In this document: piece after piece, positions 1-64,000 of the stretch
How the letters are laid out: the number at the start of each line of letters is the position of its first letter
Position numbering within the stretch: the first letter of the stretch is position 1
NCBI GenBank assembly: GCA_964409875.1
Contig: CAYPEN010000001.1
Location: 198,637 to 262,636, forward strand
Direction: 5' to 3'
DNA from: an uncultured Gammaproteobacteria bacterium
Lineage (GTDB): Bacteria > Patescibacteriota > Microgenomatia > Levybacterales > GWA1-39-11
Length of the DNA stretch: 64,000 nt
The notes under the pieces: model-generated
What the model saw: only the letters and a program-made list of their open reading frames with translations
What the model was told of the DNA's origin: nothing
Databases searched by the model: none
Position numbers and translations under genes: made by a program

Positions 1-279
1 ACGGTTCTGCCAATAAATGACAAAGGGTTTGCCAAAGAAATGCGGGTGGTAGATCCTAATACTGTGAGGTTTAAATTGTGTGTCGAAGACAATGTCCTGG
101 AAAGAACGCTTGTCGGAGAGGAAATTAATTCTTCAGGGTTTCGCATCGGCCCTTCGAATTTTAGGGAAATGATTCTCGGGAAATCAACCTACATATACTG
201 GGACCCCGATATCCCTGGCGGGGAGGATATGGAACACGCGCCGCAATTCCCTTTGCGTCTACAATCCGCAGGAATATAA
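1..279 (+). CDS. hypothetical protein, C-terminal fragment (frame is open from position 1)
   Basis: Frame 1 is open from the window edge to the stop at 277-279. No recognisable motif. Confidence 0.3.
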   Translation, partial: TVLPINDKGFAKEMRVVDPNTVRFKLCVEDNVLERTLVGEEINSSGFRIGPSNFREMILGKSTYIYWDPDIPGGEDMEHAPQFPLRLQSAGI

Positions 280-290
280 GCGGTTTTAAA

Positions 291-533
291 TTAAACCTTT
301 ATTTCAAAAAGTTTGAGGCGGGATTTTTGCCCGGAGATAAGTACAATAGCATTCTTTTTCACCTTGAAATATTCAGAAAGGGCTTCAATGGTCGATATAT
401 TTGCACGCCCTTCAATAGGAGGAGCGGTAACATACACATTCAATTGTCCCAAGATATCTTTTTCGACACGTTCCTTCCTGGAATTTGGATGCACAATCAC
501 ATTTAACCGCATTTTGTAATTATACAATCTCAA
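291..533 (-). CDS. DUF167 (YggU-like) small protein
   Basis: The 80-aa ORF has the ...NVYVTAPPIEGRANISTIEALSEYF...ISGQKSR pattern typical of the YggU/DUF167 family. An alternative start at the second Met is possible. Confidence 0.5.
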   Translation of the reverse strand: MRLYNYKMRLNVIVHPNSRKERVEKDILGQLNVYVTAPPIEGRANISTIEALSEYFKVKKNAIVLISGQKSRLKLFEIKV

Positions 534-591
534 AAATCGCCAGCCTCAAAAGAAATTGTTTTGAACTGAACAATATGGTAGAATCGCCTCT

Positions 592-1932
592 ATGGAAAGA
601 GACAACATACATCAGGAAAAGTTTCACGAAATTATCAACGGGTACAATATTCAGCCTCCATCCGAAGGGCTTAATAAAGCGAAAAGGTTGGGTATATTTG
701 CCGGTGCGGCTGCTACTTCTGCTATTGGCATGCTTAATTTTATAAATGGATGGTCTTCTATTTACGAGATTGATAGCTTCTACCCGGATAAGTTATGGGA
801 CAATGCAAAGACATTTGACACGGCAATGTTAGAACTAACCGGTGGAGTAATGATAACAATTGGGGGAGCACTTATTGCTTCTGTTGCAATTGATAAAGAT
901 GACAGAGAAGAATATTTTTCCCTCGAAGAATCAATACTTGCCCGTCATCCGGAATGGAAAGATGAGCCGCCAGACCCCATTGCTTTGCGTTCTGAAATAG
1001 AAACTTCGCTTCTCCTGCCACCGATAGGCGGTAAATTGAATGACTTTGATAAAAGTAAACCAATACCGCTTCCACCTGCGCTTACTGCTGAAAATTATGT
1101 GTCGGAGCTGATGAAACAAGTCAAAAAACTCCACCCTGAAAAAGGAGATAGTGAGTTTTTTGTAAGCCAGCTTGCAGTCCAGGGGAGGCGCGGAAATGAT
1201 TTCAGGTATGTTGCGCTGGCACTCCTTACCGCAAGCCCTTATGTTCAGGATTGGAATGACTATTTTTATGAAGCCAGCTGGGGAAAAGTAGGACCCCTCA
1301 TTCATGACGGAGGGCGGGTCAGTGGTAAAGTTAACCCGAAATATAAGGACGTTGTAGGGAGGACGGATTTTATCTTAAGAGTTGGTAAAGTCTGGGATCC
1401 GAATTTCGAGAGTATCATAGAAATGGCGCCGGAAGATGTGGTTAATTTACCTGTAGAGGATATAGAGAATGCACTACAAGAGCAGAAAGAACGGGAGCGG
1501 CTTTTGACTGAAGCAAAAGCATACCAAAGACTAGCCCTTGCATATGACGTAGCGTGCAGCAACAGACTGGGTTTGACTGATGATGAGGCAGATGCTTTAA
1601 GTTCTGAATGGTTCTCATTTACAGACAGCATTACAAACCTGTATGAAGAATATGGGGTAGCGGACATCCTGAATGTTAAGTGGTTCCGCAACAAACCTAC
1701 CCAACTGGGACTATGGAACAATAGATATGAGGGGAAATGGAAACCGATTAAAAAAAGTCTGAAAAAGCTTGATGCGGCAAGAATTGAAAATCCTGAAATG
1801 GTAGAGCGCTCGTATTACTTATTGAAAAATAAAGTCGCAGCAATTGATACGATTATCCAAAGCGCAGGACGGCGAATTGCTGAAGAATATTATGAAGGTC
1901 AACCGGAACAAAATGATAGGGCAGCTTTATGA
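592..1932 (+). CDS. hypothetical protein (446 aa) with two N-terminal hydrophobic segments
   Basis: Long ORF with two predicted TM-like stretches near the N-terminus. Its stop overlaps the next start (ATGA), which suggests translational coupling. Confidence 0.55.
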   Translation: MERDNIHQEKFHEIINGYNIQPPSEGLNKAKRLGIFAGAAATSAIGMLNFINGWSSIYEIDSFYPDKLWDNAKTFDTAMLELTGGVMITIGGALIASVAIDKDDREEYFSLEESILARHPEWKDEPPDPIALRSEIETSLLLPPIGGKLNDFDKSKPIPLPPALTAENYVSELMKQVKKLHPEKGDSEFFVSQLAVQGRRGNDFRYVALALLTASPYVQDWNDYFYEASWGKVGPLIHDGGRVSGKVNPKYKDVVGRTDFILRVGKVWDPNFESIIEMAPEDVVNLPVEDIENALQEQKERERLLTEAKAYQRLALAYDVACSNRLGLTDDEADALSSEWFSFTDSITNLYEEYGVADILNVKWFRNKPTQLGLWNNRYEGKWKPIKKSLKKLDAARIENPEMVERSYYLLKNKVAAIDTIIQSAGRRIAEEYYEGQPEQNDRAAL

Positions 1933-2252
1933 GTGAACGGGAGTTAGAAGCAAGTAGGCAGCATCTTGCAAGACTTGAAGAGCAAAATCAACAATCATTG
2001 TTTGTGCTTTGGAATAAAGAACAAGCTGATGGAAGGCTGGGAGAAATACTCGATCAAATTGATTCGGATGAATTAGATGAGGCAGTAGATACATCAATAA
2101 TTGCCGCACAAAAAATGGCAAAAGTTGTTGAGGAGAACAACTGGTTATTGGCATTGGGTGGGTCAGGTCTTACCAATGAAACAATCATCAAAGTTTGGGA
2201 TTTGAAATTAAAGTTAGATCAGGATATGGTTGACGAAACAGAACAGCCATAA
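1929..2252 (+). CDS. hypothetical acidic protein (107 aa)
   Basis: Start overlaps the stop of the upstream gene (ATGA). Acidic, helical composition. Confidence 0.45.
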   Translation: MSERELEASRQHLARLEEQNQQSLFVLWNKEQADGRLGEILDQIDSDELDEAVDTSIIAAQKMAKVVEENNWLLALGGSGLTNETIIKVWDLKLKLDQDMVDETEQP

Positions 2253-2313
2253 AAGCACCCACCCTCAAAAAGCCTCGCAATTGATACTGTTAGGTATTAT
2301 AATCTGTTTAAAT

Positions 2314-2997
2314 ATGCCTGAGGTTGTGCGTTTTACCCCCAAAGAAGAACAAATTAAAGCACGTCTTCGCGGTCAATGGGACTTGATGGTTCAGGGTGTG
2401 GGAGGCAGGATGTCTTTGATAAATTATGAATTCGACAGGATGGCATCTGAATATAAAAAGGGAGATGGAAGGTCATACCACAATTTGGAACATATCGCAA
2501 AAGTAGACGCAATTCTTAATAGATACCGTCATCTTGCAAGAAATTTTACCGCCTTAAAATTTGCAGGTGACGGGCATGATGTTATTTATGTTCCCGGATC
2601 CGATACCAATGAAGCAGACAGCGCAGCCTATATGAGAGTTGCCATGACAAGGCTGGGAATGCCTGAGGATACAATTGTCGAAACCGAAAGGATAATTAAT
2701 CTAACACACGACCATAAAACAACAGACAATGATGTTGACGGGAAGCTAATGATAGATGCGGATTTTGCGATATTTGCTTCCCCGGCAGATGAGTATGATG
2801 CATATGCACAGGGAATATGGCAGGAATATGTAGGGTCGGGAAGAGTCGGAGCGGATGCTTTCAGAGCTGGAAGAGGTGCACTTCTGAGAGGATGGCTAGG
2901 ACAGGAAAAACTTTTTCTGACAGACGAAATTCGCTCAGACCTGCAACCAATTGCTCATAAAAATCTGCAAAGAGAACTTGACAGATTAGCCGCATAA
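2314..2997 (+). CDS. HD-domain-like metal-dependent phosphohydrolase (putative)
   Basis: The ...RSYHNLEHIAKV...GDGHDVIYVP... His/Asp pattern resembles the HD superfamily. Start chosen at MPEVVRF because the AGCCTCAAAAA intergenic motif and promoter-like TTGATA/TATAAT lie inside the longer ORF (2230). Confidence 0.45.
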   Translation: MPEVVRFTPKEEQIKARLRGQWDLMVQGVGGRMSLINYEFDRMASEYKKGDGRSYHNLEHIAKVDAILNRYRHLARNFTALKFAGDGHDVIYVPGSDTNEADSAAYMRVAMTRLGMPEDTIVETERIINLTHDHKTTDNDVDGKLMIDADFAIFASPADEYDAYAQGIWQEYVGSGRVGADAFRAGRGALLRGWLGQEKLFLTDEIRSDLQPIAHKNLQRELDRLAA

Positions 2998-3038
2998 CCA
3001 ACAGCCTCAAAAAAATTATGATATTGCCCGCTTTGTGA

Positions 3039-3677
3039 ATGTATAATCATTTTATGCTCGTTTTTATCGATGATTCCGGAGATCCGGGATTTAAATTAGA
3101 AAAAGGTTCCTCAACTCACTTTGTAATATCTTGCATAATTTTTGATGACGATTTGGAAGCAGAAAAAACATCTTTAGCTATTAAAGAACTCAGAAGAAAA
3201 TTAAAAGTTAATGATCGATATGAATTTAAATTTAATAAAACTGATTTACGTTTTAAAAAAGTTTTTTTTGATACGATTTTTCCCTTCAAATTTAGAGTAA
3301 GGGCTATTACGGTTGATAAAACAATAATTCATAGCTCTCGTCTAAGAAATTACAAAGAAAATTTTTATAACTACATCATCATGCAGGTTTTGAAGCAAAG
3401 TAAAGGACATATCAAAAATGCAAGATTAAAATTCGATAAAAGAGGAGAAAAAACATTGAGAGATGAGTTAAGAGTATATTTAAGTCGTGAACTTGATAAT
3501 AGAAGAAATCATATTTTCAGCGATGTAAGATTTGTTGATTCTAGACAGAATACTTTAATTCAACTAGCCGATATGGTTGCCGGCTGTATAACGTCTTTTT
3601 CTAAAGGCAAAGATAGGATTTTCTATAAACAATTAAAGGATAACGGTAGAGTAGAGGATGTCTGGCAGTTTAAATAA
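3039..3677 (+). CDS. DUF3800 family protein
   Basis: N-terminal FIDDSGDPGF motif and ~210 aa length are characteristic of DUF3800. A start at MLVFIDD (3054) is possible. Confidence 0.6.
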   Translation: MYNHFMLVFIDDSGDPGFKLEKGSSTHFVISCIIFDDDLEAEKTSLAIKELRRKLKVNDRYEFKFNKTDLRFKKVFFDTIFPFKFRVRAITVDKTIIHSSRLRNYKENFYNYIIMQVLKQSKGHIKNARLKFDKRGEKTLRDELRVYLSRELDNRRNHIFSDVRFVDSRQNTLIQLADMVAGCITSFSKGKDRIFYKQLKDNGRVEDVWQFK

Positions 3678-3968
3678 TTCGACCCTGCTTTCTATCCAAA
3701 CGTAAGTTTGGAACGCGCACCATACGGTGACAATTCGAAAACAGGGTCTTTGTAAAATTATTATTACATATTGAGAAGTTCTTGTCAATTTCCCCAGCCT
3801 CAAAAAAATTCGCAAAAAACCTCGCTTTCAGGTGCAAGAAGCACTTTGTAATTGTCGTTTTCTCAAGAATTTGAGAATAGAAAGGTGTAACTGAAGGTTG
3901 TCCATGGGTGGTGCCCGCCCCCGGATAGATCCGAGGGCGGACTGGAAGACGGCTGGGAGACGGGAAAC

Positions 3969-4310
3969 CTACTTCGAGCGCAGTGCTCGTTTCGGCCTCT
4001 TTGCCTCTGACAACCTCTTGCTGACCAGTGCCACAACGGCAAGGCGGAACGCATCCTTGGCAATGACTCGCGCTAGCAAGCCATCATTGGTGCGGTCCTG
4101 CCATCGGGTGACCCCGGTCCTAATTGCCTCGGCGACAATGTGGGCCCAGTACTCCGACCTATCGTCGATACGGGACGCTTCTTCCAACTGCTTGTAGAGC
4201 AGTCGGAGGGACTCGTCGTCACTCGACTTAAGGAAGGCATCGACAAGCTTGAGAGCTTGTCTAACACTGATCGCCTCCTTCGCACGAGACAGGGCTTGGG
4301 AAACAAACAT
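3969..4310 (-). CDS. hypothetical protein encoded in a GC-rich island
   Basis: 113-aa ORF with GGAG 8 nt upstream of the ATG. Local GC is far above the surroundings (island ~3890-4400). Confidence 0.45.
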   Translation of the reverse strand: MFVSQALSRAKEAISVRQALKLVDAFLKSSDDESLRLLYKQLEEASRIDDRSEYWAHIVAEAIRTGVTRWQDRTNDGLLARVIAKDAFRLAVVALVSKRLSEAKRPKRALRSK

Positions 4311-4553
4311 AGGGCATACTCCGCTGGGGCCGGTCTAGCCAACCCTCGAAACATTTGAACCTCCTGGTTCGACGTACATCTCTATTTCAAGATGCTGCGA
4401 TCTAGACCCATTCGCGGACAATCCCTAGTCATTCCCGGTTATACATTATAGGGTGAAATTGCAGAATGTCAATACTATAAGCTTAGAAATACTATCTTGC
4501 TGTCTCAAAAAAGAGCATTGCTTTCGTTTTAAGATAGGTTTATAAATGAGTTA

Positions 4554-5216
4554 GTGAATAAAGGATTTAAAAGCTTTATTCTTGCCCTTATTCTTACCGC
4601 AGCTTTTGCTTTTCCGGTTTCTGCTGCAAGCTCCAATTTTTTATCTCAGGCAACAAAATTTTATAACAGAATTTGTAAATTGCGTTATGTTCCGGAAAAT
4701 TATGCTTTTCAGTGCTATGTATTCGATAAAGTCGGAGAGATGGATAGTTCTTTAAACTCGCTTGTTCACCGCGTTTCAACTCTTGAAACCAAAGACAATT
4801 CGCAAGACCAAAAGATACAAGGCCTTCAGGACAAAAACGCCTCGCAAGACGCGGAAATTACAGATTTGAAAACAAAAGTTTCAGAATTAGGAAATTCAAA
4901 ACCCGCAGATCCTACTGATATCATATTTTTCAATGGGAAAGTTAGCCCACAAGGTGCTGTTTCACAAGTTTTCGACGCTCAAAAATATTCAAAAGTTACA
5001 TTTACTTATCAGGGAACATCAAGTGCTTTTGTTGTTGAAGTAAGTGGTAATCAAACTGATTGGTTTACACAATATATAAGAGGAGAAGGAGAAAATAAAG
5101 CAGGTGGCTCCGTAACTTTGGATTCTGCTGGAAGATATTATAGAGTCGAAGCCGGCAGCACTACATTGCCCCCAAATGAAGTACATGAATATGCCTTAGG
5201 ACATTTCTTCAACTAG
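4554..5216 (+). CDS. secreted hypothetical protein with coiled-coil segment
   Basis: N-terminal signal peptide (…LILTAAFAFPVSAASS), then a Q/D/K-rich coiled coil and a beta-rich C-terminus. Confidence 0.55.
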   Translation: MNKGFKSFILALILTAAFAFPVSAASSNFLSQATKFYNRICKLRYVPENYAFQCYVFDKVGEMDSSLNSLVHRVSTLETKDNSQDQKIQGLQDKNASQDAEITDLKTKVSELGNSKPADPTDIIFFNGKVSPQGAVSQVFDAQKYSKVTFTYQGTSSAFVVEVSGNQTDWFTQYIRGEGENKAGGSVTLDSAGRYYRVEAGSTTLPPNEVHEYALGHFFN

Positions 5217-5280
5217 CCTCAAAAAAATGTATATTTTGTTCCATTTTGTTTCCAGATAAGCTGTGATATATTGAATTACC

Positions 5281-6108
5281 ATGAAACCGTACTTCCTCGA
5301 TAATAATTTCGCACTCTATCAAGGTGATTCTTTAGAACTTATGAAGAAATTCCCGGACAACCATTTTGATATGGTTTTTGCTGATCCCCCATACAATCTC
5401 TCAAACGGTGGGTTTACAGTCCACGCAGGAAAGCGAGTAAGTGTTAATAAAGGAAAGTGGGATGAAAGTAAAGGATTTGATGAGGATTATGAATTTCATA
5501 CAAGGTGGTTAAGTGAAGTGAGGCGTGTCTTAAAACCTAATGGTACTGTGTGGGTAAGTGGAACCTATCACTCAATTTATCAATGCGGTCATGCTCTTCA
5601 AAAAGCAGGGTACCACATTTTAAATGATATTGCATGGTTCAAGCCAAATGCATCTCCTAATTTATCTGGTAGATATTTTACGGCAAGCCATGAAACTCTC
5701 ATTTGGGCGCGACGTGACAAAAAAGCAAAGCATATTTTTAATTACAAGGCTATGAAAGAAGGAAATTGGCATTTGTCTGACTTTATAAAAAAGGCTGAAA
5801 AACAAATGAGAAGCGTTTGGGCAATAGGAACTCCAAAGCCCGAAGAAAAAAAATTCGGTAAACATCCGACGCAAAAACCCCTAGCTCTTCTTGAGAGAAT
5901 CATTCTTGCCAGTACCAATAAAGACAGCGTAATTTTGGACCCATTCACAGGCAGTTCAACAACAGGTATTGCTGCAGCAAAATTGGGGCGAAAATTTATC
6001 GGAATTGACACTGAAGAAAATTACCTTAAACTATCGATAAAACGATATAAAGATTTGGATAGCATGCTTTTTAAATATGCAAATAATAACTCGGCTGCAA
6101 GCGATTGA
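5281..6108 (+). CDS. type II DNA methyltransferase, beta class (N6-adenine or N4-cytosine), DpnA-like
   Basis: Motif IV FADPPYNL lies near the N-terminus. Motif I LDPFTGSSTTGIAA lies near the C-terminus (IV..I order, i.e. beta class). Confidence 0.85.
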   Translation: MKPYFLDNNFALYQGDSLELMKKFPDNHFDMVFADPPYNLSNGGFTVHAGKRVSVNKGKWDESKGFDEDYEFHTRWLSEVRRVLKPNGTVWVSGTYHSIYQCGHALQKAGYHILNDIAWFKPNASPNLSGRYFTASHETLIWARRDKKAKHIFNYKAMKEGNWHLSDFIKKAEKQMRSVWAIGTPKPEEKKFGKHPTQKPLALLERIILASTNKDSVILDPFTGSSTTGIAAAKLGRKFIGIDTEENYLKLSIKRYKDLDSMLFKYANNNSAASD

Positions 6109-6694
6109 GAATTTAAAAAAATATATAGGACAGGATTTGCGCACACTTGCTCTCCAATTTGGAATCACCACTTACGAAACAGGAAAACAAAATAAAGGTT
6201 GGAAGGGCCTTGTCTTAGAACGGCTTGCCGGACTTGATAACAATAATGCCAAAGCTCCAAATGGACTCTCTTACGAACTTAAAAGTGTAAGTTTTTATGA
6301 AGTTAAAGGAAATCTTGTTCCAAAAGAAACAATGGCAATTACTATGGTAAACCCGAAAGAGTTATTGGAAAAGTCTTTTTTTGAAAGTCATTGCTGGTAC
6401 AAATTAAAAGCAGTTGTTTTTTGTGCTGTACGGTGGCACGGGAAAAATGCTGAAAGTGCGGAACTAATTGATGTTACAAGCCTTGATTTTCTTGAAACTG
6501 ACACATTAATTAAAGAAATAGAAAAAGACTATGAATTCATACGAAATAAATTAAGAACTCAAGGTTTTGAAGCGCTTACAGGGAAAGATGGAAAATGGAT
6601 ACAAGCCCGAACAAAAGGTGCAGGACATGGGTCGACATCACGGGCTTTTTATGCGAGAAAAGAATTAGTTAAAAAAATCTTCGAACAAACTTAG
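6077..6694 (+). CDS. MutH/Sau3AI-family restriction endonuclease (putative GATC-specific)
   Basis: From memory it aligns with MutH at several points. Examples: KGWKGLVLERLAGL vs MutH KGWIGVLLEIWLGA; ELKSV vs ELKTI; ETMAITMV vs ETTFVCV; GKWIQARTKGAG vs GEYLQIRPKAANAK; FYARKEL vs FYLKKNF. It overlaps the end of the methyltransferase gene. Confidence 0.7.
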   Translation: MQIITRLQAIENLKKYIGQDLRTLALQFGITTYETGKQNKGWKGLVLERLAGLDNNNAKAPNGLSYELKSVSFYEVKGNLVPKETMAITMVNPKELLEKSFFESHCWYKLKAVVFCAVRWHGKNAESAELIDVTSLDFLETDTLIKEIEKDYEFIRNKLRTQGFEALTGKDGKWIQARTKGAGHGSTSRAFYARKELVKKIFEQT

Positions 6695-6732
6695 ACATTC
6701 AATTTCAGAAAAGACCGAAAACATGAGCTAAA

Positions 6733-6760
6733 TTGACTTTTTAAGGAATAGTATTACAAT
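6733..6760 (+). promoter_or_regulatory. sigma70-like promoter (TTGACT -16 nt- TACAAT) upstream of small secreted protein gene
   Basis: TTGACT at 6733-6738 and TACAAT at 6755-6760 with a 16-nt spacer, 7 nt upstream of the ATG at 6767. Confidence 0.4.
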
Positions 6761-6766
6761 CTGATT

Positions 6767-6994
6767 ATGAACTTCAAAAAAGCAATTCTCACATTCCTAG
6801 TTGGAATTTTTCTCTTTAGTGCAGTTGTAACACCTGCATTTGCTAGAGTAAGAGTTAAGGGATACACGAAGAGAAATGGAACTTATGTCGCTCCTCACTA
6901 CAGGACAAATAAAAACTCCTTAAAATATGATAATTGGTCAACAAAAGGAAATATAAATCCTTACACTGGCAAAAAAGGATACAAAAATTTCTAG
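6767..6994 (+). CDS. small secreted/membrane-anchored basic protein (75 aa)
   Basis: Signal peptide (…LFSAVVTPAFA) followed by a basic Tyr/Lys-rich tail. Confidence 0.5.
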   Translation: MNFKKAILTFLVGIFLFSAVVTPAFARVRVKGYTKRNGTYVAPHYRTNKNSLKYDNWSTKGNINPYTGKKGYKNF

Positions 6995-7077
6995 ACTAAG
7001 AAAAATAACCCCCACCTGTTTTATCTAATAGTGATTTTTCCAACTTAATATAGAAATGGCAAACAAGCAGGTATATA

Positions 7078-7524
7078 ATGCTTCCAATGAGTAAGACGCT
7101 CAAAAAACGATTCAAATTTCCCCAGGTTTTGAGTTTTGCCATGAGAGTTATCAAAAGAATTCCTCGCGTAGCGTGGGGAACGGCTGCTGTTTTTGGAGTT
7201 TTTTGCTTGGGCATTATATTTGGGTCCATTTCCCAAAGTGGATATATCAACGAGCAAGCTTCGCAAAAGCAGGGAGAGAAGAGTGCCCAGCTGACGGATG
7301 TCCTCAACAATTATCAAGGACTCTCAAAACTTTTTTACCTGCAGCAGCAAGATATGGATATCATAACCGACACATCTCAATGGTCTACAAATCCCCAAGA
7401 ACTAACTGATGCAATATCAAGCTACAAGCAAAAGAAAAACGAAATCCTTTTCCAATGGGGAAGGCTCTACGAGCTTCGCAGAAAAGCCGGATTGCCAAGC
7501 GACCCGAATTTGAAAGCAGAATAG
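7078..7524 (+). CDS. hypothetical membrane protein
   Basis: One TM segment (AAVFGVFCLGIIFGSI) and a Q-rich region. The true start may be a downstream Met. Confidence 0.4.
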   Translation: MLPMSKTLKKRFKFPQVLSFAMRVIKRIPRVAWGTAAVFGVFCLGIIFGSISQSGYINEQASQKQGEKSAQLTDVLNNYQGLSKLFYLQQQDMDIITDTSQWSTNPQELTDAISSYKQKKNEILFQWGRLYELRRKAGLPSDPNLKAE

Positions 7525-7533
7525 GAACGCATT

Positions 7534-7737
7534 ATGGATAATTTCTTTGGAAATAAAAAACAAAAGGTAGTATGGGCGGTATATGTCGTTCTTGCTGCAA
7601 TAATCTTTATTGGAATAACGACCGACTATTCGTGTTCTGTCGCCAATAAATGCGGACAGCTGATCCCAATCCTTTTCTCCCTGACCCTAATATTTACGGT
7701 CCTATCTTTACTATTCAAATCCTCAAAAAAAAGCTAA
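7534..7737 (+). CDS. small hydrophobic membrane protein (67 aa)
   Basis: Two TM-like segments. Low confidence because of size. Confidence 0.35.
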   Translation: MDNFFGNKKQKVVWAVYVVLAAIIFIGITTDYSCSVANKCGQLIPILFSLTLIFTVLSLLFKSSKKS

Positions 7738-7797
7738 ATTCTGTCGCTACGCTCAAAAAACCTCGCTTTCACGCTCAAAAAGTGGTAGAATTACTTT

Positions 7798-9252
7798 ATG
7801 TTCGAGCAAGCTTTTAAAAATATTGATGATGTTTTGTGGAAAGATTCTGGGGTTTCTAATGAGCTTGATTATGTAGAGCAAACTTCATGGATTCTTTTTC
7901 TAAAATATCTTGATGATTTAGAGGAGACGAAGGAAAAGGAGTCAAAACTTGCCGGAAGATCTTACAAATCAATACTTGAAGACAAATATAAATGGGATAC
8001 ATGGGCTGCGCCAAAAGACTCTAGTGGAAAAATAGATCACCGAATAGCTCTTTCTGGGGAAGATCTCACCGATTTCGTAAATTTAGAATTATTTCCATAT
8101 CTTAAAAAATTTAAGGCAGATGCTAAAAGTCCAGACTCCATTGAATATAAAATAGGTGAGATTTTTAGCGAGTTAAAAAATAAAATTCATAGCGGATATA
8201 CCCTTCGTGAAATATTAAATATCGTAGAGACCCTTCATTTCAGGTCACAAAAAGAAAAGCATGAGCTATCTCATCTATATGAATCAAAAATCAAAAACAT
8301 GGGCAATGCGGGGAGAAATGGGGGGGAGTATTACACACCGCGCCCTCTAATACGAGCTATTGTCAAAGTTGTAAATCCAAAGATAGGAGAGACGGTCTAT
8401 GACGGAGCTGTAGGATCGGCGGGATTTTTGTGTGAGGCATTTGAATACTTAAAAGAAAGCAAGCAACTTTCTACAGAAGATGTAGAAATTCTGCAGAAAA
8501 AAACATTTTATGGGAAGGAGAAAAAGTCTCTTGCTTACATAATAGGTGTAATGAACATGATTCTTCATGGAATAGAAGCTCCAAACATTAAGCACACTAA
8601 TACACTTTCAGAAAATATAATGGATTTTCAGGAAAAAGACCGTTTCAACGTAGTGCTTGCCAATCCGCCTTTTGGTGGTAAGGAACGTTCCGAAGTGCAA
8701 CAAAACTTCCCGATAAAAACAGGCGAAACCGCTTCACTCTTTTTGCAGCACTTTATTAAAATTTTGAAAGCAGGTGGCAAGGCAGGTGTAGTAATTAAAA
8801 ACACTTTTTTGAGCAATACCGACAATGCCACGGTTGCCATACGCAAAACCTTATTGGAAAACTGCAACCTGCACACCGTGTTGGATTTGCCGGGTGGCGC
8901 TTTTACGGGTGCTGGGGTAAAAACAGTCATACTGCTTTTTGAGAAAGGCAAATCGACCCAGAAGGTTTGGTATTACCAGTTGAACCCTGGCCGCAATTTA
9001 GGCAAGACCAATCCATTGAATGATAAAGACTTGGCAGAGTTTGTAGAATTACAAAAAACCTTTGCTGACAGCAAAAATTCTTGGACGGTGAATGTAAAAG
9101 ACATTGACCAAAACACTTTTGATTTGAGTGTAAAAAACCCGAATAAAAAAGAAGAAGTTACGTTACGCCAACCGAAAGATATTGTGGAAGAAATGAAAGC
9201 ATTGGACGAAGAAAATACGAAAATCATAAACTTAATTTTGGAATTGATATGA
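7798..9252 (+). CDS. hsdM: type I restriction-modification methyltransferase subunit HsdM
   Basis: Carries the VLANPPFGG catalytic motif and the AdoMet motif DGAVGSAGFL. Its stop overlaps the hsdS start (ATGA at 9249-9252). Confidence 0.9.
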   Translation: MFEQAFKNIDDVLWKDSGVSNELDYVEQTSWILFLKYLDDLEETKEKESKLAGRSYKSILEDKYKWDTWAAPKDSSGKIDHRIALSGEDLTDFVNLELFPYLKKFKADAKSPDSIEYKIGEIFSELKNKIHSGYTLREILNIVETLHFRSQKEKHELSHLYESKIKNMGNAGRNGGEYYTPRPLIRAIVKVVNPKIGETVYDGAVGSAGFLCEAFEYLKESKQLSTEDVEILQKKTFYGKEKKSLAYIIGVMNMILHGIEAPNIKHTNTLSENIMDFQEKDRFNVVLANPPFGGKERSEVQQNFPIKTGETASLFLQHFIKILKAGGKAGVVIKNTFLSNTDNATVAIRKTLLENCNLHTVLDLPGGAFTGAGVKTVILLFEKGKSTQKVWYYQLNPGRNLGKTNPLNDKDLAEFVELQKTFADSKNSWTVNVKDIDQNTFDLSVKNPNKKEEVTLRQPKDIVEEMKALDEENTKIINLILELI

Positions 9253-10367
9253 AGCAAGGTTGGGAAATAAAGAAGTTGGGTGAAGTTTCAGAAATTCTGA
9301 ATGGTGGAACACCGAAAACAAATATTGCAGAATATTGGGACGATGATATTCATTGGATTACCCCTGCTGATTTAGGAAAGTTAACTAAACCAACAGTAGC
9401 AGATACTCCAAGAAAAATTTCAAGTTTAGGCTTAGAAAAATCGTCTGCAAAATTATTTCCTGAAAATTCAGTAATACTTTCAACGAGAGCTCCAATTGGA
9501 CATTTGGCAATCAATGTAGTTCCTATGAGCACTAATCAAGGGTGTCGTGGAATTGTGCCAAGTAAAAAACTTGATACTTGGTATTTATATTACTTCCTTA
9601 AAAAGAATGTAGAGTTACTTGATAGTTTGGGAACAGGAGCAACCTTTAAAGAGCTTTCAACAAAAGCACTTTCAGGGGTTGAGATCCCCCTTCCCCCTCT
9701 CCCCGAACAACAACGCATTGTTTCTATATTAGATGAAGCCTTTGCCGCCATCACATCGGCAAAAGCAAATGTACAAAAAAACCTCAACAACGCCAAAGAA
9801 CTTTTTGAAAGCTACTTGCAGGGAGTGTTTGAGAATAAGGGTGATGGTTGGGAAGAGAAAAGATTTGATGAAGTCTGTGTTTTGCAAAGGGGATTTGACC
9901 TACCAACTCATTCAAGATTTGAAGGAGATTATCCTTTGGTAAGTTCTAATGGAATTACAGACAATATAAATCAATGGAAAGTTAAAGCGCCAGGTGTTGT
10001 TACAGGTCGTTCAGGCACAATTGGCAATGTTCATTTTATTGAGGAAGATTTTTGGCCACTCAACACAGCACTTTTCATTAAAGATTTTCACGGAAATGAT
10101 GAACGCTTTATTTATTATTTCTTAACGTCTTTTGATTTGAGTAGATATAGCTCAGGAGCAGGTGTACCGACTTTAAATAGAAATAATGTTCACAGCGTAA
10201 GAGTTTGTGTTCCAAAATCAAAAGAAGAACAACAAATCATTGTCAGTCAATTAGATGCCCTGCGAGCGGAAACACAAAAGTTGGAAGCGGTATATCAAAA
10301 GAAAATAGCTGATTTGGAAGAACTGAAAAAATCCATTTTACATAAAGCATTTTCTGGAGAATTATAA
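9249..10367 (+). CDS. hsdS: type I restriction-modification specificity subunit HsdS
   Basis: Conserved central HsdS region (…LPPLPEQQRIVSILDEAFAAI…) and C-terminal coiled-coil (…QKKIADLEELKKSILHKAFSGEL). Sits between hsdM and hsdR. Confidence 0.85.
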   Translation: MKQGWEIKKLGEVSEILNGGTPKTNIAEYWDDDIHWITPADLGKLTKPTVADTPRKISSLGLEKSSAKLFPENSVILSTRAPIGHLAINVVPMSTNQGCRGIVPSKKLDTWYLYYFLKKNVELLDSLGTGATFKELSTKALSGVEIPLPPLPEQQRIVSILDEAFAAITSAKANVQKNLNNAKELFESYLQGVFENKGDGWEEKRFDEVCVLQRGFDLPTHSRFEGDYPLVSSNGITDNINQWKVKAPGVVTGRSGTIGNVHFIEEDFWPLNTALFIKDFHGNDERFIYYFLTSFDLSRYSSGAGVPTLNRNNVHSVRVCVPKSKEEQQIIVSQLDALRAETQKLEAVYQKKIADLEELKKSILHKAFSGEL

Positions 10368-10369
10368 GG

Positions 10370-10425
10370 TTTGTATACATTCATTGACTAAATGTATACA
10401 AACTGGTATACTTTGTATACATTCA
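10370..10425 (+). promoter_or_regulatory. promoter with triple TGTATACA-palindrome operator upstream of fic/hsdR
   Basis: TTGACT (10384-10389), a 17-nt spacer, then TATACT (10407-10412). Three copies of TTTGTATACATTCA (direct, inverted, direct) overlap the -35 to +1 region. Confidence 0.45.
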
Positions 10426-10445
10426 CAAAAAGATGTAAACAAACT

Positions 10446-11585
10446 ATGGATATCAACATTGGAACACTGAAAGAACAAAAAGAGGGGTTTAAGGCTTTTA
10501 TTCCATATACATTTCCTCCCGAAAAAGGTTTTGAATTTACTCCAAGAATAATTAAAAAAGATAATGAAGCGACACGACTTTTAGGTAAGCTTGATGGTAT
10601 CACCAAGTTATTACCTGATGCTGATTTCTTCTTGCTCATGTATCTGCGCAAAGATGCTGCTTCTTCAAGTCAAATAGAGGGAACTATGGCTACCATGGTA
10701 GATGCGATTGAGGCAGAGGTAAACGTAAGCACTAATATCCCGGAGGATGTAGATGACATTTTGCATTACATACAAGCATTAAATTACGGTATAAAACGCG
10801 TTACTTCTGATGATTTTCCAATAAATCTTCGATTTGTTAGAGAACTTCACTTGAAACTTATGAAAGGCGCGCGCGCTACTCATTTTAGTGATCCTGGGGA
10901 ATTTAGAAAAAGTCAGAACTGGATTCAAGGAACAAGGCCCGACAATGCACATTTTGTGCCTCCTCCGGTTGATGAAATGCATCGTGCGCTGAATGAGTTA
11001 GAGGCCTTTATACATGCTGAAGACACAACTCCAACTGTTATTAAAGCGGGGATTATTCATTCACAGTTTGAAACGATTCATCCTTTTCTTGATGGGAATG
11101 GAAGAACAGGTAGAATGTTGCTAACATTTTATCTTTGGAAGGAAGGATATTTAGAAAAGCCAGTACTTTTCTTATCATCTTACTTTAAAAAGCATCAAAA
11201 GCTTTATTACGAGAGGCTTGAAGGATACCATGAGGGCAAAATTGATAAATGGGTGGAATTTTTTCTCGATGGAGTTATTGAGATTGCAACTGAGGCAATC
11301 GGCATAGTTGATAAGATTACTGAATTAAGAGAGCGAGATATTTTAAAAATTCAGAGACTAGGTAAAAGGGCCTCTGAAAGCGCGGCTATGATACTGCCTA
11401 AGTTATATGGGCAACCAATCGTGAATGTCTCGACAGTGCGTGACTGGACAGGATTTACTAGAGCTGGTGCGCAACAGGTTATTGACCGTTTTATCGAAAT
11501 GGGAATACTTTCTCCAAAGGATAAGGATGTGAAGTATGGACAGTCATATATCTATAATGAATATATTCAAATATTTTCAAATTAG
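10446..11585 (+). CDS. fic: Fic family protein (AMPylation/Fido domain)
   Basis: Canonical Fic motif HPFLDGNGRTGR. Start chosen at MDINIG, downstream of the promoter. It is embedded between hsdS and hsdR. Confidence 0.85.
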   Translation: MDINIGTLKEQKEGFKAFIPYTFPPEKGFEFTPRIIKKDNEATRLLGKLDGITKLLPDADFFLLMYLRKDAASSSQIEGTMATMVDAIEAEVNVSTNIPEDVDDILHYIQALNYGIKRVTSDDFPINLRFVRELHLKLMKGARATHFSDPGEFRKSQNWIQGTRPDNAHFVPPPVDEMHRALNELEAFIHAEDTTPTVIKAGIIHSQFETIHPFLDGNGRTGRMLLTFYLWKEGYLEKPVLFLSSYFKKHQKLYYERLEGYHEGKIDKWVEFFLDGVIEIATEAIGIVDKITELRERDILKIQRLGKRASESAAMILPKLYGQPIVNVSTVRDWTGFTRAGAQQVIDRFIEMGILSPKDKDVKYGQSYIYNEYIQIFSN

Positions 11586-11587
11586 CT

Positions 11588-13897
11588 ATGAATGAATCAG
11601 AGACAAGAGCAGAATATATAGATCCAAAATTAAAGGAAAGCGGTTGGGGAGAGGTAGAGGGATCAAAAGTATTGCGAGAACACAGAATTACTGATGGAAG
11701 AATTCTCGTTGGTGGAGCACGCTCGAAGCCCGAAATCGCGGATTATGTTCTCGTGTATAAAAATCAAAAACTAGCCGTCATTGAAGCAAAGCAAATAGAT
11801 CTACCAGCAACGGAAGGTGTAGCGCAGGCAAAAGCATACGCTCATAAGATGCAACTTGAATATACCTATTCCACAAACGGTAAAGAAATTTACGAGATGA
11901 ACATGAAGACAGGGAAGGAATGGTATCTTGAGCGTTTTCCTACTCCTGATGAGTTATGGAATGCTTATTACTTTGACCAAAATGACTGGAAAGAAAAGTT
12001 TGCATCAATTCCAAGCGAAGGCGAATTAGGGAGAAGATATTATCAAGAAACAGCGATTAAAAATGTGCTTGATGCTATTGCGGAAGAAAAAAATAGAGTA
12101 CTTCTTACAATGGCAACCGGAACAGGTAAAACTGCCGTAGCCTTTCAAATAGCTTGGAAACTATATCAAGCTAGATGGAATTTGCAAAGAGACGGAAATC
12201 GTAGGCCAAGAATTTTGTTTTTGGCTGATAGAAATATACTAGCCGATCAAGCATTTAATGCTTTTAGTGCGTTTTCAGAAGATGCATTAGTAAGAATAAA
12301 TCCTCTCGATATCAGGAAGAAGGGATCAGTCCCAACGAATGGAGCAGTGTTCTTTACGATATTTCAAACTTTTATGAGCGGACCTCAAAACACACCTTAT
12401 TTTGGTGAGTATCCACCTGATTTTTTTGATTTCATCATCATAGATGAATGTCATAGGGGAGGAGCAAATGATGAGGGCAACTGGAGAGGAATTTTGGAGT
12501 ACTTTTCACCCGCTGTGCAGCTTGGGCTTACAGCTACTCCGAAAAGAAAAGATAATGTCGATACTTATAGATATTTTGGAGAGCCTGTTTATACATATTC
12601 ACTAAAAGAAGGAATAGGTGATGGATTTCTGACACCATTTAAGGTTAAAAGGATTCAAACAACTCTTGATGAATACATATATACATCGGATGACGAGGTG
12701 GTAGAGGGGGAGATAGAAATGGGCAAGGTCTATACCGAGCCAGATTTTAATAGAATAATCGAGATAAAAGAGAGGGAGGCTAAAAGAGTCAAATTGATGT
12801 TAGAAAATATAAATCAAACAGAAAAAACTATAGTCTTTTGTGCCAATCAAGAGCATGCGTTAGCAGTCAGAGATCTTATAAATCAAATGAATGATGTGAA
12901 GGATCCATTTTATTGTGTAAGGGTTACTGCAAATGATGGGTTTCGAGGTGAGCAATATTTGAGAGAATTTCAGGATAACGAAAAAACTATTCCAACTATT
13001 CTAACTACTTCTCAAAAACTTTCCACTGGTGTTGATGCGAGAAATATCCGAAATATTGTTCTTATGCGACCAATTAATAATATGATTGAATTCAAACAAA
13101 TAATTGGACGGGGCACAAGGCTATTTGACGGTAAAGAATATTTTACTATTATTGATTTTGTAGATGCTTATAAAAATTTTCTTGACCCTGAATGGGACGG
13201 AGAACCTGTTGATCCTGAACCTCCCAGACCTCCTGGTCCTACACCGCTACCACCTAGGCCATGTCCGGTTTGTGGGCAAGCTCCATGTATCTGTGACAAA
13301 GTAGAACCAAAACAGAAAATTAAAATAAAACTTCGTGACGGAAAAGAGCGCGAAATTCAACACATGATTTCCACGTCTTATTGGGGAGCTGATGGTAAGC
13401 CTATGTCTTCAGAAGAATTTATTTACAATTTGTACGGAATATTACCTGACTTTTTTAAAGATGAAGAAGAATTGAGGAAAATATGGTCAAATCCAACAAC
13501 ACGAAGTAAGTTTCTCGAGCGATTTTTTGATATGGGAATTGATATTGAGCAAATCGAAAACCTTTCAAAAATTGTAAGCGGTGAGGATAGTGATTTTTAT
13601 GATGTCTTGCTATTTTTAGCCTACCATAAACCATTAATTACCCGTAAAAAACGAGTTGAAAAAAATAAAAGCGAGATTTTGGAAGGGTTAAATGAAAATG
13701 AGTCAGAATTCCTTAATTTTGTGTTGAGAAAATATGAAGATGATGGGTTTGAGGAACTATCTGAAGAAAAATTGCCAGTTCTTCTAAACTTAAAATATCA
13801 AGCTATTGCGGATGCAGAACAAAAATTGGGAGATGTAGAAAAAATAAGAAATACTTTTTTTGAATTTCAAAAAAAATTATATTCAAACATTCAATAG
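11588..13897 (+). CDS. hsdR: type I restriction enzyme R subunit HsdR
   Basis: HSDR_N-like N-terminus (…RAEYIDPKLKESGW…), Walker A MATGTGKT, and DEAD-like IIIDECHRG. The C-terminal EcoEI_R_C-like helical region is preceded by a Pro-rich linker and a CPVCGQAPCIC zinc-knuckle-like motif. Confidence 0.85.
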   Translation: MNESETRAEYIDPKLKESGWGEVEGSKVLREHRITDGRILVGGARSKPEIADYVLVYKNQKLAVIEAKQIDLPATEGVAQAKAYAHKMQLEYTYSTNGKEIYEMNMKTGKEWYLERFPTPDELWNAYYFDQNDWKEKFASIPSEGELGRRYYQETAIKNVLDAIAEEKNRVLLTMATGTGKTAVAFQIAWKLYQARWNLQRDGNRRPRILFLADRNILADQAFNAFSAFSEDALVRINPLDIRKKGSVPTNGAVFFTIFQTFMSGPQNTPYFGEYPPDFFDFIIIDECHRGGANDEGNWRGILEYFSPAVQLGLTATPKRKDNVDTYRYFGEPVYTYSLKEGIGDGFLTPFKVKRIQTTLDEYIYTSDDEVVEGEIEMGKVYTEPDFNRIIEIKEREAKRVKLMLENINQTEKTIVFCANQEHALAVRDLINQMNDVKDPFYCVRVTANDGFRGEQYLREFQDNEKTIPTILTTSQKLSTGVDARNIRNIVLMRPINNMIEFKQIIGRGTRLFDGKEYFTIIDFVDAYKNFLDPEWDGEPVDPEPPRPPGPTPLPPRPCPVCGQAPCICDKVEPKQKIKIKLRDGKEREIQHMISTSYWGADGKPMSSEEFIYNLYGILPDFFKDEEELRKIWSNPTTRSKFLERFFDMGIDIEQIENLSKIVSGEDSDFYDVLLFLAYHKPLITRKKRVEKNKSEILEGLNENESEFLNFVLRKYEDDGFEELSEEKLPVLLNLKYQAIADAEQKLGDVEKIRNTFFEFQKKLYSNIQ

Positions 13898-13971
13898 CCC
13901 TACTATACTAAAATGGTGTGGAATTGGCCTCAATTGCTTTTGTTTTGTACCAGTAGTATACTTCACCTCAA

Positions 13972-14898
13972 ATGGCGTTGTTTAGAATAAATGGGAAAAA
14001 ATTAAGCCCTGTAAAGGAAATGGGGTTTGATTCTCAATTTAAAAAAGAGAAGGAACTCCAAAATTTTACAGAAAACAATCTTCAAGAACTTTTTGGTCTT
14101 GAATATATTGCTACTGAATTTAATATCGAGACTTTTTGGCTTGACTCTCTGGCATTTGATCCTGCTATCAATTCATTTGTAATCATAGAGTACAAAAAAG
14201 TCGAAAATTTCTCGCTTATGGATCAGGGGCAAACGTATTTGAATCTTGTGTTGGATCACAAGGCTGACGTTTTGCTGGAATATATTACAAAAACAGGAAA
14301 GACAATTGATAAAAAGAGTGTCGATTGGGGACAGACCAGAGTCATGTTCATTGGTCCAAAATTTAATACCTATCAAAAGAGAGCGTTAAGTCCAAATTTA
14401 CCATTTGAATTGTGGGAAGTTGGAATTTATGAGGGGGGACTTATAGAATATGATCAGATAATTCCCGTGGGTGGAGACAAAAAAGTTGAAAAGAGAACTG
14501 TTTCTCTTTCTGGTTCTGCGAGTAAGGAAATTAAAGTATATGCAGTAGAGGATCATCTAAAAAAATCCAACCAGAAAACACAAGATCTTTTTCAGACTAT
14601 CAGAGAGGAAATTTTTTCTTTGAATAGCAAAATTCAGGAAAAACCAGTTGGGAACTACATAGGTTATAAAGTAAATTGGTATAATTTTGCCTCGATCCAT
14701 TTTTACAAAGATTGGTTAAAAATTCATGTTAGAAAGGAAAAGTTGCAAAGTGATAAGGATGGTAGACTGACAAAAATACCCTCATCATATGGATGGGGTA
14801 AAACGCCGCTTTGGTGGATGGATGTTAAAAATGAAAAGGATGTGGAGTATGTATTACCAATAATTAAGGAGTCCTATGATGCATCGCCTGATAAGTAA
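13972..14898 (+). CDS. PD-(D/E)XK-like nuclease-fold protein with uncharacterised C-terminal domain (putative)
   Basis: N-terminal …FDPAINSFVIIEYKK… fits a D…(D/E)xK restriction-endonuclease-like signature. It lies immediately downstream of hsdR on the same strand. Confidence 0.4.
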   Translation: MALFRINGKKLSPVKEMGFDSQFKKEKELQNFTENNLQELFGLEYIATEFNIETFWLDSLAFDPAINSFVIIEYKKVENFSLMDQGQTYLNLVLDHKADVLLEYITKTGKTIDKKSVDWGQTRVMFIGPKFNTYQKRALSPNLPFELWEVGIYEGGLIEYDQIIPVGGDKKVEKRTVSLSGSASKEIKVYAVEDHLKKSNQKTQDLFQTIREEIFSLNSKIQEKPVGNYIGYKVNWYNFASIHFYKDWLKIHVRKEKLQSDKDGRLTKIPSSYGWGKTPLWWMDVKNEKDVEYVLPIIKESYDASPDK

Positions 14899-14904
14899 AT
14901 AAAT

Positions 14905-15663
14905 ATGTCTCAGTACTATAATCCCATCAGAACACGGAATTTGTTTGATCCCAGCTCTTCCGAGCCGTTTCGACTGAGCCGTTCAAAAATCGACCTTTTT
15001 GTAAAGTGTCCCAGGTGCTTTTATATGGATAGGAGGTTGGGAATAGGGCAGCCGCCAGGATATCCTTTTTCTTTAAATTCTGCAGTCGATGCACTTCTCA
15101 AAAAAGAGTTTGATATGCACCGCGCAAACGGCACGCGGCATCCATTGTGTGAAAAGTATGGAATCAACGCAATTCCCTATGCTCACGAGAAAATTGATGA
15201 GTGGAGAGACTCGTTACGACGGGGAATTACTGTCCCAATTGACGGCACTTCGGTAGTTGTAACAGGAGGAGTAGATGACGTTTGGCATGAAAATGGCGAG
15301 CTTATTATCGTTGATTACAAAGCAACGTCAAAAAAAGAAGAAGTAACACTGGATGCAGAGTGGCAAGATGGGTACAAAAGGCAGATGGAAATCTATCAGT
15401 GGCTGTTCCGAAAGAATGGTTTTAACGTTTCTAAAACAGGATATTTTGTGTACTGTAATGGAGACACCGATAAAGAGGCTTTTGATGGGAAGCTGGAGTT
15501 TGAAATAAAACTAATTCCCTATGTTGGTGATGACTCATGGGTCGAGGGAAAAATTTTGGAAGCAATCGAATATCTAAAAAGTGATACCATCCCTGAGAGC
15601 GGGGCGGATTGTGACTTTTGCGCGTATAGAAAAGCCGCGGCAAGTGCAGAATCCAGGGAGTAG
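14905..15663 (+). CDS. Cas4-like / RecB-family PD-(D/E)XK nuclease with Fe-S cysteine motifs
   Basis: N-terminal CPRC. RecB motifs GGVDDVW and IIVDYKATSKK. QxxxY motif QMEIYQWLF. C-terminal CDFC, giving a 4-Cys cluster. It starts 6 nt after the upstream gene. Confidence 0.6.
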   Translation: MSQYYNPIRTRNLFDPSSSEPFRLSRSKIDLFVKCPRCFYMDRRLGIGQPPGYPFSLNSAVDALLKKEFDMHRANGTRHPLCEKYGINAIPYAHEKIDEWRDSLRRGITVPIDGTSVVVTGGVDDVWHENGELIIVDYKATSKKEEVTLDAEWQDGYKRQMEIYQWLFRKNGFNVSKTGYFVYCNGDTDKEAFDGKLEFEIKLIPYVGDDSWVEGKILEAIEYLKSDTIPESGADCDFCAYRKAAASAESRE

Positions 15664-15808
15664 TAACGGGACTGGTCCGCAAATTCCAAATTTCTCTACC
15701 AAAATCCTTTGATTGAGGTAACTATTGCGTCGGATTATTTTTCAATATAAAAGTTGTGGGTGGGAAAATGCCCCCCGGAGCCTTGCGGCTCCGGGGGGCG
15801 AATGCGCC

Positions 15809-16171
15809 TTACTGGCGCGACGTCTGGGTCCTGCTTTCGGACCTTTTCCTCGCTAGCCATTCGGCTATCTGCTCACCTGTGAACGTGAAGCCCGCGTCGT
15901 GCGGGAATCCGGCGATGACCTCCTCTTTGAAATACCGCACATACGGATACAGTTGATCCCTAAGTACATCTGGATTCACACCCGGTGCAAGACCGAGGTG
16001 ATCGCAGAGGATTGAAAGTGCCAGGGCGTAAGGCCCGGCTCCTCCATATCCCCACTCGAACCCGTTATCCGGGTCGCCGTACTGGTCGTAGTTGAAGAGT
16101 TTTTGGCCATTGACCTTGACTTCATCAACCCAGGCACCGTCGCGGGTGCCCACGTAAATCTTACCGGACAA
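15809..16171 (-). CDS. hypothetical protein in GC-rich island (TTG start)
   Basis: 120-aa ORF with AGGAG 6 nt upstream of a TTG start. GC content is far above genome background (island ~15750-16180). Confidence 0.45.
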   Translation of the reverse strand: MSGKIYVGTRDGAWVDEVKVNGQKLFNYDQYGDPDNGFEWGYGGAGPYALALSILCDHLGLAPGVNPDVLRDQLYPYVRYFKEEVIAGFPHDAGFTFTGEQIAEWLARKRSESRTQTSRQ

Positions 16172-16291
16172 GCTACACTCCTAAGTCAGATAGGGAGGAT
16201 TATAGCAAATGCTAGGTTCAAAATCAAACTATAAGATAAAATTTACCCATGCGGGAGAGTCGGCTAGCATGTTTAAATAGGAAAATTCGGG

Positions 16292-16370
16292 CGCGCTTCC
16301 TTGAACTGTAAATCCAATCACACAGAATGCCATGTTTAAAATTTAAAAGCACAAATTCTGAAAATGGCAA
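16292..16370. repeat. direct repeat copy 1 (~78 bp) flanking the Doc/antitoxin cassette
   Basis: cgcgcttccttgaactgtaaatccaatcacacagaatgccatgtttaaaatttaaaag… recurs at 17419-17498 with ~5 mismatches. Confidence 0.8.
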
Positions 16371-16398
16371 GTACACACTAACAATCGACGGTACGAAG

Positions 16399-16782
16399 TT
16401 ATGCAGGTTTTGTGTGGGATTTGAGCCATGAAGAAATTTCCTCCAGAGATAGATTTCGATTATCAACATTTATGGCAAACTCCACCTCTTCATCATGAGA
16501 ATTTATAAGTTGATATCCATTTATTTTGAGAAAAATTCCGGCAGAGGTAAGTGCTGTCCTTTTATTCCCATCAACAAACGGGTGGTTTTTTAGAAGAGAT
16601 TGAAGAAGAGCTGCAGCTTTGGAGAAAATATCAGGATACATTTCTTGCCCGTCATATGTAGTCTGAGGTCTAGCCACAGCCGATTCCAAAAGTCCTAAAT
16701 CTCTCAACCCATGAGAACCTCCAAATTTTTTTATCATCTGGTCATGAATAGCTAAAATTTGGTGAGGAGTAAGGTATTTCAA
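16399..16782 (-). CDS. doc: Doc (death-on-curing) toxin, Fic/Doc family
   Basis: Doc-type motif HPFVDGNKRTAL. 127 aa. Its start overlaps the upstream antitoxin stop. Confidence 0.85.
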   Translation of the reverse strand: MKYLTPHQILAIHDQMIKKFGGSHGLRDLGLLESAVARPQTTYDGQEMYPDIFSKAAALLQSLLKNHPFVDGNKRTALTSAGIFLKINGYQLINSHDEEVEFAINVDNRNLSLEEISSWLKSHTKPA

Positions 16783-17015
16783 CGGTTGGAAAGAGCTTGT
16801 AAAACATCTTTGTGCTCTTCTACAAACTCATCAACCATTTTCATGAATTTTGCGTCGACTCCTGAGTCTTTTGATGCTTGTGGCGTGATGGTGATTTTCT
16901 TGTTTTTTTCTTCCACGATAACTTTATCTCCAGGCTTGATACCTGCAGATGCAAGAACTTTTTGAGGTATGATAATCCCTTGTGAATTTCCAATTTTTAT
17001 AACTGTCTGTTCCAT
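16779..17015 (-). CDS. AbrB/MazE/SpoVT-type antitoxin (Phd-like partner of Doc)
   Basis: …VIKIGNSQGIIIPQKVLASAGIKPGDKVIV… is a swapped-hairpin AbrB/MazE fold signature. 78 aa, in an overlapping operon with doc. Confidence 0.75.
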   Translation of the reverse strand: MEQTVIKIGNSQGIIIPQKVLASAGIKPGDKVIVEEKNKKITITPQASKDSGVDAKFMKMVDEFVEEHKDVLQALSNR

Positions 17016-17418
17016 GTTATTACATGTTATAACGTATTTGTGGCAATGTCAAGGTTTTGTTGGAGCTGAAACTATATTTTCAAAAGCTCTGATGTTGTTA
17101 ATACTTTCCTATCGGTGAAAGTATTCAAAGCCTCTGCCAAATTCTATTTCTTGATACTTTTGTATCGCCAAAAGTATCCAAAAACTCTTTGCTATGCTGT
17201 TCTTTTCTGCCGAAAAAAGAACCAAAAACTCTCGTCGAGGAGCAGTCTTGAACGTTCGGTTTTTCCTTCATTCACTCAAAATACCGGACTTCGCCTTTCT
17301 ATTTTGCCCGTAAAGCGGTCGTTCATTCAGTCAAAATCTCAAGTTCAGACCTGCAATCGACGAATAAAAAAAGGGAACTTTGCAGATTCTGAAAATGGCA
17401 ACCTGAAGCAAATTTTAA

Positions 17419-17498
17419 CGCGCTTCCTTGAACTGTAAATCCAATCGCACAGAATGCCATGTTTAAAATTTAAAAGTGCAGATTCTGAAAAGGGCAAA
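17419..17498. repeat. direct repeat copy 2 (~78 bp) flanking the Doc/antitoxin cassette
   Basis: Matches 16292-16370. A partial extra copy of the repeat end (cagattctgaaaatggcaa) lies just upstream at 17381-17401. Confidence 0.8.
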
Positions 17499-17568
17499 TT
17501 CATGAGAGGCGCGTTGTCTTGAACAGTAAATTTAGCGCGTCAAGTTGTGTGTTATAATCTGTGGCATT

Positions 17569-17901
17569 ATGGTTTCACGTATTGAAATCCGTCCTGAAGG
17601 GTGTGATTGGACTTTTGAGCGGGGAATCATGGCCGGCGAATCATGTGGAATTTCAAATCCCTTGATGGATGGAGGAGAGGAGTTAATTGTTGTAATCTGT
17701 GATGAAAATGATTTGACAACTACCGTAACCCGTCTTTTTGAGGATGAATTTTTTGAAGATAGTAAAACGGGTGAAATTTGCTTTGAAAAAGATCCTGTTG
17801 CAGTGCTTAAATTAGGCGACCCTCATTACATCACCTCTATCCAGTCTCAATTAAACTCGGACAAAATCGGCCTTCGTATTTCCCACCAAAATGTTTTCTA
17901 G
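17569..17901 (+). CDS. hypothetical protein
   Basis: ORF 17545-17901. Start chosen at MVSRIE. No motif recognised. Confidence 0.35.
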   Translation: MVSRIEIRPEGCDWTFERGIMAGESCGISNPLMDGGEELIVVICDENDLTTTVTRLFEDEFFEDSKTGEICFEKDPVAVLKLGDPHYITSIQSQLNSDKIGLRISHQNVF

Positions 17902-17958
17902 CAATTTTTAGCGCATTTTTTCTGGAATTTTTGACTATTAAGATGTACAATCACCCTC

Positions 17959-18606
17959 GTGTCAGAATTTGATATCACTATACGGGCAAAAAACAGGGAA
18001 GCGGCTACTGCATTGGAAAGGGTCGTTGCTGCTAACCCTGACAATTTCGTGCATATGGGAACGGTTATGGTGCCGGGTATTCCGTATGAATTGGAAGGAG
18101 AAGGATCTCTTTTTGACCCCGTCAAAGAGTATTTGAATGAAAATCCCACAATTACCGTTCATGATTTGAAGCACAACAGCCAAAAAACTTGGGAAGAGCA
18201 AGTAAGGGATTTGGGGGCCATGATATTGCTCTCTGAGCGGGCGCTTACCGAAGGAAATGAAGTAGCAAGGGAGGGGATGATGGGATTGTATAACGGAAAA
18301 AGCAAAGGTATTCCGACAAAAATACGCATAAATAAAAGGGGCGAACGGATAGATTTCAATATGTTCCAAAGAGGGGTAATTGACATTTTTAAGGCATCCT
18401 TTCAAGCATATGCTAAAGAGCCCGAACTTCCCAAAAAACGGCCGTCAAGGTTTGTTATGAGGCCGAGCGAAGTGAGAATTTTGATCGAAAATGTTGGCCT
18501 TGCAGGAGAAAAGTTGCCGTTTTCTGAAATTGTGGAATCTGAAGGGGTTAAGCAGCTCGCAACACAAAAATCGAGCGCAATTACACGGATCGGGTGGAAT
18601 CTGTAG
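17959..18606 (+). CDS. hypothetical protein (215 aa)
   Basis: Long ORF with balanced composition. No motif recognised. Confidence 0.45.
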   Translation: MSEFDITIRAKNREAATALERVVAANPDNFVHMGTVMVPGIPYELEGEGSLFDPVKEYLNENPTITVHDLKHNSQKTWEEQVRDLGAMILLSERALTEGNEVAREGMMGLYNGKSKGIPTKIRINKRGERIDFNMFQRGVIDIFKASFQAYAKEPELPKKRPSRFVMRPSEVRILIENVGLAGEKLPFSEIVESEGVKQLATQKSSAITRIGWNL

Positions 18607-18885
18607 TAAACGTGAAAATTAGGGGGATATATAGTAAACCAAAATTCCTCAATTAATTCAATAAGAAATATCACAGTTTTTCCCTTTGCTATTTGCTAAA
18701 TTAAATTCCGATGGGGGAACGGTTAAAATATCAGAGATGGAAAGAGGGCGTTGAGCCTCTTCCTACCACCCCCCAAGAAGACTTTTTGCACCGGATGACA
18801 CTTTTTTATCCTGCAGAACGTTCTGCTGCCGAACAAGCTCATCCAACAGGACAACTTCAGACTCTATTGAATGGCAAAAGCCAGA

Positions 18886-19209
18886 CTATCCGTTAGCATT
18901 TTGACCTAGCTGGTTTTTTAAATAAGGACATTGGGTAAGGCGGGTTTTTAATAGCTGTTCTGAAACGATGCTCTCTTGAGTCCGTGCTTCCGCCTCAAAA
19001 GTTGATTTTATCTCCTCAACCGTCGGCGCGGCGATAGCCGGAAAACGTATTTCAACCCCCAGTGCCAGGGGGCATGCTGTGACGTCGCAAAATACGTCGG
19101 CAGTATTGACACGGAATTTTTGTGGGCCGAAATTTTTACTGTCATTTATCCTGAGTCTTGCATCAGCATAATCAAGTCCACAACTTCCTACTTCCAGTTC
19201 TTTTGGCAT
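18886..19209 (-). CDS. hypothetical protein (107 aa)
   Basis: ORF only. Confidence 0.35.
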   Translation of the reverse strand: MPKELEVGSCGLDYADARLRINDSKNFGPQKFRVNTADVFCDVTACPLALGVEIRFPAIAAPTVEEIKSTFEAEARTQESIVSEQLLKTRLTQCPYLKNQLGQNANG

Positions 19210-19235
19210 AGCGCTTTATTGTACCAAAAAATTTT

Positions 19236-19856
19236 TTAATTTTTTGTGACGGAGTAGACTTTGACTCCGTTATCAAAAAGTACGGTCACACAGTCCCCTA
19301 TGTGATAGTTATTTTTGTCAGGCAAGTCTTTGAACCAAAATCCCGGCATCCAAAGCCCCGGCCCCTTTTCCCCGCCGCCGTAGGACAATTGCCATGAACC
19401 TTCATCCATCTTTACAATCCTGCCTGAAACTTGCGCGATGTGGCCTGAAGAGCTTTTGATAGAGTCGGGAGGAAGGTAGAGTATGGAGTCGACGGTCATT
19501 TTTGAAATATTGTCATTAAGCGTCAGAATTTCTGTGTTGCGTGTTGTGTCCCCCAATTCATTTTTGGCTATGGAATTGATGGTGTCTCCCTCTTTTAAGA
19601 TGTAGCTTTTTAGATACTCTTTTTTTTCCGATGCTCCTGTTTTTTCGCACGCGCTTGTCAGGTCTACTTGGGTAGTAGGGATAGCGGTTGGAAGCGTGTT
19701 GTCTGAGAGTACGTTTTTTTGCGGTTGGTCAATTTCAGAAGCTTTTTGGGATACGGTGTTGCGGCCAATGAAAAAACAAACGACACCTGTTATCAACAAC
19801 GCAAGAAGCCAGAGGGAAGTTGAGGCTACATTTGAATTGGTTTCCTGCCCGTCCAT
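19236..19856 (-). CDS. membrane-anchored LysM-domain protein
   Basis: N-terminal TM (LWLLALLITGVVCFFIG) and a LysM-like motif YILKEGDTINSIAKNELGD. Confidence 0.5.
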   Translation of the reverse strand: MDGQETNSNVASTSLWLLALLITGVVCFFIGRNTVSQKASEIDQPQKNVLSDNTLPTAIPTTQVDLTSACEKTGASEKKEYLKSYILKEGDTINSIAKNELGDTTRNTEILTLNDNISKMTVDSILYLPPDSIKSSSGHIAQVSGRIVKMDEGSWQLSYGGGEKGPGLWMPGFWFKDLPDKNNYHIGDCVTVLFDNGVKVYSVTKN

Positions 19857-19897
19857 ATGACACTAGTATTCAAAATGAAGTGAATTTTGTCAAGAGA

Positions 19898-20398
19898 TTA
19901 TGCAGCTTTTGGAAGAAGAACGGGAATAGGTGCGGCAATTGATTCTGCCGGAAATGTAGTTTCTTTTTGGCTCAAAAGCGTTAACTCAACGCCCGGAAAA
20001 AGAATTTCAGGGTCTGCTGCAAAGTGCGAGTAAGAAAGAGTGGACGCGTATTCGCGGGAATAAAGCTCGGTTAATTCCGTTTCCTCATGCGTTTCGTTGT
20101 CCCATGAGCGGGAAATTTTTCCGCCAAGAGATGCGAGTGGACCGTCTTTCTTATAGCTTCTGACATAAGTCCTGACTGCTATTTTTTCGCTCCCGTCGGC
20201 AAATAGCACTACGCTGTCGGCAACCCGCCCCACAACTTGTCTTGTGACCGGTCTTGAGGTAGTACCGATATTGGCCCAACCAACGACAGTATTTTCAGGC
20301 TTAAACCCGTCGTTTACGTACCAAATTGTCTTTCCTTCTTCCTCAAGCGGTGTAAATTTAGAAATAACTTCTTCCTGCACCGGGCAGAATTCATGCAT
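19898..20398 (-). CDS. hypothetical protein (166 aa)
   Basis: ORF only. Confidence 0.45.
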   Translation of the reverse strand: MHEFCPVQEEVISKFTPLEEEGKTIWYVNDGFKPENTVVGWANIGTTSRPVTRQVVGRVADSVVLFADGSEKIAVRTYVRSYKKDGPLASLGGKISRSWDNETHEETELTELYSREYASTLSYSHFAADPEILFPGVELTLLSQKETTFPAESIAAPIPVLLPKAA

Positions 20399-20489
20399 AG
20401 ACGACTATATTAGACCTATATTAAGGTTTTCACAGTGATTATAGTCACATTTTTCACGCACATCTTGACATAATTTGGACAGTTTGGGC

Positions 20490-21770
20490 TCATTTATTCA
20501 CAAAAAGAATAGCGTTAGGGATATTTCTGCCCGGACCCGCCTTGTATCCGCCTCCTGCCCACAGAGCGGTTGAGCCACCCGAGTCCAAATTAAGCGCGTT
20601 TTCCATACCCATGTTTTGCAGGACCAACGCGCTTTGCGCAACCGTCACGCCATGCACGACACCAATGTAGACGGTGTTTCCCTTGTTAGCGACAAAGCTT
20701 CTATTTCCTACGCTTCCTTTCTTGGGGTCACCGTCCCCACCAAAAACAGAATTTCCGCCCGACACAAGAAGCGGTTGGTTAGCAAGTACCCCGTCAACTC
20801 CCGTATCCCTTCCCCAGCCGCTTGAGTTGCCGATGAACCTCACCCACCCATTCCCAAAAACGGCAACCGGAACGGTGGAGTAGGCGTTGTTATCTGAATT
20901 GAAATAGTGCTTTTTTGTATTCATAGCTAACGTGTCAAAAGAATTGGTTTTGCCCGCGCAGGAAGGGTACTCAGCGGGACAAAAGTACGAGCCGTTAACA
21001 CCCGCATATGCGCCATTTCTCGCAACATATGTACCCAGAGGAAGGGTGGGGCAATTATCATGGCAATCATCATCAGAGGCAGTATCGACGATAACTTTTG
21101 TAGAGGAAAGATTGCCCGCAACAACGTCGACCAAGTACGTAGAGTCGCCCACTTTGACTTGCTGGCGCGAGAATCCTGAGCCCGGAGGAGCGTTGTTGAC
21201 AGGGACATTTGATAGGTCAATTCCACCGGCCAGAGCCAGAGCTGCCGAGTTGGCCTTGTCGATATCCGAATTAAGCATTGCAATTTCCGCGCTTCCCGAA
21301 GCATAATTTTTGTCAGAGAGGTATTTGATAACTTTGGCAAACCTTTTTCTGTACGCAGGCAAATCCTTGTTGGTAGCGGGAAGGTCGGCCATTTTTTCGT
21401 ACAAGAGAACCGATGCGTCGTAGCTTTTTTGCACTTCTTTTATGGTTTTCTCAAGCTCGTCGTTTCTTTTTATTTGGTCGGTTTTTTTAAGAGTTTCAAA
21501 ATCCGTTTTTAATGAAGAGAGCTGTTTTGCAAGCTCAGCGTTTTTCTTTTGAGAAAGTGCAGCCTGGCGTTCACTTTGGGAGGCTTTATCAAGAAAAAAA
21601 GCGGTGAACAGTCCAAAAAGCGCAACAATTACGGTTATTGTTAAAAAAAGCTGGTGCTTTGACAGTTTTTGGAAGAGGGAGGCTGTTCGGTTTTTAAGCA
21701 CAATGAACTTCATATGTGGAATTATCATAGGAAGAATGGGGAGCAAATGCAAATCAGGAAGCAGGCGCAA
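20490..21770 (-). CDS. membrane-anchored coiled-coil protein with C-terminal phosphodiester glycosidase-like (DUF2233/NAGPA) domain
   Basis: TM helix and a long coiled coil. C-terminal …ALNLDSGGSTALWAGGGY… resembles the NAGPA/DUF2233 family. The start may be the internal MKFIVLK. Confidence 0.5.
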   Translation of the reverse strand: MRLLPDLHLLPILPMIIPHMKFIVLKNRTASLFQKLSKHQLFLTITVIVALFGLFTAFFLDKASQSERQAALSQKKNAELAKQLSSLKTDFETLKKTDQIKRNDELEKTIKEVQKSYDASVLLYEKMADLPATNKDLPAYRKRFAKVIKYLSDKNYASGSAEIAMLNSDIDKANSAALALAGGIDLSNVPVNNAPPGSGFSRQQVKVGDSTYLVDVVAGNLSSTKVIVDTASDDDCHDNCPTLPLGTYVARNGAYAGVNGSYFCPAEYPSCAGKTNSFDTLAMNTKKHYFNSDNNAYSTVPVAVFGNGWVRFIGNSSGWGRDTGVDGVLANQPLLVSGGNSVFGGDGDPKKGSVGNRSFVANKGNTVYIGVVHGVTVAQSALVLQNMGMENALNLDSGGSTALWAGGGYKAGPGRNIPNAILFVNK

Positions 21771-22521
21771 TTGTATCTAAAAAGCAATCTCTTGACTGTC
21801 CGTACAATTGCACGTTGAAGGTAACAGGGACAAAAGAATCTTCCACCCGCTGCCACCTCGTATTGATAGATGGGGTTGCTTCCTCGCCGAATGAGTCAGC
21901 CAACGCAACCATAAGCCCCATATTTTGAGAGTTAAACCGCAAAAAGTCATCCCTTCTCCATGTATAGGTTGCGCCCCGGCCATCATAGAGCCCCTTCAGA
22001 AAATAGGGGTCTGAAAGAAGGTAGGTGTACGCGGACGGGTCCGGGTATTCTTTGTAACCATTGATGTATTCGCTGAATTTCTCGGCAATTGCAAGCTTTG
22101 TATTAAGCGGCGCGCCATTACAGACAGTTTCCATGAGATCTACCTGCGGGGAGCGGAATGGCATGTAGGGCTTGCTTTGCTCGAGAATGTGCAGTGCGTT
22201 TTTACCCTGAGCAAGCCAGCGCCATGACTGTTCTGTTTTAAGAGGAAAAGCCATTCCCCCGAACCGTTCTGCCATTTTAAGAATTGTTTTTTCATTGCTA
22301 TCATTAAAATAAGCCTTTGGACGGACATTTATGTAATTGGGCCGGTCTTTTTTCGTTTCGGGGCGAATGGAAATTCCTCCTCCTATTTCAAAAACACCAG
22401 CCAAATACTTGGCATCTTCGTCTGAAATTTCCTTGCATTCAGGTATAAAGTATTCCTCTGCAAAGCCGTTATTATGATAAATTCCAGGCCTTTCTCCCAT
22501 GGTTGGCATTATACCACTCAA
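21754..22521 (-). CDS. LAGLIDADG-like double-motif protein (degenerate homing-endonuclease fold, putative)
   Basis: Two LAGLIDADG-like segments, AKYLAGVFEIGGGISI and FLKGLYDGRGATY. Neither has an acidic residue at the position that canonical LAGLIDADG motifs use for catalysis. Confidence 0.4.
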   Translation of the reverse strand: MSGIMPTMGERPGIYHNNGFAEEYFIPECKEISDEDAKYLAGVFEIGGGISIRPETKKDRPNYINVRPKAYFNDSNEKTILKMAERFGGMAFPLKTEQSWRWLAQGKNALHILEQSKPYMPFRSPQVDLMETVCNGAPLNTKLAIAEKFSEYINGYKEYPDPSAYTYLLSDPYFLKGLYDGRGATYTWRRDDFLRFNSQNMGLMVALADSFGEEATPSINTRWQRVEDSFVPVTFNVQLYGQSRDCFLDTIAPAS

Positions 22522-22551
22522 ATATATTGCATAAAATGCTATACTTTTTTT

Positions 22552-24123
22552 ATGGATGATATGTCAGCCGAAAATGCCGCTCCAACACCCATGGAGCAAT
22601 TAACAACCAAAATAGGTAAGTACGACAAAGCAATAGGGATGGTTGCCGAACTTCACGACTGGACACTGGGAACAGAGAAGGGGCCAGCCCAATACGATTT
22701 GTCGCTTATCGACCCGATAAAATTTCCAGAGTACCACCACCGGGCAAGCGAGGAAGTAAGACGGGTGAAGCTGCAGCTTGCGAATAAGACATACGAAAAA
22801 CTTGTGGAGCAGCGTGATGCGCTTTCGGATTTACATGGAAGAGCGACTTTAGCTGAGGAGGGGTTTAGAAAAGCTGAAGAGGAATATCTTACCAGCCAAG
22901 GAACACCCGATGATGACAGGAAATTTCAGGAAGCATATCAAAGGCTGCAGCTGGCAAAAGAAGAAATTGCTGCCGTTTTTCAAGGGGGGGATAGAAAGAA
23001 AGAAAATCTGGAGCAAAATGAGATGACTTCCGAAAGTGAGACGCCCGCAAATGGACATTCTGAGGTAACTGAGCACAACCAACAACCGGTACAACAGGAA
23101 GGGGAGCAAAGTGAGAGTACTACCGGTGGTACAGAGAGAGAAAATGAGACAGGACAAGAAATTGTAGTGCGGCAAGAAGGGGGAAGTTTGACTGTTCTGC
23201 CTGCAAAAATTGCGCTTGAGGAGAGTGAAGTACGGCATTTAGAATGGGTTGCAAAAGTAGAATTGAGTAGAGTTCCGGCAGTAAGGCAGCTTGATGATTT
23301 GGCTCTGAAAATAGCAGAAATCAGAACGGGGCAAAGACCTTTGCCTTCTTTGGGAGACTTTGTTGAGGCTAACACAAAACTTGATGGCCCGAGAAGGCGT
23401 ACGCTTGTTGCGGCCGCTTTGGAGGGACTTATCGCTACCCAAATTCTCCTTCCTGATGGAAGCATAAACCCACGAAAAGGGCTTCCCATGATACTCGCAA
23501 AAGACATGAATATGCTTATTGCCATGACCAGCCCAAAAATTGTTGCCGATGCAATAAGTGAGATGCCCAGTGTGGAGAAAGGGCTCCTTTGTGCTTCTCT
23601 GTCTGTTGCCATGAAGGAGAAGGTGGGAATTCCTGATTTGGACTTTTGTGATGCTGAGGACGCAGCTTCATATCTGACGAATGCTATGTATGATGTTCTC
23701 AAGCCTGCACGCGACAGGCGGATACGGGCCCAGCAGCGAAGAGTAGCCCAAAACGATATTGAAAGGGCAGATGTTACCTGGCAAGAGCCGTATCACGGAA
23801 GAGAGACGACCCTTCCCGTTGAAGTTGAGGAATTGTTGACCGTTATTATGGAACGGGATCAACGGGATATTGGTTTTGCACAGAGTGTCATCGAGGAGAT
23901 GCTGACGCAAAATAGAGAAAAAGGGAAGAGCCAAAACCAGGAGAATCAAGCGGGTATTCTCAACCATCTTTTGGAAGAGCTGGTGGATTATTGTGAGGAT
24001 GTGGATCTGCTGGGGGAGTTGCAAGATTTCTTTTCTTCCCATCCTGCAACTTCAAAATACAACAGGATGATCTCAAGAAGGGTAGATTTTGATAGGGGAC
24101 AACAACTTGTTGAATATGTCTAA
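22552..24123 (+). CDS. large acidic hypothetical protein (~524 aa)
   Basis: Start chosen at MDDMSAEN after a TATACT -10-like element. No recognisable domain. Confidence 0.5.
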   Translation: MDDMSAENAAPTPMEQLTTKIGKYDKAIGMVAELHDWTLGTEKGPAQYDLSLIDPIKFPEYHHRASEEVRRVKLQLANKTYEKLVEQRDALSDLHGRATLAEEGFRKAEEEYLTSQGTPDDDRKFQEAYQRLQLAKEEIAAVFQGGDRKKENLEQNEMTSESETPANGHSEVTEHNQQPVQQEGEQSESTTGGTERENETGQEIVVRQEGGSLTVLPAKIALEESEVRHLEWVAKVELSRVPAVRQLDDLALKIAEIRTGQRPLPSLGDFVEANTKLDGPRRRTLVAAALEGLIATQILLPDGSINPRKGLPMILAKDMNMLIAMTSPKIVADAISEMPSVEKGLLCASLSVAMKEKVGIPDLDFCDAEDAASYLTNAMYDVLKPARDRRIRAQQRRVAQNDIERADVTWQEPYHGRETTLPVEVEELLTVIMERDQRDIGFAQSVIEEMLTQNREKGKSQNQENQAGILNHLLEELVDYCEDVDLLGELQDFFSSHPATSKYNRMISRRVDFDRGQQLVEYV

Positions 24124-26740
24124 TCCGGAAATCCCACAAGACGTTCCTGGGGCAGGTCTTGTCCCGGTTTCACAAGAACAAACTCCGTTGTTTGATTTGA
24201 CTCCAAAACACAAAGAAACGCTTGAGCAGATGACAGTTTCTTATATGCAGCGGAGTAAAATCCCTTTTGATACAGACGGGCTTGCACTTGGAAAAGAAAT
24301 TGTTGCTGATGCGCTCAGCCGCGGTATGGAAGCAAATGGAGTTACGGGCGTTGCGGCAAATACAAATCTGCGCTCACTTGTAAAAGAGGGGATGGAACAA
24401 AGAGCTCAAGTGGCTTCCCATGCAACCCGGGTATACAGGGAGAACCAAAATGAAGTTAGGTCGGGGGATGACAGATGTATTGGCCCTTACGCACTCCCGG
24501 CCAGACAATTGTCGCGAGTTGGCAGAGAAGTTGCCCGTCCTGCTACTTCAAAGCTTGTTGAGTCTAAAAAGCTGAGTGAACTTGAGGAAAAAAGGCGGGA
24601 GCTGCTTCCTCATCTGGCTCACGCAATTGTTTCAGGTTTACCGAAAGACCAATTCCCTGATGTATCTCTTGATATGTTCCCTGATCCTTCCTCTCAGGCA
24701 AAACTTGTGAGAAATTCAATTGTTTCTATGTGGTTCAGAGGAAATCCTTTACCGCTCCTTCAAATACAGGATTTGCAACAATTTACCAACCTAGCACAAG
24801 AGGCGTTAGATATGCGAATACTTGCTCCGCTTGTTGAGGTGGTTGCAGCGTCAAAAGGAGAAGACCCGCTTCCAATTGCCGAGTATATACGTGATTTGGG
24901 TGTGCAAGTAAGTGATCTTTTCCAAAAAGCACGGGACCGCTTCAGCCCAAATGAGTTAACAGATAGGAATTCGCCCAATTTTAGGGATATAGTCTACAAT
25001 TTTTTTGACAGAAAACTTCTTCTACTGCATCCGGCACTTGAAGAGCAGGAATTGGTTGTCGATGGTAAACGTTATGGTGAAAGTGATTATTCGCTGTGGG
25101 GTCCTCAGTGGAGCGTTGATATGGGAGGGGTGAGAGTACCAAATGAGGAGATTTTGGAAAGAGCCAGACGCATTGCCATTGCCCAGGGGAGAAACGGGAC
25201 ACGTTTTCAAGAAGGTATTAACATATGGACCACTTTGAAAAGAGGGGAAGAAAGGACCGAAAAAAGGAAAGAGGCATTATCGCATTTACTGCAAGGGACA
25301 GAAGAAACACTTGCAGCAGCCGGTATTGAGACAATGCCTGTTTCTGAATTCGATAACACACTTGCAACAAATGTCAGAAAAGCTGAAGATTACAAATGGA
25401 AGCGGGGAGTATATAGGGAGGATAGGCGCATATTACGCAGAGGCGATGAAAATCTACAAAAGATACGGGAGCTTGATGAAGAATTGAGACGAGAGAATGG
25501 TGGAAAGTTGCCGGATGAGATGGTTCTGCCGTGGTCATTAAGCGCTGAAGATTCAAAAAAAAGGATACATACGGTGCTTCTTGCTGCTCAGCGCCGCGCA
25601 GAGTTTGAGGCACAAGAGACCTTCATGCGTGATTTTTTCTCACGTGAGATTCCAGTTTTGGACAGGGAGGAAGTGTATGACTTTCCGGTGATGGATACCC
25701 CAACGGTAGAGCGGATGTTGGACAAGCTCAAGCAAGACCAAGGTCTTATAGAGTCACACCGAGGAGGTATTATTCCTGCCGACATTGAGATAGGGGAAGT
25801 GGGAAGGTATATAGATATTACAGTAAGGAATTTACGGTCCGAAGTTGAATACATGAGTAGACACACAACGCACAAGGAAAGACATGGTACAAGCAAGGAA
25901 AAGAGAAGACTGGATGATTTTGTTGGACTGCAACAATCATTGGCTGGCGTCATGAAAGTTGCATCAGGGATGACAGGGATTCCCAAACTTTTTTATGCAT
26001 ATTCCCTAGCTTCACGTATCTCCTCTTTGGAAAAAATTATTGCTGCGCGGACAAAAAGGGAGGATATGGAGGGAAAAGATATTAGCCAGAAAAAAATGGG
26101 GAAAGCGGAATTTGAAATGAATGTAAAAGTTGCGCATATTGAGGCTCCAAAAATTGAAACCCCAGAAGAAGAAACGGTGCTCTTACATCATTTACACGAA
26201 TGGAAAGATGTAAGAGCTATATCTCATCGACTCAGACGTTTTCCATTCCCAACAAGCATCAATTCAAAAGAAGAATTGATACAATGGGCTGGGAAGATGC
26301 TTCATGAGCTTCCTGGGCTTCCCCTTTCTTTCCCAAGGGTTTCTCGTGACTATGCACCATCTGAGTTCCAAGAAATGAATAGGAAAAATCAGAAAGATGC
26401 TTTGACAAGTCTCATCACCATCGCAAATAGCCCCTTATTCCCTTCGGACGAATTACTAAAAGGGTTGAAGCCCAGGGTTCTTTTGAGTGCGCTGAGTAAC
26501 CGGTATGCGTACATGAAAGCGCGTGCAGAGCTTGAGGTAGATGAAAAAAATTATAAAGAGCTGCATGAGGAGCTCCAGAGTATTGCCCTTGAAAGGTATA
26601 GACTTCATTTGGGGCAGCAGCGGGATAACTATGCACGGCAACGGAAAGAGATTGAGGATAGGGATCTTAAAAAGGAATTCATCTCATCGATGAGGACTCT
26701 TGATCTTGCAATTGATATACCGCAACAGGAACAGAGCTAG
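24089..26740 (+). CDS. large hypothetical protein (883 aa)
   Basis: Overlaps the upstream gene by 35 nt. Charged, helical. No recognisable domain. Confidence 0.5.
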   Translation: MIGDNNLLNMSNPEIPQDVPGAGLVPVSQEQTPLFDLTPKHKETLEQMTVSYMQRSKIPFDTDGLALGKEIVADALSRGMEANGVTGVAANTNLRSLVKEGMEQRAQVASHATRVYRENQNEVRSGDDRCIGPYALPARQLSRVGREVARPATSKLVESKKLSELEEKRRELLPHLAHAIVSGLPKDQFPDVSLDMFPDPSSQAKLVRNSIVSMWFRGNPLPLLQIQDLQQFTNLAQEALDMRILAPLVEVVAASKGEDPLPIAEYIRDLGVQVSDLFQKARDRFSPNELTDRNSPNFRDIVYNFFDRKLLLLHPALEEQELVVDGKRYGESDYSLWGPQWSVDMGGVRVPNEEILERARRIAIAQGRNGTRFQEGINIWTTLKRGEERTEKRKEALSHLLQGTEETLAAAGIETMPVSEFDNTLATNVRKAEDYKWKRGVYREDRRILRRGDENLQKIRELDEELRRENGGKLPDEMVLPWSLSAEDSKKRIHTVLLAAQRRAEFEAQETFMRDFFSREIPVLDREEVYDFPVMDTPTVERMLDKLKQDQGLIESHRGGIIPADIEIGEVGRYIDITVRNLRSEVEYMSRHTTHKERHGTSKEKRRLDDFVGLQQSLAGVMKVASGMTGIPKLFYAYSLASRISSLEKIIAARTKREDMEGKDISQKKMGKAEFEMNVKVAHIEAPKIETPEEETVLLHHLHEWKDVRAISHRLRRFPFPTSINSKEELIQWAGKMLHELPGLPLSFPRVSRDYAPSEFQEMNRKNQKDALTSLITIANSPLFPSDELLKGLKPRVLLSALSNRYAYMKARAELEVDEKNYKELHEELQSIALERYRLHLGQQRDNYARQRKEIEDRDLKKEFISSMRTLDLAIDIPQQEQS

Positions 26741-27168
26741 CCACGTTTTATACTTCTTTTCGTTAGAATAGAGACGGTAAGGCTTAGTAAGTATATGACC
26801 GAGCCGTAGAAGCAAGGTGTTGCAAAGGGAGTTGAGACAATAAGTCCGGAGCAGCTTGTTGGGTTTTTGAAAAAATAAAACTTACAAAACTCGAGAGTAA
26901 AATTTCCCCAGCCAAAAATGGTTCCTGCTACAAGAAAGATTACCAAATATTTCTGGTGTCTTCTTTGTTTTTCAGGCGCTGCAAAAAAAATGAAAAGCGA
27001 GTAAAAATAGGCGAGCAAAAATCCTATCGCACCGTAAAAACAGGGAGTAGTCAACGGGTTTACGCCTTGGTTATTTGAAAACCGTAAAAAATCTGAGGCT
27101 ACCGTTGTCCATGCAAAGAGTACGCCGCCAAACAGAATCAGGCTTTGTATAGCAAAAAGCTTTCTCAT
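26737..27168 (-). CDS. integral membrane protein with internal TPCFYG repeat
   Basis: Four TM segments. The motif TPCFYG occurs twice, suggesting an internal duplication. Confidence 0.5.
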   Translation of the reverse strand: MRKLFAIQSLILFGGVLFAWTTVASDFLRFSNNQGVNPLTTPCFYGAIGFLLAYFYSLFIFFAAPEKQRRHQKYLVIFLVAGTIFGWGNFTLEFCKFYFFKNPTSCSGLIVSTPFATPCFYGSVIYLLSLTVSILTKRSIKRG

Positions 27169-27218
27169 ACTTCAAGAATACCAGGCATGGTGGGTTTTCG
27201 TATGTGACCTGGGTCATC

Positions 27219-27722
27219 CTAGAAAGAAACGGGGACAGAGTGCTTTTGCGGATTTTCTTTGCCGCTGGGATTCTCTTCCGTTATGGTAAGGGTTCCTCCT
27301 GAAGTTGTCGGTTTTGACAGAGTAATAGTTGCTGTGTAAGTAACCGGGTTTGGCGTAGTCCATTCCTGGGCAGTTTTCAAAACACCCTGACCTACCACTT
27401 TTCCTAGCCCGTCGGTTATGGTGACAGTTCCTGCTTGTGCTTCAAAAACCGTCCAATGGCACTCACCACGGTTATCAACCACAACCCTAACGGTTAGGGG
27501 CGTTATAACTTTTGAATTATCCCGTGGAGAAAGGACAGAAATTGCAGAGCATTTTACGGCTATTTTTGTAGTAGGGATAGGCCGCTCGTTGGTACGTGTG
27601 GGAGTAGGTCCTGAAGTGGGAGTAACTTCTGTTGTTTTTTTGCTTTGCTTTGAGGCAAAGAAGAGCAAAACCGGGAGGATGACAACGAGAAGGACAATGA
27701 TACTAATGATTACTTTTTTCAC
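27219..27722 (-). CDS. secreted/membrane-anchored Thr-Pro-rich protein
   Basis: Signal/anchor sequence followed by a TPT-rich segment. Confidence 0.45.
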   Translation of the reverse strand: MKKVIISIIVLLVVILPVLLFFASKQSKKTTEVTPTSGPTPTRTNERPIPTTKIAVKCSAISVLSPRDNSKVITPLTVRVVVDNRGECHWTVFEAQAGTVTITDGLGKVVGQGVLKTAQEWTTPNPVTYTATITLSKPTTSGGTLTITEENPSGKENPQKHSVPVSF

Positions 27723-27726
27723 ATCT

Positions 27727-28932
27727 CTATTGGAAACCGAATTTTATGAAAGTACATGACCTTTCCAAAATCTTAGTCGGCCTGAAGGTCCCAAGCTTTA
27801 GCTGGTCGCCTTTAGACTGAGGTTTTGGGGTAGCAGTTGGGGACTCAGCAACAGGGGCAGGGGTTGTTTTACTTCCGGCAAAAAGTCCTGCAAAGAAGCC
27901 GTAAATTTTATCAAGAAGTGAGGGATTTTGAGTAGATGCTCCCATCACCGCATTGTTGGTTGGGGCAAAAAGTGCGACAGCTTTTCTGGAACAGTTCAGT
28001 TTTGCTTGAATGCGGTAGGTAGCAGTTGTGTCCAGATTTGAGGCAAGTGTCAGGTCCCAGCTGGCTTTGTAGCGTGTTAGCGCCGGCTGGTCGGAAACGA
28101 CGGTTGTTGCTATGGGTTGGGATTGGTCGATGATAGTGACATTCTGGTCATTTCCTTTGTAAAGGAAGAATGTCATATTGGGAATTTTTGCGTATTTTGT
28201 GTCATCGCCCATAACTTTTCCATACGCGGTAATGGTCGATTTTTGGCCGAGCGCAAGGCTGGTGTTCTCGATACCGTCGCATTTACACATATCCTCAGAA
28301 AACGGAGGGGTTGGGGTAGGGGTAAGTGTTGGCGTTGCTGTCGGTTGAGGGGTAGCGGTAGGGGTTGCTGTTGGAGCGGCTTCACATTTTTTGCTTGCGG
28401 GGTTGCAGTAATTGCAACCGACAATATTTTGGCAGACATTTGCATTTTGAGAGCAATCCGCACCACAAACAGGCGCAGGGGTAGGGGTGGCAGTTGCCGT
28501 GGGTTGAGGTGCCTGACATATTTTTTGTCCCCCTGATGATGCCTTACAAGACGAACAATTCTGAGGACACTGTGCATCACTATTGCACGAAGCACCACAA
28601 ACAGGTTCAGGAGGATTGTTGATGGTTGGTGGTTCATACTGAGGAATTTCGATAGGGGGAATATTCGCCGGCGGTACATATGATGGGGGTGTTACTACCT
28701 CATTTCCATTCGAACAAACCCAGTGGGAAGTTCCATCAGGGTCAGTCCATTTATAAATGTTGTCTCCCGGCCCATGTCCTGTGGGATCATCAACGTGACC
28801 AACCGTTGCCGTATCTGGTATATCAATCGGTTGACCGTCATGCCCAATTACAGGGTCGATTGCAAGTGCTCTTGGAGCATGTGAGAAAAATAAAAATGAC
28901 AACAGCACTAATATTAGTATTTTTATTTTCAT
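27727..28932 (-). CDS. secreted Cys-rich protein with Thr-Pro-Ala linkers
   Basis: Signal peptide MKIKILILVLLSFLFFSHAPRALA, multiple CxxC-type Cys clusters, and (TPTA)n linkers. Confidence 0.5.
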   Translation of the reverse strand: MKIKILILVLLSFLFFSHAPRALAIDPVIGHDGQPIDIPDTATVGHVDDPTGHGPGDNIYKWTDPDGTSHWVCSNGNEVVTPPSYVPPANIPPIEIPQYEPPTINNPPEPVCGASCNSDAQCPQNCSSCKASSGGQKICQAPQPTATATPTPAPVCGADCSQNANVCQNIVGCNYCNPASKKCEAAPTATPTATPQPTATPTLTPTPTPPFSEDMCKCDGIENTSLALGQKSTITAYGKVMGDDTKYAKIPNMTFFLYKGNDQNVTIIDQSQPIATTVVSDQPALTRYKASWDLTLASNLDTTATYRIQAKLNCSRKAVALFAPTNNAVMGASTQNPSLLDKIYGFFAGLFAGSKTTPAPVAESPTATPKPQSKGDQLKLGTFRPTKILERSCTFIKFGFQ

Positions 28933-30263
28933 GAATTAATAAAACCGACAAATTTAGGATCAGTTGCAACAAATTTAAAATATCCCAGTTTTATGTCAGT
29001 GCGAAGAAGCGTTTTATAGGCAGAATTCAAAGCAATAGCTTCTCTGAGACTTATGATGGTGTTTGGAACATCTTTTGTCAAGGAATAATCTTGTGCGAGT
29101 TCGTAATACATCTTAGATTTTCTTGAGTTTTTTTGTGAAACACCGACGATAGTGTTATCTGTATCGGCTCGTATTATAGCCTCTTTTTGCAGTGATATTG
29201 CGGTCGTATATTGTTGTCTTGCACGCATTGATACTCCAAGGAGCATATAGTTAAGCGATATCCTAGGATTTTGTTTTATCGCTTTTGTAAGATTTTCAAT
29301 GCCTTTCTTATAGGTATCATTGCTATAAGTAAGCATAAATCCATATATACCCAATGCATGAGAGTAGGTAGGATCAAGTTTTACAGCAGCTTGTGAATAT
29401 TCCAAAGCCTGCTGCTTATGACCTTGTCCAATTTCGGCCATAGCTGCTGCAGTAAGTGCTTGTGACCGCAATTTAATGGTTGTTCTTTTGCTTTTTGCTG
29501 CGAGCACATAATTTTCTATTGCCAATGCGGGTTTTCCTTCCTCCTCAAATTGTGCTCCTCTTATCATTAAAATTATGGGAGACTCCGGGTCGAGCGCATA
29601 GGACTTATCATACGCTTCCTTTGATTCAGCTTTTTTATCTAAGAACGCAAGGGTATGTCCTTTATGAAAGTAGGCCTCAGCAGTAGGTTTGATAGCAAGT
29701 GCTTTCCCATAATAAGATAACGCCTTTTCGTATTCACCTGCAGTTTCATGTGCATATCCAACTGCAAGTAGAACGTCGGGATTATTTGAACCCACTTTTA
29801 ATGCCTTTTCGATAAGCGCCTTGTTTTGCTCAAATGTTTGTTTTTCTGTTCCGTTGGAATTTGCCAGGCTCGAAGATGAATCAAGTGCAATTCTTAAAAG
29901 GGTCGGGTCGTCAGGGTATTTTGCGAGTCCTTCTTTTGCAAGAGAATAGGACTTTTCATAATTACCTTCTTTGTACCGGTTATACGCATTGTATGCATAT
30001 GAAACGTTCTTATTGCCAGGAAGGAAGAGGTAATAGGATAAAAGAATGAGAATAAAAAGAAGAGTAACTCCCAGACCTGCAAATATAAGAATCTTCTTGC
30101 TCTTTTTTTGTGGTATAGGTGGCATTGAATCTTTTTCTACAGGTGTTACTGGTGAATTAGCAGTTACAACGGAGTTATGGTTCTCTTCCATGTATTTATC
30201 GTATGTTTGAATTGAGGCGTTGTCAAGCAACCTCTTGATTATCGTGCAATCATTCGGTTGCAC
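28929..30263 (-). CDS. membrane-anchored TPR-repeat protein
   Basis: TM segment followed by multiple TPR-like repeats (…AYNRYKEGNYEKSYSLAKEGLAKYPDD…). Confidence 0.6.
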   Translation of the reverse strand: MQPNDCTIIKRLLDNASIQTYDKYMEENHNSVVTANSPVTPVEKDSMPPIPQKKSKKILIFAGLGVTLLFILILLSYYLFLPGNKNVSYAYNAYNRYKEGNYEKSYSLAKEGLAKYPDDPTLLRIALDSSSSLANSNGTEKQTFEQNKALIEKALKVGSNNPDVLLAVGYAHETAGEYEKALSYYGKALAIKPTAEAYFHKGHTLAFLDKKAESKEAYDKSYALDPESPIILMIRGAQFEEEGKPALAIENYVLAAKSKRTTIKLRSQALTAAAMAEIGQGHKQQALEYSQAAVKLDPTYSHALGIYGFMLTYSNDTYKKGIENLTKAIKQNPRISLNYMLLGVSMRARQQYTTAISLQKEAIIRADTDNTIVGVSQKNSRKSKMYYELAQDYSLTKDVPNTIISLREAIALNSAYKTLLRTDIKLGYFKFVATDPKFVGFINS

Positions 30264-30341
30264 AGCAACCTCTTGATTGTAAGAAGCTTGGTGTGTATTA
30301 TGTATGCATCCTGTAATAGTTCTATTAGAAAGGAGATTGCT

Positions 30342-30872
30342 ATGGTAAGAATAAGAACATCCGAATTCAAAAATTTTGTACTACACAACGGACTATTCAC
30401 TATTTCAGTGAGCCACAAGCGGCATAACACTCATCTCATAATGTCTTTACATACTAATGTTGTGAATACGAAATATCTTCCTATGACAAAAGCATTGTTA
30501 AGACACTATGTGCCGTCTGTTTTTTATTCGAAATGTTTCAATTATGATAATGCACCGTTTCTCATAGAGTCACAACAAACGGAAATTGGTCACCTCTTTG
30601 AACACATTTTGCTTGAATTCTTGTGTCATTTGAAAAGTCATAGGGGAATCAAAAATCCGGTGCATAACGGAGTAACGAGTTGGAACTGGGTGAAGGAGAA
30701 AAAAGGAACATTTAGGATTACCATTGATGTAGGGGACAGCGAGCGTGACATTTTCTTCTTGGCTTTACAGAAAAGTATAGAAATAACTAATAAAATTCTT
30801 TCTTCCCAAGCTGCCTTCCAGCCTCAAAATAACATCCCTATCGAGAGCCTGAATGACTCCCGAATAGGTTAA
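30342..30872 (+). CDS. hypothetical protein
   Basis: ORF 30258-30872. Start chosen at MVRIRTSEF to avoid overlap with the divergent TPR gene. Confidence 0.3.
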   Translation: MVRIRTSEFKNFVLHNGLFTISVSHKRHNTHLIMSLHTNVVNTKYLPMTKALLRHYVPSVFYSKCFNYDNAPFLIESQQTEIGHLFEHILLEFLCHLKSHRGIKNPVHNGVTSWNWVKEKKGTFRITIDVGDSERDIFFLALQKSIEITNKILSSQAAFQPQNNIPIESLNDSRIG

Positions 30873-30874
30873 AA

Positions 30875-31018
30875 TCACCTGTTTCTGCCGCGGTTGCCGG
30901 TTCTATTGCCTGATGATTGGCTACCCGCCATAGCATGTCCTTCAGAGTCCCCGTGCCATCCACGTCCCGGTCCTTTGCTGCTTTGGCCGCCTTTTCTCCC
31001 TCGCTGATTCTGTGGCAT
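30875..31018 (-). CDS. KGG-repeat small stress protein (YciG-like), 47 aa
   Basis: Translated by hand: MPQNQRGRKGGQSSKGPGRGWHGDSEGHAMAGSQSSGNRTGNRGRNR. AAGGAGGTGA lies 5 nt upstream of the ATG. Below the 60-aa ORF-track cutoff. Confidence 0.65.
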   Translation of the reverse strand: MPQNQRGRKGGQSSKGPGRGWHGDSEGHAMAGSQSSGNRTGNRGRNR

Positions 31019-31083
31019 ATTGTTCACCTCCTTCTTTTATCCTCATATAAATTCGTACAGGGATTTTGTCCCTGCACCAGGTT

Positions 31084-31233
31084 TTTAGCTTTGAGACTGT
31101 TGTCCGCCAGTGTCATTGTCATCTTGTGACTCCGATGTCTGGCCGCTCGATTGTCCCCCTTTTGTACCAGTGTCATTAAGATCCTCATTTGTCAGACCTT
31201 CCACGTCATCGTCTGTTGTGTAGTCCATATCAT
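31084..31233 (-). CDS. KGG-repeat small protein (YciG-like), ~49 aa, start ambiguous
   Basis: Frame containing …GTKGGQSSGQTSESQDDNDTGGQQSQS*. The best-positioned ATG (31238-31240) after AAGGGGGTGA is out of frame and hits a stop after 18 codons. The in-frame ATG is at 31231-31233. This may be a frameshift or a poorly spaced start. Confidence 0.45.
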
Positions 31234-31334
31234 TTGCCATATTTTTTCACCCCCTTTTTATACCTGCTTTATAAATTCTGTATAAACGGGAGGAGACTTT
31301 GTATACTTTCTCCCATTTATACGGTTTGAGGAAA

Positions 31335-31487
31335 TTAGTGTTGTCCTCCTTTTTTGCCGGCTTCGCTTGCTTTCTCGCGGTCATTTTTGAAATTTCCACC
31401 GCTTGCTTGTCCGCCTTTACTTGCTATTTCGCGTTGTTTGTCCTCGTCCATTGAGGCAAACCCTCTTTTGCTTTTATTGTCTGCCAT
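31335..31487 (-). CDS. KGG-repeat general stress protein (YciG/YmdF-like), 50 aa
   Basis: Hand translation: MADNKSKRGFASMDEDKQREIASKGGQASGGNFKNDREKASEAGKKGGQH. It matches the E. coli YciG repeat GGNFKND(P/R)E(R/K)ASEAGKKGGQ (from memory). GGAGGTGAGAAAAT precedes the ATG. Confidence 0.7.
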   Translation of the reverse strand: MADNKSKRGFASMDEDKQREIASKGGQASGGNFKNDREKASEAGKKGGQH

Positions 31488-31628
31488 ATTTTCTCACCTC
31501 CATTCTTATCACAAACACCATTCAACCATTCGCTTGTAAGTATTCAATAAAAGTGGTGTAGGGTTTAGGGTATAGCAGAATAAAAATTTCTTGACAGCAA
31601 CATACAGATTCATCTACACTGTGAACAG

Positions 31629-33335
31629 ATGAAAGGGGTTCTCCTCAAGTCAGCTTTTTTTTCGCTATTTGCAGGCTTTCTTTTAATTTGTGCAATGTCC
31701 TCACTGGGTTCTGTGTCGGCTCAGAAGTTGAATAAGACTCTAAGACCCCGTGCGAATCGATTTTTCAAAAACGCATGCTCAGTTCCCATTAATGGATTTG
31801 CCCATTGTCATGCAAAGTTATTGACCGAAAACGATTCTATTTCTCCTTTTGCAGGAAACGCACCAGCCGCAACGAGTATGGGGCCACAACAGCTTCATGG
31901 TGCGTATCAACTTCCTTGCACCCCCGGAGGAGCGGTTTCCGGAGCATGCCCCGCGCCTCAAGCATTTGGACCGCAAACTATTGCCATCATCGACGCGTAC
32001 CATTATCCAACCGTTGAACAGGATTTGGTCGCATACAGCAACCAATTCGGTATTCCTCCCTGCACAAAGGCAAACGGTTGTCTTCAAGTCCTTAACCAAA
32101 ACGGCGGAACCAGTCTTCCTGTTACGGTTAATTCCGGATGGGCTTTGGAAGCGGCTCTTGACGTTCAGGCTGCGCATGCGATTTGTCAAACGTGCAAAAT
32201 TATACTTTTTGAGGCTAACTCAGCAACATACAATGACCTCACGGCAGCAGTCAACACCGCGGCTTCGATGAATGTCACTGCAATTTCAAACAGCTACGGT
32301 TCAAGCGAGTGGAGCGGGCAAACATTTTATGATGCTTTTTATAACCATCCGGGGATAGCAGTTACGGTTTCATCAGGTGACTCAGGATATGCCGCAGGCG
32401 CCCAGTATCCTGCCTCAAGCCCGAATGTCGTGGCTGTCGGTGGAACGACACTTCAGGTATTTTCCGATAACACATACGCCTCAGAATCGGTATGGAATGG
32501 GGCGGGGAGTGGCTGTAGTGGTTATGAGTCCGCATTGCCATTACAAACAGCATTATCTAATTGGGGAAGCACGGGATGCGCAAGGCGTGCTGTCGCAGAC
32601 GTTGCAGCCGTTGCCGACCCGAATACGGGAGCTGCTGTCTATACGACAACTCCCTACAGCGGGCAAACCGGGTGGTTTCAGGTCGGTGGGACAAGTCTTG
32701 CCTCACCCATTGTTGCCGGAGTTTTTGCGCTTACCGGTTTAATTTCTCCCGTTCAAGCAAATACCATTCCATATAGCAATTATTCACCTCTGTCGTTTCA
32801 TGATGTTACAACTGGCAACAACGGAAGTTGTGCGACGGCTCTTTGCAATGGAGGCGTGGGATTTGACGGACCGACTGGGCTAGGGAGCCCGAATGGACTT
32901 GCAGGTTTTGGCGATTTGGCTTTGTCACCCACCCCGACTGCGACCCCAACACCAACAATTACAGTAACTCCCACGCCGACCGCAACACCAACCGCTACAC
33001 CGACTCCTACTGTCACACCGACGGCGACACCGACACCAACGCAAGCGCCGGGTGATACAACACCGCCGAGCGTTACAATCACAAGCCCTTCGAATGGCAG
33101 TTCGGTTTTTAGGAATTTCACCTATACGGTTCGCGCGAATGCAAGCGACAATGTGGGCGTCGCAAAAGTTGAATTTTATATCAATAATGTGCTTCGCTCA
33201 ACCGACACTACCAGCCCGTACACGTCCTCATGGAGAGTTCCGAACGTCAGAAATGCAACGTACACCATAACTGCCAAGGCCTACGACGCATCAGGAAATA
33301 AGTCTTCTGCTTCAGTTACCGTCAAGTCACTATAG
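31629..33335 (+). CDS. secreted S8/S53-family serine peptidase with Thr-Pro linker and C-terminal Ig-like domain
   Basis: Signal peptide, catalytic Ser motif GGTSLASPIVAG, a (TPTA)n linker, then a beta-rich C-terminal domain. Confidence 0.65.
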   Translation: MKGVLLKSAFFSLFAGFLLICAMSSLGSVSAQKLNKTLRPRANRFFKNACSVPINGFAHCHAKLLTENDSISPFAGNAPAATSMGPQQLHGAYQLPCTPGGAVSGACPAPQAFGPQTIAIIDAYHYPTVEQDLVAYSNQFGIPPCTKANGCLQVLNQNGGTSLPVTVNSGWALEAALDVQAAHAICQTCKIILFEANSATYNDLTAAVNTAASMNVTAISNSYGSSEWSGQTFYDAFYNHPGIAVTVSSGDSGYAAGAQYPASSPNVVAVGGTTLQVFSDNTYASESVWNGAGSGCSGYESALPLQTALSNWGSTGCARRAVADVAAVADPNTGAAVYTTTPYSGQTGWFQVGGTSLASPIVAGVFALTGLISPVQANTIPYSNYSPLSFHDVTTGNNGSCATALCNGGVGFDGPTGLGSPNGLAGFGDLALSPTPTATPTPTITVTPTPTATPTATPTPTVTPTATPTPTQAPGDTTPPSVTITSPSNGSSVFRNFTYTVRANASDNVGVAKVEFYINNVLRSTDTTSPYTSSWRVPNVRNATYTITAKAYDASGNKSSASVTVKSL

Positions 33336-34040
33336 CTATCTATCAAGAGGGTTTTGGAATTTTTTTGCTATTCCTTCCAGTGCATCGACACCTATTCCCC
33401 CCACCGTTCCGTCTTCAATAAGGGGGTCCATATTCCCCATGGTATAAAACGTTAAATGGGTACGAAGAAGGGAAGGGCGAGCGAGAGGGTCGACTCTTCT
33501 ATTTATTCTTCTTGTTCCCACATTTACTATCTCTTCTCCCATCTCTTCTATCCGGCCGTAAAGTTCTTCAGTTGTGAATGGAAACTCAAGCATTCCTCTT
33601 CTTGAAAATCCCCGAGGAAGGAGGGGATGTGTCACAAAATCGGTTAATGCTCCAAATGCAATATATACCCTGGAGAATGTTTCCGTTTCCTCATCCCCCG
33701 GGGAATCTTCCGAATAAGGTTTGTTATAACGTAGTAATTCATCGAGAGTATCGGGTGTTATTCTTCCCAAATTTCTCAACAAATCCATGTTGTTTAAAAA
33801 TCCTTTCCTGGCCATATAGACTAAAGAAAGTGCTTGATTGAGGAGCCAGCTCCTGTCGGCATCGGTAATTTGACCACCATAAAATTTATCGAGTATGGCG
33901 TCTGCCTTTCGTGCAACTTTAACGGGAGTATTATCCGGGTCCAGGTATTCTATTGACGGCTGAAATGGCCTGTCTTCATGAGGTGAAAATTCAAGCTCTA
34001 AATGTGGCATATGAAAGAGATTGTAGTAAACTCTCACCAA
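33336..34040 (-). CDS. hypothetical protein (234 aa)
   Basis: ORF only. Confidence 0.45.
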   Translation of the reverse strand: MVRVYYNLFHMPHLELEFSPHEDRPFQPSIEYLDPDNTPVKVARKADAILDKFYGGQITDADRSWLLNQALSLVYMARKGFLNNMDLLRNLGRITPDTLDELLRYNKPYSEDSPGDEETETFSRVYIAFGALTDFVTHPLLPRGFSRRGMLEFPFTTEELYGRIEEMGEEIVNVGTRRINRRVDPLARPSLLRTHLTFYTMGNMDPLIEDGTVGGIGVDALEGIAKKFQNPLDR

Positions 34041-34061
34041 ATTTCAAGAGACGAATTTACA

Positions 34062-35819
34062 TTAGAGTGTTCTCACATCAACTGACTTTTTTGCTTTTAT
34101 CAATTCAAAAAGCGCATTGGTTGCCGTACCGGGCAAATATTTTTTGGCTTTTTGAGCGGATAAAAGTGCGTCTTCCTGCTTGCCCTGGTCGTATTGGCTT
34201 TGGGCGAGAAATGAGTAAAGCACGCCATTTGCCGGATATCTGCCCGTTGCCTCTTTTAAAATTTTTTCAGCCTTTTCCGGGTTTTTATTGAACAAGTAGG
34301 TTCCGGCCAGCCGAAGATATGCACGGGAAATTGCGGCATCGGTACGCCGTGGATTGTCATAGAGGGCGATGGCTTTTTCGTAACTCTTACGGGCATTCAC
34401 AATATCGTTTAATTGCTCGTATATAAAACCTAAATTTGTGAGATTTTTGTCGTACTCGTAGAGCTCAACGGAACGTTTGGCATGAACAAGTGATTCGGGA
34501 AAACGCCTTTGATATAGAAGGAAAGAAGCGAGGTTGTTCTCAAGCTCGTAGTTACTATGCACTTTTATGTCATGAAGAAGAAGGGTCGTGTCATCGTGCC
34601 AATCTGAGTTTCTAATAATGCTTCTAAGAGACAATAGAACAAGAAGTGTGACAACAACGGTTATGAATATTGTTTGTTTCAAAACATTTTTTGGCAGAAG
34701 CGTAACTGCTATTCCCAAAAGCCCCAGGAGGCCAACATAAGGAAAGTAAAACCACCGGTCAGCAACGGTCATATCCAGTGGCAATAGCTGTAAATGGATG
34801 AAGATGCCCGACAAAAACCACAAGAGAAAAAAGAAGTAGAGCATTACACTTTTTTTCCTTTTGAAAAGAACATAACCAAGATACCCAATTGCCAGGAGAA
34901 AAAGCATATCGATGAAAAGAGGAAAGTAGAAAGATTGAAGATTCAAGCTTTTCACTACCCAGACTTGGTCGATTGCCAGATCTCTTGGGAAAACCAATGT
35001 TTTAAGATAGTAAAAAAAGACCGCCGGGATGTTTAACAAGCGTTCTATAAATGGCAGATGGATGATGGGGGTAACGGCCCTGACATTTTTTTCAGTCAAC
35101 CCCACGCCCCCGACAAAAAAACGTATGAAAATATAAACGAGGGTTGTTACTCCTGCCGTTGAGAATATTTTCCAAAAAAATCTCCTCTCAAAAAGATACA
35201 CAAACCCCACCGCTCCAACAACAAACCCGGCCCCTGTTTCTTTTGTCAGAAGGCAAAGTAAAAGTAGAAGAAAAATCAAAGCGTAGGAATACGCCTTTTC
35301 CAATAATTTTTTGGACGAAACAATAAGAAGCGTTGTTATTCCAAAAATAAAAAAGAGAGGGCTGACCGTCGCACCGATAAATGAAACCGATTCAACTTGG
35401 ATTGGGTGGATGAGAAAAAGAAGTGAAAGGACAAATGAAATCCCTTTTTTAAAAAACTTTTTCAAGAAAATAAATAAAAGAACGGTGTTAGTTATGTGAA
35501 GAGAAAGTTGGACAAGGTGGTAAAAAAAAGCGTTATCGGTAAAAACAGAGTGAAGCAGCGCAAAGTAAATAGCAGAAAAAGCCCGGTACTGGGTGCCGTG
35601 ATTGAAAAAGCTTGGGCGGAATAATGAAAGAATATCAAGAGTATGTATCTCAGGGTTGTAGAGGATATATGACAAATCGTCCCATGCAAAAGAATTTATG
35701 AGCATATTGGCAAATACCAAAAAGCCTATTATGGCAAGAAAAACTACCGCTTTTTTTGTCGTGAATGGGATGAAATACCGCTTAAAAAAATAATCTTCCT
35801 CATCTTTCATAACTATCAT
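34062..35819 (-). CDS. multi-pass membrane protein, PMT/ArnT-like glycosyltransferase with C-terminal TPR repeats (putative)
   Basis: About 10 TM segments in the N-terminal two-thirds, then TPR-like repeats. Start chosen at MIVMKDEED. Confidence 0.45.
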   Translation of the reverse strand: MIVMKDEEDYFFKRYFIPFTTKKAVVFLAIIGFLVFANMLINSFAWDDLSYILYNPEIHTLDILSLFRPSFFNHGTQYRAFSAIYFALLHSVFTDNAFFYHLVQLSLHITNTVLLFIFLKKFFKKGISFVLSLLFLIHPIQVESVSFIGATVSPLFFIFGITTLLIVSSKKLLEKAYSYALIFLLLLLCLLTKETGAGFVVGAVGFVYLFERRFFWKIFSTAGVTTLVYIFIRFFVGGVGLTEKNVRAVTPIIHLPFIERLLNIPAVFFYYLKTLVFPRDLAIDQVWVVKSLNLQSFYFPLFIDMLFLLAIGYLGYVLFKRKKSVMLYFFFLLWFLSGIFIHLQLLPLDMTVADRWFYFPYVGLLGLLGIAVTLLPKNVLKQTIFITVVVTLLVLLSLRSIIRNSDWHDDTTLLLHDIKVHSNYELENNLASFLLYQRRFPESLVHAKRSVELYEYDKNLTNLGFIYEQLNDIVNARKSYEKAIALYDNPRRTDAAISRAYLRLAGTYLFNKNPEKAEKILKEATGRYPANGVLYSFLAQSQYDQGKQEDALLSAQKAKKYLPGTATNALFELIKAKKSVDVRTL

Positions 35820-35908
35820 AATACCACGACAAAAGAGGAAGAATTGACATTTGTTTTTTGTAGGTTTACGGTAATGGTATGACGTATTTGTCGCAGAGCT
35901 CCGAGTCG

Positions 35909-36352
35909 ATGGCGTTTCTTCGAAGTAAAAAGCTTGCGGTTGTCTCAACTGTTTCAAAGACAGGGCTAGCCATGGGGGCAACGGTGTATTATGTTATGGA
36001 TGACAAATTCAATATCTATTTTACGACGAAAGCATTTACGAGAAAACACGAGAACATTCAGCACAACCCCAATGTAGCTGTAGTAGTGGGAACCGAAAAC
36101 GAGCCGGTAACTGCCCAAATCCAAGGAGTTGCAACGCGTATAACAGACGTAGCGCAAGCGCAATGGGTGATGGGGGAGATGAAGAGAATTTTTGAGAACA
36201 ATAGTTATGTTGCGCCGCTTTTTCAGATGTCTCCCGACATAAATAATGAGGTAGTTTTTTACAAAATCACCCCGAATTGGATACGCTTCCTGGACCTCCG
36301 GGGAGAAAAGGTGGATGGTGATTTCGTTCAGGTGCTTCCCGCTCAAGGATAG
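35909..36352 (+). CDS. pyridoxamine 5'-phosphate oxidase-like FMN-binding split-barrel protein (putative)
   Basis: …LAVVSTVSKTGLAMGATVYYVMDDKFNIYFTT…HNPNVAVVV… pattern. Start chosen at MAFLRSKK. Confidence 0.5.
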   Translation: MAFLRSKKLAVVSTVSKTGLAMGATVYYVMDDKFNIYFTTKAFTRKHENIQHNPNVAVVVGTENEPVTAQIQGVATRITDVAQAQWVMGEMKRIFENNSYVAPLFQMSPDINNEVVFYKITPNWIRFLDLRGEKVDGDFVQVLPAQG

Positions 36353-36402
36353 GTATAAGAAAAACTTCTTTTTAATATTTTTTTGTGTTGTTATACTGAG
36401 GT

Positions 36403-37539
36403 ATGGATGAATTCTCCCCTGAAATACAGTCCGGCAGAAGAATTGTAAAAAGGCCGAATGCCCGTAATGTTGTTGGTGCAAAACGGCCGTCTGCTGTGTC
36501 ACAATTTGCCGGTAAAGCAGTACCTGCTGCACTCGTAGCACTTGGAGCCGTTGCAGGAGGGAGGGCGGTTGTTAACGAAATAGGGGCTGCGGTCAGCAGT
36601 GTTGGCGAAGAAGGCGTGCATGCTGCCTTATTGCCACAAGAGGCACATGCAATGGATGAACAGTCTCAATTAACCGCAGAAAAAAATAATGAAACTCACC
36701 CCCTTTTTGATACGATGTTCCATGACCTTGACCCCAACCAGAGAGCCCATGCTCAAGGAGAAGTCGAGAAATACAAGAATAGGGTTTTGACAAAACAGGG
36801 ATATGAGCATGAGCATCTGGCAATCCCCATCCAGTACGAAGAAGTCATCTCCCACACAGCTGATGCATACGGCATTTCAAAAGACACATTAATGGGTTTA
36901 ATTGGAACTGAGAATGGGGGAGGGACAGATATAACCAATGGAAGATCCGGGGCAAGGGGGGTTGCACAATTTATGGTCGATACTGCCGGGCAGTATGGAT
37001 TGAGCGTAAGTGATCAAGCCGATCAGCGTACGGATCCTGTTCTAAGTATTGATGCGGCAGGAAGGTATCTGCGCGACCACAAAGCTCTTCTTGGAGGAGA
37101 TGAGGGTTTGGCAGTGTGGTCATACCATGCCGGCATTGGTAATGTTTACAAGGCTCTGAGGATTTATTTTATGGATACAAATGGTAAGGATATATTTTTA
37201 GCTCCAAATGGGAAGGACATAATAAATTATGGCCAGGCAGTGACAAATAATGCAGTTATGAGGGAAAAAATAGAAAATGACGTAAATCAGCTTATAAAAC
37301 AAGATAAATTGGATGTTGAAAAACTATTTTCAAATGAAAAAGTTCAAGAATTTCTTGCAACACTTCAGGATTATTCCGAATCATATCCGTATACGGTTGT
37401 GGCAATTGCAAAAATTATAAAAGATTATCAAGCTCAAAATGGCCTTCAGGGTGGAGGGCTTGAGGGGCACACAGCTGATTTAGGTAACGGGCTGAAAATA
37501 AAAGTTGCACCAATTCCAGGAATTGCCATGAGAGAGTAA
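36403..37539 (+). CDS. lytic transglycosylase (SLT domain) protein
   Basis: …GTENGGG…GARGVAQFMVDTAGQYGL… matches the SLT catalytic-region pattern. Confidence 0.6.
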   Translation: MDEFSPEIQSGRRIVKRPNARNVVGAKRPSAVSQFAGKAVPAALVALGAVAGGRAVVNEIGAAVSSVGEEGVHAALLPQEAHAMDEQSQLTAEKNNETHPLFDTMFHDLDPNQRAHAQGEVEKYKNRVLTKQGYEHEHLAIPIQYEEVISHTADAYGISKDTLMGLIGTENGGGTDITNGRSGARGVAQFMVDTAGQYGLSVSDQADQRTDPVLSIDAAGRYLRDHKALLGGDEGLAVWSYHAGIGNVYKALRIYFMDTNGKDIFLAPNGKDIINYGQAVTNNAVMREKIENDVNQLIKQDKLDVEKLFSNEKVQEFLATLQDYSESYPYTVVAIAKIIKDYQAQNGLQGGGLEGHTADLGNGLKIKVAPIPGIAMRE

Positions 37540-37572
37540 CTTTGCTGGCAATACATTGTGTTCAACGCATGA

Positions 37573-38010
37573 TTAGCCTTGGGGAGTAGAGGGGATTTTG
37601 CTTTGGTCCATGAAGAAAAGCTCCCATACATGTCCATCAAGATCAATAAACGCTTTTCCGTACATGAAATCCACTTCAGGTCCGTTTTCTTCGTGGTCTG
37701 TTCCTCCGGCAGATAATGCTTTTTGATGAATCTCATCAACTTTTTCTTTCGACTCACAGGACAGAGCAAATATTGCTTCCTTTTGACGACGAGCATCCGT
37801 TATTTCAAGCTCTGGAATAAAACTTTTAAAGAATGGCTCTGTCAAAAGCATAACAAAGATCCCATTTTTCTCATCAAGCATAAGAGCCGCACCTTTATCA
37901 TCGGTAAATTGGGGATTGAATTTATACCCTAATTTTTCCCAAAAAAATTTTGAAGCAGGCAAATCCTTAACGGGTAAATTTATAAAAATCTGATGTGCCA
38001 TGGATTCCAT
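37573..38010 (-). CDS. VOC/glyoxalase-bleomycin-resistance family protein
   Basis: …IFINLPVKDLPASKFFWEKLGY… and the paired beta-alpha-beta-beta-beta arrangement typical of VOC proteins. Confidence 0.6.
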   Translation of the reverse strand: MESMAHQIFINLPVKDLPASKFFWEKLGYKFNPQFTDDKGAALMLDEKNGIFVMLLTEPFFKSFIPELEITDARRQKEAIFALSCESKEKVDEIHQKALSAGGTDHEENGPEVDFMYGKAFIDLDGHVWELFFMDQSKIPSTPQG

Positions 38011-38274
38011 TATAGCACCAATGAATCATTTTTCTTGATATAATTACCCTCATTAATCTAACTGTAGGGATAGTTAATTTGCCAGGATATTTTCGAGGCT
38101 CTTCAAAAATGGCTGACAAATATCTTGAAGAAACGATTCTTCTCGGGAACGAGGTGGATTCATTGGATCTTAAACCCTATATAAAAAATGATAAAAAAAT
38201 TAGAAAATTTTAAAAATAAATCTGACCAAATGAAAAAAGCGGAAGAAGCTATATAAGTGGATTATTGAAGAATT

Positions 38275-38904
38275 TTATTTCGGAAGGTATTCCATTTGTG
38301 CACCTGCATTGTAACCATGGACTTTTTTACCTGTTTTATTCGCAAGAGTTTGAAAGAATCCATCACGTCCAAAATTTGGATTATAATTCTGTGATTGATT
38401 TACAACATCAAGTAGCTCATCTTCGGGTAAATGTAGAGCAGCTATTAATTCCGACAAACTTACCGATGCAGTTGCATAATCCCTAGTCCCACCATTTTTT
38501 TTAAGATCATTTTCGTGAAATACAAATTGTAAAAATGAATCGGGCGACCAAGCTCCTTTGGATTCGATGCTCATATGTTCGGCGTCTAAAAGATTTTCTC
38601 TTGCTTTTTTCTCTCGTTCTTTATAATGTTCCATTCTTCTATTTGTTTCTTCTTCAACCCATAGTCGTGATTTCTCCTCATCTTCAGGTGTTGGATTTTC
38701 TCTATTTTTTAGATAAGTCATTAGTTCTTCTTTAATGAGGTTTTCTCTTTCTTGTTCAGGAAATATAAGAGCCCAATTAGCCAATTTACCAGCATTTCTA
38801 TTCTTAAAATCATCTAAGCTTTTATACGGTACATAATCTTCCTGCTTTGCATACTCTACAGGTAGTATGAAGTTATTTTTGCTACTTATTTCCTCATCTG
38901 ACAT
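38275..38904 (-). CDS. hypothetical protein (209 aa)
   Basis: ORF only. Charged. Confidence 0.45.
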   Translation of the reverse strand: MSDEEISSKNNFILPVEYAKQEDYVPYKSLDDFKNRNAGKLANWALIFPEQERENLIKEELMTYLKNRENPTPEDEEKSRLWVEEETNRRMEHYKEREKKARENLLDAEHMSIESKGAWSPDSFLQFVFHENDLKKNGGTRDYATASVSLSELIAALHLPEDELLDVVNQSQNYNPNFGRDGFFQTLANKTGKKVHGYNAGAQMEYLPK

Positions 38905-39009
38905 AAACAGAATATAACAAACGTAAAAATTTAAATCAATATAATTTAAAGTTCGAGATTTTTTTATTTCATGAGGCAGCTTGATTCTTTGCCTTATGTT
39001 AAAATATCC

Positions 39010-40113
39010 AATATGAACCTATCAGTGGGTATTGTTGGGCTTCCGAATGTTGGAAAGTCGACGTTGTTTAACGCGCTTCTCAAAAAGCAGGCGGCTTTGG
39101 CTGCAAATTATCCATTTGCAACCATTGAGCCGAATGTTGGTGTTGTTGCAGTTCCGGACGCACGGCTTGAGGTTTTGGCCGAGATTACGAAGAGCGAGGA
39201 AGGAATGACGGAATTGCCGCCCATAAAGCCTGCAACTGTTGAGTTTGTCGATATTGCGGGGCTCGTAAAAGGTGCTTCAGAGGGAGAAGGATTGGGTAAC
39301 AAATTTCTTTCCCACATCAGGGAAGTAAAAGTCATTGCCCATGTTGTCCGGGCTTTTGAAGATAAAGACGTTATCCGCGAGGGGAGTGTAGGAATACTTG
39401 AGGATTATGAAACTATAACTACAGAGCTTGTTTTGGCCGACCTTGAGACCCTTTCAAGGGTAAATGAGAAGACCCTCAGAACTGATAGCGACTTGAATGG
39501 TGCTGTTACAAAACTCAAAAATCACATGAATACCGGTCTTCCCGCAAGAAACGCCTTGCTTACCGACAAAGAGCAGGAAGCGGTCAAACAACTGTCGTTA
39601 CTCACGTCAAAACCTGAAATTATAGTTCTTAATGTAGGGGAAAATGAGTATTCCGAGGACAAGTTTGCATCAATCATTGCTGAATATGCTAAGGCTTTCG
39701 GGATGGAGGAGAAAAATTTTGTCGTTGTTAGCGCAAAAATTGAGTCGGAGTTGGCATCATTGGGAGATGAGGATGCAAAGGAATATTTGTCAGAATTAGG
39801 GGTCAAAAAATCCGGACTTGAAAGGTTGATACAAACCGCATATACAAAACTCGGACTTATGTCATTTTTGACGTGCGGGGAAAAAGAAGTGAGGGCGTGG
39901 ACGGTCAAAATCGGTGCCACAGCTGTCGAGGCGGCAGGTGAAATCCACACGGATTTTATGAGCAAATTCATCAAGGCAGAAGTTGTTTCGTACGACAATT
40001 TTGTAGAATGTCAGGGTTGGCAAGGGGCCCGTGAGAAAGGGAAAGCCGGGCTTGAAGGAAAAGAATATATCATGCACGACGGAGACATAGTCGAGTTTAA
40101 GATAGGAAGATAA
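39010..40113 (+). CDS. ychF: ribosome-binding ATPase YchF
   Basis: [17 protein letters not shown]…[28 protein letters not shown]… is near-identical in pattern to YchF. Start chosen at MNLSVGIVG. Confidence 0.9.
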
Positions 40114-40300
40114 ATTGGTACTCTCCTGCTTTTCTTGCGAAAAGTAGTCGAGTTTAAGATAGGAAGATAAATTGGTACTCTCCTGCTTTTCTTGCGAAAA
40201 GTAGTCGAATTCAAGATAGGAAGATAGGGATTTTCAAGGCATATTCTTCTACGCTTTTAACACTTGTGCAAAGCGTAGTCGAATTCAAAATAGGAAGATA
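40087..40300. repeat. tandem repeat of ychF 3' end plus downstream sequence (57-bp unit x2, then two degenerate copies)
   Basis: tagtcgagtttaagataggaagataaattggtactctcctgcttttcttgcgaaaag is perfectly duplicated at 40087 and 40144. Degenerate gtagtcgaattcaa(g/a)ataggaagata copies sit at 40201 and 40275. Confidence 0.85.
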
Positions 40301-40387
40301 ACAGAGTGAATTTTTTGAATATTTCCCCGGAAAAAAGTATAATCTGCTGCTGTTTACGAAGTGTAGCCAAGCCGCTACAATATTTGT

Positions 40388-41290
40388 ATGGAAAGCCAAA
40401 AACCACAGTTTGATGTTTTGCAGGCTGCAGAGAGTCTAATACATGAGGTGCAGTTGAAGGAAAGGCCTGTTGTACTCCAGCCATTTGTTGTTCAGGATAT
40501 TCTGGGTTACGTTGCTGAAATGCATGATAGAAGAGTGGAAAACGGTATTTACGAACCTTTATATGAAGGTGGCCCTGATATTGCCCATGAATTGCTTGAA
40601 AAAATGGCTTTTGCTTTGCCGGCGACAAATAACGGATACGGAGTTGAGGTACCTCTTAACAATCCTCAAATCAAATTCATCAGAGAACTTTTGGAAGAGG
40701 AACGGCAAAAAAAGGGAGATGCGGTTAAAAATATCGAGTGTGATAGTGACATTATATCTTTTGAAAATGCAGTTGAAGATAGTTTGCTAGAAAATCAAAT
40801 GAGCGAAAAGTCGCATGAAGGGGCACTCGAGCTTACCGATAAAGGGAGAGAAATGGCTGCAAGGCTATTGAGAGAGCGTGAGAAATACCCAAGAAGAATG
40901 AATGTGAGGGCAGTTGGAAGCTCGTTTTTGCAATGGAAGCTTGCCGCTTTTTTGGACGAGGAGCAACGTATGCGTCCTAAATATTCGCCTGAATTTGATG
41001 AAAGTTATGAAGTAGGAAAAAAGACACTGGCATCTTTTGGAAAGGAAAAAACAATAGAGAAAGATACGAAGGGAAACCCAAAACTTACTGAGGTTATTTT
41101 GACACGGGAGCAAATAGATTATCTAACGAGAAATATTGAAACATTGACTGCAGGCGTAGCCAATCATCAAGCTGTACAAATCCGCGAGTTAGTTGATGGG
41201 ATATCAAGGCGTTTTGATTCTGCTCCTATTGTAATGCCCCGTAAAGGAAAGCTGAGAAATTTTTTCAATAAATTCACTGGACAGAAGTAG
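40388..41290 (+). CDS. hypothetical protein (300 aa)
   Basis: ORF only. Confidence 0.5.
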   Translation: MESQKPQFDVLQAAESLIHEVQLKERPVVLQPFVVQDILGYVAEMHDRRVENGIYEPLYEGGPDIAHELLEKMAFALPATNNGYGVEVPLNNPQIKFIRELLEEERQKKGDAVKNIECDSDIISFENAVEDSLLENQMSEKSHEGALELTDKGREMAARLLREREKYPRRMNVRAVGSSFLQWKLAAFLDEEQRMRPKYSPEFDESYEVGKKTLASFGKEKTIEKDTKGNPKLTEVILTREQIDYLTRNIETLTAGVANHQAVQIRELVDGISRRFDSAPIVMPRKGKLRNFFNKFTGQK

Positions 41291-41312
41291 ATGTGTGATT
41301 TAATATAAATCT

Positions 41313-41645
41313 ATGGAAGATTGTATATTTTGTGAAATCGTGAAAGGTGAAATACCTAAGGATTTTGTTTATAAGGACGCAAATATTGTTGCATTTGACG
41401 ATATCCACCCCGTTGCAAAAGTTCATGTATTATTTGCTTCAAAGGAACATGTTGCGTCATTTGAAGACCTGCAGGATGATGATATTTTGGCTTCGGTCAG
41501 ACGTGGAATCCAAAAAGTTGTTGCTCAAAATGATTTGGTCGGGAAAGGGTACAAAATAGTCGTGAACGGCGGCGGTGCGCAAATTATCAATCATCTTCAT
41601 TTCCATCTCATCGGCCCGACCGGGCTAAAAGCCCCGATTCGCTAA
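41313..41645 (+). CDS. HIT-family (histidine triad) hydrolase
   Basis: Histidine triad HLHFHLIG at the C-terminus and the N-terminal CIFCEIV pattern. Confidence 0.85.
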   Translation: MEDCIFCEIVKGEIPKDFVYKDANIVAFDDIHPVAKVHVLFASKEHVASFEDLQDDDILASVRRGIQKVVAQNDLVGKGYKIVVNGGGAQIINHLHFHLIGPTGLKAPIR

Positions 41646-41715
41646 AAATTCAAAATAAAAAAACTCAGGAAAGAAGAAAGTATTTCAAAAGTTAGCTTTT
41701 TTGTGGTTGGATAAT

Positions 41716-42480
41716 CCCCCGCCCGGCCTACTTTCGTAGAGCCGAGCGGGGGTGAAACGGGGTTCGTGCCCGGAGGGCACGTAAATTCGCGGTCCGTCCG
41801 CTCGCGCGCGCAAATAGGCACGATTACGGGCCGGAGAACCCCCGGAATTGTTACATGCGTATCCCGGTGTGGGAGGCAGGAACCGGTGCGCTGCAGCAAA
41901 CCACACAGCTCCCACCTCCCCCTAGCCGGGGGAGGGAGTGCGGGAACGGGAGAGCATAACTCCCACCCCCTCCTGGCACCGCCGGGCATACTACCGGAGG
42001 TGCTTCCTCATCGTGGACTCATGGGTCCTCGGAAAAGTTGGGGTGGCGGCGTGGGGTGGTCGAGAATCCACGCCGCCAAGAAAGGACTAGGCGGGTTGTC
42101 TTGCTCACCCTTCGGGGGTGGGCTCAGTGGGGCTTCTTCTCCGGATACAGCCTAAGTTGGCTGACTTGGTGTCTGGCGTCCTCTCCTTTGCAGCCATGGG
42201 CTGCCTGGGTGTAGAGCTCCCGATTCGGTTAACAGCGTGTAGCTGCCTTGGTGCCGGCAATAAACCGACGGTTCCCGCCAAGTCGGGTCGGGACCGTGGG
42301 TTTACCCCGTTGGTATGGGGCCGTTCCCCATCTTGCGGAAGGTAGTGTCCTTGCGGACGCTCCTCCCCGTGACCGGGAACTAAGGCGGTGGTCGCCCCAC
42401 AAAGGGGCAGCCGAGGGCGTGACGTGGCATCGTATCCTCCGTAGCCTGATCTCCTGCAACGCAGAAAGGGAATGGATATA
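41716..42480. ncRNA. candidate large structured non-coding RNA (unclassified), ~780 nt, GC-rich
   Basis: About 60% GC in a ~38% GC genome, with no credible ORF. Many perfect hairpins: a 12-bp stem at 41716-41760, a 10-bp stem at 42043-42078, and a CACCC-UUCG-GGGUG tetraloop hairpin near 42107. Short stretches resemble RNase P CR-II and tmRNA 5' ends, but the overall architecture fits neither. Confidence 0.3.
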
Positions 42481-42662
42481 TACAACAATCCTTTCCTGCG
42501 GAACATGCAACAATAATTTCAAAGAACTATGAGCGTTTATGGCACTCAGACGGTCATTATAGTACCGCAAAAATCACCCGTCAAGAGTGTAAGAAATATG
42601 AGAAATGTAAGAGTTCTGACACTTCTCTTGCAGGATATTTACCTCTTTATTACAATCTATCT

Positions 42663-43742
42663 GTGAATACCGAAAGGCAGAATGGGGCGGCACAAAACCC
42701 CGATGAATCCCAGCCGACATTTCTTGACATGCGTCTTCCGAGAAGAAGGCTGCTCCGGTGGGGATTGGGAGCCGGCATAGCAGCATCAGCCGGAAATCTT
42801 AATTTCACCCAAGTTCCTGATATCATTAACGGGCTTAAAGCAGGCTATGAATATGGACCGGGTTTTGTGTCTGCGGTTGCCTCCGACCCTGAAGCGGCGT
42901 GGGAGACATGGAAGCTTATCCAGGAACCTGATGAGACGTACCGGAAAAGTCCTTTTTTTGGAAATTCACTGGAATACCCAACATCTGCCCATAACGTACT
43001 GATTGCATTCGGGGATAGTAATATGGTGGGAGCAGAGGGGAGGGATAGAGCAAATTCACCTGTAAGCCTTTTTAAAAGACGGGTGAAAGACAAATGGGGA
43101 ACTGACTGGGAAGATTACAATATAGCTCATAGTGGAGATACCACAAAGCTTGTTATTCAAAATCAATTGCAGTCTCAGCAGGCAAAAGAGGCATTCTCCA
43201 AAGGGGATTTTTGTGATGTGTGGATAAATGTAGGAGGAAACGATTTTTCAAGCGTTGCGAATACTCCTGATGAATTTTCTGAAGTCAAGGAGTTGGGGCA
43301 GGACCCCTGGAGGCATCCTGACTATCTTTTGAAATACACCCCAAGACTATTGGAAAATTTAACAGTATTCCGGCGTGATTTCCATACATTGCTTTCAGCA
43401 TTGTACGAAATGCAGGGGGCGAAAATAAAACATATAGTAATAATGTCAGCTCCCGATTTCGGAAAGGCACCGTCTATTACGTCCCAAGATGTTGGGGATA
43501 AAAAATATCACATACCGCTTGATGATGACTTTGCGTCAAAAATTGTCCATAACCTATCCATCCGGATGAATAATGAGATGTTCGGGGCCGCGAGCGAGTT
43601 TCACGGTCAAACAGGCACGAAAATTGTCGGAATTGATACCTTTAAGGATTCGATTTTTGACCGTGACCAGCATTTGACCGTCGAAGCGGTCGCGGCTATT
43701 GCTGACGATGCTTTTTCCCGTGTGGAATTTCATGCGGCATAA
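42663..43742 (+). CDS. Tat-secreted SGNH/GDSL-family hydrolase (putative)
   Basis: Twin-arginine signal (PRRRLLRWGLGAGIAASAG) and a GDSL-type motif IAFGDSNMVG. Confidence 0.55.
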   Translation: MNTERQNGAAQNPDESQPTFLDMRLPRRRLLRWGLGAGIAASAGNLNFTQVPDIINGLKAGYEYGPGFVSAVASDPEAAWETWKLIQEPDETYRKSPFFGNSLEYPTSAHNVLIAFGDSNMVGAEGRDRANSPVSLFKRRVKDKWGTDWEDYNIAHSGDTTKLVIQNQLQSQQAKEAFSKGDFCDVWINVGGNDFSSVANTPDEFSEVKELGQDPWRHPDYLLKYTPRLLENLTVFRRDFHTLLSALYEMQGAKIKHIVIMSAPDFGKAPSITSQDVGDKKYHIPLDDDFASKIVHNLSIRMNNEMFGAASEFHGQTGTKIVGIDTFKDSIFDRDQHLTVEAVAAIADDAFSRVEFHAA

Positions 43743-43835
43743 GAATAGCTCATGAAGGCGTTTCATTTTCTGCAACTTTGATGTAAAATAGCTGTATCCC
43801 ATATTATGGGAATTTTTAAGGAGGTGTTCTATTGT

Positions 43836-44021
43836 ATGGTTTTTGTAAAAAAGCAACCCGGGGACAGTCCCGACCAAATGATACGGAAATTTTCGAGAAA
43901 AGTGATGTCTGAAGGCATTATTATGGAGATGAAGAAGAGGGAATTCCACCTCAAACCATCTCTTTCAAAAAAATTCAAAAAAGAGCTTGCACGGAAAATG
44001 AACAAGCACAATAATTATTAA
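43836..44021 (+). CDS. rpsU: 30S ribosomal protein S21
   Basis: …IRKFSRKVMSEGI…KKREFHLKPSLSKKFKKELARKMNKHNNY matches the S21 pattern. Start chosen at MVFVKK. Confidence 0.8.
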   Translation: MVFVKKQPGDSPDQMIRKFSRKVMSEGIIMEMKKREFHLKPSLSKKFKKELARKMNKHNNY

Positions 44022-44110
44022 TCAATAGTTAATAGTCAAAAGCTAGGATCCGTTCAGTTAGGCTTTGCATCTCTTCATTAGCTATTAACTATTAATCATC
44101 ATCTATCAAA
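44022..44110. repeat. inverted-repeat element built from TTAATAGTTAATAG units (family member 1)
   Basis: Left arm aattattaatcaatagttaatagtc. Right arm cattagctattaactattaatcatc. They flank ~40 bp. Related elements occur at 50078-50142 and 60002-60097. Confidence 0.6.
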
Positions 44111-44114
44111 AATT

Positions 44115-44501
44115 ATGAATGCAATTTCTATCCCTATTTACGTGGAAAGCCGGTACAAAATTAACCGGAAAAAAATCAAGGAGACTATCATAAAGACCCT
44201 CCTTAAGCAGCACATAAACAGTGCTGTTGAAGTGTCTGTTGCGGTCATAGGAACGCGCAAGATGCATGCATTGAATAAGAAGTACAGGGACATGGACAAG
44301 CCGACCAACGTTCTCTCATTCTCCCAAACAGAAGGAGAGGCCGTCATGCAACCACCCGATAAATTGTATTTGGGCGACATAGTCGTCTGCTACCCGGTTG
44401 TTGTGGAGGAGTGTGCCCGGGAAAACAGCCTTATTGATGATAGGGTCAACGAGTTGGTTGAACATTCACTCATGCATCTTCTCGGATTCCACCACAGATA
44501 A
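44115..44501 (+). CDS. ybeY: endoribonuclease YbeY (rRNA maturation)
   Basis: Metal-binding motif HSLMHLLGFHH at the C-terminus. 128 aa. Confidence 0.85.
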   Translation: MNAISIPIYVESRYKINRKKIKETIIKTLLKQHINSAVEVSVAVIGTRKMHALNKKYRDMDKPTNVLSFSQTEGEAVMQPPDKLYLGDIVVCYPVVVEECARENSLIDDRVNELVEHSLMHLLGFHHR

Positions 44502-44624
44502 GCCTCTTCACGTAATTGTATGCGGAAGTTTTGAAACAAACTTCCTGAAAAGAGGAAAAGAGTTTTGGCTCCGCTCCCATTTGGTCGCTTTGCTAACCCT
44601 CAGTTTGATTTGAGCTAAGAAGTA

Positions 44625-46028
44625 TTGTATAAACTAAACGCTACAAAAATGGTTTTTTACCGGAAATACAGACCGCAAACAATTGCAGAACTAGACCTTT
44701 TTTCAGTCCGCGAAAAATTGACCGCTATTTTATCGTCAAAAGACCTTCCTCATGCGTTCCTTTTTACCGGAAGCAAGGGGCTTGGTAAAACCTCCTCTGC
44801 ACGCATTCTTGCTAAAGCCATCAATTGTACATCTCCAAAAGGAATCGAGCCGTGTAACAAATGTGAGGCTTGCATCAGTATTACAGACGGGTCCAATATA
44901 GATGTTCTGGAAATTGATGCGGCTTCAAACGGGGGAGTTGAGGAGATGAGGACACTCCGGGAGAGGGTGAAGTTCGCCTCCTCGGTATTGAAGAAAAAGG
45001 TGTATATCATAGACGAAGTACATATGCTTTCAACGGGCGCTTTCAATGCGCTTTTAAAAACCCTGGAGGAGCCGCCGAGCCATGTAGTTTTTGTACTTGC
45101 TACAACCGAATTGTGGAAATTGCCGCCTACCGTCGTGTCGCGTACTTTTCAAGTGACTTTCGATAAACCAACAGAAGAAGAGTTGGTACATTCACTCAAG
45201 CGTGTTGTAAGCGGCGAACACTTGAAGGTTGAGAAAGGTGTTTTGGAACAGCTCTATCTACTTGCGGACGGAAGTTTTAGGGACGGCACAAAGCTTTTAG
45301 AAGAGTTGGCAATCGCGTCTAATGGGCAAGAAATAACGAGTACCCTTTTTGAGGAAACATTCAAAACAAAGGGTGTGGGGAGTGAGGTGTATGACCTTTT
45401 GCGTGCGTATGAAAAAAGGGATGCAAAAAAAGCGCTTGAAACAATTGCACGCCTTTCCGGTTCCGGCGCCGATTTTAAGGTGATACTTGAACGGTTGGCT
45501 GAGCATCTTAGGGGACTTTTAATGATGCGAAACGAGATTCCCAGTGAAGAAAAGGACGTTCCCGGTTTGACTATTTCTGATATCAAAAAGCTTTTGGAAC
45601 TTGCCAATGAAGCGTACGGAGAAATCAAAATTTCAGTTATTCCCCAACTACCCTTAGAACTTATGAGTGTCAAATTTTGCATTATCGATGCGGAGCAGAA
45701 GACAGAAGACAAAAGTCAAAAGACTGAAGGCAGAAAATTTGAGAAAGAGGAAAAAGAGGAAAGTCCAAAAAATGATTCGAATAGTAGTCAACAGCTTTTG
45801 CCGGAGCTTATTGCGCGGTTGAATGCAGTGAACAAACCGGGAGCAGCGCTTTTAAGGTCAGCAAAAAGCGCAAAAATTGAGGGTAATGAATTCGTAATTA
45901 TAACCCCCTTTCCTATCCACGCAGAGAGGCTCAAAAGTGACAAAGTTTTTGGTGATTTGCAAAAAATTGCCTCTGAAATTACGGATAAGAAAATTGAAAT
46001 TGCAGTACGTGTGGGTTCGAAAGACTAA
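44625..46028 (+). CDS. dnaX: DNA polymerase III subunit gamma/tau
   Basis: Motif 1: YRKYRPQT. Motif 2: Walker A, GSKGLGKTSSARILAKAINC. Motif 3: zinc-module Cys cluster, CTSPKGIEPCNKCEAC. The true start may be the Met at 44649. Confidence 0.9.
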   Translation: MYKLNATKMVFYRKYRPQTIAELDLFSVREKLTAILSSKDLPHAFLFTGSKGLGKTSSARILAKAINCTSPKGIEPCNKCEACISITDGSNIDVLEIDAASNGGVEEMRTLRERVKFASSVLKKKVYIIDEVHMLSTGAFNALLKTLEEPPSHVVFVLATTELWKLPPTVVSRTFQVTFDKPTEEELVHSLKRVVSGEHLKVEKGVLEQLYLLADGSFRDGTKLLEELAIASNGQEITSTLFEETFKTKGVGSEVYDLLRAYEKRDAKKALETIARLSGSGADFKVILERLAEHLRGLLMMRNEIPSEEKDVPGLTISDIKKLLELANEAYGEIKISVIPQLPLELMSVKFCIIDAEQKTEDKSQKTEGRKFEKEEKEESPKNDSNSSQQLLPELIARLNAVNKPGAALLRSAKSAKIEGNEFVIITPFPIHAERLKSDKVFGDLQKIASEITDKKIEIAVRVGSKD

Positions 46029-46588
46029 AGCATCTTTTCCTCGAGCATTACTTTAACCCACGGAGCGAGGTTTTGATAGAGTCGTGAGTTTTTTCTTTTC
46101 AACTCATCTTTTGTGACAAGCGAATACCCATATGCAAATTCAAAATTCGGATTTGGCACGGCTTTTAGTTCTGCAATTAATATGTCATCTATCTCATGCT
46201 CCGTAAATTCACTGAACTTGTCTTTTGCTTTGTAATACACAAATCCCTCAATTGTAGGTCGTTTTTTTAGCCCCTTTATATCAACCTGAAATTCCCTTTG
46301 TAATGCACGAAGTGTACACTCAACCGTGTCTTCCATTTGCCCGTCGACCATAAGTTGGTGGGACGAAACGGTGATATCGTACGTTCCGTCAAAAGCAATG
46401 TGCTTTCTGTGCTGGATGACGTATTGGTTTTTATACCTAAGCGCCACTGAAATGGCCCTGTGCAAAATCCCTTTTTTGTGAGCTTCCCACTTTTCAATTT
46501 CGCCCAATATATTTCCCTTTCTGTCAACTCTAGCAATCATTTGCTTTTGCCTGTAGTAGGGATGGGCATTTTTAGTAATTGAGTTCAT
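46025..46588 (-). CDS. idi: isopentenyl-diphosphate delta-isomerase, type 1 (Nudix fold)
   Basis: LHRAISVALRY…HRKHIAFDGTYDITVSSHQLMVDGQMEDTVECTLRALQREFQVDI parallels E. coli IDI LHLAFSSWLFN…[22 protein letters not shown]…EDAVIRRCRYELGVEI (from memory). Start chosen at MNSITKN to avoid overlap with the divergent kinase gene. Confidence 0.65.
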   Translation of the reverse strand: MNSITKNAHPYYRQKQMIARVDRKGNILGEIEKWEAHKKGILHRAISVALRYKNQYVIQHRKHIAFDGTYDITVSSHQLMVDGQMEDTVECTLRALQREFQVDIKGLKKRPTIEGFVYYKAKDKFSEFTEHEIDDILIAELKAVPNPNFEFAYGYSLVTKDELKRKNSRLYQNLAPWVKVMLEEKML

Positions 46589-46636
46589 TTGTGTCGCGAG
46601 CGCCTTTGTCTTATAATACACTTTCGGGACAAAACT

Positions 46637-47416
46637 ATGGTCAAAAATGTGACAATTATAAAGCTGGGCGGCTCTATTATAACCGATAAAACACGTCCGT
46701 ACACTCCCAATGAAAAAGCGTTGAAAATGCTTGCGCTTGAAATAAAAAAAGCGGACATGCCTGTTATTGTCATCCATGGACAAGGCAGTTTTGCACATAC
46801 AAGTGCCAAAAAATACGGAGGGAAGAAGGGATACAAAAGTGAGATGGGAGTAGCAAAAGTTTTTTTGGACGCGATGGATATGAATAGTGTTGTTATGAAG
46901 GCCCTTTATAAAGCAAAGATCCCTGTAGTTTCATTCAGGCCCAACAGTCTTTTTCTAGCGACAAACGGCAAGCTCTCAAAAAATAACCTACAGCCTGTGT
47001 ATGAAGCATTGCAGCAGCGACTCGTGCCGGTATTGTACGGCGATGTCATCATGGACACGGCATGGCAAACGACAATTTTCTCAGGCGAAGTATCAGCCCG
47101 GTATGTGGCGTTATTTTTGGCAAAACACAGTGTAAACGTAAGAAAAATCGTGCAGGTAGGGTGTACCGACGGCGTTGTAGACTCTGATGGAAAAAGTATC
47201 CATCATCTTTCGTATCACTCATTTGCGACGGTCAAGCAACATATTTTTACGACAAAGACAACAGATGTTACGGGAGGAATGCTGCATAAGGTTGAGGAGG
47301 CGGTGCAACTTGCACGGTTGGGGATTCCCACAGTTATTCTCAATGGAACAAGGAGCAAAGAGCTTGAAAAAGCGCTGACAAATAAAAGTTCAAAATTTAC
47401 AACAACCATTCAATGA
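46637..47416 (+). CDS. isopentenyl phosphate kinase / amino-acid-kinase-family protein
   Basis: MVKNVTIIKLGGSIITDK…VIVIHGQGSFAHT… is an amino-acid-kinase fold with the IPK-like N-terminus. Divergent from idi. Confidence 0.65.
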   Translation: MVKNVTIIKLGGSIITDKTRPYTPNEKALKMLALEIKKADMPVIVIHGQGSFAHTSAKKYGGKKGYKSEMGVAKVFLDAMDMNSVVMKALYKAKIPVVSFRPNSLFLATNGKLSKNNLQPVYEALQQRLVPVLYGDVIMDTAWQTTIFSGEVSARYVALFLAKHSVNVRKIVQVGCTDGVVDSDGKSIHHLSYHSFATVKQHIFTTKTTDVTGGMLHKVEEAVQLARLGIPTVILNGTRSKELEKALTNKSSKFTTTIQ

Positions 47417-48102
47417 AACTAAGAAATGAAGGATATTACTCTCACGGACTTGTTCCCGAGAGTGAGCTTAAAAAAGACAAGATAAAAGCGGTTGCCGGTG
47501 TTGTAGTCTCAAAAGACGGCAGACTCTTGGTCGGCACAGAACAAGTAACAAAGCCCGCAACCAGAAAAAAACAAGGACAAATTTCTATTCCTTTTGAAAC
47601 GCTCAAGCCTAATGAGTTGGAGCAAGAGGGAGGATTTGTGAGCGCTCTTTTGACGGAAATTACAACAGATAGGGTAATGCCCGATTTAAGAGGCCGGATG
47701 TATTCGGCCGGGGTCATTGACCAGGTGGAAGTTATGCCTGAGGTGTGGGTTGCGACACTGCTTCTCAAATATGATGGAGAAAGCTGCACGATGCCCTTTG
47801 AGGCACAGCATCCACAAGAGTTCACAGAGCTCCGGTGGATGGGGGTCAAAACTCTAAAATCGTTACCCAATGTGCGTCCCTTTACCACACCTGTGTTGGA
47901 AAGGGTTTTGGAAATAAATAGAAGACACCCTAACAGCGTAGACTTCCGAAGACTGAATCTTGAACCTTATTATCCTTCTGTGTATGAAAATGCACGGGAA
48001 ATGGAGGCAGATGTAGAGTATGGGGGACTTGCCACAGCGATGAGCCATCTTGTCACTATGGATTCACCAAAAGAAATTGATGGCTTTTTTGGGAGCCACT
48101 AA
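47413..48102 (+). CDS. hypothetical protein, weak Nudix-like features
   Basis: …AVAGVVVSKDGRLLVG…GQISIPFETLKPNELEQEGGF… is only a degenerate match to the Nudix box. Confidence 0.3.
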   Translation: MKLRNEGYYSHGLVPESELKKDKIKAVAGVVVSKDGRLLVGTEQVTKPATRKKQGQISIPFETLKPNELEQEGGFVSALLTEITTDRVMPDLRGRMYSAGVIDQVEVMPEVWVATLLLKYDGESCTMPFEAQHPQEFTELRWMGVKTLKSLPNVRPFTTPVLERVLEINRRHPNSVDFRRLNLEPYYPSVYENAREMEADVEYGGLATAMSHLVTMDSPKEIDGFFGSH

Positions 48103-48166
48103 TGCTTGCCAATTATTACAAAAATTGGTACTCTTGTACCACAGATAAAGGAGGTGTAATTTTTTT

Positions 48167-48457
48167 ATGATAAATCCATTCAAACAAGCAGCAGAAATCA
48201 AAAAACTCCGCGATCAGGCAAAAAGAATTCAAGACGAACTAGCACAAATTGAGGTTGAAGTTGAGAAGGGAAGAGTAAGAATTGTTATGAGCGGTGACAT
48301 GAAGGTAAAAACGCTTGAAATCAACGGAGAGGAAATGAAAGATGCAAAAGACGCAGTCAATGAAGCAGTAGACAAAGCCCAGAAGAAGTCGGCCCAGAAG
48401 ATGCAACAGATGGGTGGCGGGCTCCAGGAGCTTTTGAGCGGACTCGGCCAAGGCTAA
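48167..48457 (+). CDS. ybaB: nucleoid-associated protein YbaB/EbfC family
   Basis: 96 aa. …QAKRIQDELAQIEVEVEKGRVRIVMSGDMKVKTLEINGE… and a C-terminal MGGGLQ tail typical of YbaB. Confidence 0.8.
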   Translation: MINPFKQAAEIKKLRDQAKRIQDELAQIEVEVEKGRVRIVMSGDMKVKTLEINGEEMKDAKDAVNEAVDKAQKKSAQKMQQMGGGLQELLSGLGQG

Positions 48458-48546
48458 TTTTAAATTTTTAATTTTTATTGAATTTTTAAAATTTAATTAT
48501 TTAAAATTGATTTTAAATTTCAAATTTAGAATTTGAATTTATATTT
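48456..48546. repeat. AT-rich low-complexity tract of AATTT/TTTAAA units (family member 1)
   Basis: ttttaaatttttaatttttattgaatttttaaaatttaatt…tttagaatttgaattt lies between ybaB and prs. Similar tracts at 61728-61814 and 62304-62416. Confidence 0.7.
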
Positions 48547-49455
48547 ATGTTGTTATTTGGTGACGACCAGAACAAGGAATTATCTGAAGGCTTAGCGGCC
48601 GCCCTATCATTACCACTTCATTTCCCCGAGATTACCGTTTTTCCCGATGGAGAACGGAGAATCCGGCTTTCCGAAAGCGTAGTTGAAAAAGACGTAGTTT
48701 TTTTAAAGACTGCCTCTGTTACTCCCAATGTTGATTCTTTTATCGTCGAGACCGCGTTTCTTATTGATGCTATCAAAAGAAGCGGAGCCGACAGTGTTAC
48801 CGGTGTTATCCCTTATATTCCCTATTCCCGCGCAGACCATGTATTCCGTGATGGCGAGCCGGTGCCTTTGGAGGTAGTTATCAATATGTTCGAGCGTGCA
48901 GGGCTTTCAAAAATTGTTTTTGTAGACCCCCACACCATAAAAATGCAAGAAATGTTTTCTATTAATGTCGTTAATTTATCAGCACTTTCCCTTTTTGCAA
49001 AGACAATAAAAACTCTTGAATTTGACCGTGAGAACGCGGTTATTGTGAGTCCTGACATGGGCGGATTAAGAAGAATGGAGCAATTGTCACAGCTTCTTAA
49101 CAATATGCCATTTGCCTCAATTGAGAAAGACAGGAATTACGATGACGGGTCTATTAAAGCAAACGGAATTCACGGGGAGATTAAAAAAACCTGTTTTGTT
49201 GTTGATGACATCATTTCATCAGGCAGAACTATCGTGCAGGCGGTGGAAAAACTGAAAGATAAAGGAGCAGAGGACATATATGTTTTTGCGACTCATCCTG
49301 TGCTTTCTGAGGAGGCTAGTCACATACTTGAAAAGTGCGGTGCGAAAAAGATTTATATTACGGATTCGCTTCCGGTACGTCAAGAAAAACGGTTTGAGAC
49401 GCTTGAAGTTCTAACCCTCGCTCCGCTTCTTGCTGAGGCTCTTCAGGGGAAGTAG
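48547..49455 (+). CDS. prs: ribose-phosphate pyrophosphokinase (PRPP synthetase)
   Basis: PRPP-binding loop FVVDDIISSGRTIVQAV and overall Prs pattern. Confidence 0.85.
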   Translation: MLLFGDDQNKELSEGLAAALSLPLHFPEITVFPDGERRIRLSESVVEKDVVFLKTASVTPNVDSFIVETAFLIDAIKRSGADSVTGVIPYIPYSRADHVFRDGEPVPLEVVINMFERAGLSKIVFVDPHTIKMQEMFSINVVNLSALSLFAKTIKTLEFDRENAVIVSPDMGGLRRMEQLSQLLNNMPFASIEKDRNYDDGSIKANGIHGEIKKTCFVVDDIISSGRTIVQAVEKLKDKGAEDIYVFATHPVLSEEASHILEKCGAKKIYITDSLPVRQEKRFETLEVLTLAPLLAEALQGK

Positions 49456-49831
49456 GTTGTAATGGATTCTCTCTGTTAGCCTTGAAGAACAATCTGGACA
49501 TAACCGCTTCTCCGGCTCCTATTATTGTCCAATTTACCGCATTTTTTACATTCCCTTCAGACAACTGATGCAGAGCTTCGCCTGCTGCTTGCATAGAAAG
49601 TAGAGTACCACTTATGTAGAGGGCTTTTCTAAAGTTATGTGTAAAAGGAGTTTCAGGTCCTCTCATTCATTTAGTATATTCCGAAAACAAAAATTTACAA
49701 TACGGCCGTTTGTAAGGCTATTGTGAGGTTGTTAAAAGGAATATATCAAGTTTAAGTTCATTTTGAGCGGTAAACTGCATTTAGTAAAAAAAATAAAAGA
49801 CAGAAGATATTAGTCAGAAGTTTCGGAAAAT

Positions 49832-50074
49832 ATGAAAAACGCAAATGCAGAAATAATGAAAAGAAATAACAGCGAGAGCATGGATTTAAAACAAATGCTT
49901 GATGAAGCAAAGATGAGGGTTACTGACGAGCAAATGGAAGCGCATGAGTCGGAAGAAGAGGCACGAAGTTTGGAGTTGGAACTGCGGGAAGCACAAGCCG
50001 CACACGAGAGACGCGAAGAAGCCGAAAGGCAAGGCAAAGAAACCAATGAAAAAATAGCAGAACTGACAGGATAA
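49832..50074 (+). CDS. hypothetical acidic coiled-coil protein (80 aa)
   Basis: ORF only. Confidence 0.4.
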   Translation: MKNANAEIMKRNNSESMDLKQMLDEAKMRVTDEQMEAHESEEEARSLELELREAQAAHERREEAERQGKETNEKIAELTG

Positions 50075-50077
50075 ACG

Positions 50078-50142
50078 TAATAGCTAATAGTCAAGCCAAG
50101 TATATGTTTTAGCTATTAATTATTAACTATTAAATATTAACC
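50078..50142. repeat. inverted-repeat element, TTAATAGTTAATAG family (member 2)
   Basis: Left arm taatagctaatagtcaag. Right arm agctattaattattaactattaaatattaacc. Confidence 0.6.
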
Positions 50143-50156
50143 ATAAGCTTAAATAT

Positions 50157-50453
50157 ATGACATACAAAGCATTACAAACTAATTTTGAACGGGAACTTTT
50201 GTTCCATCTCATTTTCAATATGAAACAGGGGAGGACGTCCTCCGCTCGGGCCCGTGAAATTGCAAGAGAATTCTTAAGTGTATTAAAAGCCGAAGAGGAT
50301 GCACAAGGATTTATGAATTCACTTTCAAAAAAAGCGGAATATTATCCTGAAATGCGTAGTGCGTTTTTAACGGTAGCATCAGAATTTGAAAAAGAAATGG
50401 TTGATGAAAATCTTGAAAGAGTAAGAAACATGTTGAAAGGAGGCATTAATTAA
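50157..50453 (+). CDS. hypothetical protein (98 aa)
   Basis: ORF only. Confidence 0.4.
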   Translation: MTYKALQTNFERELLFHLIFNMKQGRTSSARAREIAREFLSVLKAEEDAQGFMNSLSKKAEYYPEMRSAFLTVASEFEKEMVDENLERVRNMLKGGIN

Positions 50454-50454
50454 T

Positions 50455-51231
50455 ATGGAAGATATGGAAATGACACCAATGACAAATGGCGCAGCAGTTG
50501 CGGTAACCCAACCACAGGTAGAGCAACCGGTTGAAGTTGGGTCAACAAATGACACGGTAACGTCTAGGGAAGTTTTTTCCGACCCGGCATTGGAGGTCGA
50601 TACACCCAGAGATGAGGCGGAAATGCTTTTCAAATCTGCAAAAGAGGAGGGATTTGAAGAAGCGTTGACACATTTGGCAGAAGGAGATTTTGAGGAAAAT
50701 CCAGTTGAAGAAGCGATGGTAGAGGCGGAAACATCTGAAAAAGATTTGGCAAAAAAAGATAGTAAGGAAGGTGAAGTTGAGGAGGTTCCTGAAAAAGAGA
50801 GAGAAGAACTTTTGGAAAAAATAGAAACGCTTGAGGGGAAAGTATCGGCACTAATAGAGCGCAATGAGGAGCTCAATGAAAGGCTCATAAAAGCGGAAGA
50901 ACGTGCACAACTATCTCAGGAAATGCTTGTTGAGATGTTCAAATATCTTTATGAATTAGCCAAGAAAGAGGAGGACGAAAAGAAAAAGTTAAGCCTTTTT
51001 GAAGTGCTTCTCTCCTTTATCGCAAAATTTATGATTACAGTTGTTGACCCTGATGCAAAAATAGAAGATGACAAAAAGACCACGACAGCTACCACTTCAA
51101 AGCAAAAGAAGAGTAACTCTATGGATGAAATGATAAAATTTTTGAAAGAGAAAGGGATGGTGAGTGTAGGAAATGATATTCCAGGGCAGACCACGCCTCA
51201 CACTTCAGAAACCCAGCCGGTAGCAGTATAA
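50455..51231 (+). CDS. hypothetical acidic coiled-coil protein (258 aa)
   Basis: Glu-rich, with a coiled-coil middle region. Starts 2 nt after the upstream stop. Confidence 0.45.
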   Translation: MEDMEMTPMTNGAAVAVTQPQVEQPVEVGSTNDTVTSREVFSDPALEVDTPRDEAEMLFKSAKEEGFEEALTHLAEGDFEENPVEEAMVEAETSEKDLAKKDSKEGEVEEVPEKEREELLEKIETLEGKVSALIERNEELNERLIKAEERAQLSQEMLVEMFKYLYELAKKEEDEKKKLSLFEVLLSFIAKFMITVVDPDAKIEDDKKTTTATTSKQKKSNSMDEMIKFLKEKGMVSVGNDIPGQTTPHTSETQPVAV

Positions 51232-51273
51232 TCCATAATTCTCAATTCAGACGCAAGATGGTATACTAACTCC

Positions 51274-52500
51274 ATGCGTTATTCGAATTTGTTCCCAAAA
51301 ACCATTAAAGAAGCGCCCAGTGAAGAAGTTGCAGTGAATGCAAAGTATCTGATACGGGGAGGGTTTATAGACAAGCTGATGGCCGGGTCTTATACGCTCT
51401 TGCCACTGGGTAGGATTGTCGAGCGAAAAATCGAGCACATCGTAAGAGAAGAGATGAACGCGACAGGTGCTCAGGAGATACTGATGCCGCTACTTCACCC
51501 CAAAAGCATATGGAATGAGACTGGACGTTGGGATTCTGCAAAAGAGGTAATGTATCAATTTAAAAAAGATGAAAAAGAATACGCCTTGTCATTTACCCAT
51601 GAAGAAATAGTCCTTGATGTAATACGAAAACACGCGACAACTTACAGGGATTTTCCGGTAAAAATCTATCATTTTTCAACAAAATTCCGAAACGAGCTGA
51701 GGGCAAAATCGGGAATTCTAAGAGGAAGGGAATTTTTAATGAAAGATTTGTACAGTGCGCATGTGTCACGAGAAGATTTGGATACATATTATGAAGAGGT
51801 AAAAAAGGCCTATCTGAAGGTTTTTGAAAGATTGGGACTCAAGGCATTAGTGGTTGAAGCGTCAGGTGGTGTTTTTACAGAGAGCAACACTCACGAATTT
51901 CAGGTATTAGCCGAGAGCGGAGAGGATGAAATCATTTACTGTCCGGGAGGGGATTTCGCACAGAATAAAGAAATTGCGAACGTAGCTGAAGGGAAAGAGT
52001 GTGATTTGGGACATGGTCCACTAAAAAAGGCAAGAGCAATTGAAGTCGGAAATATCTTTAGATTTGGAACCGTTTACAGTGAAAAAATGAATGTTTCTTT
52101 CACCGATAGCGATGGAAGTAAAAAATTTGCATGGTTTGGAAGCTATGGAATCGGTCTGACTCGAATGGTTGGGGTATTGGCTGAAGTTTTCCACGACGAG
52201 AAAGGTATTATTTGGCCTGAGAGCGTTGCTCCATTTAGAGTATACCTTATCTCTTTTGGCAAAGATGATGAAGCTGAAGCGCTGTATGAAGACCTACAGG
52301 ATAAAGGTATAGACGTTTTGTATGATGACAGGGACAAAACAGCCGGTGAGAAATTTGCCGACTGCGACTTGCTGGGTATTCCGTTAAGGGTTGTTTTGTC
52401 TCATAAGCTTGAAGAAGGGAAAGTTGAAGTGAAAAAAAGAAGTGAGAGTGAAGCAAAGGTGATAACAAAAGAAGAGCTTTTTAATAATTTCCTCTCTTAG
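51274..52500 (+). CDS. proS: prolyl-tRNA synthetase (short form, no insertion/editing domain)
   Basis: N-terminus …LIRGGFIDKLMAGSYTLLPLGRIVERKIEHIVREEM… is the class II ProRS pattern. 408 aa. Confidence 0.9.
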   Translation: MRYSNLFPKTIKEAPSEEVAVNAKYLIRGGFIDKLMAGSYTLLPLGRIVERKIEHIVREEMNATGAQEILMPLLHPKSIWNETGRWDSAKEVMYQFKKDEKEYALSFTHEEIVLDVIRKHATTYRDFPVKIYHFSTKFRNELRAKSGILRGREFLMKDLYSAHVSREDLDTYYEEVKKAYLKVFERLGLKALVVEASGGVFTESNTHEFQVLAESGEDEIIYCPGGDFAQNKEIANVAEGKECDLGHGPLKKARAIEVGNIFRFGTVYSEKMNVSFTDSDGSKKFAWFGSYGIGLTRMVGVLAEVFHDEKGIIWPESVAPFRVYLISFGKDDEAEALYEDLQDKGIDVLYDDRDKTAGEKFADCDLLGIPLRVVLSHKLEEGKVEVKKRSESEAKVITKEELFNNFLS

Positions 52501-53009
52501 TGCTTAATGAAGCCAAAGATAATTGCCCAGAAAACTCCCCATACGGCAATAAATACAACCCCAATTCCGATAAGAAGAGGCATTGTGAGTTTGAATTTCC
52601 CTTTCGGTGCTTTTGCCTCTGCGGCCTGTGGTGCATTCATTACACTTGAAGAGGGGGTACTCCCGCTATAAGAGAACGTATTTCCCTCAGAAATAGGTCG
52701 GGGTGGTGTGTTTGATAACGCATCTTCTGCGGTTCCGGGCATTGGCGGCATCGATGGCGAAGAAGGCGGTGGCATAACCGGTGTGGCAGCCGGTTGAGCG
52801 CTAACTGTGGGGGGAGGAGGAGTAGCACTTACGGTTGGCTGCGGTGTTGCAGGGGAAGGGGCTGTTGTGCCTGTGGGAGGAGGAGGGGTAGCCGGTTGCA
52901 ATGGTTCTGCGGTTGCTTTTGGTTGTGCTTGAGTGGAAGCAGACGTATTCATGACTCTATCGTAGATTTCTTTCAGCTCAGGAGTAAGGTTAGTTTTCTT
53001 GGAATCCAT
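52497..53009 (-). CDS. Pro/Thr-rich protein with C-terminal TM anchor
   Basis: Pro/Thr/Ala-rich low-complexity body and a C-terminal hydrophobic helix. Confidence 0.45.
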   Translation of the reverse strand: MDSKKTNLTPELKEIYDRVMNTSASTQAQPKATAEPLQPATPPPPTGTTAPSPATPQPTVSATPPPPTVSAQPAATPVMPPPSSPSMPPMPGTAEDALSNTPPRPISEGNTFSYSGSTPSSSVMNAPQAAEAKAPKGKFKLTMPLLIGIGVVFIAVWGVFWAIIFGFIKH

Positions 53010-53192
53010 ATACTTAGTTTATTTACAATCATTTACTAAAGTCAAGTTCATTGTGTTTGAGCCTAATTAACTGTATACTAAAGGTACAAATTTAAATCAA
53101 AAATTATTTTATGAAACGAATCATATCATCAACTCATTGTTCGATTCACTCACAATGAGCCTCAAGATACGATTTTTATTTAAATTAAATAT

Positions 53193-54080
53193 ATGAAAAA
53201 AATCGTTACCCACAAATCTTGCGACCTTGATGCCATTTCCTCAGTTTGGCTTATAAAGAGGTTCTTAATCGGATGGGAAGATGCGGTAGCGGAATTTGTG
53301 AATGCCGGTGAGAAGCTCTCGGGAACCTACGAAAAGGAGGGGGAGGCAATTGAAATTGTCGATGGGATACCTACAATCCATGTTGATACCGGCATGGGGG
53401 CTTTAGATCACCATCAGACTCCGGATAACAACGTGTGCGCAGCACGTAAGACTTTTGAGTTCATATTAACGCAGGAAACCCAGCTTCACAAACGTGACAA
53501 CCAGCGGGAAGCCGTACGGCGTATTGTTGAGCTTGTTATTGACGACGACCATTTTCAGGAAGTGTATTATCCCGACGCTAACCATGATGTGTATGAGTCA
53601 GGCATTGTTGCACTTATCCAAGGATACAAACTCCTTCACAAAGGGGATGATATGGCGTTGGTTGAATTTGGATTTGAACTTTTGGATGACATGGTGCACA
53701 ATTTGGAGGCCAAAATCTGGGCAGAGAGTGAGATAAAAGAAAAAGGGGTAGAATTTGAATCAAAATGGGGGAAAGCAGTTGCGGTTGAGACCATTAATGA
53801 TGAGGTTCTCAAGCGCGCGCAGATGATGGGATATGTGGTATCGGTCAGGCGTGACCCTTCATACGGATATATTAGGATAAAAGCTTTGCCCGACAAACGC
53901 GGTTCTGAAAGCTTGAATATTGACCTAACACCTGTTTATGAAAAACTCAAAGAGATGGATCCTGAGGCGACGTGGTTCTTGCACGCGTCAAAAAGGATGT
54001 TATTAAACGGCAGTTCTAAAAATCCTGACATGAAAGGCAGCAAGCTTACCCTTGATCAGGTAATTGAGGTTTTGAAGTAG
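53193..54080 (+). CDS. DHH-family phosphoesterase (NrnA-like, putative)
   Basis: Motif [13 protein letters not shown] and motif III LDHHQT. Confidence 0.55.
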
Positions 54081-54993
54081 TATCGTTATTTTCTGATTTT
54101 TTCAAATCTTCCAGCATCTCGTCTATTTCCCCGTCCATAAATGTGGGTAAATTGTGGTAGGATTTACCGATTCTGTGGTCCGTTACCCGGTCTTGAGGGA
54201 AATTGTAGGTCCTGATTTTCTCATTTCTCATCCCTCGTCCAACCTGCGTTGACTTGAGTTCCGCAATTTCCATATGCTGCTTTTCCACCTCTTGCTCCCA
54301 CAGCTTTGCGCGAAGAAGGCTCATTGCATTCTCCCTGTTCTGGATTTGTGACCGCTCTGTCTGGCAGGTGACGACAAGACCTGTAGGGATATGTTTAAGA
54401 CGCACTGCTGTCGAGACTTTATTGACATTCTGTCCTCCGTGTCCACCTGCACGGTATGCTTCAAATTCGATGTCTTCGGGACGGATATGCAGGTCAATAT
54501 CTTGCAACTCAGGCAATATGGAAACGACTGCAGTTGAAGTGTGAACCCGGCCCCGTTTTTCTGTAAGCGGTACTCTTTGAACTCGATGAACTCCTGATTC
54601 AAATTTAAATATTCCGAAGGCATTTTTACTCATAACCTTAATGCTGTCCTCGTCAATCATTTCCTTTGGAATATTATGTCTTTCGCAGTAGCGGATATAC
54701 ATCCGTAAGAGTTCGCGTGCAAAAATTGAAGCTTCATCGCCCCCCGCAGCACCTTTCACCTCAATTATGGCGTGTCTTGTGTCGAGGGAAGCGCCCGGGT
54801 CCGGTTTTTCTTCGTATGTGACTTCAAAAACAGAAGTATCAACGTGTTTTTCCAATTCTTCTTTCTGTTTTTTGAGTGTATTTATCTCCTCGTGTGCCAA
54901 AACAGACATTTCAGGATCAGACAAAAGCTTTTCAGCTTCGGATATCTTGAAATCTATTTCGTAAAGTTGTGCAAGGAGTTCGTCTTTGTTCAT
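54046..54993 (-). CDS. prfA: peptide chain release factor 1
   Basis: Motif 1: GGQ ([10 protein letters not shown]). Motif 2: RF1-type [17 protein letters not shown] (PxT-like). Motif 3: [15 protein letters not shown]. Confidence 0.8.
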
Positions 54994-55079
54994 GGTTGGT
55001 ATATGGTATGTAGTATATAGTATTTAGTATAAATTGGAAAAAATACAAAATACCAAATACAAGATACAAACTACTGGGG

Positions 55080-55367
55080 TTAGCCTTTCTTGAGGGCTTC
55101 GAGCATTTCGCGCAGAGTCTTGGGGCGGTTGTCCTCGGCGGTTTCTTTTTGCGCTTTTTTAACAACAGGGCGTGCAGCTTCCATTTTCTTCTGGAATTTC
55201 TCAATTCTTGAAGCAGTGTCAACGAATTTTTGCTGACCAGTGTAGAAAGGATGGCAATTGTAGCAAAGTTCAACCGTGATTCTTTCGGAGGTTGAGCCCA
55301 CAGTAAAAGCGTTGCCGCATGAGCAGGTTACCTGTGCTTCGTAATATTTTGGATGGATTTGCGCTTT
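55080..55367 (-). CDS. rpmE: 50S ribosomal protein L31 with C-terminal extension
   Basis: [20 protein letters not shown]…[13 protein letters not shown] matches the L31 pattern. Start chosen at MKAQIHP. Confidence 0.8.
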
Positions 55368-55508
55368 CATATTCGGACTATTATAGCTGATTTTGAGTTT
55401 ATTTGCAATTGAAATATTAGCGAAGCGACTATATGGGAGCGGAGCCAAGAATATTTTCCTATTTTAGGAAGTTTTTTTAAACTTCCGCATACGATAATGA
55501 AAATAGGC

Positions 55509-56420
55509 TTATTTCTTCAAAAACAAATGGAATGGGTGATAATGGAGTCGACCCTCGGCCAAAAGAATTCCAAGAATTACAAGTACTGAGCCTACAACAA
55601 ATGTGGTATCGGGGAATTCCCCTAAAAGAGGAGCAGCAACAAGAATTGTGATAACCGGGTCGATATAAGTAAAAACCCCCACATCTGCTGCTGTCAGGTA
55701 TTTGAGGGCGTATGTTTGGAAAAAGTAGGCAATAAGAGAGGAAAAGAAGATTCCAAAGGCAAGCCCGATAATTCCATGAAGGTTGAGGTTGGGGAGAAAC
55801 CCAAATGTATTTACTTCATGGATAAAAAACGGAATAAATCCAATTGAACCTGTTATAAATGTCCAAAATGTAATTGCGTATGGATTATTGCGCTTCATCA
55901 TTTTGCGCATAATGATGACCGACGACGCGCTTCCCATCATCGCAAAAAGGTAATAAAGATTACCAACCGCTGCGATTTTCCCGTCAAGAATGAGGGGTGC
56001 ACCAAGCACAATAATGACCCCAATAAGGCCGATGAGAGAACCAGTTATGAGTTTGTGCTTTGGTTTTTCCCTTTTAAGAAAGAAAAGCGAGTAGAGTATG
56101 AGAAAAATTGGGGCGGAGGAGGCAATAAGTGCAGCATTTATACTGGGTGCTTTCAAAAGTCCATGGAAGAAAAAGGAAATATTCACCGTAATTCCCAAAA
56201 AGCCGGCAAAAAAGATATTCAAATAATCTTTTTTATGCAGCGTTAAACGGTCTCTTACAAATGGGTACATGAGGATAGGGGGGACAATAAACCGCAGGAA
56301 CGCAAGTGTATAAGGATGCACATCTGACAACGCCCATTTGAATATAGGGGGTGCTGCACCCCAAATCATATTGGCAACAATGAGCGCGAGAATGGCGGTT
56401 TGGGGTTTAGACAATCGCAT
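55509..56420 (-). CDS. EamA/DMT-superfamily transporter
   Basis: Ten predicted TM helices in two repeated halves. Confidence 0.7.
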   Translation of the reverse strand: MRLSKPQTAILALIVANMIWGAAPPIFKWALSDVHPYTLAFLRFIVPPILMYPFVRDRLTLHKKDYLNIFFAGFLGITVNISFFFHGLLKAPSINAALIASSAPIFLILYSLFFLKREKPKHKLITGSLIGLIGVIIVLGAPLILDGKIAAVGNLYYLFAMMGSASSVIIMRKMMKRNNPYAITFWTFITGSIGFIPFFIHEVNTFGFLPNLNLHGIIGLAFGIFFSSLIAYFFQTYALKYLTAADVGVFTYIDPVITILVAAPLLGEFPDTTFVVGSVLVILGILLAEGRLHYHPFHLFLKK

Positions 56421-57618
56421 CGGGCAGGTTGTTTAAAGGAATAGTTTTTTTGACGATTTCCCCTGCCTGGTTCTTCGTCCGGAGTTCTACTTGAGTTTCA
56501 TTTATAGGCACAACAACATAAGGAATCCCTTTCTTTTCTGCATATTTAAATTGTTTTTCAAAAGATAGGCTCGCATCAAGGCAGCATTCGGCATTTATTT
56601 TTTTATAGCGCAACGCATCGCAAATTGTGAGAGTGAGCTGTTCTGATCCGGGGGAAAAAAGAACAAGCACCGACTTGTTTTCCATTTTGTCAAACAACCC
56701 GTTTTCCTCCATTGCTTCATAGAGCCTGTCAAACCCGAAAGCAAACCCTACAGCAGGAATATCATTATTTCCGAACATCCCGATTAAATTGTCGTACCGT
56801 CCCCCTCCGCCAACCGACCCGGCTGTGTACCCATCTATTTCAAGTTCTATGATGGTTGCAGTGTAGTAATCCAGCCCCCGTGCCAGAGTCGGAAGAAATT
56901 CAATCTGGTCTTCCATAACCCCCATTTCAATTGCCTTTTTCATAACGAGTTGTATCCATGGGGTAGGGTCTGAGTGTTTTATGGCAAGAATTGCCTCTTG
57001 GGCTTTTTCCGACGAGTCATATTCGCCTCGCGTTACAAGTTCTTCAATAACCATTTCTTCCCCGATTTTTTTGAGTTTGTCGATTGCACCAACCGTTATT
57101 TTTGAAACATCCTCAAAAACCTTGCGGTCGTTAATATAAAATCTGAATTTCTCAAACCCCAAAGCGCGAAGACATGAGGAAGCGCAGGCGATTATTTCTG
57201 CATCAGCCTCAGGTGTGGCACTTGCAACGGTATCTATATCGCACTGTAAAAATTCACGAAACCTTCCTCTTTGAGTGTTTTCGGCGCGCCAAACATTTTG
57301 CAATTGGTAGCGCTTAAAAGGCATGGGTAGGACGTCTTTATATTGTGCTACGACCCTGGCAAGCGGAACGGTTTGGTCGTATCGCAAAGTAACCCGTCTT
57401 TGGCCATTGTCTTCAAAGCGGTACATGAGTTTGTCCCCTTCCTCGCCGTATTTACCCATCAAAATGTCCTCATATTCCAAAGCAGGAGTTTCAAGCGGCT
57501 CAAAGCCATACGACTCGAATACCTTTCTCAGGGTTTCAATAACATACTGGCGCTTCCGTGCTTCTTTTGGTAAAAAATCACGGAAACCTTTCAAAGTTCT
57601 TGGTTCAATTTTGTTCAT
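56407..57618 (-). CDS. hisS: histidyl-tRNA synthetase
   Basis: LKGFRDFLP N-terminal motif, class II motifs, and the …GGGGRYD… motif 3 region. Confidence 0.9.
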   Translation of the reverse strand: MNKIEPRTLKGFRDFLPKEARKRQYVIETLRKVFESYGFEPLETPALEYEDILMGKYGEEGDKLMYRFEDNGQRRVTLRYDQTVPLARVVAQYKDVLPMPFKRYQLQNVWRAENTQRGRFREFLQCDIDTVASATPEADAEIIACASSCLRALGFEKFRFYINDRKVFEDVSKITVGAIDKLKKIGEEMVIEELVTRGEYDSSEKAQEAILAIKHSDPTPWIQLVMKKAIEMGVMEDQIEFLPTLARGLDYYTATIIELEIDGYTAGSVGGGGRYDNLIGMFGNNDIPAVGFAFGFDRLYEAMEENGLFDKMENKSVLVLFSPGSEQLTLTICDALRYKKINAECCLDASLSFEKQFKYAEKKGIPYVVVPINETQVELRTKNQAGEIVKKTIPLNNLPDAIV

Positions 57619-57690
57619 AACGTTTCCTTTCTTGGTTCAACCATAGTGATATTGTACCTTTAAGACATCTCACAAACAAGATTAACAGGT

Positions 57691-58773
57691 TTGATTAGGA
57701 GGAGTATAATTGTGCCTATGCGAATAGAGAACGGGTCAATACTTATGGGAGACGTCCCAAAACCTTTAAATGACTCTTTAAAAGTAGGGGAGAAAATCAT
57801 GGGATCTTTAGTGGGCCCTGAGATGCAGGATGTGACAGTTCATGTAGTTTCCGGCAAACAATTAATTGATCTTGAAACCGATTCGTTTGTTGCTGATAAC
57901 CTTCTTGGGAAAATGGCTAAGGAGCAGGGGATAGATCCTTCTCTTTTTGTAACGACATCGCATTTCGGAACTCTTATTGAGAATGGAGCCGGCAGGGATA
58001 TATATTTATCATCAGATTTTTTGAAGCCAATTTATCATCTTAACAAAAAAGATATACATCAGCGTGGTTTTCTTTCCGACGGCTGTGTTTATGCATTTTT
58101 TATATACCAGGATCTTTTACTACACTCGTTACCTTCAGAAAAGCCTTTCAAGGCTACGGATGCTCTAGTCGATGAGCTTATTCCGGCAATCCCAAGATAT
58201 TTAAGAACCGATGAGTTTCAATCCAATCCCAAAATTGGAGAGTTTGCTCAGGAATTTGAAGAATATCTAAGATCGGGAAGAAATGATATATCTACAAGTT
58301 TTAAAGGCTTGGAATTAAACGTTTTTCTTAGGGATGAGAAAGTATTCAGTGTTTTTACAGGAGAGGATCAGGCAGTACGCACTATCATCGGACGTCCGCT
58401 GGTAGACAATTTTATCCGTCATATGCGTGATAGGAATATCTGGTTTGGAACAACAGATAATCTTAATTTTGGTGTTGATGAGAGAGATGAGCGTATGGTA
58501 TTTGCAAAAGAGGCAATCCGTCTTGACGATGATATCAAATCAGTGGGTGATGTTTTCCGGAAATATAAGGCCAGTGAGATAGGTCTTATAACAGGTGAAG
58601 AGCTCGTTAAGCAATTGACGATTGCAAATGTTGCACAAGATGAGATTACTGAACCGGAGCAACAGGGAGAACAGGTAGATTTATTTGAGTTTGAAGAAAT
58701 GGAGGAAAATATAGATTATAGAATATCCGGAAGAAGGGTTAGAAAGGGTAGCAAAGTTAAATGGAATGACTGA
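57691..58773 (+). CDS. hypothetical protein (360 aa)
   Basis: ORF only. Confidence 0.45.
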   Translation: MIRRSIIVPMRIENGSILMGDVPKPLNDSLKVGEKIMGSLVGPEMQDVTVHVVSGKQLIDLETDSFVADNLLGKMAKEQGIDPSLFVTTSHFGTLIENGAGRDIYLSSDFLKPIYHLNKKDIHQRGFLSDGCVYAFFIYQDLLLHSLPSEKPFKATDALVDELIPAIPRYLRTDEFQSNPKIGEFAQEFEEYLRSGRNDISTSFKGLELNVFLRDEKVFSVFTGEDQAVRTIIGRPLVDNFIRHMRDRNIWFGTTDNLNFGVDERDERMVFAKEAIRLDDDIKSVGDVFRKYKASEIGLITGEELVKQLTIANVAQDEITEPEQQGEQVDLFEFEEMEENIDYRISGRRVRKGSKVKWND

Positions 58774-58790
58774 GTTAAGAAGCATAAGAT

Positions 58791-58852
58791 TTACCCTTTG
58801 AAATTTCTGCCTTGTTCGGCTCGGCCTAAAGCCTGGCGCGAGGTTTCATCAA
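58791..58852. repeat. 62-bp direct repeat, copy 1
   Basis: This is a copy of the 3' end of the 59616-59999 gene. ttaccctttgaaatttctgccttgttcggctcggcctaaagcctggcgcgaggtttcatc matches 59616-59677 with 3 mismatches. Confidence 0.8.
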
Positions 58853-58993
58853 TAGAAGTTTTATTTTTATCTTGGGTTTGAAGCTCATCTCTATTTTCAT
58901 AGGTATATTGTAACTTATAAGTACATTTTAGTCGAGAAAACTTAATTTAATGAAGTTGCAAATTGTTTTTTTAGGTCTATAATTCAGTTAATT

Positions 58994-59605
58994 ATGGCAG
59001 CAACTTCTGAGTTACAGCAACAATTTGATGAGATTACTGCTCAACGTCATTCATTTGCACGAAGATTTCATGAAATTGTCGGTACAAAAAAGGCTTTTGA
59101 AAGGATAATCCCTCAAGAAGTTTCAGCGAAGATATCGTTTGTTGAGGGCGTTTTCTCATATCTTGTGGTTCACGGATTGAATGGAGGAGACAATAGTACG
59201 GGTTTTGATGAGGCGCGGGATTATGTTTGGGTATCAGGTTTTACAACAGAATTACCCGATACTTCTTATAGAAATCCTAGACCGCGTGTTTTATTTGCAG
59301 GCTTAACAGAGTATGTTTGGCGTGATTACTTTGGTGGGCAACATGATTTTAGACCAGGCATGAGGCTCGGAGCAATACAGGTTGATAAAGACAGGGGTTA
59401 TAAAACAGATGATCTTGCAATGGCAGCAAAAGTAATTGATGACAAACATAGTTCTAATGTGGGGAGTTTTCCACTTGAGGAATATTCATTGGATCAGCTC
59501 AAAGATGAGAGCTTTATTAATTCGTCAAAAGCAAAACTTGAAAGCCAATTAGGTTTCTTAGCCGAAGAGTTAAAAGTGAATACTCCTTCTAATTCACTTG
59601 TTTAG
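58994..59605 (+). CDS. hypothetical protein (203 aa)
   Basis: ORF only. Flanked by the 62-bp direct repeats. Confidence 0.45.
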   Translation: MAATSELQQQFDEITAQRHSFARRFHEIVGTKKAFERIIPQEVSAKISFVEGVFSYLVVHGLNGGDNSTGFDEARDYVWVSGFTTELPDTSYRNPRPRVLFAGLTEYVWRDYFGGQHDFRPGMRLGAIQVDKDRGYKTDDLAMAAKVIDDKHSSNVGSFPLEEYSLDQLKDESFINSSKAKLESQLGFLAEELKVNTPSNSLV

Positions 59606-59615
59606 TGTATAGGTT

Positions 59616-59999
59616 TTACCCTTTGAAATTTCTGCCTTGTTCGGCGCGGCCTAAAGCCTGGCGCGAGGCTTCATCTATTTTAGGGCGCGAATTGGTGGTA
59701 CTTGGTCCGTTTTCTTCGTCTAAGACAGTTTTTTGAACAATATCCGGTCCCTTTTTTTGTGCATTTTGAGAGGCTATTTGCGCCATTTCAGCTTCAATTG
59801 CCTTTATCCGTTGAAAAGTAGCAGCTTGCTGGGCCTTTTTCTTCATCTCATTTTCTTCAGAAGTATAGCCTGCTACCTGCTGTGTTACGGTTTTGAGTGA
59901 GCTTGAGGCACTCCCTGCAACCTGATTGACCGTTTCCTTTACGAAGTCTTTACCTGCATCTGCAACAGAGCCTAAAATTGAAGAATCACCATCACTCAT
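59616..59999 (-). CDS. hypothetical protein (127 aa)
   Basis: ORF. Its last 20 codons are duplicated at 58791-58852. Confidence 0.45.
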   Translation of the reverse strand: MSDGDSSILGSVADAGKDFVKETVNQVAGSASSSLKTVTQQVAGYTSEENEMKKKAQQAATFQRIKAIEAEMAQIASQNAQKKGPDIVQKTVLDEENGPSTTNSRPKIDEASRQALGRAEQGRNFKG

Positions 60000-60001
60000 A
60001 C

Positions 60002-60097
60002 CAATAGTTAATATCTAATAGTTGATAGTTAATAGTATAAGGAGAAATCGACAAAAAAACAAAATTTTCATCAGCTATTGACTATTAGGTATCATTG
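60002..60097. repeat. inverted-repeat element, TTAATAGTTAATAG family (member 3)
   Basis: Left arm caatagttaatatctaatagttgatagttaatagta. Right arm cagctattgactattaggtatcattg. Confidence 0.6.
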
Positions 60098-61273
60098 CGA
60101 GGGGGCTTCCTTGAGTTTTACATCAATGTCTTTCGTATCGCCATCACGGTAGAGCGTAACAGTAATAGTATCTCCAACCTTTTTCTTAGAAATAAGTAAT
60201 GCAAGTGCTGCATCCGTATCATTTACTTGTTTTCCGTCAATTTTCGTAATGATGTCTCCAATTTTGATTCCGGCATTATCAGCTGAAGAATCGGGAACAA
60301 CATTTTGGACCAACGCACCTTGCGGCATTTCATTGAGAAGTGCTGCGCGCTGGGAGATGATATTGTAGGTAACTCCTAAGAAAGGGCGGGAGAATTTACC
60401 GGTTTGATTGAAGTTATCAAGCGATTCTTTAACGAGATTTATGGGGATTGCAAAGCCGATATTTTGTCCTTGCTCCGATACGGCGGTATTAATTCCTATA
60501 ACTTGACCTACCGAATTGAGAAGCGGGCCACCCGAATTCCCCGGGTTGATAGCCGCGTCGGTTTGGATAACATTGTCCAACCGTTCAGCAAATCCTGCAT
60601 AGGAACTTCCAGCAGTTATACCTCTTCCGAGGCCTGATACGACACCTGTTGTAACCGTATTCCTGAATTCACCCAGCGCCGTGCCAATTGCTATAACGCT
60701 TTGGCCTACCTCAAGATTGCTGGAGGAACCCAGTGTAATTTCTGGCAAACCGTTGATAGGCGGGTTTTTAACAGAAATGATGGCAATATCATTTGCGGGG
60801 TCGCGGTACACTTTGTCCACATCGTATTTATTCCCTTTTTCATCGATAACGATATAGTCGGCTTGACTTGATACCACGTGCTTATTTGTGACAATTATAC
60901 CTTCCTTTTTGACTACAAATCCGGTTCCAATATAGTCTTCCTGGGATTGTCCGTCAGATGGGGTAGGTTGTGGAATGTTAAAGAAGAAGGAAAATGGACC
61001 ATTATCCCGTTGTGATAGACTGTTTTTAACTCCAATAGTAACGACACTGGGACTCACTTTTTTAACCACATCAATGACATTTGATTGTTCTTTGATGATG
61101 ACTGTTTTGTCCGCCTGCTGGTTTTTTGAAAGAAGTTTTGAAAGCTGTGGTGAGTGGGATATTGCATCCCACGAAAAAGCTACGATGAGAAGAATTATGA
61201 GGAGTACAAATAGTTTTCTCATAAGAGTACTATATTCTATAAAGTTTAAAATTTCCTGAAAAGGAAATTTCAA
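60092..61273 (-). CDS. htrA: HtrA/DegP-family serine protease with PDZ domain
   Basis: N-terminal TM anchor, catalytic His in VTNKHVV, Ser motif GNSGGPLLN, and a C-terminal PDZ-like region. Confidence 0.85.
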   Translation of the reverse strand: MKFPFQEILNFIEYSTLMRKLFVLLIILLIVAFSWDAISHSPQLSKLLSKNQQADKTVIIKEQSNVIDVVKKVSPSVVTIGVKNSLSQRDNGPFSFFFNIPQPTPSDGQSQEDYIGTGFVVKKEGIIVTNKHVVSSQADYIVIDEKGNKYDVDKVYRDPANDIAIISVKNPPINGLPEITLGSSSNLEVGQSVIAIGTALGEFRNTVTTGVVSGLGRGITAGSSYAGFAERLDNVIQTDAAINPGNSGGPLLNSVGQVIGINTAVSEQGQNIGFAIPINLVKESLDNFNQTGKFSRPFLGVTYNIISQRAALLNEMPQGALVQNVVPDSSADNAGIKIGDIITKIDGKQVNDTDAALALLISKKKVGDTITVTLYRDGDTKDIDVKLKEAPSQ

Positions 61274-61445
61274 GGTTTCCTTCTAATTTCCTGAAAAGGA
61301 AATTTCAAACTCATTAAAACAAGTCCTAGTGTAGTACTGCAAACGCTAGGAGTCAACTTTGATGACTTCCTACTTGTAATTTTGGGTAGGTTTTAGTATC
61401 ATAGTGGGAATCTTTGAACTCAGTTTTCGTGTGGTTACAAAGAAA

Positions 61446-61727
61446 GATATTATGGCTCGCAAATACAGACTCGTTTTGGTCCTGAAAAGTGACCTCAAAA
61501 AGGAAGCAAAAGACAAACTTTTGGCCAGCGTGAAATCGTGGGGCGGAAAGATAAGTGCAGACAAAGTGACTGAGCTTGGTGAGAAGAAATTTGCATATCC
61601 TATTAAGGGGGCACAAAAAGGAGATTACGTTCTTATGGAGTTGGAGAGCGATGCGGTATCGGGAGAACTAGAGAACAAGGTCAGAATTAACGACGACATT
61701 CTAAGACACTTACTAGTGAGGGACTAA
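61446..61727 (+). CDS. rpsF: 30S ribosomal protein S6
   Basis: MARKYRLVLVLKSDLKKEA…GEKKFAYPIKG… matches the S6 pattern. Conserved rpsF-ssb-rpsR order. Confidence 0.85.
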   Translation, partial: DIMARKYRLVLVLKSDLKKEAKDKLLASVKSWGGKISADKVTELGEKKFAYPIKGAQKGDYVLMELESDAVSGELENKVRINDDILRHLLVRD

Positions 61728-61814
61728 TTTTAAATTTGAAATTTTAAATTTTTAATCAAATTCAAATTTTTAAAAATTCATTTAAAATTAAAAATTAAGA
61801 ATTAAAAATTATAC
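61728..61814. repeat. AT-rich AATTT/TTTAAA low-complexity tract (family member 2)
   Basis: ttttaaatttgaaattttaaatttttaatcaaattcaaatttttaaaaattcatttaaaattaaaaattaagaattaaaaatt lies upstream of ssb. Confidence 0.7.
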
Positions 61815-62303
61815 ATGGCTAGGTCATTGAACAGAGTACAACTAATCGGTAACTTAACACGGGATCCTGAGCTGCGGTATACCCCACAGGGGACTGCAGT
61901 GTGTACTTTTGGGTTAGCAACTAACAGAAGTTGGACGACTGATAATGGGGATAAAAAGGAAGAGGCGGAATATCACAAAATTGTCGCCTGGAACAAGCTC
62001 GGAGAACTCTGTTCGCAGCTTTTGACAAAAGGAAGAAAAGTATATGTAGAAGGAAGACTTTCAACAAGAAGTTGGACGGGACAAGATGGAGCTCAGAAAT
62101 CAACGACCGAGATAGTTATTGATGACATGATTATTCTTGATTCCCGAAAAGAGGGAGCCGGTGTAGCACCTGAAGCAGACATGTCATACGAAGAAGAAGA
62201 GCAGGCACCGGTTGCAAAACCAAAAGCGGCAAAGAGCAAAAAAGAAGAGAAGAGTGAAGAGGCTGGGTTTGATGATGTCAATCCCGACGACATTCCTTTT
62301 TAG
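61815..62303 (+). CDS. ssb: single-stranded DNA-binding protein
   Basis: OB-fold N-terminus (…VQLIGNLTRDPELRYTPQGTAVCTFGLA…) and an acidic C-terminal tail ending DDIPF. Confidence 0.9.
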   Translation: MARSLNRVQLIGNLTRDPELRYTPQGTAVCTFGLATNRSWTTDNGDKKEEAEYHKIVAWNKLGELCSQLLTKGRKVYVEGRLSTRSWTGQDGAQKSTTEIVIDDMIILDSRKEGAGVAPEADMSYEEEEQAPVAKPKAAKSKKEEKSEEAGFDDVNPDDIPF

Positions 62304-62416
62304 GAAACACTAAATTCGAAGCACGAAACAGGTTTGAAATTTAGGAATTTGAATTTTAGAATTGTTTCGAATTTCGATATTAGAATTTAGAATTTCTTTT
62401 TCGAAGAAAAAGTATT
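62304..62416. repeat. AT-rich GAATTT/AAATTC low-complexity tract (family member 3)
   Basis: …gtttgaaatttaggaatttgaattttagaattgtttcgaatttcgatattagaatttagaatttc… lies upstream of rpsR. Confidence 0.7.
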
Positions 62417-62665
62417 ATGCCAAAGAAAAAACTAGTTAGACGAAAAAATATACGGGAAGTAGCTAAAGAATGCTATTTCTGTAAAGAAAAGAAGAATCCG
62501 GACTTTATGGATTATGAAACGCTTAAGAAATTTATCTCCGAAAGGGGAAAGATTCTAAGCAGGCAGAGAACCGGAATCTGCAGCAAACATCAAAGAAAGC
62601 TTACCACTGCGGTGAAAAGAGCACGGCTTCTTGCGTTGCTTCCGTTCATCGTGCGGGCTGAATAA
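62417..62665 (+). CDS. rpsR: 30S ribosomal protein S18
   Basis: …[52 protein letters not shown]… matches the S18 pattern. Confidence 0.9.
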
Positions 62666-62798
62666 GCTCGTAGTCAGAGTAATCATTTCTTTCCTCTTGT
62701 AGAATTCATCAAAAAAATAGTAAGATTAGTGCTACGTTTGGTTGCAGTGGTTCAGCAAAAATTCAGCATTTATGTAGTAATCTAAACGGGCAATTTGT

Positions 62799-64000
62799 AT
62801 GAAGACACAAATAAAACTTCGGGTTTTTCAGCTTTGTATCGTCATCCTGATCTCGGTCGGTGTCGGATACCTTTTGGGAAACTACCGTATCAATGCGCAG
62901 TGGAAGAACTTCAAGCCGATTCTTAGCATCTCAAACCAAAATCCTCCAGTTGCCCAAAATTTGGATATGCGTCTTTTTTATGACGTCGTTAACAAACTCA
63001 ATACAATGTATTACGACAAAAGCAAAATAGATGCAAAAAAAATGGAAACCGGTGCGATTACCGGCATGGTTGCAAGTCTGGGTGATCCATACACGGCTTA
63101 TTTCCCACCAAAACAAAATACCGATTTTAAGACTCAAATGGCCGGTGAATTTTCAGGTATAGGTGCGGAGTTGTCTCTGAACGACCAAAATCAAATAATT
63201 GTTATTGCTCCTCTTGACGGTTCTCCTGCAGAAAAAGCAGGGGTTAAAAGCGGAGACTTAATTGCCAGGGTCGATGGGAAGATGACAACAGGATGGACAA
63301 TTGCAGAGGCGGTTGATAAAATACGCGGTCATAAAGGAACAAAGGTTACTATCACCGTTATTCATCCAAAAGAAAAAGAGGCGCATGACTTAGCGATAGT
63401 AAGAGACACTATTCAGGTAAAAAGTGTGACAAGTTGGGTGAAGCAGTTTGATTGTTCGAAGGGCAATTCTTGCCAGGCTGTAAACAGTGGAAGCTGTGCC
63501 AACTGTGACTCGGTTGCATACATCAGGATTTCACAATTCGGAGACAAGACAAATAATGAATGGCTTGCGGCTGTTAACAAGATTTTGACCCAAATAAAGT
63601 CATCAAAAAATTTCAAAGGACTTATTTTAGACGTCCGTAACAACCCCGGAGGATACCTTAATGACGCAGTATATATTGCTTCTGAATTTGTAAAGAGCGG
63701 ACCAGTTGTCAAACAGGAAGATGGAAATGGCCTTATTGAGTCAATGGATGTAAATAGAACGGGAGTGCTACTTGATGTGCCATTAGCAGTTCTTATCAAC
63801 AAAGGTTCGGCTTCTGCTTCTGAAATAGTGTCGGGTGCATTGCAGGATTATGGACGGGCAAAGCTTGTAGGCGAGCAGTCATTTGGAAAAGGGACCATCC
63901 AGCAGGCGGTTGACGTTGATGGAGGCGGAAGCGTGCATATTTCTGTCGGCAAATGGCTGACTCCGAAAGAGCGGTGGGTACATGGCAAAGGACTTACTCC
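62799..64000 (+). CDS. ctpA: carboxyl-terminal processing protease (S41, CtpA-like), partial (runs off window end)
   Basis: Hand-translated open frame from ATG 62799. It has an N-terminal TM anchor and a PDZ region. The S41 signatures are …RNNPGGYLNDAV… and …GSASASEIVSGALQDYGRAKLVGEQSFGKGTIQQ…. There is no stop before position 64000. Confidence 0.8.
   Translation, partial: MKTQIKLRVFQLCIVILISVGVGYLLGNYRINAQWKNFKPILSISNQNPPVAQNLDMRLFYDVVNKLNTMYYDKSKIDAKKMETGAITGMVASLGDPYTAYFPPKQNTDFKTQMAGEFSGIGAELSLNDQNQIIVIAPLDGSPAEKAGVKSGDLIARVDGKMTTGWTIAEAVDKIRGHKGTKVTITVIHPKEKEAHDLAIVRDTIQVKSVTSWVKQFDCSKGNSCQAVNSGSCANCDSVAYIRISQFGDKTNNEWLAAVNKILTQIKSSKNFKGLILDVRNNPGGYLNDAVYIASEFVKSGPVVKQEDGNGLIESMDVNRTGVLLDVPLAVLINKGSASASEIVSGALQDYGRAKLVGEQSFGKGTIQQAVDVDGGGSVHISVGKWLTPKERWVHGKGLT

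Follow-up and report, generated by a model that had tools for sequence, protein, structure and literature searches.

A hypervariable phage-defence island in the genome of a Candidatus Levybacteria (CPR) host carries repeated copies of an oriented 15-base motif, CCAGCCTCAAAAAAA, which we take, with a little more confidence than doubt, to make up, at about −51 to −37, the upstream portion of the promoters heading the island's separately transcribed cassettes. It would thus sit some 45 bases before the transcription start of most island genes. In our best reading, an UP-like A-tract is combined with a lineage-specific GC half, and the motif additionally marks the cassette junction. The window, i.e., the whole stretch of 64,000 nucleotides that was analysed, contains the island at 555..15616 (plus strand), between a DUF167 gene on the left (291–512, minus strand, ATG at 512) and a DUF6166 gene on the right (15809–16171, minus strand). 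This locus is fixed, while its cassette content differs among six contigs (the source genome and its relatives L120, L121, L124, L125 and L126), its length being 15 kb in the source vs. 5.4 kb in L121. Across these six contigs, the motif is found at most cassette junctions, the five relatives having the same motif in the same DUF167–DUF6166 locus, with different cassettes behind it.

The motif is made of two parts, a conserved GC-rich half, CCAGCCTC, and a run of six to eight A directly 3′ of it (consensus CCAGCCTCA(A/G)AAAAA). Its string AGCCTCAAAA has six copies in the window for 0.29 expected, a count reached in none of 100 shuffles, while the 18-mer CAAAAAACCTCGCTTTCA has two copies for 0.02 expected. 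These two copies, exact at 3813–3830 and 7754–7771, are the longer unit that the earlier note had seen twice, and the repeat spans 29 nt in all, 86% of them identical (3813–3841 vs. 7754–7782). A direct-repeat search independently placed the motif copies in the top repeat families of the first 16 kb. All intergenic copies of the island (528 to 7782) lie on the plus strand, as do the 11 of 29 window matches to CTCAAAAA that fall within the first 8 kb (binomial P ~5e-4). The uniform distribution, genes included, that the earlier note had tied to A-rich composition was not observed: a relaxed version of the motif shows, on the plus strand, a 5.7-fold enrichment in intergenic vs. coding DNA (Fisher P ~2e-9). 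Admittedly, the host genome has about 42% GC and many A-runs, and CTCAAAAA also occurs inside coding DNA elsewhere in the window, as would be expected of chance recurrences in A-rich sequence. Such an origin is nonetheless effectively refuted by the shuffle tests, and the biases in strand, position and intergenic location, the conservation in relatives and an 810-kb control with just two matches to AGCCTCAAAA leave it next to no credit.

In the sequences examined, motif copies are confined to the DUF167 locus and its left flank in a narrow clade. No promoter-associated copy was found in the remaining ~48 kb of the window (16–64 kb, core sequence), nor any promoter-context copy in the core flanks of L121, L124 and L130; more distant Levybacteria lack the motif, as do 80 loci with hsdM homologues, and a search of 185,579 species genomes with the 18-mer returned single, chance-level matches only. 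The hundreds of genome-wide copies typical of DUS, USS or REP sequences are thus not seen. Since good leaderless promoters in the 48-kb core lack the motif, it is not a general signal for the host polymerase.

The copies listed in the earlier note are all present, exactly or within 1–2 nt, and three more were found (528–536, 4503–4512 and 7773–7781), all copies described below being on the plus strand. In the divergent spacer between the DUF167 gene and a 446-aa gene (IG1), a weak copy, TCTCAAAAA (528–536), precedes a strong one, CAGCCTCAAAAGAA (541–554, containing AGCCTCAAAAG at 542–552), with its CTC at 545, the −10 box of TGGTAGAAT at 579–584 and the ATG at 592. This copy had been listed among those immediately after or near a stop codon; it lies instead beside the start of the minus-strand DUF167 gene, and its reverse complement (T-run plus TTGAGG) is located 19 bp upstream of the TATAAT of that gene. 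In IG2, CCCACCCTCAAAAAGCCTCGCAA (2258..2280, repeat family D1, containing CCTCAAAAAGCCTCGC at 2263–2278) has its CTC at 2264 and is followed by TATAAT (2298–2303) and by the ATG (2314) of a 227-aa HD-like protein. In IG3, CCAACAGCCTCAAAAAAAT (2998..3016, family D3, containing AGCCTCAAAAAAA at 3003–3015) has a stop codon 6 nt before it, its CTC at 3006, the −10 box of TGTATAAT at 3042–3047 and the ATG of a DUF3800 protein at 3054. IG4 is a module (3791..3852, families D1, D3 and D5) in which a strong copy, TCCCCAGCCTCAAAAAAAT (IG4a, 3791–3809, containing CAGCCTCAAAAAAA at 3795–3808), is directly followed by the long unit CGCAAAAAACCTCGCTTTCAGGTGCAAGAAG (IG4b, 3811–3841) and a −10-like TGTAAT (3847–3852); as no plus-strand gene comes after it, it is an orphan module, which faces the GC-rich insert; the earlier note had placed the long unit near the start of this insert. 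On the right flank of this GC-rich minus-strand cassette, the degenerate copy of IG5, TGTCTCAAAAAAG (4501–4513), has its CTC at 4504, upstream of TATAAA (4541–4546), with TTGCTT as −35 at a 17-bp spacer and the GTG of a 220-aa protein at 4554. In IG6, TAGCCTCAAAAAAAT (5213..5227, containing TAGCCTCAAAAAAA at 5213–5226) overlaps the stop codon of the 220-aa gene and precedes TATATT (5267–5272) and the ATG (5281) of an N4/N6 methyltransferase. The motif-like TCCTCAAAAAAAA (7720..7732), which had been placed at a gene boundary, in fact belongs to the 3′ end of a 67-aa ORF, whose C-terminus (SSKKS*) it encodes; L121 has TCTTCAAAGAAAC at the matching position. Finally, IG7, just upstream of hsdM as described, contains the long unit GCTCAAAAAACCTCGCTTTCACGCTCAAAAAG (7751–7782, family D5, including a third copy at 7773–7781) and holds three CTCAAAAA copies, with a CTC at 7752, the −10 box of TGGTAGAAT at 7786–7791 and the ATG of hsdM, the first gene of an hsdM–hsdS–Fic–hsdR operon, at 7798.

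The earlier note had put forward three options side by side, namely a promoter element, a regulator binding site, and a recombination or cassette-boundary sequence. The first of these is well supported by the distance of the motif to predicted −10 boxes, both in the window and in the relatives. The CTC lies 33–37 bp upstream of a TAnAAT box, usually TGn-extended: 34, 34, 36, 36, 37 and 34 bp in IG1, IG2, IG3, IG4b (from CGC), IG5 and IG7, respectively. Among the relatives, L120 shows 33 bp at four positions, and L124, L125, L126 and L118-upstream show 34 bp each. Among 21 independent intergenic copies, ten have TAnAAT 31–38 nt downstream, vs. 3.9% of random intergenic positions (P ~2e-9), and by inspection of the sequences TGn is present in 10 of 12 motif promoters. 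The −10 boxes stand 6–10 nt before ATG or GTG, an arrangement that many further leaderless-type promoters in the window have, and every intergenic copy of the island with a downstream gene is on the same strand as that gene. In orthologous spacers, conservation begins at the motif and continues through the −10 box. The spacing does not conform everywhere: three genomes have a spacing of 49 bp in front of the methyltransferase gene (IG6 in the window), and other values occur in L121 (25 and 43 bp), L126 (22 bp) and L120 (77 bp), while the copies of IG4a/b, L125 (2312 and 3594) and L126 (5333) have no same-strand gene to drive.

The earlier note had placed the copies immediately after or near stop codons, which holds for many of them (0–12 nt after the stop), whereas the 542 and 7720 copies do not follow one. 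This pattern follows from spacers of only 55–65 nt and is not the defining property of the motif: where a spacer is about 60 nt long, anything placed at −45 is bound to touch the stop codon before it and so resembles a gene-boundary mark. Where spacers are long, the motif mostly keeps to the promoter rather than to the stop codon, as at L121 8465, with the stop ~260 nt behind and the −10 43 nt ahead, and at L120 4799, where these distances are 195 and 33 nt, respectively. We therefore regard a termination or 3′-end signal of the upstream gene as very improbable, in spite of the proximity to stop codons in many spacers and of the few copies with no same-strand gene behind them. Indeed, IG1 and L125 3594 lie in divergent spacers that have no same-strand gene upstream, and the motif has neither a stem-loop nor a T-run on the transcribed strand. 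The absence of a hairpin claimed in the earlier note is borne out by RNA folds of both motif strands, which are no more stable than those of shuffles (z = +0.4 to +1.6). A scan for intrinsic terminators gave one weak minus-strand match (3839–3820), its total of three being below the 5.8 expected from shuffles.

How such an element might work is suggested by its phase. The A-run sits at about −43 to −37 in IG1, IG2, IG3, IG4b, IG5 and IG7, as well as in at least eight promoters of relatives, i.e., an A/T tract within the region (about −60 to −38) and in the fixed phase with the core promoter by which UP elements are recognised. The proximal UP-element subsite reportedly has the consensus AAAAAARNR at −46 to −38, and Gram-positive sigma-A promoters with a TGn-extended −10 are said to carry upstream A-tracts near −43. 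The island promoters would be of the extended −10 type (TGnTAnAAT), mostly with no good −35, and transcription starting at or beside the start codon would yield leaderless mRNAs. The run of six to eight A, which would occupy the proximal subsite, may help to bring in RNA polymerase, by contacting its alpha-CTD or by bending the DNA. UP elements and A-tracts resemble the motif in having such a run just upstream of the −35, in fixed −10 phase and one orientation, and in accompanying extended −10 promoters with weak −35 hexamers. Compared with the whole UP consensus, however, only the A-run fits (proximal subsite), whereas the equally conserved CCAGCCTC half 5′ of it has a counterpart in no UP consensus; an UP element leaves this half unexplained. 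Moreover, the motif is limited to one variable locus in a narrow clade instead of accompanying strong promoters in general. The CCAGCCTC half might be read by a lineage-specific factor or through a polymerase contact.

A regulator binding site, the second option of the earlier note, would be a further candidate, and two known systems offer partial parallels. The MotA box of phage T4, centred at −30 and read by a dedicated factor, is likewise an oriented box that recurs locally, keeps a fixed distance to a sigma-70-type −10 and stands in for a good −35, but the motif lies at −51 to −37, and neither a phage gene nor an activator gene is seen in the island; a phage collection gave no match either. 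The three direct repeats of IG7, in the promoter of a defence-island type I restriction-modification operon, recall the RptR operator repeats of EPEC, which precede a defence island of type I RM and DarTG (PMC12255303), a parallel that conveys the idea of an island-level transcriptional control element. In contrast to the RptR site, a palindrome (TAGCTA) with its regulator gene adjacent (PMC12255303), the motif is asymmetric and precedes many unrelated cassettes, and no regulator was recognised in the island, whose ORFs encode no HTH or other DNA-binding Pfam domain; the repeats of an RptR- or C-protein-type operator are present, while dyad symmetry and an island-encoded regulator are not seen, and a regulator encoded elsewhere may act instead.

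Because every unit begins with the motif, cassettes also meet at it, and an identity over 15 nt at the junctions may aid exchange. A less probable reading, to which we give about half the credit of the promoter reading, makes recombination primary: the motif would be an att-like core or a microhomology for cassette insertion, deletion or exchange beside the DUF167 gene, duplicated with each insertion to build a motif–cassette–motif–cassette array, the promoter spacing being secondary and the expressed cassettes being those whose −10 is suitably spaced from the junction. Besides the single fixed locus with varied content, several observations point this way. Homology to L121 and L124 ends at 554, exactly the 3′ edge of the DUF167-proximal copy, after which three different cassettes follow, and the DUF167 promoter in turn takes its −35 and T-tract from this anchor copy. 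IG6 is the left edge of a 2.5-kb block common to the source, L121 and L124 (the methyltransferase block is preceded by three different genes and begins at the motif's 5′ edge), while window 7720..7732 is the right edge of a block common to the source and L121. Two minus-strand cassettes are bracketed by plus-oriented copies, namely the GC-rich insert of the window (3795/3811 and 4503) and a cassette of L125 (2312 and 3594), and the 29-nt direct repeat brackets a 3.9-kb block; the restriction of the motif to this locus and clade is in line with the same reading. The cassette-boundary option of the earlier note fits the data insofar as homology blocks between related genomes start and end at the motif, but no machinery was seen: a Pfam scan of 67 window ORFs yielded no domain of an integrase, recombinase or transposase, the called genes of the five relatives likewise gave none of an integrase or recombinase, and the 15-nt motif is non-palindromic, with no dyad symmetry found. 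Furthermore, BLAST blocks would reach into a motif common to all spacers under any mechanism, selection for intact promoters would likewise put surviving breakpoints at the motif, some junctions lack it (L125 upstream of the methyltransferase gene, window 6695–6766 and L121 12452), and the significant fixed spacing to the −10 is not predicted.

Comparison with known capture systems leads to similar limits. The island resembles an integron array in its co-oriented, unrelated and strain-variable cassettes beside a fixed anchor gene, and in the short conserved sequence at most junctions, where homology blocks break. Unlike attC sites, which are imperfect hairpins of 57–141 nt, the motif is short and unstructured, each island cassette has its own predicted promoter, and no IntI was found nearby. 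The pdif (XerC/D) modules of Acinetobacter plasmids, as well as integrative elements that accumulate in tandem at one att site, likewise have short-core direct repeats separating successive acquired modules at a single hotspot; yet dif is a 28-bp site whose recombinase-binding arms show dyad symmetry, other att sites lie in tRNA genes, and no such arms (two of 11 bp in Xer/dif sites), tRNA architecture or enzyme is seen in the island. Besides, Xer/dif sites usually sit at the replication terminus, and no terminus lies in the window, where the cumulative GC skew keeps rising monotonically from one end to the other. More speculatively still, and in our opinion unlikely, the motif could be the crossover site of a hairpin-less, integron-like CPR cassette-capture system beside the DUF167 gene, in which an unlinked or unrecognised recombinase, or host repair using the 15-nt identity, would insert promoter-bearing defence cassettes and duplicate CCAGCCTCAAAAAAA at each insertion. 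The site would have been co-opted from the DUF167 promoter, where it would still act as −35 and T-tract, while also being the upstream element of each cassette promoter.

Alternatively, and less plausibly again, the copies would be relics of duplicated promoter modules, the CCAGCCTC half having no function beyond the A-tract. This would account for the CCTCGC extension, found only in IG2, IG4b and IG7b of the source genome and not in relatives, for the similarity of IG4b to IG7b over 29 nt, and for two paralogous promoters upstream of the window that have a long identical stretch in common. However, the sequence between motif and −10 is unrelated among most cassettes, whereas the 15-mer is kept before unrelated genes in five related contigs whose genes have a DNA identity of only 74–88%, which argues for selection on the motif.

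The repeated string is a 15-nt asymmetric element, CCAGCCTCARAAAAA, in which a GC-richer half (CCAGCCTC) is followed by an A-run, and distances are counted here from its CTC. Exact and one-mismatch searches of the window recovered six copies of AGCCTCAAAA against 0.29 expected, a number reached by none of 100 dinucleotide-preserving shuffles, and two copies of the 18-mer CAAAAAACCTCGCTTTCA against 0.02 expected. These sequences also formed the top direct-repeat families (D1, D3 and D5) of an independent repeat search over the first 16 kb, in which the long unit extended to 29 nt at 86% identity (3813–3841 vs. 7754–7782). Matches to CTCAAAAA number 29 in the window, 11 of which, each of them on the plus strand, lie within the first 8 kb (P about 5 × 10^-4), while the others fall in coding sequence and are devoid of promoter context. 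The intergenic enrichment that the earlier note had proposed to look for is present: on the plus strand, intergenic DNA has 5.7 times the density of the relaxed motif seen in coding DNA (Fisher P about 2 × 10^-9). That the copies recur by chance is thus a negligible prospect. Every copy listed in that note was found in window 1–9000, at most 1–2 nt from where it had been placed, but the list was incomplete (copies at 528–536, 4503–4512 and 7773–7781 had been omitted) and two copies had been misread: the one at 542 does not follow a stop codon but sits in a divergent spacer, and the one at 7720 falls within a 67-aa ORF, at its 3′ end. Two further exact copies of AGCCTCAAAA occur outside the island: one at 30820–30829 (plus, as CCAGCCTCAAAATAAC), 47 nt upstream of a TAAAAT and within a poorly coding stretch of unusual AT skew (30264–31628), the other at 32207–32216 (minus), antisense within a subtilase gene and abutting a TATAAT.

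The island-borne copies belong to a defence island (555–15616) lying between a DUF167 gene (291–512, minus) and a DUF6166 gene (15809–16171, minus). It encodes, in order, an orphan pair (446 and 107 aa), an HD-like 227-aa protein, DUF3800, a GC-rich insert with a minus-strand 113-aa ORF, a 220-aa protein, an N4/N6 methyltransferase with a MutH-like endonuclease, three small ORFs, hsdM-hsdS-Fic-hsdR, DUF5655 and a PD-(D/E)XK nuclease. Outside of it, the window is ordinary chromosome (dnaX, ProRS, HisRS, YchF, YbeY, PRPP synthetase, HtrA), and the NCBI names of the ProRS homologues place the host in Candidatus Levybacteria/Levyibacteriota (Microgenomates group, Candidate Phyla Radiation). Just past the island, on its right, a MazE/AbrB-type antitoxin (78 aa) lies upstream of a Doc/Fic-family toxin (127 aa; the pair at 16399–17015, minus), and a second, larger Fic protein is encoded between hsdS and hsdR (10392–11585).

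Contigs from public assemblies carry the same locus. The 446-aa protein is present there in identical form: one Logan contig, L118, is the window shifted by 2194 nt; L120 encodes a homologue of the 446-aa protein at 84% identity; L121 and L122 (JGI 3300013121; GCA_041910135.1), L124, L125 and L126 were reached through the methyltransferase cluster and homologues of the HD protein. On all of them DUF167 is found on one side and, where the contig is long enough, the DUF6166 gene on the other, whereas the cassettes in between differ (15 kb in the window vs. 5.4 kb in L121). The DUF167 (yggU-like)–DUF6166 locus (291–16171 in the window; L120, L121, L124, L125 and L126) is a hotspot of variable gene content in this Levybacteria clade; the locus holds restriction-modification systems (type I, type II, MmeI-like and others) as well as DUF3800, DUF4230, NucS-like and PD-(D/E)XK genes; a pair of genes of 148 and 67 aa appears at varying positions, twice in L121.

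What is constant among copies is their position relative to a promoter. With spacers aligned on their -10 boxes and distances taken from the start of the CTC to the -10 hexamer, the element lies 34 bp upstream in the spacers at ~528–554, ~2258 and ~7751, 36 bp at ~2998, 37 bp at ~4501, and 36 bp for the variant CGCAAAAAA (IG4b) of the spacer at ~3791–3852, the exception being the spacer at ~5213 (49 bp). In the relatives, the motif recurs upstream of unrelated genes: in L120, the CTCs at 1235, 1879, 4799 and 5307 are each 33 bp upstream of a TGnTAnAAT, and the distance is 34 bp in L124 (7281), L125 (1572), L126 (1600) and the L118 sequence left of the window (809). Once orthologous copies were collapsed, a TAnAAT was found 31–38 nt downstream of 10 of the 21 intergenic copies, against 3.9% of random positions in the intergenic DNA of the same sequences (binomial P about 2 × 10^-9). 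Other spacings exist: L121 has 25 and 43 bp, L126 has 22 bp and L120 has 77 bp, and in three genomes the distance before the methyltransferase gene is 49 bp. With the -10 box at -12 to -7, CCAGCCTC spans about -51 to -44 and the A-run about -43 to -37. In the majority of these promoters, the -10 is TGn-extended and the -35 is poor; promoters of the core genome, within the window, feature TTGACA and lack the motif. Moreover, a TAnAAT box stands 6–10 nt before the ATG or GTG, without any Shine-Dalgarno sequence, at many window genes (e.g., 579, 6755, 17946, 19223 on the minus strand, 40376, 42651, 51262 and 58978), a recurring arrangement that indicates that predicted leaderless transcription is widespread in this CPR genome. 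Since motif-bearing spacers are only 55–65 nt long, an element near -45 necessarily falls 0–12 nt after the preceding stop, which accounts for the description of a gene-boundary motif in the earlier note: the closeness to stops is genuine, but the distance to the -10 box is the defining property.

The best-supported reading, which we regard as somewhat probable, is that the motif is the predicted upstream element of extended -10, leaderless promoters. Its A-run occupies the same position as the proximal subsite of UP elements and as the A-tracts at -43 in Gram-positive sigma-A promoters, and would aid the recruitment of RNA polymerase. However, UP elements have no counterpart to the conserved CCAGCCTC half, which suggests either contact with a lineage-specific protein or some other cause of conservation. 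Island-level control is known from RptR, a defence-island repressor whose direct-repeat targets lie ahead of a type I restriction-modification operon (PMC12255303), but both its site and the arrangement of its genes are unlike those seen here, and no regulator gene was recognised by Pfam in the window. A role as terminator, for a sequence so often close to stops, is highly improbable: terminator-like matches are below shuffle expectation and, as had been observed, the motif has no hairpin (fold z-scores from +0.4 to +1.6). In four genomes, the copy nearest DUF167 reads on the minus strand as a T-run plus TTGAGG, 17–19 bp ahead of the TATAAT of DUF167, so this copy doubles as the DUF167 -35 region. 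A general antisense promoter, with TTGAGG as -35, was rejected, as this holds for DUF167 only and the other copies have no minus-strand -10 at the right distance.

The motif also coincides with the edges of homology blocks, as seen in pairwise blastn comparisons and alignments. The 3′ edge of the proximal copy is the exact point at which homology out of DUF167 stops, and next come the 446-aa gene (window and L120), an acetyltransferase (L121) or a 110-aa gene (L124 and L126); the methyltransferase block begins at the 5′ edge of its own copy, with three different genes upstream; and in the spacer of the 234-aa gene, conservation does not set in until the motif is reached. Plus-oriented copies without a gene to drive on their own strand stand on either side of two minus-strand cassettes: the window's GC-rich insert (copies at 3795/3811 and 4503) and a cassette of L125 (2322–3563; copies at 2312 and 3594). 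In addition, a 3.9-kb block is enclosed by the two copies of the 29-nt repeat. That the copies of the motif are relics of duplication appears improbable. These coincidences fit the role at cassette junctions raised in the earlier note but fall short of proving it, and a primary recombination or att-like function seems doubtful to us. A motif present in every spacer enters BLAST blocks from both sides anyway, selection for intact promoters would also leave surviving breakpoints at the motif, and some junctions lack it. Furthermore, the motif has neither dyad symmetry nor hairpin, and neither the 67 window ORFs scanned (Pfam) nor the called genes of the relatives yielded a domain of an integrase, recombinase or transposase. 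Attempts to recognise attC-like core sites (RYYYAAC/GTTRRRY) yielded no partner inverse core in the spacers. As with attI and Pc in integrons, the promoter-element and recombination readings are compatible; a hairpin-less, integron-like capture site strikes us as unlikely.

The GC-rich insert (~3900–4440; about 55–60% GC in a surround of 35–40%) lies between two motif copies and has the look of foreign DNA that was inserted recently. Its 113-aa ORF (3969–4310) has no Pfam match and is overlapped by a 93-aa ORF (4073–4354) with a strong AGGAGG and a low-complexity product, while a perfect consensus promoter, TTGACA-16-TATAAT, lies at 4472–4445 (minus). In an Rfam scan, the motif itself had no match, the only one being the adjoining DUF3800-IX RNA (3677–3748, minus; gathering-level, 64.4 bits, E = 9 × 10^-12), directly downstream of the DUF3800 gene but on the other strand. 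The 5′ end of this RNA comes ~12 nt after the end of a near-consensus minus-strand promoter (3788–3760, TTGACA-17-AATAAT with TG), a layout that supports the minus-strand orientation and the predicted own transcription of this orphan RNA motif.

The motif is missing upstream of hsdM in all 80 loci (72–78% identity, many phyla) of a metagenome scan with HsdM, so it does not travel with type I restriction-modification genes. Across these 810 kb, AGCCTCAAAA has only two matches, nearly all motif-pattern matches are the coding CCTCAAAAAA within hsdM, and none is promoter-associated. Nor was the motif found in more distant Levybacteria contigs with a homologue of the HD protein (66–67% identity), in the core flanks of L121, L124 and L130, or, in promoter context, in about 48 kb of the window. 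Among 185,579 species genomes, the 18-mer had 37 single matches in unrelated phyla, which we estimate to be chance level, and multiple copies in no genome. The longer CCTCGC-containing unit, sought in the relatives, is absent from them and private to this genome. A metagenome scan with the 446-aa protein returned no relatives, and blastn of the island matched nothing in a phage collection and only the conserved hsdM 5′ coding region in a plasmid collection. Because of the absences elsewhere, the core motif is judged specific to a narrow clade and, inside it, to this variable neighbourhood.

Known examples exist both of upstream promoter elements and of cassette arrays. In the literature searched, we found no such motif described in CPR, nor the combination of a 15-nt asymmetric GC-plus-A-run motif, one hypervariable CPR defence locus, a fixed promoter position and cassette junctions, without recombinase or hairpin. 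To our knowledge, there is hardly any experimental insight into promoters, gene regulation or defence-island assembly in CPR bacteria. The locus thus offers a compact, testable case, with a lineage-specific element fixed within its promoters, preceding unrelated defence cassettes (type I and II restriction-modification, DUF3800) and coinciding with gene-content differences among relatives. As a promoter module only, the element would give an initial sequence-based way into the transcription signals of CPR bacteria and into how island genes are co-expressed; should it mediate cassette exchange as well, it would point to a new, recombinase-independent or cryptic path of defence-island turnover, and a true hairpin-less, integron-like capture site would be of high interest.

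Other repeats occupy spacers of the core region. In three of them (44020–44110, 50075–50150 and 59995–60095), inverted arms resembling AATAGTTAATAGTCAA ... TTAGCTATTAACTATT, about 35–60 nt apart, form a second intergenic motif family, a possible operator or small palindromic repeat element. Three more spacers (48455–48550, 61725–61818 and 62300–62420), upstream of PRPP synthetase and small genes, are made up of AT-rich TAAAATT, GAATTT and TAGAATT repeats with several overlapping -10-like boxes.

Follow-up and report, generated by a model that had tools for sequence, protein, structure and literature searches.

Gene content of the locus

The window analysed here was a stretch of 64,000 nt of contig CAYPEN010000001.1, which belonged to an uncultivated member of Candidatus Levybacteria (Patescibacteria/CPR) with a small genome. 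A first-pass annotation had placed five defence-type modules within about 14 kb of it, and all of them were found in place: a DUF3800 gene, a type II methylase-nuclease pair, a type I restriction-modification (R-M) operon, two nuclease-fold genes, and a Doc/AbrB pair. Each module had a profile match, and the catalytic motifs were intact throughout. PADLOC models matched 10 of the 18 island ORFs but only 3 of the 51 ORFs at 17.5-64 kb (Fisher p = 2.5e-5), the latter through generic domains only; the clustering of defence genes is therefore beyond chance. The GC profile also confirmed the proposed mosaicism, with 29% in the DUF3800 gene, 36-38% in the R-M genes, and 57% and 56% in two GC-rich ORFs, compared with a window mean of 41.7%. 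The island is genuine yet ordinary, and most of its parts are of known kinds. The least understood part is the small nuclease gene (DUF3800) with its own structured RNA. The activities of all modules described below are predictions from sequence.

Three small plus-strand ORFs lay between the modules. In our reading of the sequence, the 220-aa protein at 4554-5216 began with a signal peptide and continued into a coiled-coil region; no PADLOC or PHROG match was found, only sub-threshold Pfam coiled-coil families, and it is probably non-defence cargo. The 75-aa protein at 6767-6994, with a hydrophobic N-terminus, is probably secreted and matched phrog_29674 (2.4e-22) but no defence family. The 148-aa protein at 7078-7524 contained a hydrophobic segment, had no match in Pfam, PADLOC, or PHROGs, and is possibly a membrane protein. 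The features of all three suggested secretion or a membrane location more than a role in defence, which counts against an all-defence picture of the island.

A DUF3800 gene with its own structured RNA

The DUF3800 gene at 3039-3677 on the plus strand encoded a 212-aa protein that matched Pfam PF12686 (9e-18) and PADLOC PDC-M04A (2e-14). The protein is predicted to be an RNase H-like DEDD nuclease, and its alignment with 74 RNA-linked homologues revealed that D11, E62, D133, and D178 were conserved at 95-100%. The gene had been correctly noted in the first pass, but the module was incomplete, as a minus-strand RNA gene (3677-3748) had been overlooked. This DUF3800-IX small RNA matched the full model of Rfam RF02968 with 64.4 bits (E 9e-12; gathering score 36.8). 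It was convergent (tail-to-tail) with the DUF3800 gene and abutted the stop codon. The RNA had a fold z-score of -3.7, and two of its U-G pairs fitted the minus strand only. A promoter-like site of the RNA (TTGACA-17-AATAAT, with TG upstream) was located at 3760-3788 on the minus strand, and 44% of 131 other loci had a comparable site in the corresponding place, whereas only 1% of control regions did. DNA homology of the cassette to other loci covered only 3041-3771, and the convergent arrangement recurred in 78 of 83 other loci, so the gene and the RNA appear to be conserved as a unit.

DUF3800-associated RNA motifs were described by Weinberg et al. 2017 (PMC5737381). Like their DUF3800-IX motif, the RNA found here matched the full model and adjoined a DUF3800 gene. 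Three features are new with respect to that study. DUF3800-IX is almost always convergent, its end falling at the gene's stop codon; a sigma-70-like promoter of its own is often present; and the protein partners of the RNA keep the DEDD residue set, as judged from the alignment. In the proposed mechanism, the first layer of defence would be this compact 730-bp cassette of a DUF3800 DEDD nuclease and its cognate RNA. The RNA would be transcribed from its own promoter toward the gene and may be the nuclease's obligatory partner, acting as a regulator/antitoxin or else as a cofactor.

Two GC-rich units on the minus strand

The two GC-rich ORFs had been described as single-gene insertions. Their composition was borne out, but only one of them belonged to a known family. 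This was the DUF6166 gene at 16171-15809 (Pfam PF19663, 6e-15; 56% GC, GC3 65%) in a unit spanning 15769-16227, for which no phage or plasmid match was found. A promoter-like site and an RBS were associated with the gene, and a GC hairpin downstream at 15769-15798 is a likely terminator; the hairpin and the RBS were read by eye. The other was an orphan transcription unit at 3815-4472 with a perfect promoter at 4472-4445, an ORF of 113 aa at 4310-3969 (57% GC), and a terminator at 3839-3820. Both are independent minus-strand units with promoter-like and hairpin (terminator-like) sites. A search of 1.84 billion representative proteins returned no homologue of the 113-aa ORF, which leaves its status as a gene unproven, and no phage or plasmid DNA match to the unit was found. 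It is quite possible, though not the favoured view, that this patch represents a gene for a non-coding RNA, or a foreign DNA fragment, instead of a protein-coding insertion. The missing homologue is consistent with this, as are the promoter and terminator, which bound a transcript of about 620 nt, and a fold better than that of shuffled sequences (z = -3.4). The opposite strand folded equally well (z = -3.6), so folding does not discriminate, and there was no match in Rfam. The GC3 of 68% exceeded the overall GC, as expected of a coding sequence from a GC-rich donor, and a GGAG motif was found 9 nt upstream of the ATG; both argue for the protein-coding insertion.

The type I operon with an embedded Fic and the genes downstream

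The full type I R-M system hsdM-hsdS-fic-hsdR was confirmed on the plus strand, with profile matches for all four genes. HsdM (7798-9252) matched Pfam N6_Mtase (7e-65) and PADLOC MTase_I (1.8e-166) and carried an NPPF motif. The hsdS gene (9249-10367) overlapped hsdM by 4 nt and encoded two target-recognition domains, with Pfam Methylase_S matching in two stretches (2.6e-54; PADLOC 3.8e-88). Between hsdS and fic, a palindrome with a 15-bp stem (10369-10403) overlapped a promoter-like site and is a possible operator. The fic gene (10392-11585; start placed at 10446 by gene callers) ended 2 nt before hsdR and encoded a SoFic-like AMP-transferase, which matched PADLOC SoFic over its full length (1.8e-104) and PDB SoFic (5e-22). 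Its motifs were HPFLDGNGRTGR and the inhibitory SSQIEG. HsdR (11588-13897) contained GTGKT and DECH motifs and was assigned to the EcoAI/FtnUII family (type IB) by NCBIfam NF046051 with 825 bits, above the cut-off of 550 bits. A Magasanikiibacteriota genome (L057) carried an hsdM-hsdS-hsdR-S18 block with 71-76% protein identity (hsdM, hsdR), which points to movement of the module from one CPR lineage to another.

The third layer would thus consist of an EcoAI-family type I operon with a SoFic-type AMP-transferase inserted between hsdS and hsdR, and Fic might act as an abortive-infection back-up through AMPylation of host proteins. SoFic itself is reported to target EF-Tu. The island protein resembled the SoFic system in its full-length PADLOC match, the canonical HxFxDGNGRxxR, the N-terminal inhibitory (S/T)xxxE(G/N), and a similar length, and over residues 53-314 its sequence resembled that of the SoFic protein with a solved structure. 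Unlike SoFic equivalogs, it scored 130 bits with the NCBIfam SoFic model, below the equivalog cut-off of 550. It also differed from the SoFic system in being a member of an R-M operon instead of standing alone, and in having no small AS1-like antitoxin gene downstream, because hsdR follows directly. In the EcoprrI locus, the gene of the PrrC anticodon nuclease lies within a type I R-M system, flanked by hsdS and hsdR. In gene position the two loci were alike, with the gene of a latent toxic effector (a putative one in the island) between hsdS and hsdR and closely linked to hsdR, whereas the island effector was a SoFic-like AMP-transferase instead of an anticodon nuclease and its R-M system was of the EcoAI family (type IB). 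A Fic within a type I locus has a precedent in Histophilus somni (PMC3339403).

Two PD-(D/E)XK nuclease genes followed hsdR on the plus strand, as proposed, but the suggestion that 13972-15663 is uncharacterised and might hold a new defence function was not upheld. The first gene (13972-14898) was the listed candidate PDC-S18, matched over its full length by PADLOC (4.8e-83), with a NucS/Shedu-like nuclease domain and a YdhG/YjbR-like DUF5655 domain. The second (14905-15663), starting 6 nt later, was Cas4-like (Pfam PDDEXK_1, 7.5e-14; PADLOC Cas4, 3.7e-11), with CxxC pairs at both ends and a TIGR00372 score of 33 bits, below the cut-off of 65. Unlike Shedu (SduA) and NucS, the PDC-S18 protein lacked the DUF4263 (Shedu) or NucS sequence signature, and its C-terminal domain had the DUF5655 fold. 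Its homologues were found in CPR bacteria, Bacteroidota, Bacillus, cyanobacteria, and DPANN archaea, with highly diverse immediate neighbours (type I R-M, Mokosh, Hhe, and other PDC genes). The name PDC-S18 denotes a computational candidate system, and a full-text literature search returned no paper mentioning it. This nuclease, probably co-transcribed with the Cas4-like one, would form the fourth layer.

On the minus strand, the proposed Doc/AbrB toxin-antitoxin pair was also verified. The Doc toxin, a Fic-fold kinase (16399-16782), matched TIGR01550 with 84 bits, above the cut-off of 38.65 bits, and contained the HPFVDGNKR motif. The AbrB/MazE-fold antitoxin gene (16779-17015; Pfam MazE_antitoxin, 1.9e-11) overlapped doc by 4 nt. 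The cassette was bracketed by direct repeats of 79-93 nt at 16283-16375 and 17410-17502 (93.7% identity over 79 nt). The Doc kinase toxin and the AbrB-fold antitoxin, flanked by these 79-nt repeats, would form a fifth layer. It is possible but doubtful that Fic and Doc/AbrB serve for addiction or stabilisation, securing retention of the island in the genome without a direct anti-phage role. Post-segregational killing is the classical role of Doc/antitoxin pairs, the repeats bracket the cassette as in a selfish insert, and the PADLOC matches for Doc were partial and to candidate families. By contrast, the full-length match of Fic was to an experimentally validated defence family, and its gene is embedded in a restriction operon; moreover, defence and addiction roles are not mutually exclusive.

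Boundaries and origin of the island

Positions of about 3,000-17,500 very probably represent a chromosomal defence island of horizontally acquired cassettes, apparently put together piecemeal, at a synteny break. In two related Levybacteria (L013 and L016), the part of the window between about 34 kb and about 18.62 kb was syntenic; to the left of the latter point no island was found, and metK and small genes were present instead. A third relative (L009) shared DUF167 and the 446-aa left-flank gene (84% identity), beside which it carried a different R-M system (a helicase-nuclease and a fused methylase-specificity gene) and other genes. The site is therefore variable, and the enrichment together with this replacement supported the first-pass view of a dense, compositionally mosaic island at a variable position. 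The two flanks were not adjacent in any relative found, so neither the left edge (somewhere between 1,932 and 3,038) nor a simple insertion is proven; the site is a synteny breakpoint. The right edge coincided with the right repeat copy, and the next gene, 17569-17901, is backbone because its family sits beside metK in relatives (phmmer 3e-10). The three metagenomes containing the organism all had the identical arrangement and hence no strain-level variation to point to. Most of the uncharacterised genes suggested as new defence candidates thus fell away: 592-2997 was three ORFs of backbone-like genes, and 17545-18606 comprised the backbone gene 17569-17901 and an orphan, 17959-18606, in the place that metK occupies in relatives.

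A single integrated mobile element (ICE, prophage, or satellite), of which the island would be what remains and which would have delivered all systems at once, is an improbable origin. The phage protein family match of the 75-aa protein, the repeats around Doc-AbrB, an 18-nt exact repeat at 3813 and 7754, and the movement of the hsdMSR-S18 block as a unit would fit such an origin. Against it, profile searches and repeat analysis of the island revealed no integrase, transposase, relaxase, phage structural gene, tRNA, or att-like boundary, and the homology of the DUF3800 cassette stopped at 3771. GC also stepped sharply between neighbouring cassettes (29%, 57%, 37%, 56%), which implies several donors and favours piecemeal assembly. 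Under the concept reportedly due to Makarova et al. 2011, a defence island is a variable chromosomal site where genes for R-M, toxin-antitoxin, and abortive-infection systems cluster. As in known islands, R-M, toxin-antitoxin, Abi-like, and candidate systems were packed closely together, the composition was mosaic, the region was absent or replaced in relatives, and orphan ORFs were interspersed. The locus differed in its small CPR (Levybacteria) host genome, in edges without a recombinase or tRNA, and in flanks that were never adjacent in any relative found.

The type II pair and GATC depletion

The remaining module was the proposed beta-class DPPY methyltransferase gene (5281-6108) overlapping a MutH/Sau3AI-family endonuclease gene (6077-6694) by 32 nt on the plus strand, and motif order and profile matches agreed with this assignment. 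The N6A/N4C DNA methyltransferase (Pfam N6_N4_Mtase, 2e-60; PADLOC MTase_II, 1.8e-102) is of the beta class because DPPY (residue 35) precedes the FTGSSTTG SAM motif. The type II nuclease matched Pfam MutH (1e-7), NCBIfam Sau3AI (8e-14), and PADLOC REase_II, with the catalytic residues D54...E66-L-K68. GATC was the most depleted of the 256 tetranucleotides (observed/expected 0.47); palindrome depletion is the expected mark of restriction pressure in R-M-bearing genomes. The nuclease is probably specific for GATC, and in the second layer the methylase would protect host DNA while the nuclease would cut unmodified DNA, probably at GATC. The pair resembled Sau3AI/MutH GATC endonucleases with beta-class methylases in fold, D...ELK motif, gene overlap, and strong genomic GATC depletion, but in contrast to Sau3AI (two domains, 475-aa model) the nuclease was a single domain of 205 aa, the size of MutH. 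A methyl-directed mismatch-repair module (Dam/MutH-like) is very improbable: the nearly full-length alignment with MutH (PDB 1azo, 1e-6) and the NCBIfam MutH match (3e-12) speak for it, but the score lay below MutH cut-offs (46 vs 243 bits), the Sau3AI match was slightly better, and the methylase partner, the overlapping genes typical of R-M layout, the PADLOC assignments, and the GATC depletion all point to R-M. The methylase most resembled CcrM-type enzymes (GANTC), yet GANTC was not depleted (0.93). The island had a GATC ratio of 0.70, above the 0.38 of the backbone and the 0.27-0.34 of relatives; this fits younger, imported DNA in the island and a lineage long subject to GATC restriction.

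A defense island at a variable site

The open reading frames (ORFs) of window positions 1-22 kb were listed and scanned against the Pfam, PADLOC, PHROGs, and NCBIfam profiles, and the scans recovered in place all five defense modules that the first-pass annotation had claimed. PADLOC matched 10 of the 18 ORFs in the island (about 3.0-17.5 kb) compared with 3 of the 51 other ORFs (Fisher p = 2.5e-5, with the 64 kb window as the only background), and these three matches were generic domains. The rest of the window carried housekeeping genes such as ychF, dnaX, proS, hisS, and htrA. The proposed GC mosaicism was borne out by the GC profile: against a window mean of 41.7%, the DUF3800 gene had 29% GC, the restriction-modification (R-M), Fic, and S18 genes had 34-38%, and the ORFs at 3969-4310 and 15809-16171 reached 57% and 56%, respectively.

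Close homologues bear names that mark the organism as a Levybacteria-like CPR bacterium, and the contig measures 423 kb in an NCBI assembly. Comparison with related genomes revealed that the gene order was not conserved at the locus. In the Levybacteria relatives L013 and L016, whose NAGPA proteins were 84-86% identical to that of the window, synteny ran from about 34 kb down to about 18.62 kb and was followed by metK, small genes, and VIT1. A third relative, L009, shared the left flank, namely DUF167 and the 446-aa gene (84% identity), beyond which lay DUF4230, small ORFs, a different helicase-nuclease, and a fused methylase-specificity gene. Since L013, L016, and L009 differ from the window beyond their common flanks, the locus is, as judged by sequence comparison, a variable region with defense genes in at least two lineages. 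An island at a variable site was thus upheld as far as enrichment, GC mosaicism, and replacement in the three relatives are concerned, whereas none of the genomes compared had both flanks together. A search of genome contigs with the 446-aa flank protein found no relatives, and exact-protein look-ups in the three metagenomes of the source study returned identical gene arrangements, so that they offered no strain-level variation to use. The contigs of the metagenome assemblies broke at about 5341, 8781, 9839, and 18780. The locus did not resemble an integrative element: profile scans and a repeat search found no integrase, recombinase, tRNA, or att boundary repeats at the island edges, and the only repeats in this respect were internal, around Doc-AbrB.

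The island is real, with good support, and most of its genes are of known kinds; its most useful leads are the DUF3800 gene with its RNA and the Fic gene inside the type I operon. Genomes of the CPR bacteria are very small and have few CRISPR systems. The 14.5 kb with five or six layered defense modules therefore shows how large a share of such a genome can be spent on immunity.

The DUF3800 gene and its RNA

The DUF3800 gene at 3039-3677 (Pfam, 9e-18; PADLOC candidate PDC-M04A, 2e-14) was found to adjoin a structured RNA that had escaped the first-pass annotation. A search with Rfam placed a DUF3800-IX RNA (RF02968) at 3677-3748 on the minus strand with 64.4 bits, above the gathering score of 36.8. 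The RNA lay tail-to-tail with the gene and ended at the final nucleotide of the gene's stop codon; its strand was indicated by two U-G pairs that fit the minus strand only. A promoter close to consensus (TTGACA-17-AATAAT, with a TG upstream) was located at 3760-3788, just upstream of the RNA. Eleven DUF3800-associated RNA classes have been reported, with no function described (Weinberg et al., PMC5737381).

The RNA core was searched for in viral and metagenome contigs, which gave 136 loci, 83 of them with a detectable DUF3800 gene. In 78 of these 83 loci the gene had the convergent layout seen in the window, its stop codon falling 25-40 nt past the RNA core. Of the metagenome loci, 100 extended far enough downstream for the gene to show, and 75 of these had it. 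Among 131 loci, 44% had a sigma-70-like promoter at a constant position ahead of the RNA, compared with 1% of the control regions. When the window protein was aligned with 74 RNA-linked DUF3800 proteins, residues D11, E62, D133, and D178 were conserved. These residues make up a DEDD set, which agrees with the RNase H-like fold described previously (PMC13594972). DNA homology to the other cassettes was confined to 3041-3771, and the unit was accordingly defined as a 730-bp cassette of gene plus RNA. Just a few R-M genes appeared in PADLOC scans of the neighbors of DUF3800-IX cassettes, which gave a qualitative list rather than a matched fraction.

The fixed tail-to-tail geometry, the RNA's own promoter, the conserved catalytic residues, and the position at the island edge together allow a further reading. 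It is possible, though on balance unlikely, that 3041-3771 forms a mobile immune or toxin module complete in its two components, in which a DEDD RNase H-like nuclease would rely on the convergently transcribed RNA, either as its antitoxin or regulator or else for a cofactor or guide function. If true, this would give a function to eleven RNA classes that have been unexplained since 2017. The nuclease gene with its cognate RNA offers a compact and testable example of an arrangement common to 78 of 83 other loci.

The type I operon and its Fic gene

The type I operon consisted of hsdM (7798-9252), hsdS (9249-10367), which overlapped hsdM by 4 nt and encoded two target-recognition domains, fic (10392-11585), and hsdR (11588-13897), with fic ending 2 nt before hsdR. 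HsdR, with helicase and nuclease motifs, scored 825 bits with the EcoAI/FtnUII equivalog model (cut-off 550), and the system was assigned to type IB on this basis. By gene content and motifs, the operon is of the EcoAI (IB) family. Two contigs from independent metagenome assemblies (L006 and L007) began at exactly the same position, near 9839 and between the two halves of hsdS, a possible sign that the first target-recognition domain varies within the population.

The Magasanikiibacteriota genome L057 carried a similar block at its positions 1680-10906, in the order hsdM, two extra genes, hsdS, one extra gene, hsdR, and S18, a gene of the PADLOC candidate nuclease family PDC-S18. Its HsdM and HsdR were 76% and 71% identical to the window's proteins, respectively, and S18 likewise followed hsdR, which points to exchange of the hsdMSR-S18 block between CPR lineages. 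The three embedded genes of L057 were different ones (431, 288, and 339 aa), and S18 lay directly after hsdR. Type I operons of the CPR seem to be landing pads for accessory genes, and the protein identity of 71-76% between the two genomes' HsdM and HsdR shows that R-M-centered cassettes move between CPR lineages.

The Fic protein matched the PADLOC SoFic model over almost its full length (1.8e-104, model positions 5-359 of 361) and was similar to solved SoFic structures (PDB 9tch, 5e-22). It contained both the AMPylation motif HPFLDGNGRTGR and the inhibitory helix motif SSQIEG. Its score with the NCBIfam SoFic equivalog was 130 bits, below the cut-off of 550, and for this reason "SoFic-like" is the best name. 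SoFic is an abortive-infection effector with experimental support, its reported target being EF-Tu (PMC12249575), and a Fic gene within a type I locus has a precedent in Histophilus somni (PMC3339403). The short gap between hsdS and fic contained a perfect palindrome with a 15-bp stem (10369-10412) overlapping a promoter-like site. This arrangement suggests that fic is under its own regulation, and the palindrome may be the operator of the gene. The depositors of structure 3eqx, whose sequence is that of SoFic, named it a "Fic domain containing transcriptional regulator".

The EcoprrI locus has prrC between hsdS and hsdR, the same position that fic occupies in the window. From this positional parallel we infer that Fic might serve as a back-up when restriction is inhibited. 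With a Fic effector gene built into its type I restriction operon, the locus is a compact natural example open to direct testing.

The type II pair and GATC depletion

The second R-M system was formed by an N6_N4 methylase gene at 5281-6108 (2e-60; PADLOC MTase_II, 1.8e-102) and a MutH/Sau3AI-family nuclease gene at 6077-6694, overlapping by 32 nt. The DPPY motif of the methylase (residue 35) preceded the SAM motif FTGSSTTG, which is the beta-class order. The nuclease matched Pfam MutH (1e-7), PDB MutH over residues 9-198 (1e-6), and the NCBIfam models for Sau3AI (8e-14) and MutH (3e-12), both below cut-off, and it retained the catalytic residues D54, E66, and K68. The adjacent methylase and endonuclease thus both have intact catalytic motifs.

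GATC was the most depleted of the 256 tetranucleotides in the whole window (observed/expected 0.47), and GANTC was not depleted. The depletion bears only indirectly on GATC as the proposed recognition sequence of this system. The ratio was 0.38 in the backbone and 0.27-0.34 in two relatives, compared with 0.70 in the island and 0.96 in the island-rich contig of L009. With depletion stronger in the backbone and these two relatives than in the island, the pattern fits long-standing GATC restriction in the lineage together with more recently imported island DNA.

PDC-S18 and the Cas4-like nuclease

The two genes at 13972-15663 had been proposed as a new defense candidate, a suggestion overtaken by the finding that they comprise a family already cataloged and a Cas4-like nuclease. 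The first gene (13972-14898) matched PADLOC PDLC04945 (PDC-S18) at full length (4.8e-83, residues 1-302 to model positions 1-301 of 302). A total of 2,836 S18 homologues were found at E <= 1e-5, and in an alignment of 38 of them D58, E73, K75, and Q85 were invariant. The AlphaFold model (pLDDT 84.6) had two domains, and the C-terminal DUF5655 domain resembled YdhG/YjbR/frataxin-like folds (9.8). The fold of S18 is predicted to combine a NucS/Shedu-like nuclease with a YdhG/YjbR-like domain; the DUF4263 nuclease domain that defines Shedu (SduA) was not detected in S18. The literature search found no paper mentioning PDC-S18, which is a candidate with a predicted fold, directly testable at this locus.

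The second gene (14905-15663), 6 nt downstream of S18, encoded a PD-(D/E)XK nuclease whose two ends carry CxxC pairs. The protein is Cas4-like rather than Cas4: it scored 33 bits with TIGR00372 (cut-off 65), and no cas genes or CRISPR arrays were found in the window. PDB sequence searches with the S18, DUF3800, and Cas4-like proteins returned nothing useful.

Homologues of S18 were examined at 80 genome loci from CPR bacteria, Bacteroidota, Bacillus, cyanobacteria, and DPANN archaea. An obligate two-gene system of S18 and the Cas4-like protein was rejected because a Cas4-like homologue recurred near S18 in only 2 of the 80 loci. The commonest neighbor was HsdR-like, forming the largest cluster with 10 ORFs (234 clusters from 273 flanking ORFs). 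PADLOC scans of 142 immediate neighbors gave a qualitative list, with no fraction matched, of type I R-M, Mokosh, Hhe, and other candidate families.

Genes beside the island

The other two regions proposed as new defense candidates did not hold up. Region 592-2997 contained three genes of backbone-like GC, with no defense evidence for any of them; the gene at 1929-2252 had a homologue beside a 447-aa gene in L009, and 2230-2997 was a phosphohydrolase (PHROG, 8e-20). Region 17545-18606 proved to hold a backbone-family gene and an orphan. The gene at 17569-17901 was assigned to the backbone because its small-gene family adjoins metK in L013 and L016. The 215-aa orphan ORF at 17959-18606 stood in place of metK (L013 13240-14352, L016 10396-11508), and this S-adenosylmethionine synthetase gene was found nowhere in the 64 kb window. 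For genome scanning, unknown genes beside an island are thus not automatically defense candidates, as most of those proposed here were backbone genes or orphans.

GC-rich units, Doc/AbrB, and repeats

Two GC-rich single-gene insertions had been described. Their composition was confirmed and one of them belongs to a known family, while the other had no homologue in the protein search. The first, the ORF at 15809-16171 (minus strand), was a DUF6166 gene (6e-15) with a promoter-like site and a downstream hairpin read from the sequence; it had no phage or plasmid match, and no paper mentioning the family was found. The second, the 113-aa ORF at 3969-4310 (minus strand), had a promoter-like site and was followed by a hairpin called terminator-like by the scan. 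It lay in a patch of 57% GC at 3815-4472 (minus strand), with a perfect sigma-70 promoter at one border and a terminator at the other. No homologue of this ORF was found among 1.84 billion representative proteins, and the patch had no Rfam match and no phage or plasmid DNA match. Folding of the patch did not tell the two strands apart. The patch may be an orphan gene, a non-coding RNA, or foreign debris. Kinship of the two GC-rich ORFs was rejected, as they were unrelated to each other, and the ORF at 3969-4310 was excluded from the DUF3800 module because the DNA homology of that cassette ends at 3771. Other brief stretches of high GC (up to 65%, against 42% for the genome) that resemble the two units of the island were seen outside it at 41601-42551, 52601-53001, and 20551-20851. 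The ORFs at 41642-41989, 42105-42506, and 52497-53009, which overlap the first two of these patches, had no Pfam match.

The Doc toxin gene at 16399-16782 (motif HPFVDGNKR; TIGR01550, 84 bits compared with 38.65) overlapped by 4 nt the small gene of an AbrB/MazE-fold antitoxin at 16779-17015, so that the kinase motif and the overlapping antitoxin gene of a Doc/Phd-type pair were both present. The pair and the ORF at 17115-17438 were bracketed by a direct repeat of 79-93 nt (16283-16375 and 17410-17502; 94% identity over 79 nt), and the right copy coincided with the island edge. The motif TTGAAC(T/A)GTAAAT also recurred three times.

A 29-nt direct repeat (3813-3841 and 7754-7782), identical in its first 18 nt, enclosed the GC-rich unit and the type II R-M pair, with its right copy just upstream of hsdM. 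A chance match is unlikely given its length, and the repeat could be a junction or a regulatory element. Repeated elements of 60-100 nt, falling into several families, also occurred between genes at 40088-40226, 58784-58850/59609-59675, 44498-44596/55417-55512, and 48455-48543/61724-61813, among them a 57-nt tandem repeat of 2.4 copies with 97% identity.

Follow-up and report, generated by a model that had tools for sequence, protein, structure and literature searches.

Genetic organization of the locus

The window, that is, the whole stretch of 64,000 nucleotides analyzed here, contains a type I restriction-modification system whose HsdM, HsdS and HsdR subunits are all present and apparently intact by Pfam. 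A gene coding for a Fic protein is located between hsdS and hsdR, directly upstream of the latter, and the Pfam gene calls agree on this point with a preliminary description of the locus. The four genes are co-directional in the order hsdM, hsdS, fic, hsdR. HsdR has 769 aa here and 773-823 aa in its relatives. HsdS ends in ...KAFSGEL*, its stop codon being followed by 2 nt and then by the first of a series of repeats, and the 78-bp hsdS-fic spacer holds a near-consensus promoter with which the repeats (R1 to R4) are interleaved. The features are the following:

7798-9252, + strand: hsdM, type I methyltransferase subunit (Pfam N6_Mtase, 7.3e-65, and HsdM_N)
9249-10367, + strand: hsdS, specificity subunit (Pfam Methylase_S, 2.6e-54, in two stretches)
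10370-10380, + strand: R1, half-site TTTGTATACAT, direct, immediately 5' of the -35 element; conserved in 72 loci
10384-10389, + strand: -35 hexamer TTGACT; TTGAC almost invariant among loci
10392-10402, - strand: R2, inverted half-site in the promoter spacer; the + strand reads ATGTATACAAA
10407-10412, + strand: -10 hexamer TATACT, with TG at -15/-14; conserved among loci
10412-10422, + strand: R3, half-site TTTGTATACAT, direct, overlapping the final -10 base and the predicted start site
10433-10443, - strand: R4, degenerate inverted half-site, 2 nt before the ATG; the + strand reads ATGTAAACAAA
10446-11585, + strand: fic, class II Fic AMP-transferase of 379 aa, SoFic anti-phage family (PADLOC; Pfam Fic_N and Fic)
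10665-10682, + strand: inhibitory-helix motif S74-S-Q-I-E78-G79, of the form (S/T)xxxE(G/N), read from the sequence
11079-11114, + strand: catalytic Fic motif HPFLDGNGRTGR, H212-R223, read from the sequence
11364-11552, + strand: C-terminal wHTH (AF2 C-terminal domain; aligns with 7CB8 and 9VJC)
11457-11459, + strand: T338 codon; T338 and A340 co-vary with the operator
11460-11498, + strand: predicted recognition helix, residues ~339-351
11588-13897, + strand: hsdR, restriction/translocase subunit, EcoEI-like (Pfam ResIII, 2.4e-38, EcoEI_R_C, 9.4e-23, and HSDR_N_2)

The fic start was placed at the ATG at 10446, from which the homologues align; the start given by the ORF finder, an ATG at 10392, was rejected since it falls inside R2, upstream of the -10 hexamer. 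The protein matches the PADLOC SoFic profile PDLC03963 with an E value of 1.6e-104, from residues 14 to 378 (profile positions 5-359 of 361). The match places Fic, over its full length, in the SoFic anti-phage family, and an anti-phage role is attributed to it here by family. The Fic motif HxFx(D/E)GNGRxxR is represented by HPFLDGNGRTGR at residues 212-223, which is invariant in 40 homologues with the exception of the nearly invariant T221. The motif running from S74 to G79, invariant in 40 homologues as well, has the form that defines the inhibitory helix (PMC9755527, PMC12249575). No FicA-like antitoxin ORF is found upstream of fic, the hsdS stop codon being placed 2 nt before R1 and the inhibitory motif within Fic itself; read in this way, the gene is not part of a FicT/FicA class I toxin-antitoxin module.

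AF2 had a shallow alignment to work from, with sequences that are all at least 75% identical, and its full-length model is accordingly poor (mean pLDDT 51); the usable part is limited to the C-terminal domain (pLDDT 78-92). This domain is predicted to adopt an H-E-H-H-E-E winged-helix topology, with helix 307-322, strand 325-327, helix 328-335, recognition helix 339-351 and a wing formed by strands 356-361 and 365-369, and it aligns with the corresponding domains of 7CB8 and 9VJC. The relatives in the PDB are all Fic-wHTH proteins: the two just named, SoFic (3EQX and 3ZCN) and 7XUX, which is probably CccR.

The near-consensus σ70 promoter noticed in the preliminary description is readily found: it scores 10 out of 12 against the consensus, with TTGACT, a 17-nt spacer, TATACT and an upstream TG, and transcription is predicted to start at about 10419-10420. 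The three repeats reported over it in direct-inverted-direct arrangement are also there, TTTGTATACATTCA being exact and direct at 10370-10383 and 10412-10425, while the copy at 10389-10402 is inverted and has one mismatch; a repeat finder detected a fourth copy, inverted and degenerate (ATGTAAACAAAC at 10433-10444), which had escaped that first reading. The centres of the four sites are separated by 21, 21 and 20 bp. R1 and R2 flank the -35 element, R2 and R3 flank the -10 element, and R3 and R4 cover the leader. Thus, R1/R2 constitute an inverted pair with its dyad on the -35, and R3/R4 an equivalent pair over the predicted start and the leader.

In the 64-kb window the sequence TGTATACA occurs three times, always in the hsdS-fic spacer, while 0.52 occurrences are expected; a count of three was reached in 2 of 100 shuffles. 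The 14-mer, with up to two mismatches, gives six matches against 0.83 expected, and none of 100 shuffles gave as many. A search of the window for further operators, at the same two mismatches, returned just weak extra matches at 11558, 17116 and 31298, the first of them inside fic and forced by the conserved NEYIQ codons. Hence, the window does not contain a regulon of operator sites.

Association of fic with the type I genes

Homologous loci were gathered in two ways. The protein search gave thousands of relatives, the best 120 of which are 75-91% identical and come from very different phyla. The genome scan provided the loci compared below, which are the best 80 of at least 570 matches (72-80% identity); upstream DNA was usable in 78.

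In the window the fic stop is separated from the hsdR start by 2 nt, and neither a terminator, nor a promoter, nor a Shine-Dalgarno sequence lies between them. An intact hsdR is found 6-25 nt downstream of fic in ten further loci, scattered over the Fic tree. Judging from this arrangement, hsdR probably shares the fic promoter and is co-transcribed with it, although an internal hsdR promoter may lie within the 3' end of fic. The earlier proposal that fic and hsdR are controlled together thus stands as regards probable co-transcription, given gaps of 2-25 nt over 11 loci, whereas the control of hsdR appears to be secondary.

The history of the association is recorded both in the proteins and in the remains of the genes. 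The pairwise identities of Fic and HsdR co-vary (Mantel r = 0.82, p = 0.0002). Seven solitary fic genes keep relics of an hsdR 5' end: in two of them (L024 and L039) the N-terminus is intact, with 14 of 14 residues, and in five (L079, L025, L012, L069 and L041) it is decayed, with 6-10 of 14, a score of 6 having been reached in 2 of 1580 shuffles. At the other side, an HsdS C-terminus (..AFxGEL*) ends just before R1 in ten loci (null rate 0.0006). In total, 11 intact loci and about nine relic loci have fic between hsdS and hsdR. The correlation of Fic and HsdR distances and the hsd relics beside solitary fic genes point to a long co-inheritance; repeated independent insertion of fic within this close clade was rejected on the same grounds. 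On this evidence the hsdS-fic-hsdR module is old and ancestral for much of the clade, and fic often persists after its hsd partners are gone. The description of fic as a gene "inserted" between hsdS and hsdR is therefore misleading if a recent event is meant, the module being old and co-diverging. The comparison of relatives that had been suggested, for presence or absence of fic in that position, shows both states.

Indeed, hsdS abuts hsdR in most of 80 metagenomic relatives of HsdR. Where the slot is filled, the occupant can be a SoFic gene of two other subfamilies (L099/L100 and L153/L158), a Schlafen/AlbA_2 protein (in one case with a C-terminal wHTH like that of Fic), or an AbiJ-like, IrrE/RmrA-like or DUF3800 protein. 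Three SoFic subfamilies, with mutual identities of 75%, 41% and 34%, have therefore been found in the slot of this HsdR family. In L153 and L158 the SoFic gene has neither its own promoter nor an operator, so autoregulation is not required of the hsd-embedded state. From these gene contents, the slot is a recurrent home of accessory defence genes.

A closer bond between both proteins may be considered, in which Fic would work in partnership with the type I enzyme, as a PrrC-like backup that also sets the dose of HsdR. The wHTH would throttle hsdR transcription and block hsdMS read-through, and, should the restriction complex be lost or inhibited in the course of an infection, the AMPylase would be set free or induced and would shut down translation. 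This interpretation is allowed by the sharing of the slot among SoFic subfamilies and abortive-infection-type genes, and by the co-divergence of Fic and HsdR. The precedent is EcoprrI, a type I locus with the order hsdM-hsdS-prrC-hsdR, in which PrrC, a tRNA-Lys anticodon nuclease, is kept latent through association with the restriction complex and is released by a phage peptide. Both systems have a toxin gene in the hsdS-hsdR slot of a type I system. However, the protein in the window is a Fic AMP-transferase, and the likeness to a PrrC guard is an analogy only; most members of its clade are found without hsd genes. We regard the partnership as unlikely, if worth keeping in mind. In the literature consulted on COG3177, or on Fic together with hsd genes, Fic between type I genes receives just passing mentions, one of them of a Fic gene amid the type I core genes (PMC9881135).

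Conservation of the promoter and its repeats

The entire promoter/operator is kept, with the same spacing, in 72 of the 78 homologous loci, which span Patescibacteria, Proteobacteria, Actinomycetota, Chloroflexota, Omnitrophota, Nitrospirota and Bacteroidota. The conserved order is R1, TTGAC, R2, TATACT, R3, an A-rich stretch, R4 and the ATG. The conservation among loci starts exactly at R1, the DNA 5' of it being unrelated from one locus to another, and each of the five positions of TTGAC carries 1.9-2.0 bits. Nine loci were left out by the anchoring on the promoter pattern: L003, L015 and L039 are cut off at a contig end, L012 retains R3/R4 only, L019 has a misplaced predicted start, and L025, L050, L072 and L079 have variant hexamers that a looser pattern did not match either, L050 and L072 being read by eye. 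The absence or non-conservation of the triple repeat in homologous loci, which would have spoken against an operator, is thus not what is observed.

The half-site consensus over the loci is TTTGTWTNYAT, and R4 reads systematically TTTGTTTACAT or TTTGTATCTAT in the other loci. In about 12 loci every site reads TTTGTTTACAT or TTTGCTTACAT and the palindrome is lost, being replaced by the non-palindromic TGTTTACA or GCTTACA. Since these dozen or so loci carry sites that lack it, the TGTATACA palindrome of the window is incidental. It is present, as had been stated, in each of the three sites of the window, but it is not the conserved unit, many loci having TGTTTACA instead. Across the aligned loci the conserved unit is rather an asymmetric 11-nt half-site that alternates in orientation at intervals of about 21 bp, and the inverted repeats are formed by pairs of these half-sites.

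Inverted repeats could also act at the level of RNA, with R1:R2 as a terminator or insulator for hsdM-hsdS and R3:R4 as a leader hairpin masking the fic start. The RNA of 10360-10450 does fold into exactly R1:R2 and R3:R4 (-22.9 kcal/mol, z = -4.56, 0 of 200 shuffles), and on the minus strand the R1:R2 stem resembles a terminator; on the + strand, however, no T-run is found 3' of R2. Furthermore, base pairing is not what is conserved: exact complementarity is found for R1/R2 in 19 of 72 loci and for R3/R4 in 3 of 72, the identity of the arms within a locus is barely above that between loci, and a single consensus is kept by all four arms. The array is conserved even where no transcription enters from upstream, and transcripts from the predicted promoter would begin inside R3 and could form neither hairpin. 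A function as RNA hairpins is hence improbable and agrees less well with the data than an operator.

Fic as the putative reader of the operator

In the loci compared, the downstream neighbour of fic is HsdR in 11 of 74 cases and the upstream neighbour is HsdS in 5 of 69, the others being unrelated, housekeeping or assorted genes; no regulator gene recurs beside the operator in the 80 loci from many phyla, and the sole protein that always accompanies it is Fic.

The sequence of the half-sites itself covaries with Fic. Among the class-specific substitutions that distinguish the proteins of loci with TTTAC and TATAC operators, two are at otherwise near-invariant positions, 338 and 340, which in the AF2 model correspond to the N-terminus of the predicted recognition helix. 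The correspondence is as follows:

T338: A at half-site position 6 (60 loci)
S338: T at half-site position 6 (9 scored loci; L050 and L072, read by eye, agree)
T338 with P or Q at 340: T at half-site position 6 (2 loci, the only T338 exceptions)
N338: TTTGAATACAT (1 locus, L014)

The association of residue 338 with half-site position 6 gives a Fisher p of 7e-10 when phylogeny is ignored. In a tree built on residues 1-295 only, S338 arose at least two times, L069 being apart from the main clade. The covariation thus amounts to some two to three independent changes, being otherwise confounded by shared descent, and is supportive rather than decisive. More distant SoFic subfamilies show different repeated half-sites upstream of their genes (TATTAAYG). 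Homologues in a plasmid collection, at most 42% identical, were used to show that other repeats occur in other subfamilies. These comparisons suggest that autoregulation with subfamily-specific operators is general in SoFic.

Taking into account that: (i) the operator follows fic into unrelated contexts; (ii) no other gene partners it, and (iii) residue 338 and half-site position 6 covary, the repressor is most likely Fic itself and not a separate small regulator, in agreement with what experiments have established for CccR and what has been suggested for SoFic. Besides, since about 75-85% of the cassettes lack hsdR, the main function of the operator would be the autoregulation of fic, the control of hsdR being a consequence of its position in this lineage.

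The operator for a dimeric repressor that was envisaged in the preliminary description therefore holds as a conserved, operator-like array, whereas its reading as palindromes bound by a separate regulator does not. According to that reading, a small HTH repressor encoded elsewhere in the host would bind as a dimer to TGTATACA and control fic and hsdR. The perfect 8-bp palindrome in each of the three window sites is in line with it, and small unannotated ORFs exist upstream of hsdM (6767-6994, 7078-7524 and 7534-7737), but these have no Pfam or PADLOC match. In addition to the absence of a regulator gene conserved beside the operator, the palindrome itself is dispensable in the dozen loci with TGTTTACA or GCTTACA, changes in the half-site follow a residue of Fic, and the site is absent from the rest of the 64-kb window apart from weak matches. 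Consequently, we give such a repressor very little credit. A further possibility, that the repeats are recombination or mobility sites delimiting a mobile fic cassette on its 5' side and not an operator, would agree with the conservation boundary at R1 and with the presence of the cassette in dozens of unrelated contexts, sometimes 10-30 nt downstream of tRNA genes or with co-oriented hairpin elements on its flanks, but it is hardly credible, as the repeats interleave precisely with an invariant -35/-10 and stop 2 nt short of the ATG, the 3' end of the cassette lacks matching repeats, no recombinase accompanies it, and decay of the flanking hsd genes accounts for many of the solitary cassettes.

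Model for self-repression and comparison with known systems

We propose, as a reasonably probable interpretation, that fic codes for a SoFic-type toxin with a portable, self-repressed promoter from which hsdR is also transcribed. In the model, a strong promoter of the σ70 type and four interleaved 11-nt half-sites would constitute the portable expression module of fic. One Fic dimer would sit on each inverted pair, using both of its wHTH domains, so that two dimers would fill the four half-sites, with R4 weaker by design in the T338 class. Dimers at R1/R2, around the -35 element, and at R3/R4, over the start site and the leader, would shut off fic transcription. Autorepression would hold the toxic enzyme at a low and buffered level in any host. 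In the type I operon, hsdR would be driven from this Fic-repressed promoter and would probably be translationally coupled, and the occupied operator might be a roadblock to read-through from hsdM-hsdS.

The closest regulatory parallel is CccR, a Fic-HTH protein of Yersinia pseudotuberculosis that binds as a dimer to inverted repeats at the -35/-10 and thereby represses its own promoter, with its DNA-reading helices 70 Å apart (PMC9755527). It is also an effector of the T6SS, with FtsZ as the target of AMPylation, and its toxin and regulator activities are separable (PMC9755527). Both proteins share the domain order, the class II inhibitory motif and the inverted repeats overlapping the -35/-10. 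The 21-bp spacing between centres corresponds to two helical turns, about 71 Å of B-DNA, and matches the 70 Å separation of the reading helices; the dimer geometry of the model is, however, borrowed from CccR, whose half-sites are 36 bp apart and not 21. The CccR operator is moreover one inverted repeat with 10-bp arms, AGATAATCAT-N26-ATGATAATCT, while the window has four 11-nt half-sites of unrelated sequence phased at ~21 bp. No T6SS-like gene was matched by Pfam among the ORFs scanned near fic.

SoFic is an established single-gene anti-phage system, with SO_4266/SoFic of S. oneidensis and EcSofic of E. coli as members (PADLOC, DefenseFinder). EcSofic is dimeric and toxic when over-expressed (PMC12249575). 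The S. oneidensis protein AMPylates EF-Tu and, as a dimer, binds the 100 bp of DNA that precede its gene (bioRxiv 10.64898/2026.07.09.737422). The protein of the window resembles them as a class II Fic with an N-terminal inhibitory helix, the catalytic motif, a C-terminal wHTH and a full-length profile match. It differs from them in that its clade is ~25-30% identical to the solved SoFic proteins, in that no AS1-like 47-aa antitoxin gene lies downstream, hsdR following after 2 nt, and in that the gene lies within a type I operon instead of standing alone. The operator of SoFic is unmapped, whereas here an array of four half-sites can be read from the sequence.

SoFic has been reported to be among the commonest defence genes in groundwater bacteria (PMC12259885), and how its toxicity is restrained and released has been posed as a question (PMC12249575). 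The locus and its 70-odd relatives yield an operator model at base resolution, with four half-sites and 21-bp phasing, in a compact promoter that apparently works across many phyla, and they designate T338 versus S338 as a candidate specificity residue that a simple swap would test. They further show a SoFic clade long carried in a type I restriction operon, directly before hsdR, a defined module in which cross-talk of accessory toxins with the restriction enzyme becomes testable. What is new is descriptive: the cross-phylum operator/promoter module, the candidate specificity residue and the evidence for an old SoFic-HsdR module. The gene family was known and the proposed regulation resembles the CccR case; known families are thus extended and nothing is overturned.

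The arrangement also recalls the C proteins of type II restriction-modification systems, dedicated regulators of ~80 aa that activate first and then repress, delaying the nuclease. As with these, an HTH regulator gene is placed immediately upstream of a nuclease gene with which it would be co-transcribed, and paired operator sites lie over its own promoter. In the window, however, the regulator would be the tail of a 379-aa toxin and the system is of type I; since repression alone is suggested, a delay switch of the C-protein kind was judged weak. A point against purely negative autoregulation is that HsdR would be produced in a burst upon entry into a naive host, with no obvious adaptive benefit.

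Solitary fic cassettes

Among the homologous fic loci in other genomes, solitary ones carry traces of type I restriction genes beside a cassette of promoter, operator half-sites R1 to R4 and fic. In L024, L039, L079, L025, L012, L069 and L041 the first ~90 nt past fic preserve what is left of the hsdR 5′ end, either decayed or truncated, and similar remnants of the HsdS C-terminus are found in the last ~60 nt ahead of R1 in L002, L042 and L069. Such relics show that fic outlives the restriction genes that once flanked it.

Other elements accompany the cassettes. Imperfect hairpins of ~50 nt (...TTTTGGGCATTCACCCC...GCCCAAAA...), which look attC-like or REP-like, flank the fic cassette on either side in identical orientation and also follow genes in its neighbourhood.

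Positions of the imperfect ~50-nt hairpins in homologous fic loci
L005: 4205, 6452
L011: 3357, 4613
L033: 63, 2889, 4497, 5966
L040: 5104, 6393
L058: 297, 1040, 2315

The 3′ side of a tRNA gene is a typical integration site of islands, and in some genomes a tRNA gene is placed 10-30 nt upstream of the cassette start (tRNA-Ser, L031 5800-5889; tRNA-His, L050 2476-2549). Right after the fic stop codon of L023, L029, L043, L014 and L049, all belonging to the TTTAC half-site class of operators, there is a small Cys-rich reading frame (e.g. MPKEIANKTKGETYYKCTHCG...) that may encode an antitoxin like the AS1 described in PMC12249575.

Limits of the fic reading frame

ATG 10392, where the longest reading frame of the window's fic starts (397 aa), falls within operator repeat 2. 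Among database entries at least one, P0003, is likewise 397 aa long and probably over-extended in the same way. At the other end of the gene, a 12-bp palindrome (TGAATATATTCA, 11559-11570) lies within the final fic codons, 18 nt upstream of the hsdR start; it is probably not regulatory, since the conserved peptide NEYIQ accounts for its sequence.

Other occupants of the hsdS-hsdR position

Among loci with relatives of the window's HsdR, the position held by fic is filled in L089 (2547-4004) and L142 (2280-3758) by a Schlafen/AlbA_2 protein with a HATPase_c_4 domain. One of the two also bears the Pfam Fic-like_C winged-helix domain, so that different effectors in this slot may share the same DNA-binding tail. 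Between hsdS and hsdR of L153 (2655-2690) and L158 (2653-2690) lies a gene of a third SoFic subfamily (34% identity), which begins before the preceding reading frame has ended and is without spacer, promoter or repeats.

Genes around the type I system

Near the restriction operon, the window has the following genes:
3039-3677 (+), DUF3800 protein, within the defence island
5281-6108 (+), N6/N4 DNA methyltransferase
6077-6694 (+), MutH/Sau3AI-like endonuclease
13972-14898 (+), DUF5655 protein, matching PADLOC candidate PDC-S18 over the full length
14905-15663 (+), Cas4-like PD-(D/E)XK nuclease
16399-16782 (-), Doc/Fic protein, 127 aa
16779-17015 (-), MazE/Phd-like antitoxin, upstream of the Doc/Fic gene

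The methyltransferase and the endonuclease that follows it probably form a type II restriction-modification pair adjoining the type I system on its upstream side. Directly after hsdR come the DUF5655 gene and then the PD-(D/E)XK gene, the latter being found again beside fic in L046 and L048 and upstream of hsdM in L112, L122, L123 and L134. The Doc/Fic and MazE/Phd-like genes, 2.5 kb past hsdR, are a classical two-gene toxin-antitoxin pair, the second Fido toxin of the window and unrelated to the SoFic-type fic. A DUF3800 protein is also present in the hsdS-hsdR gap of the related system L156 (2808-3671).
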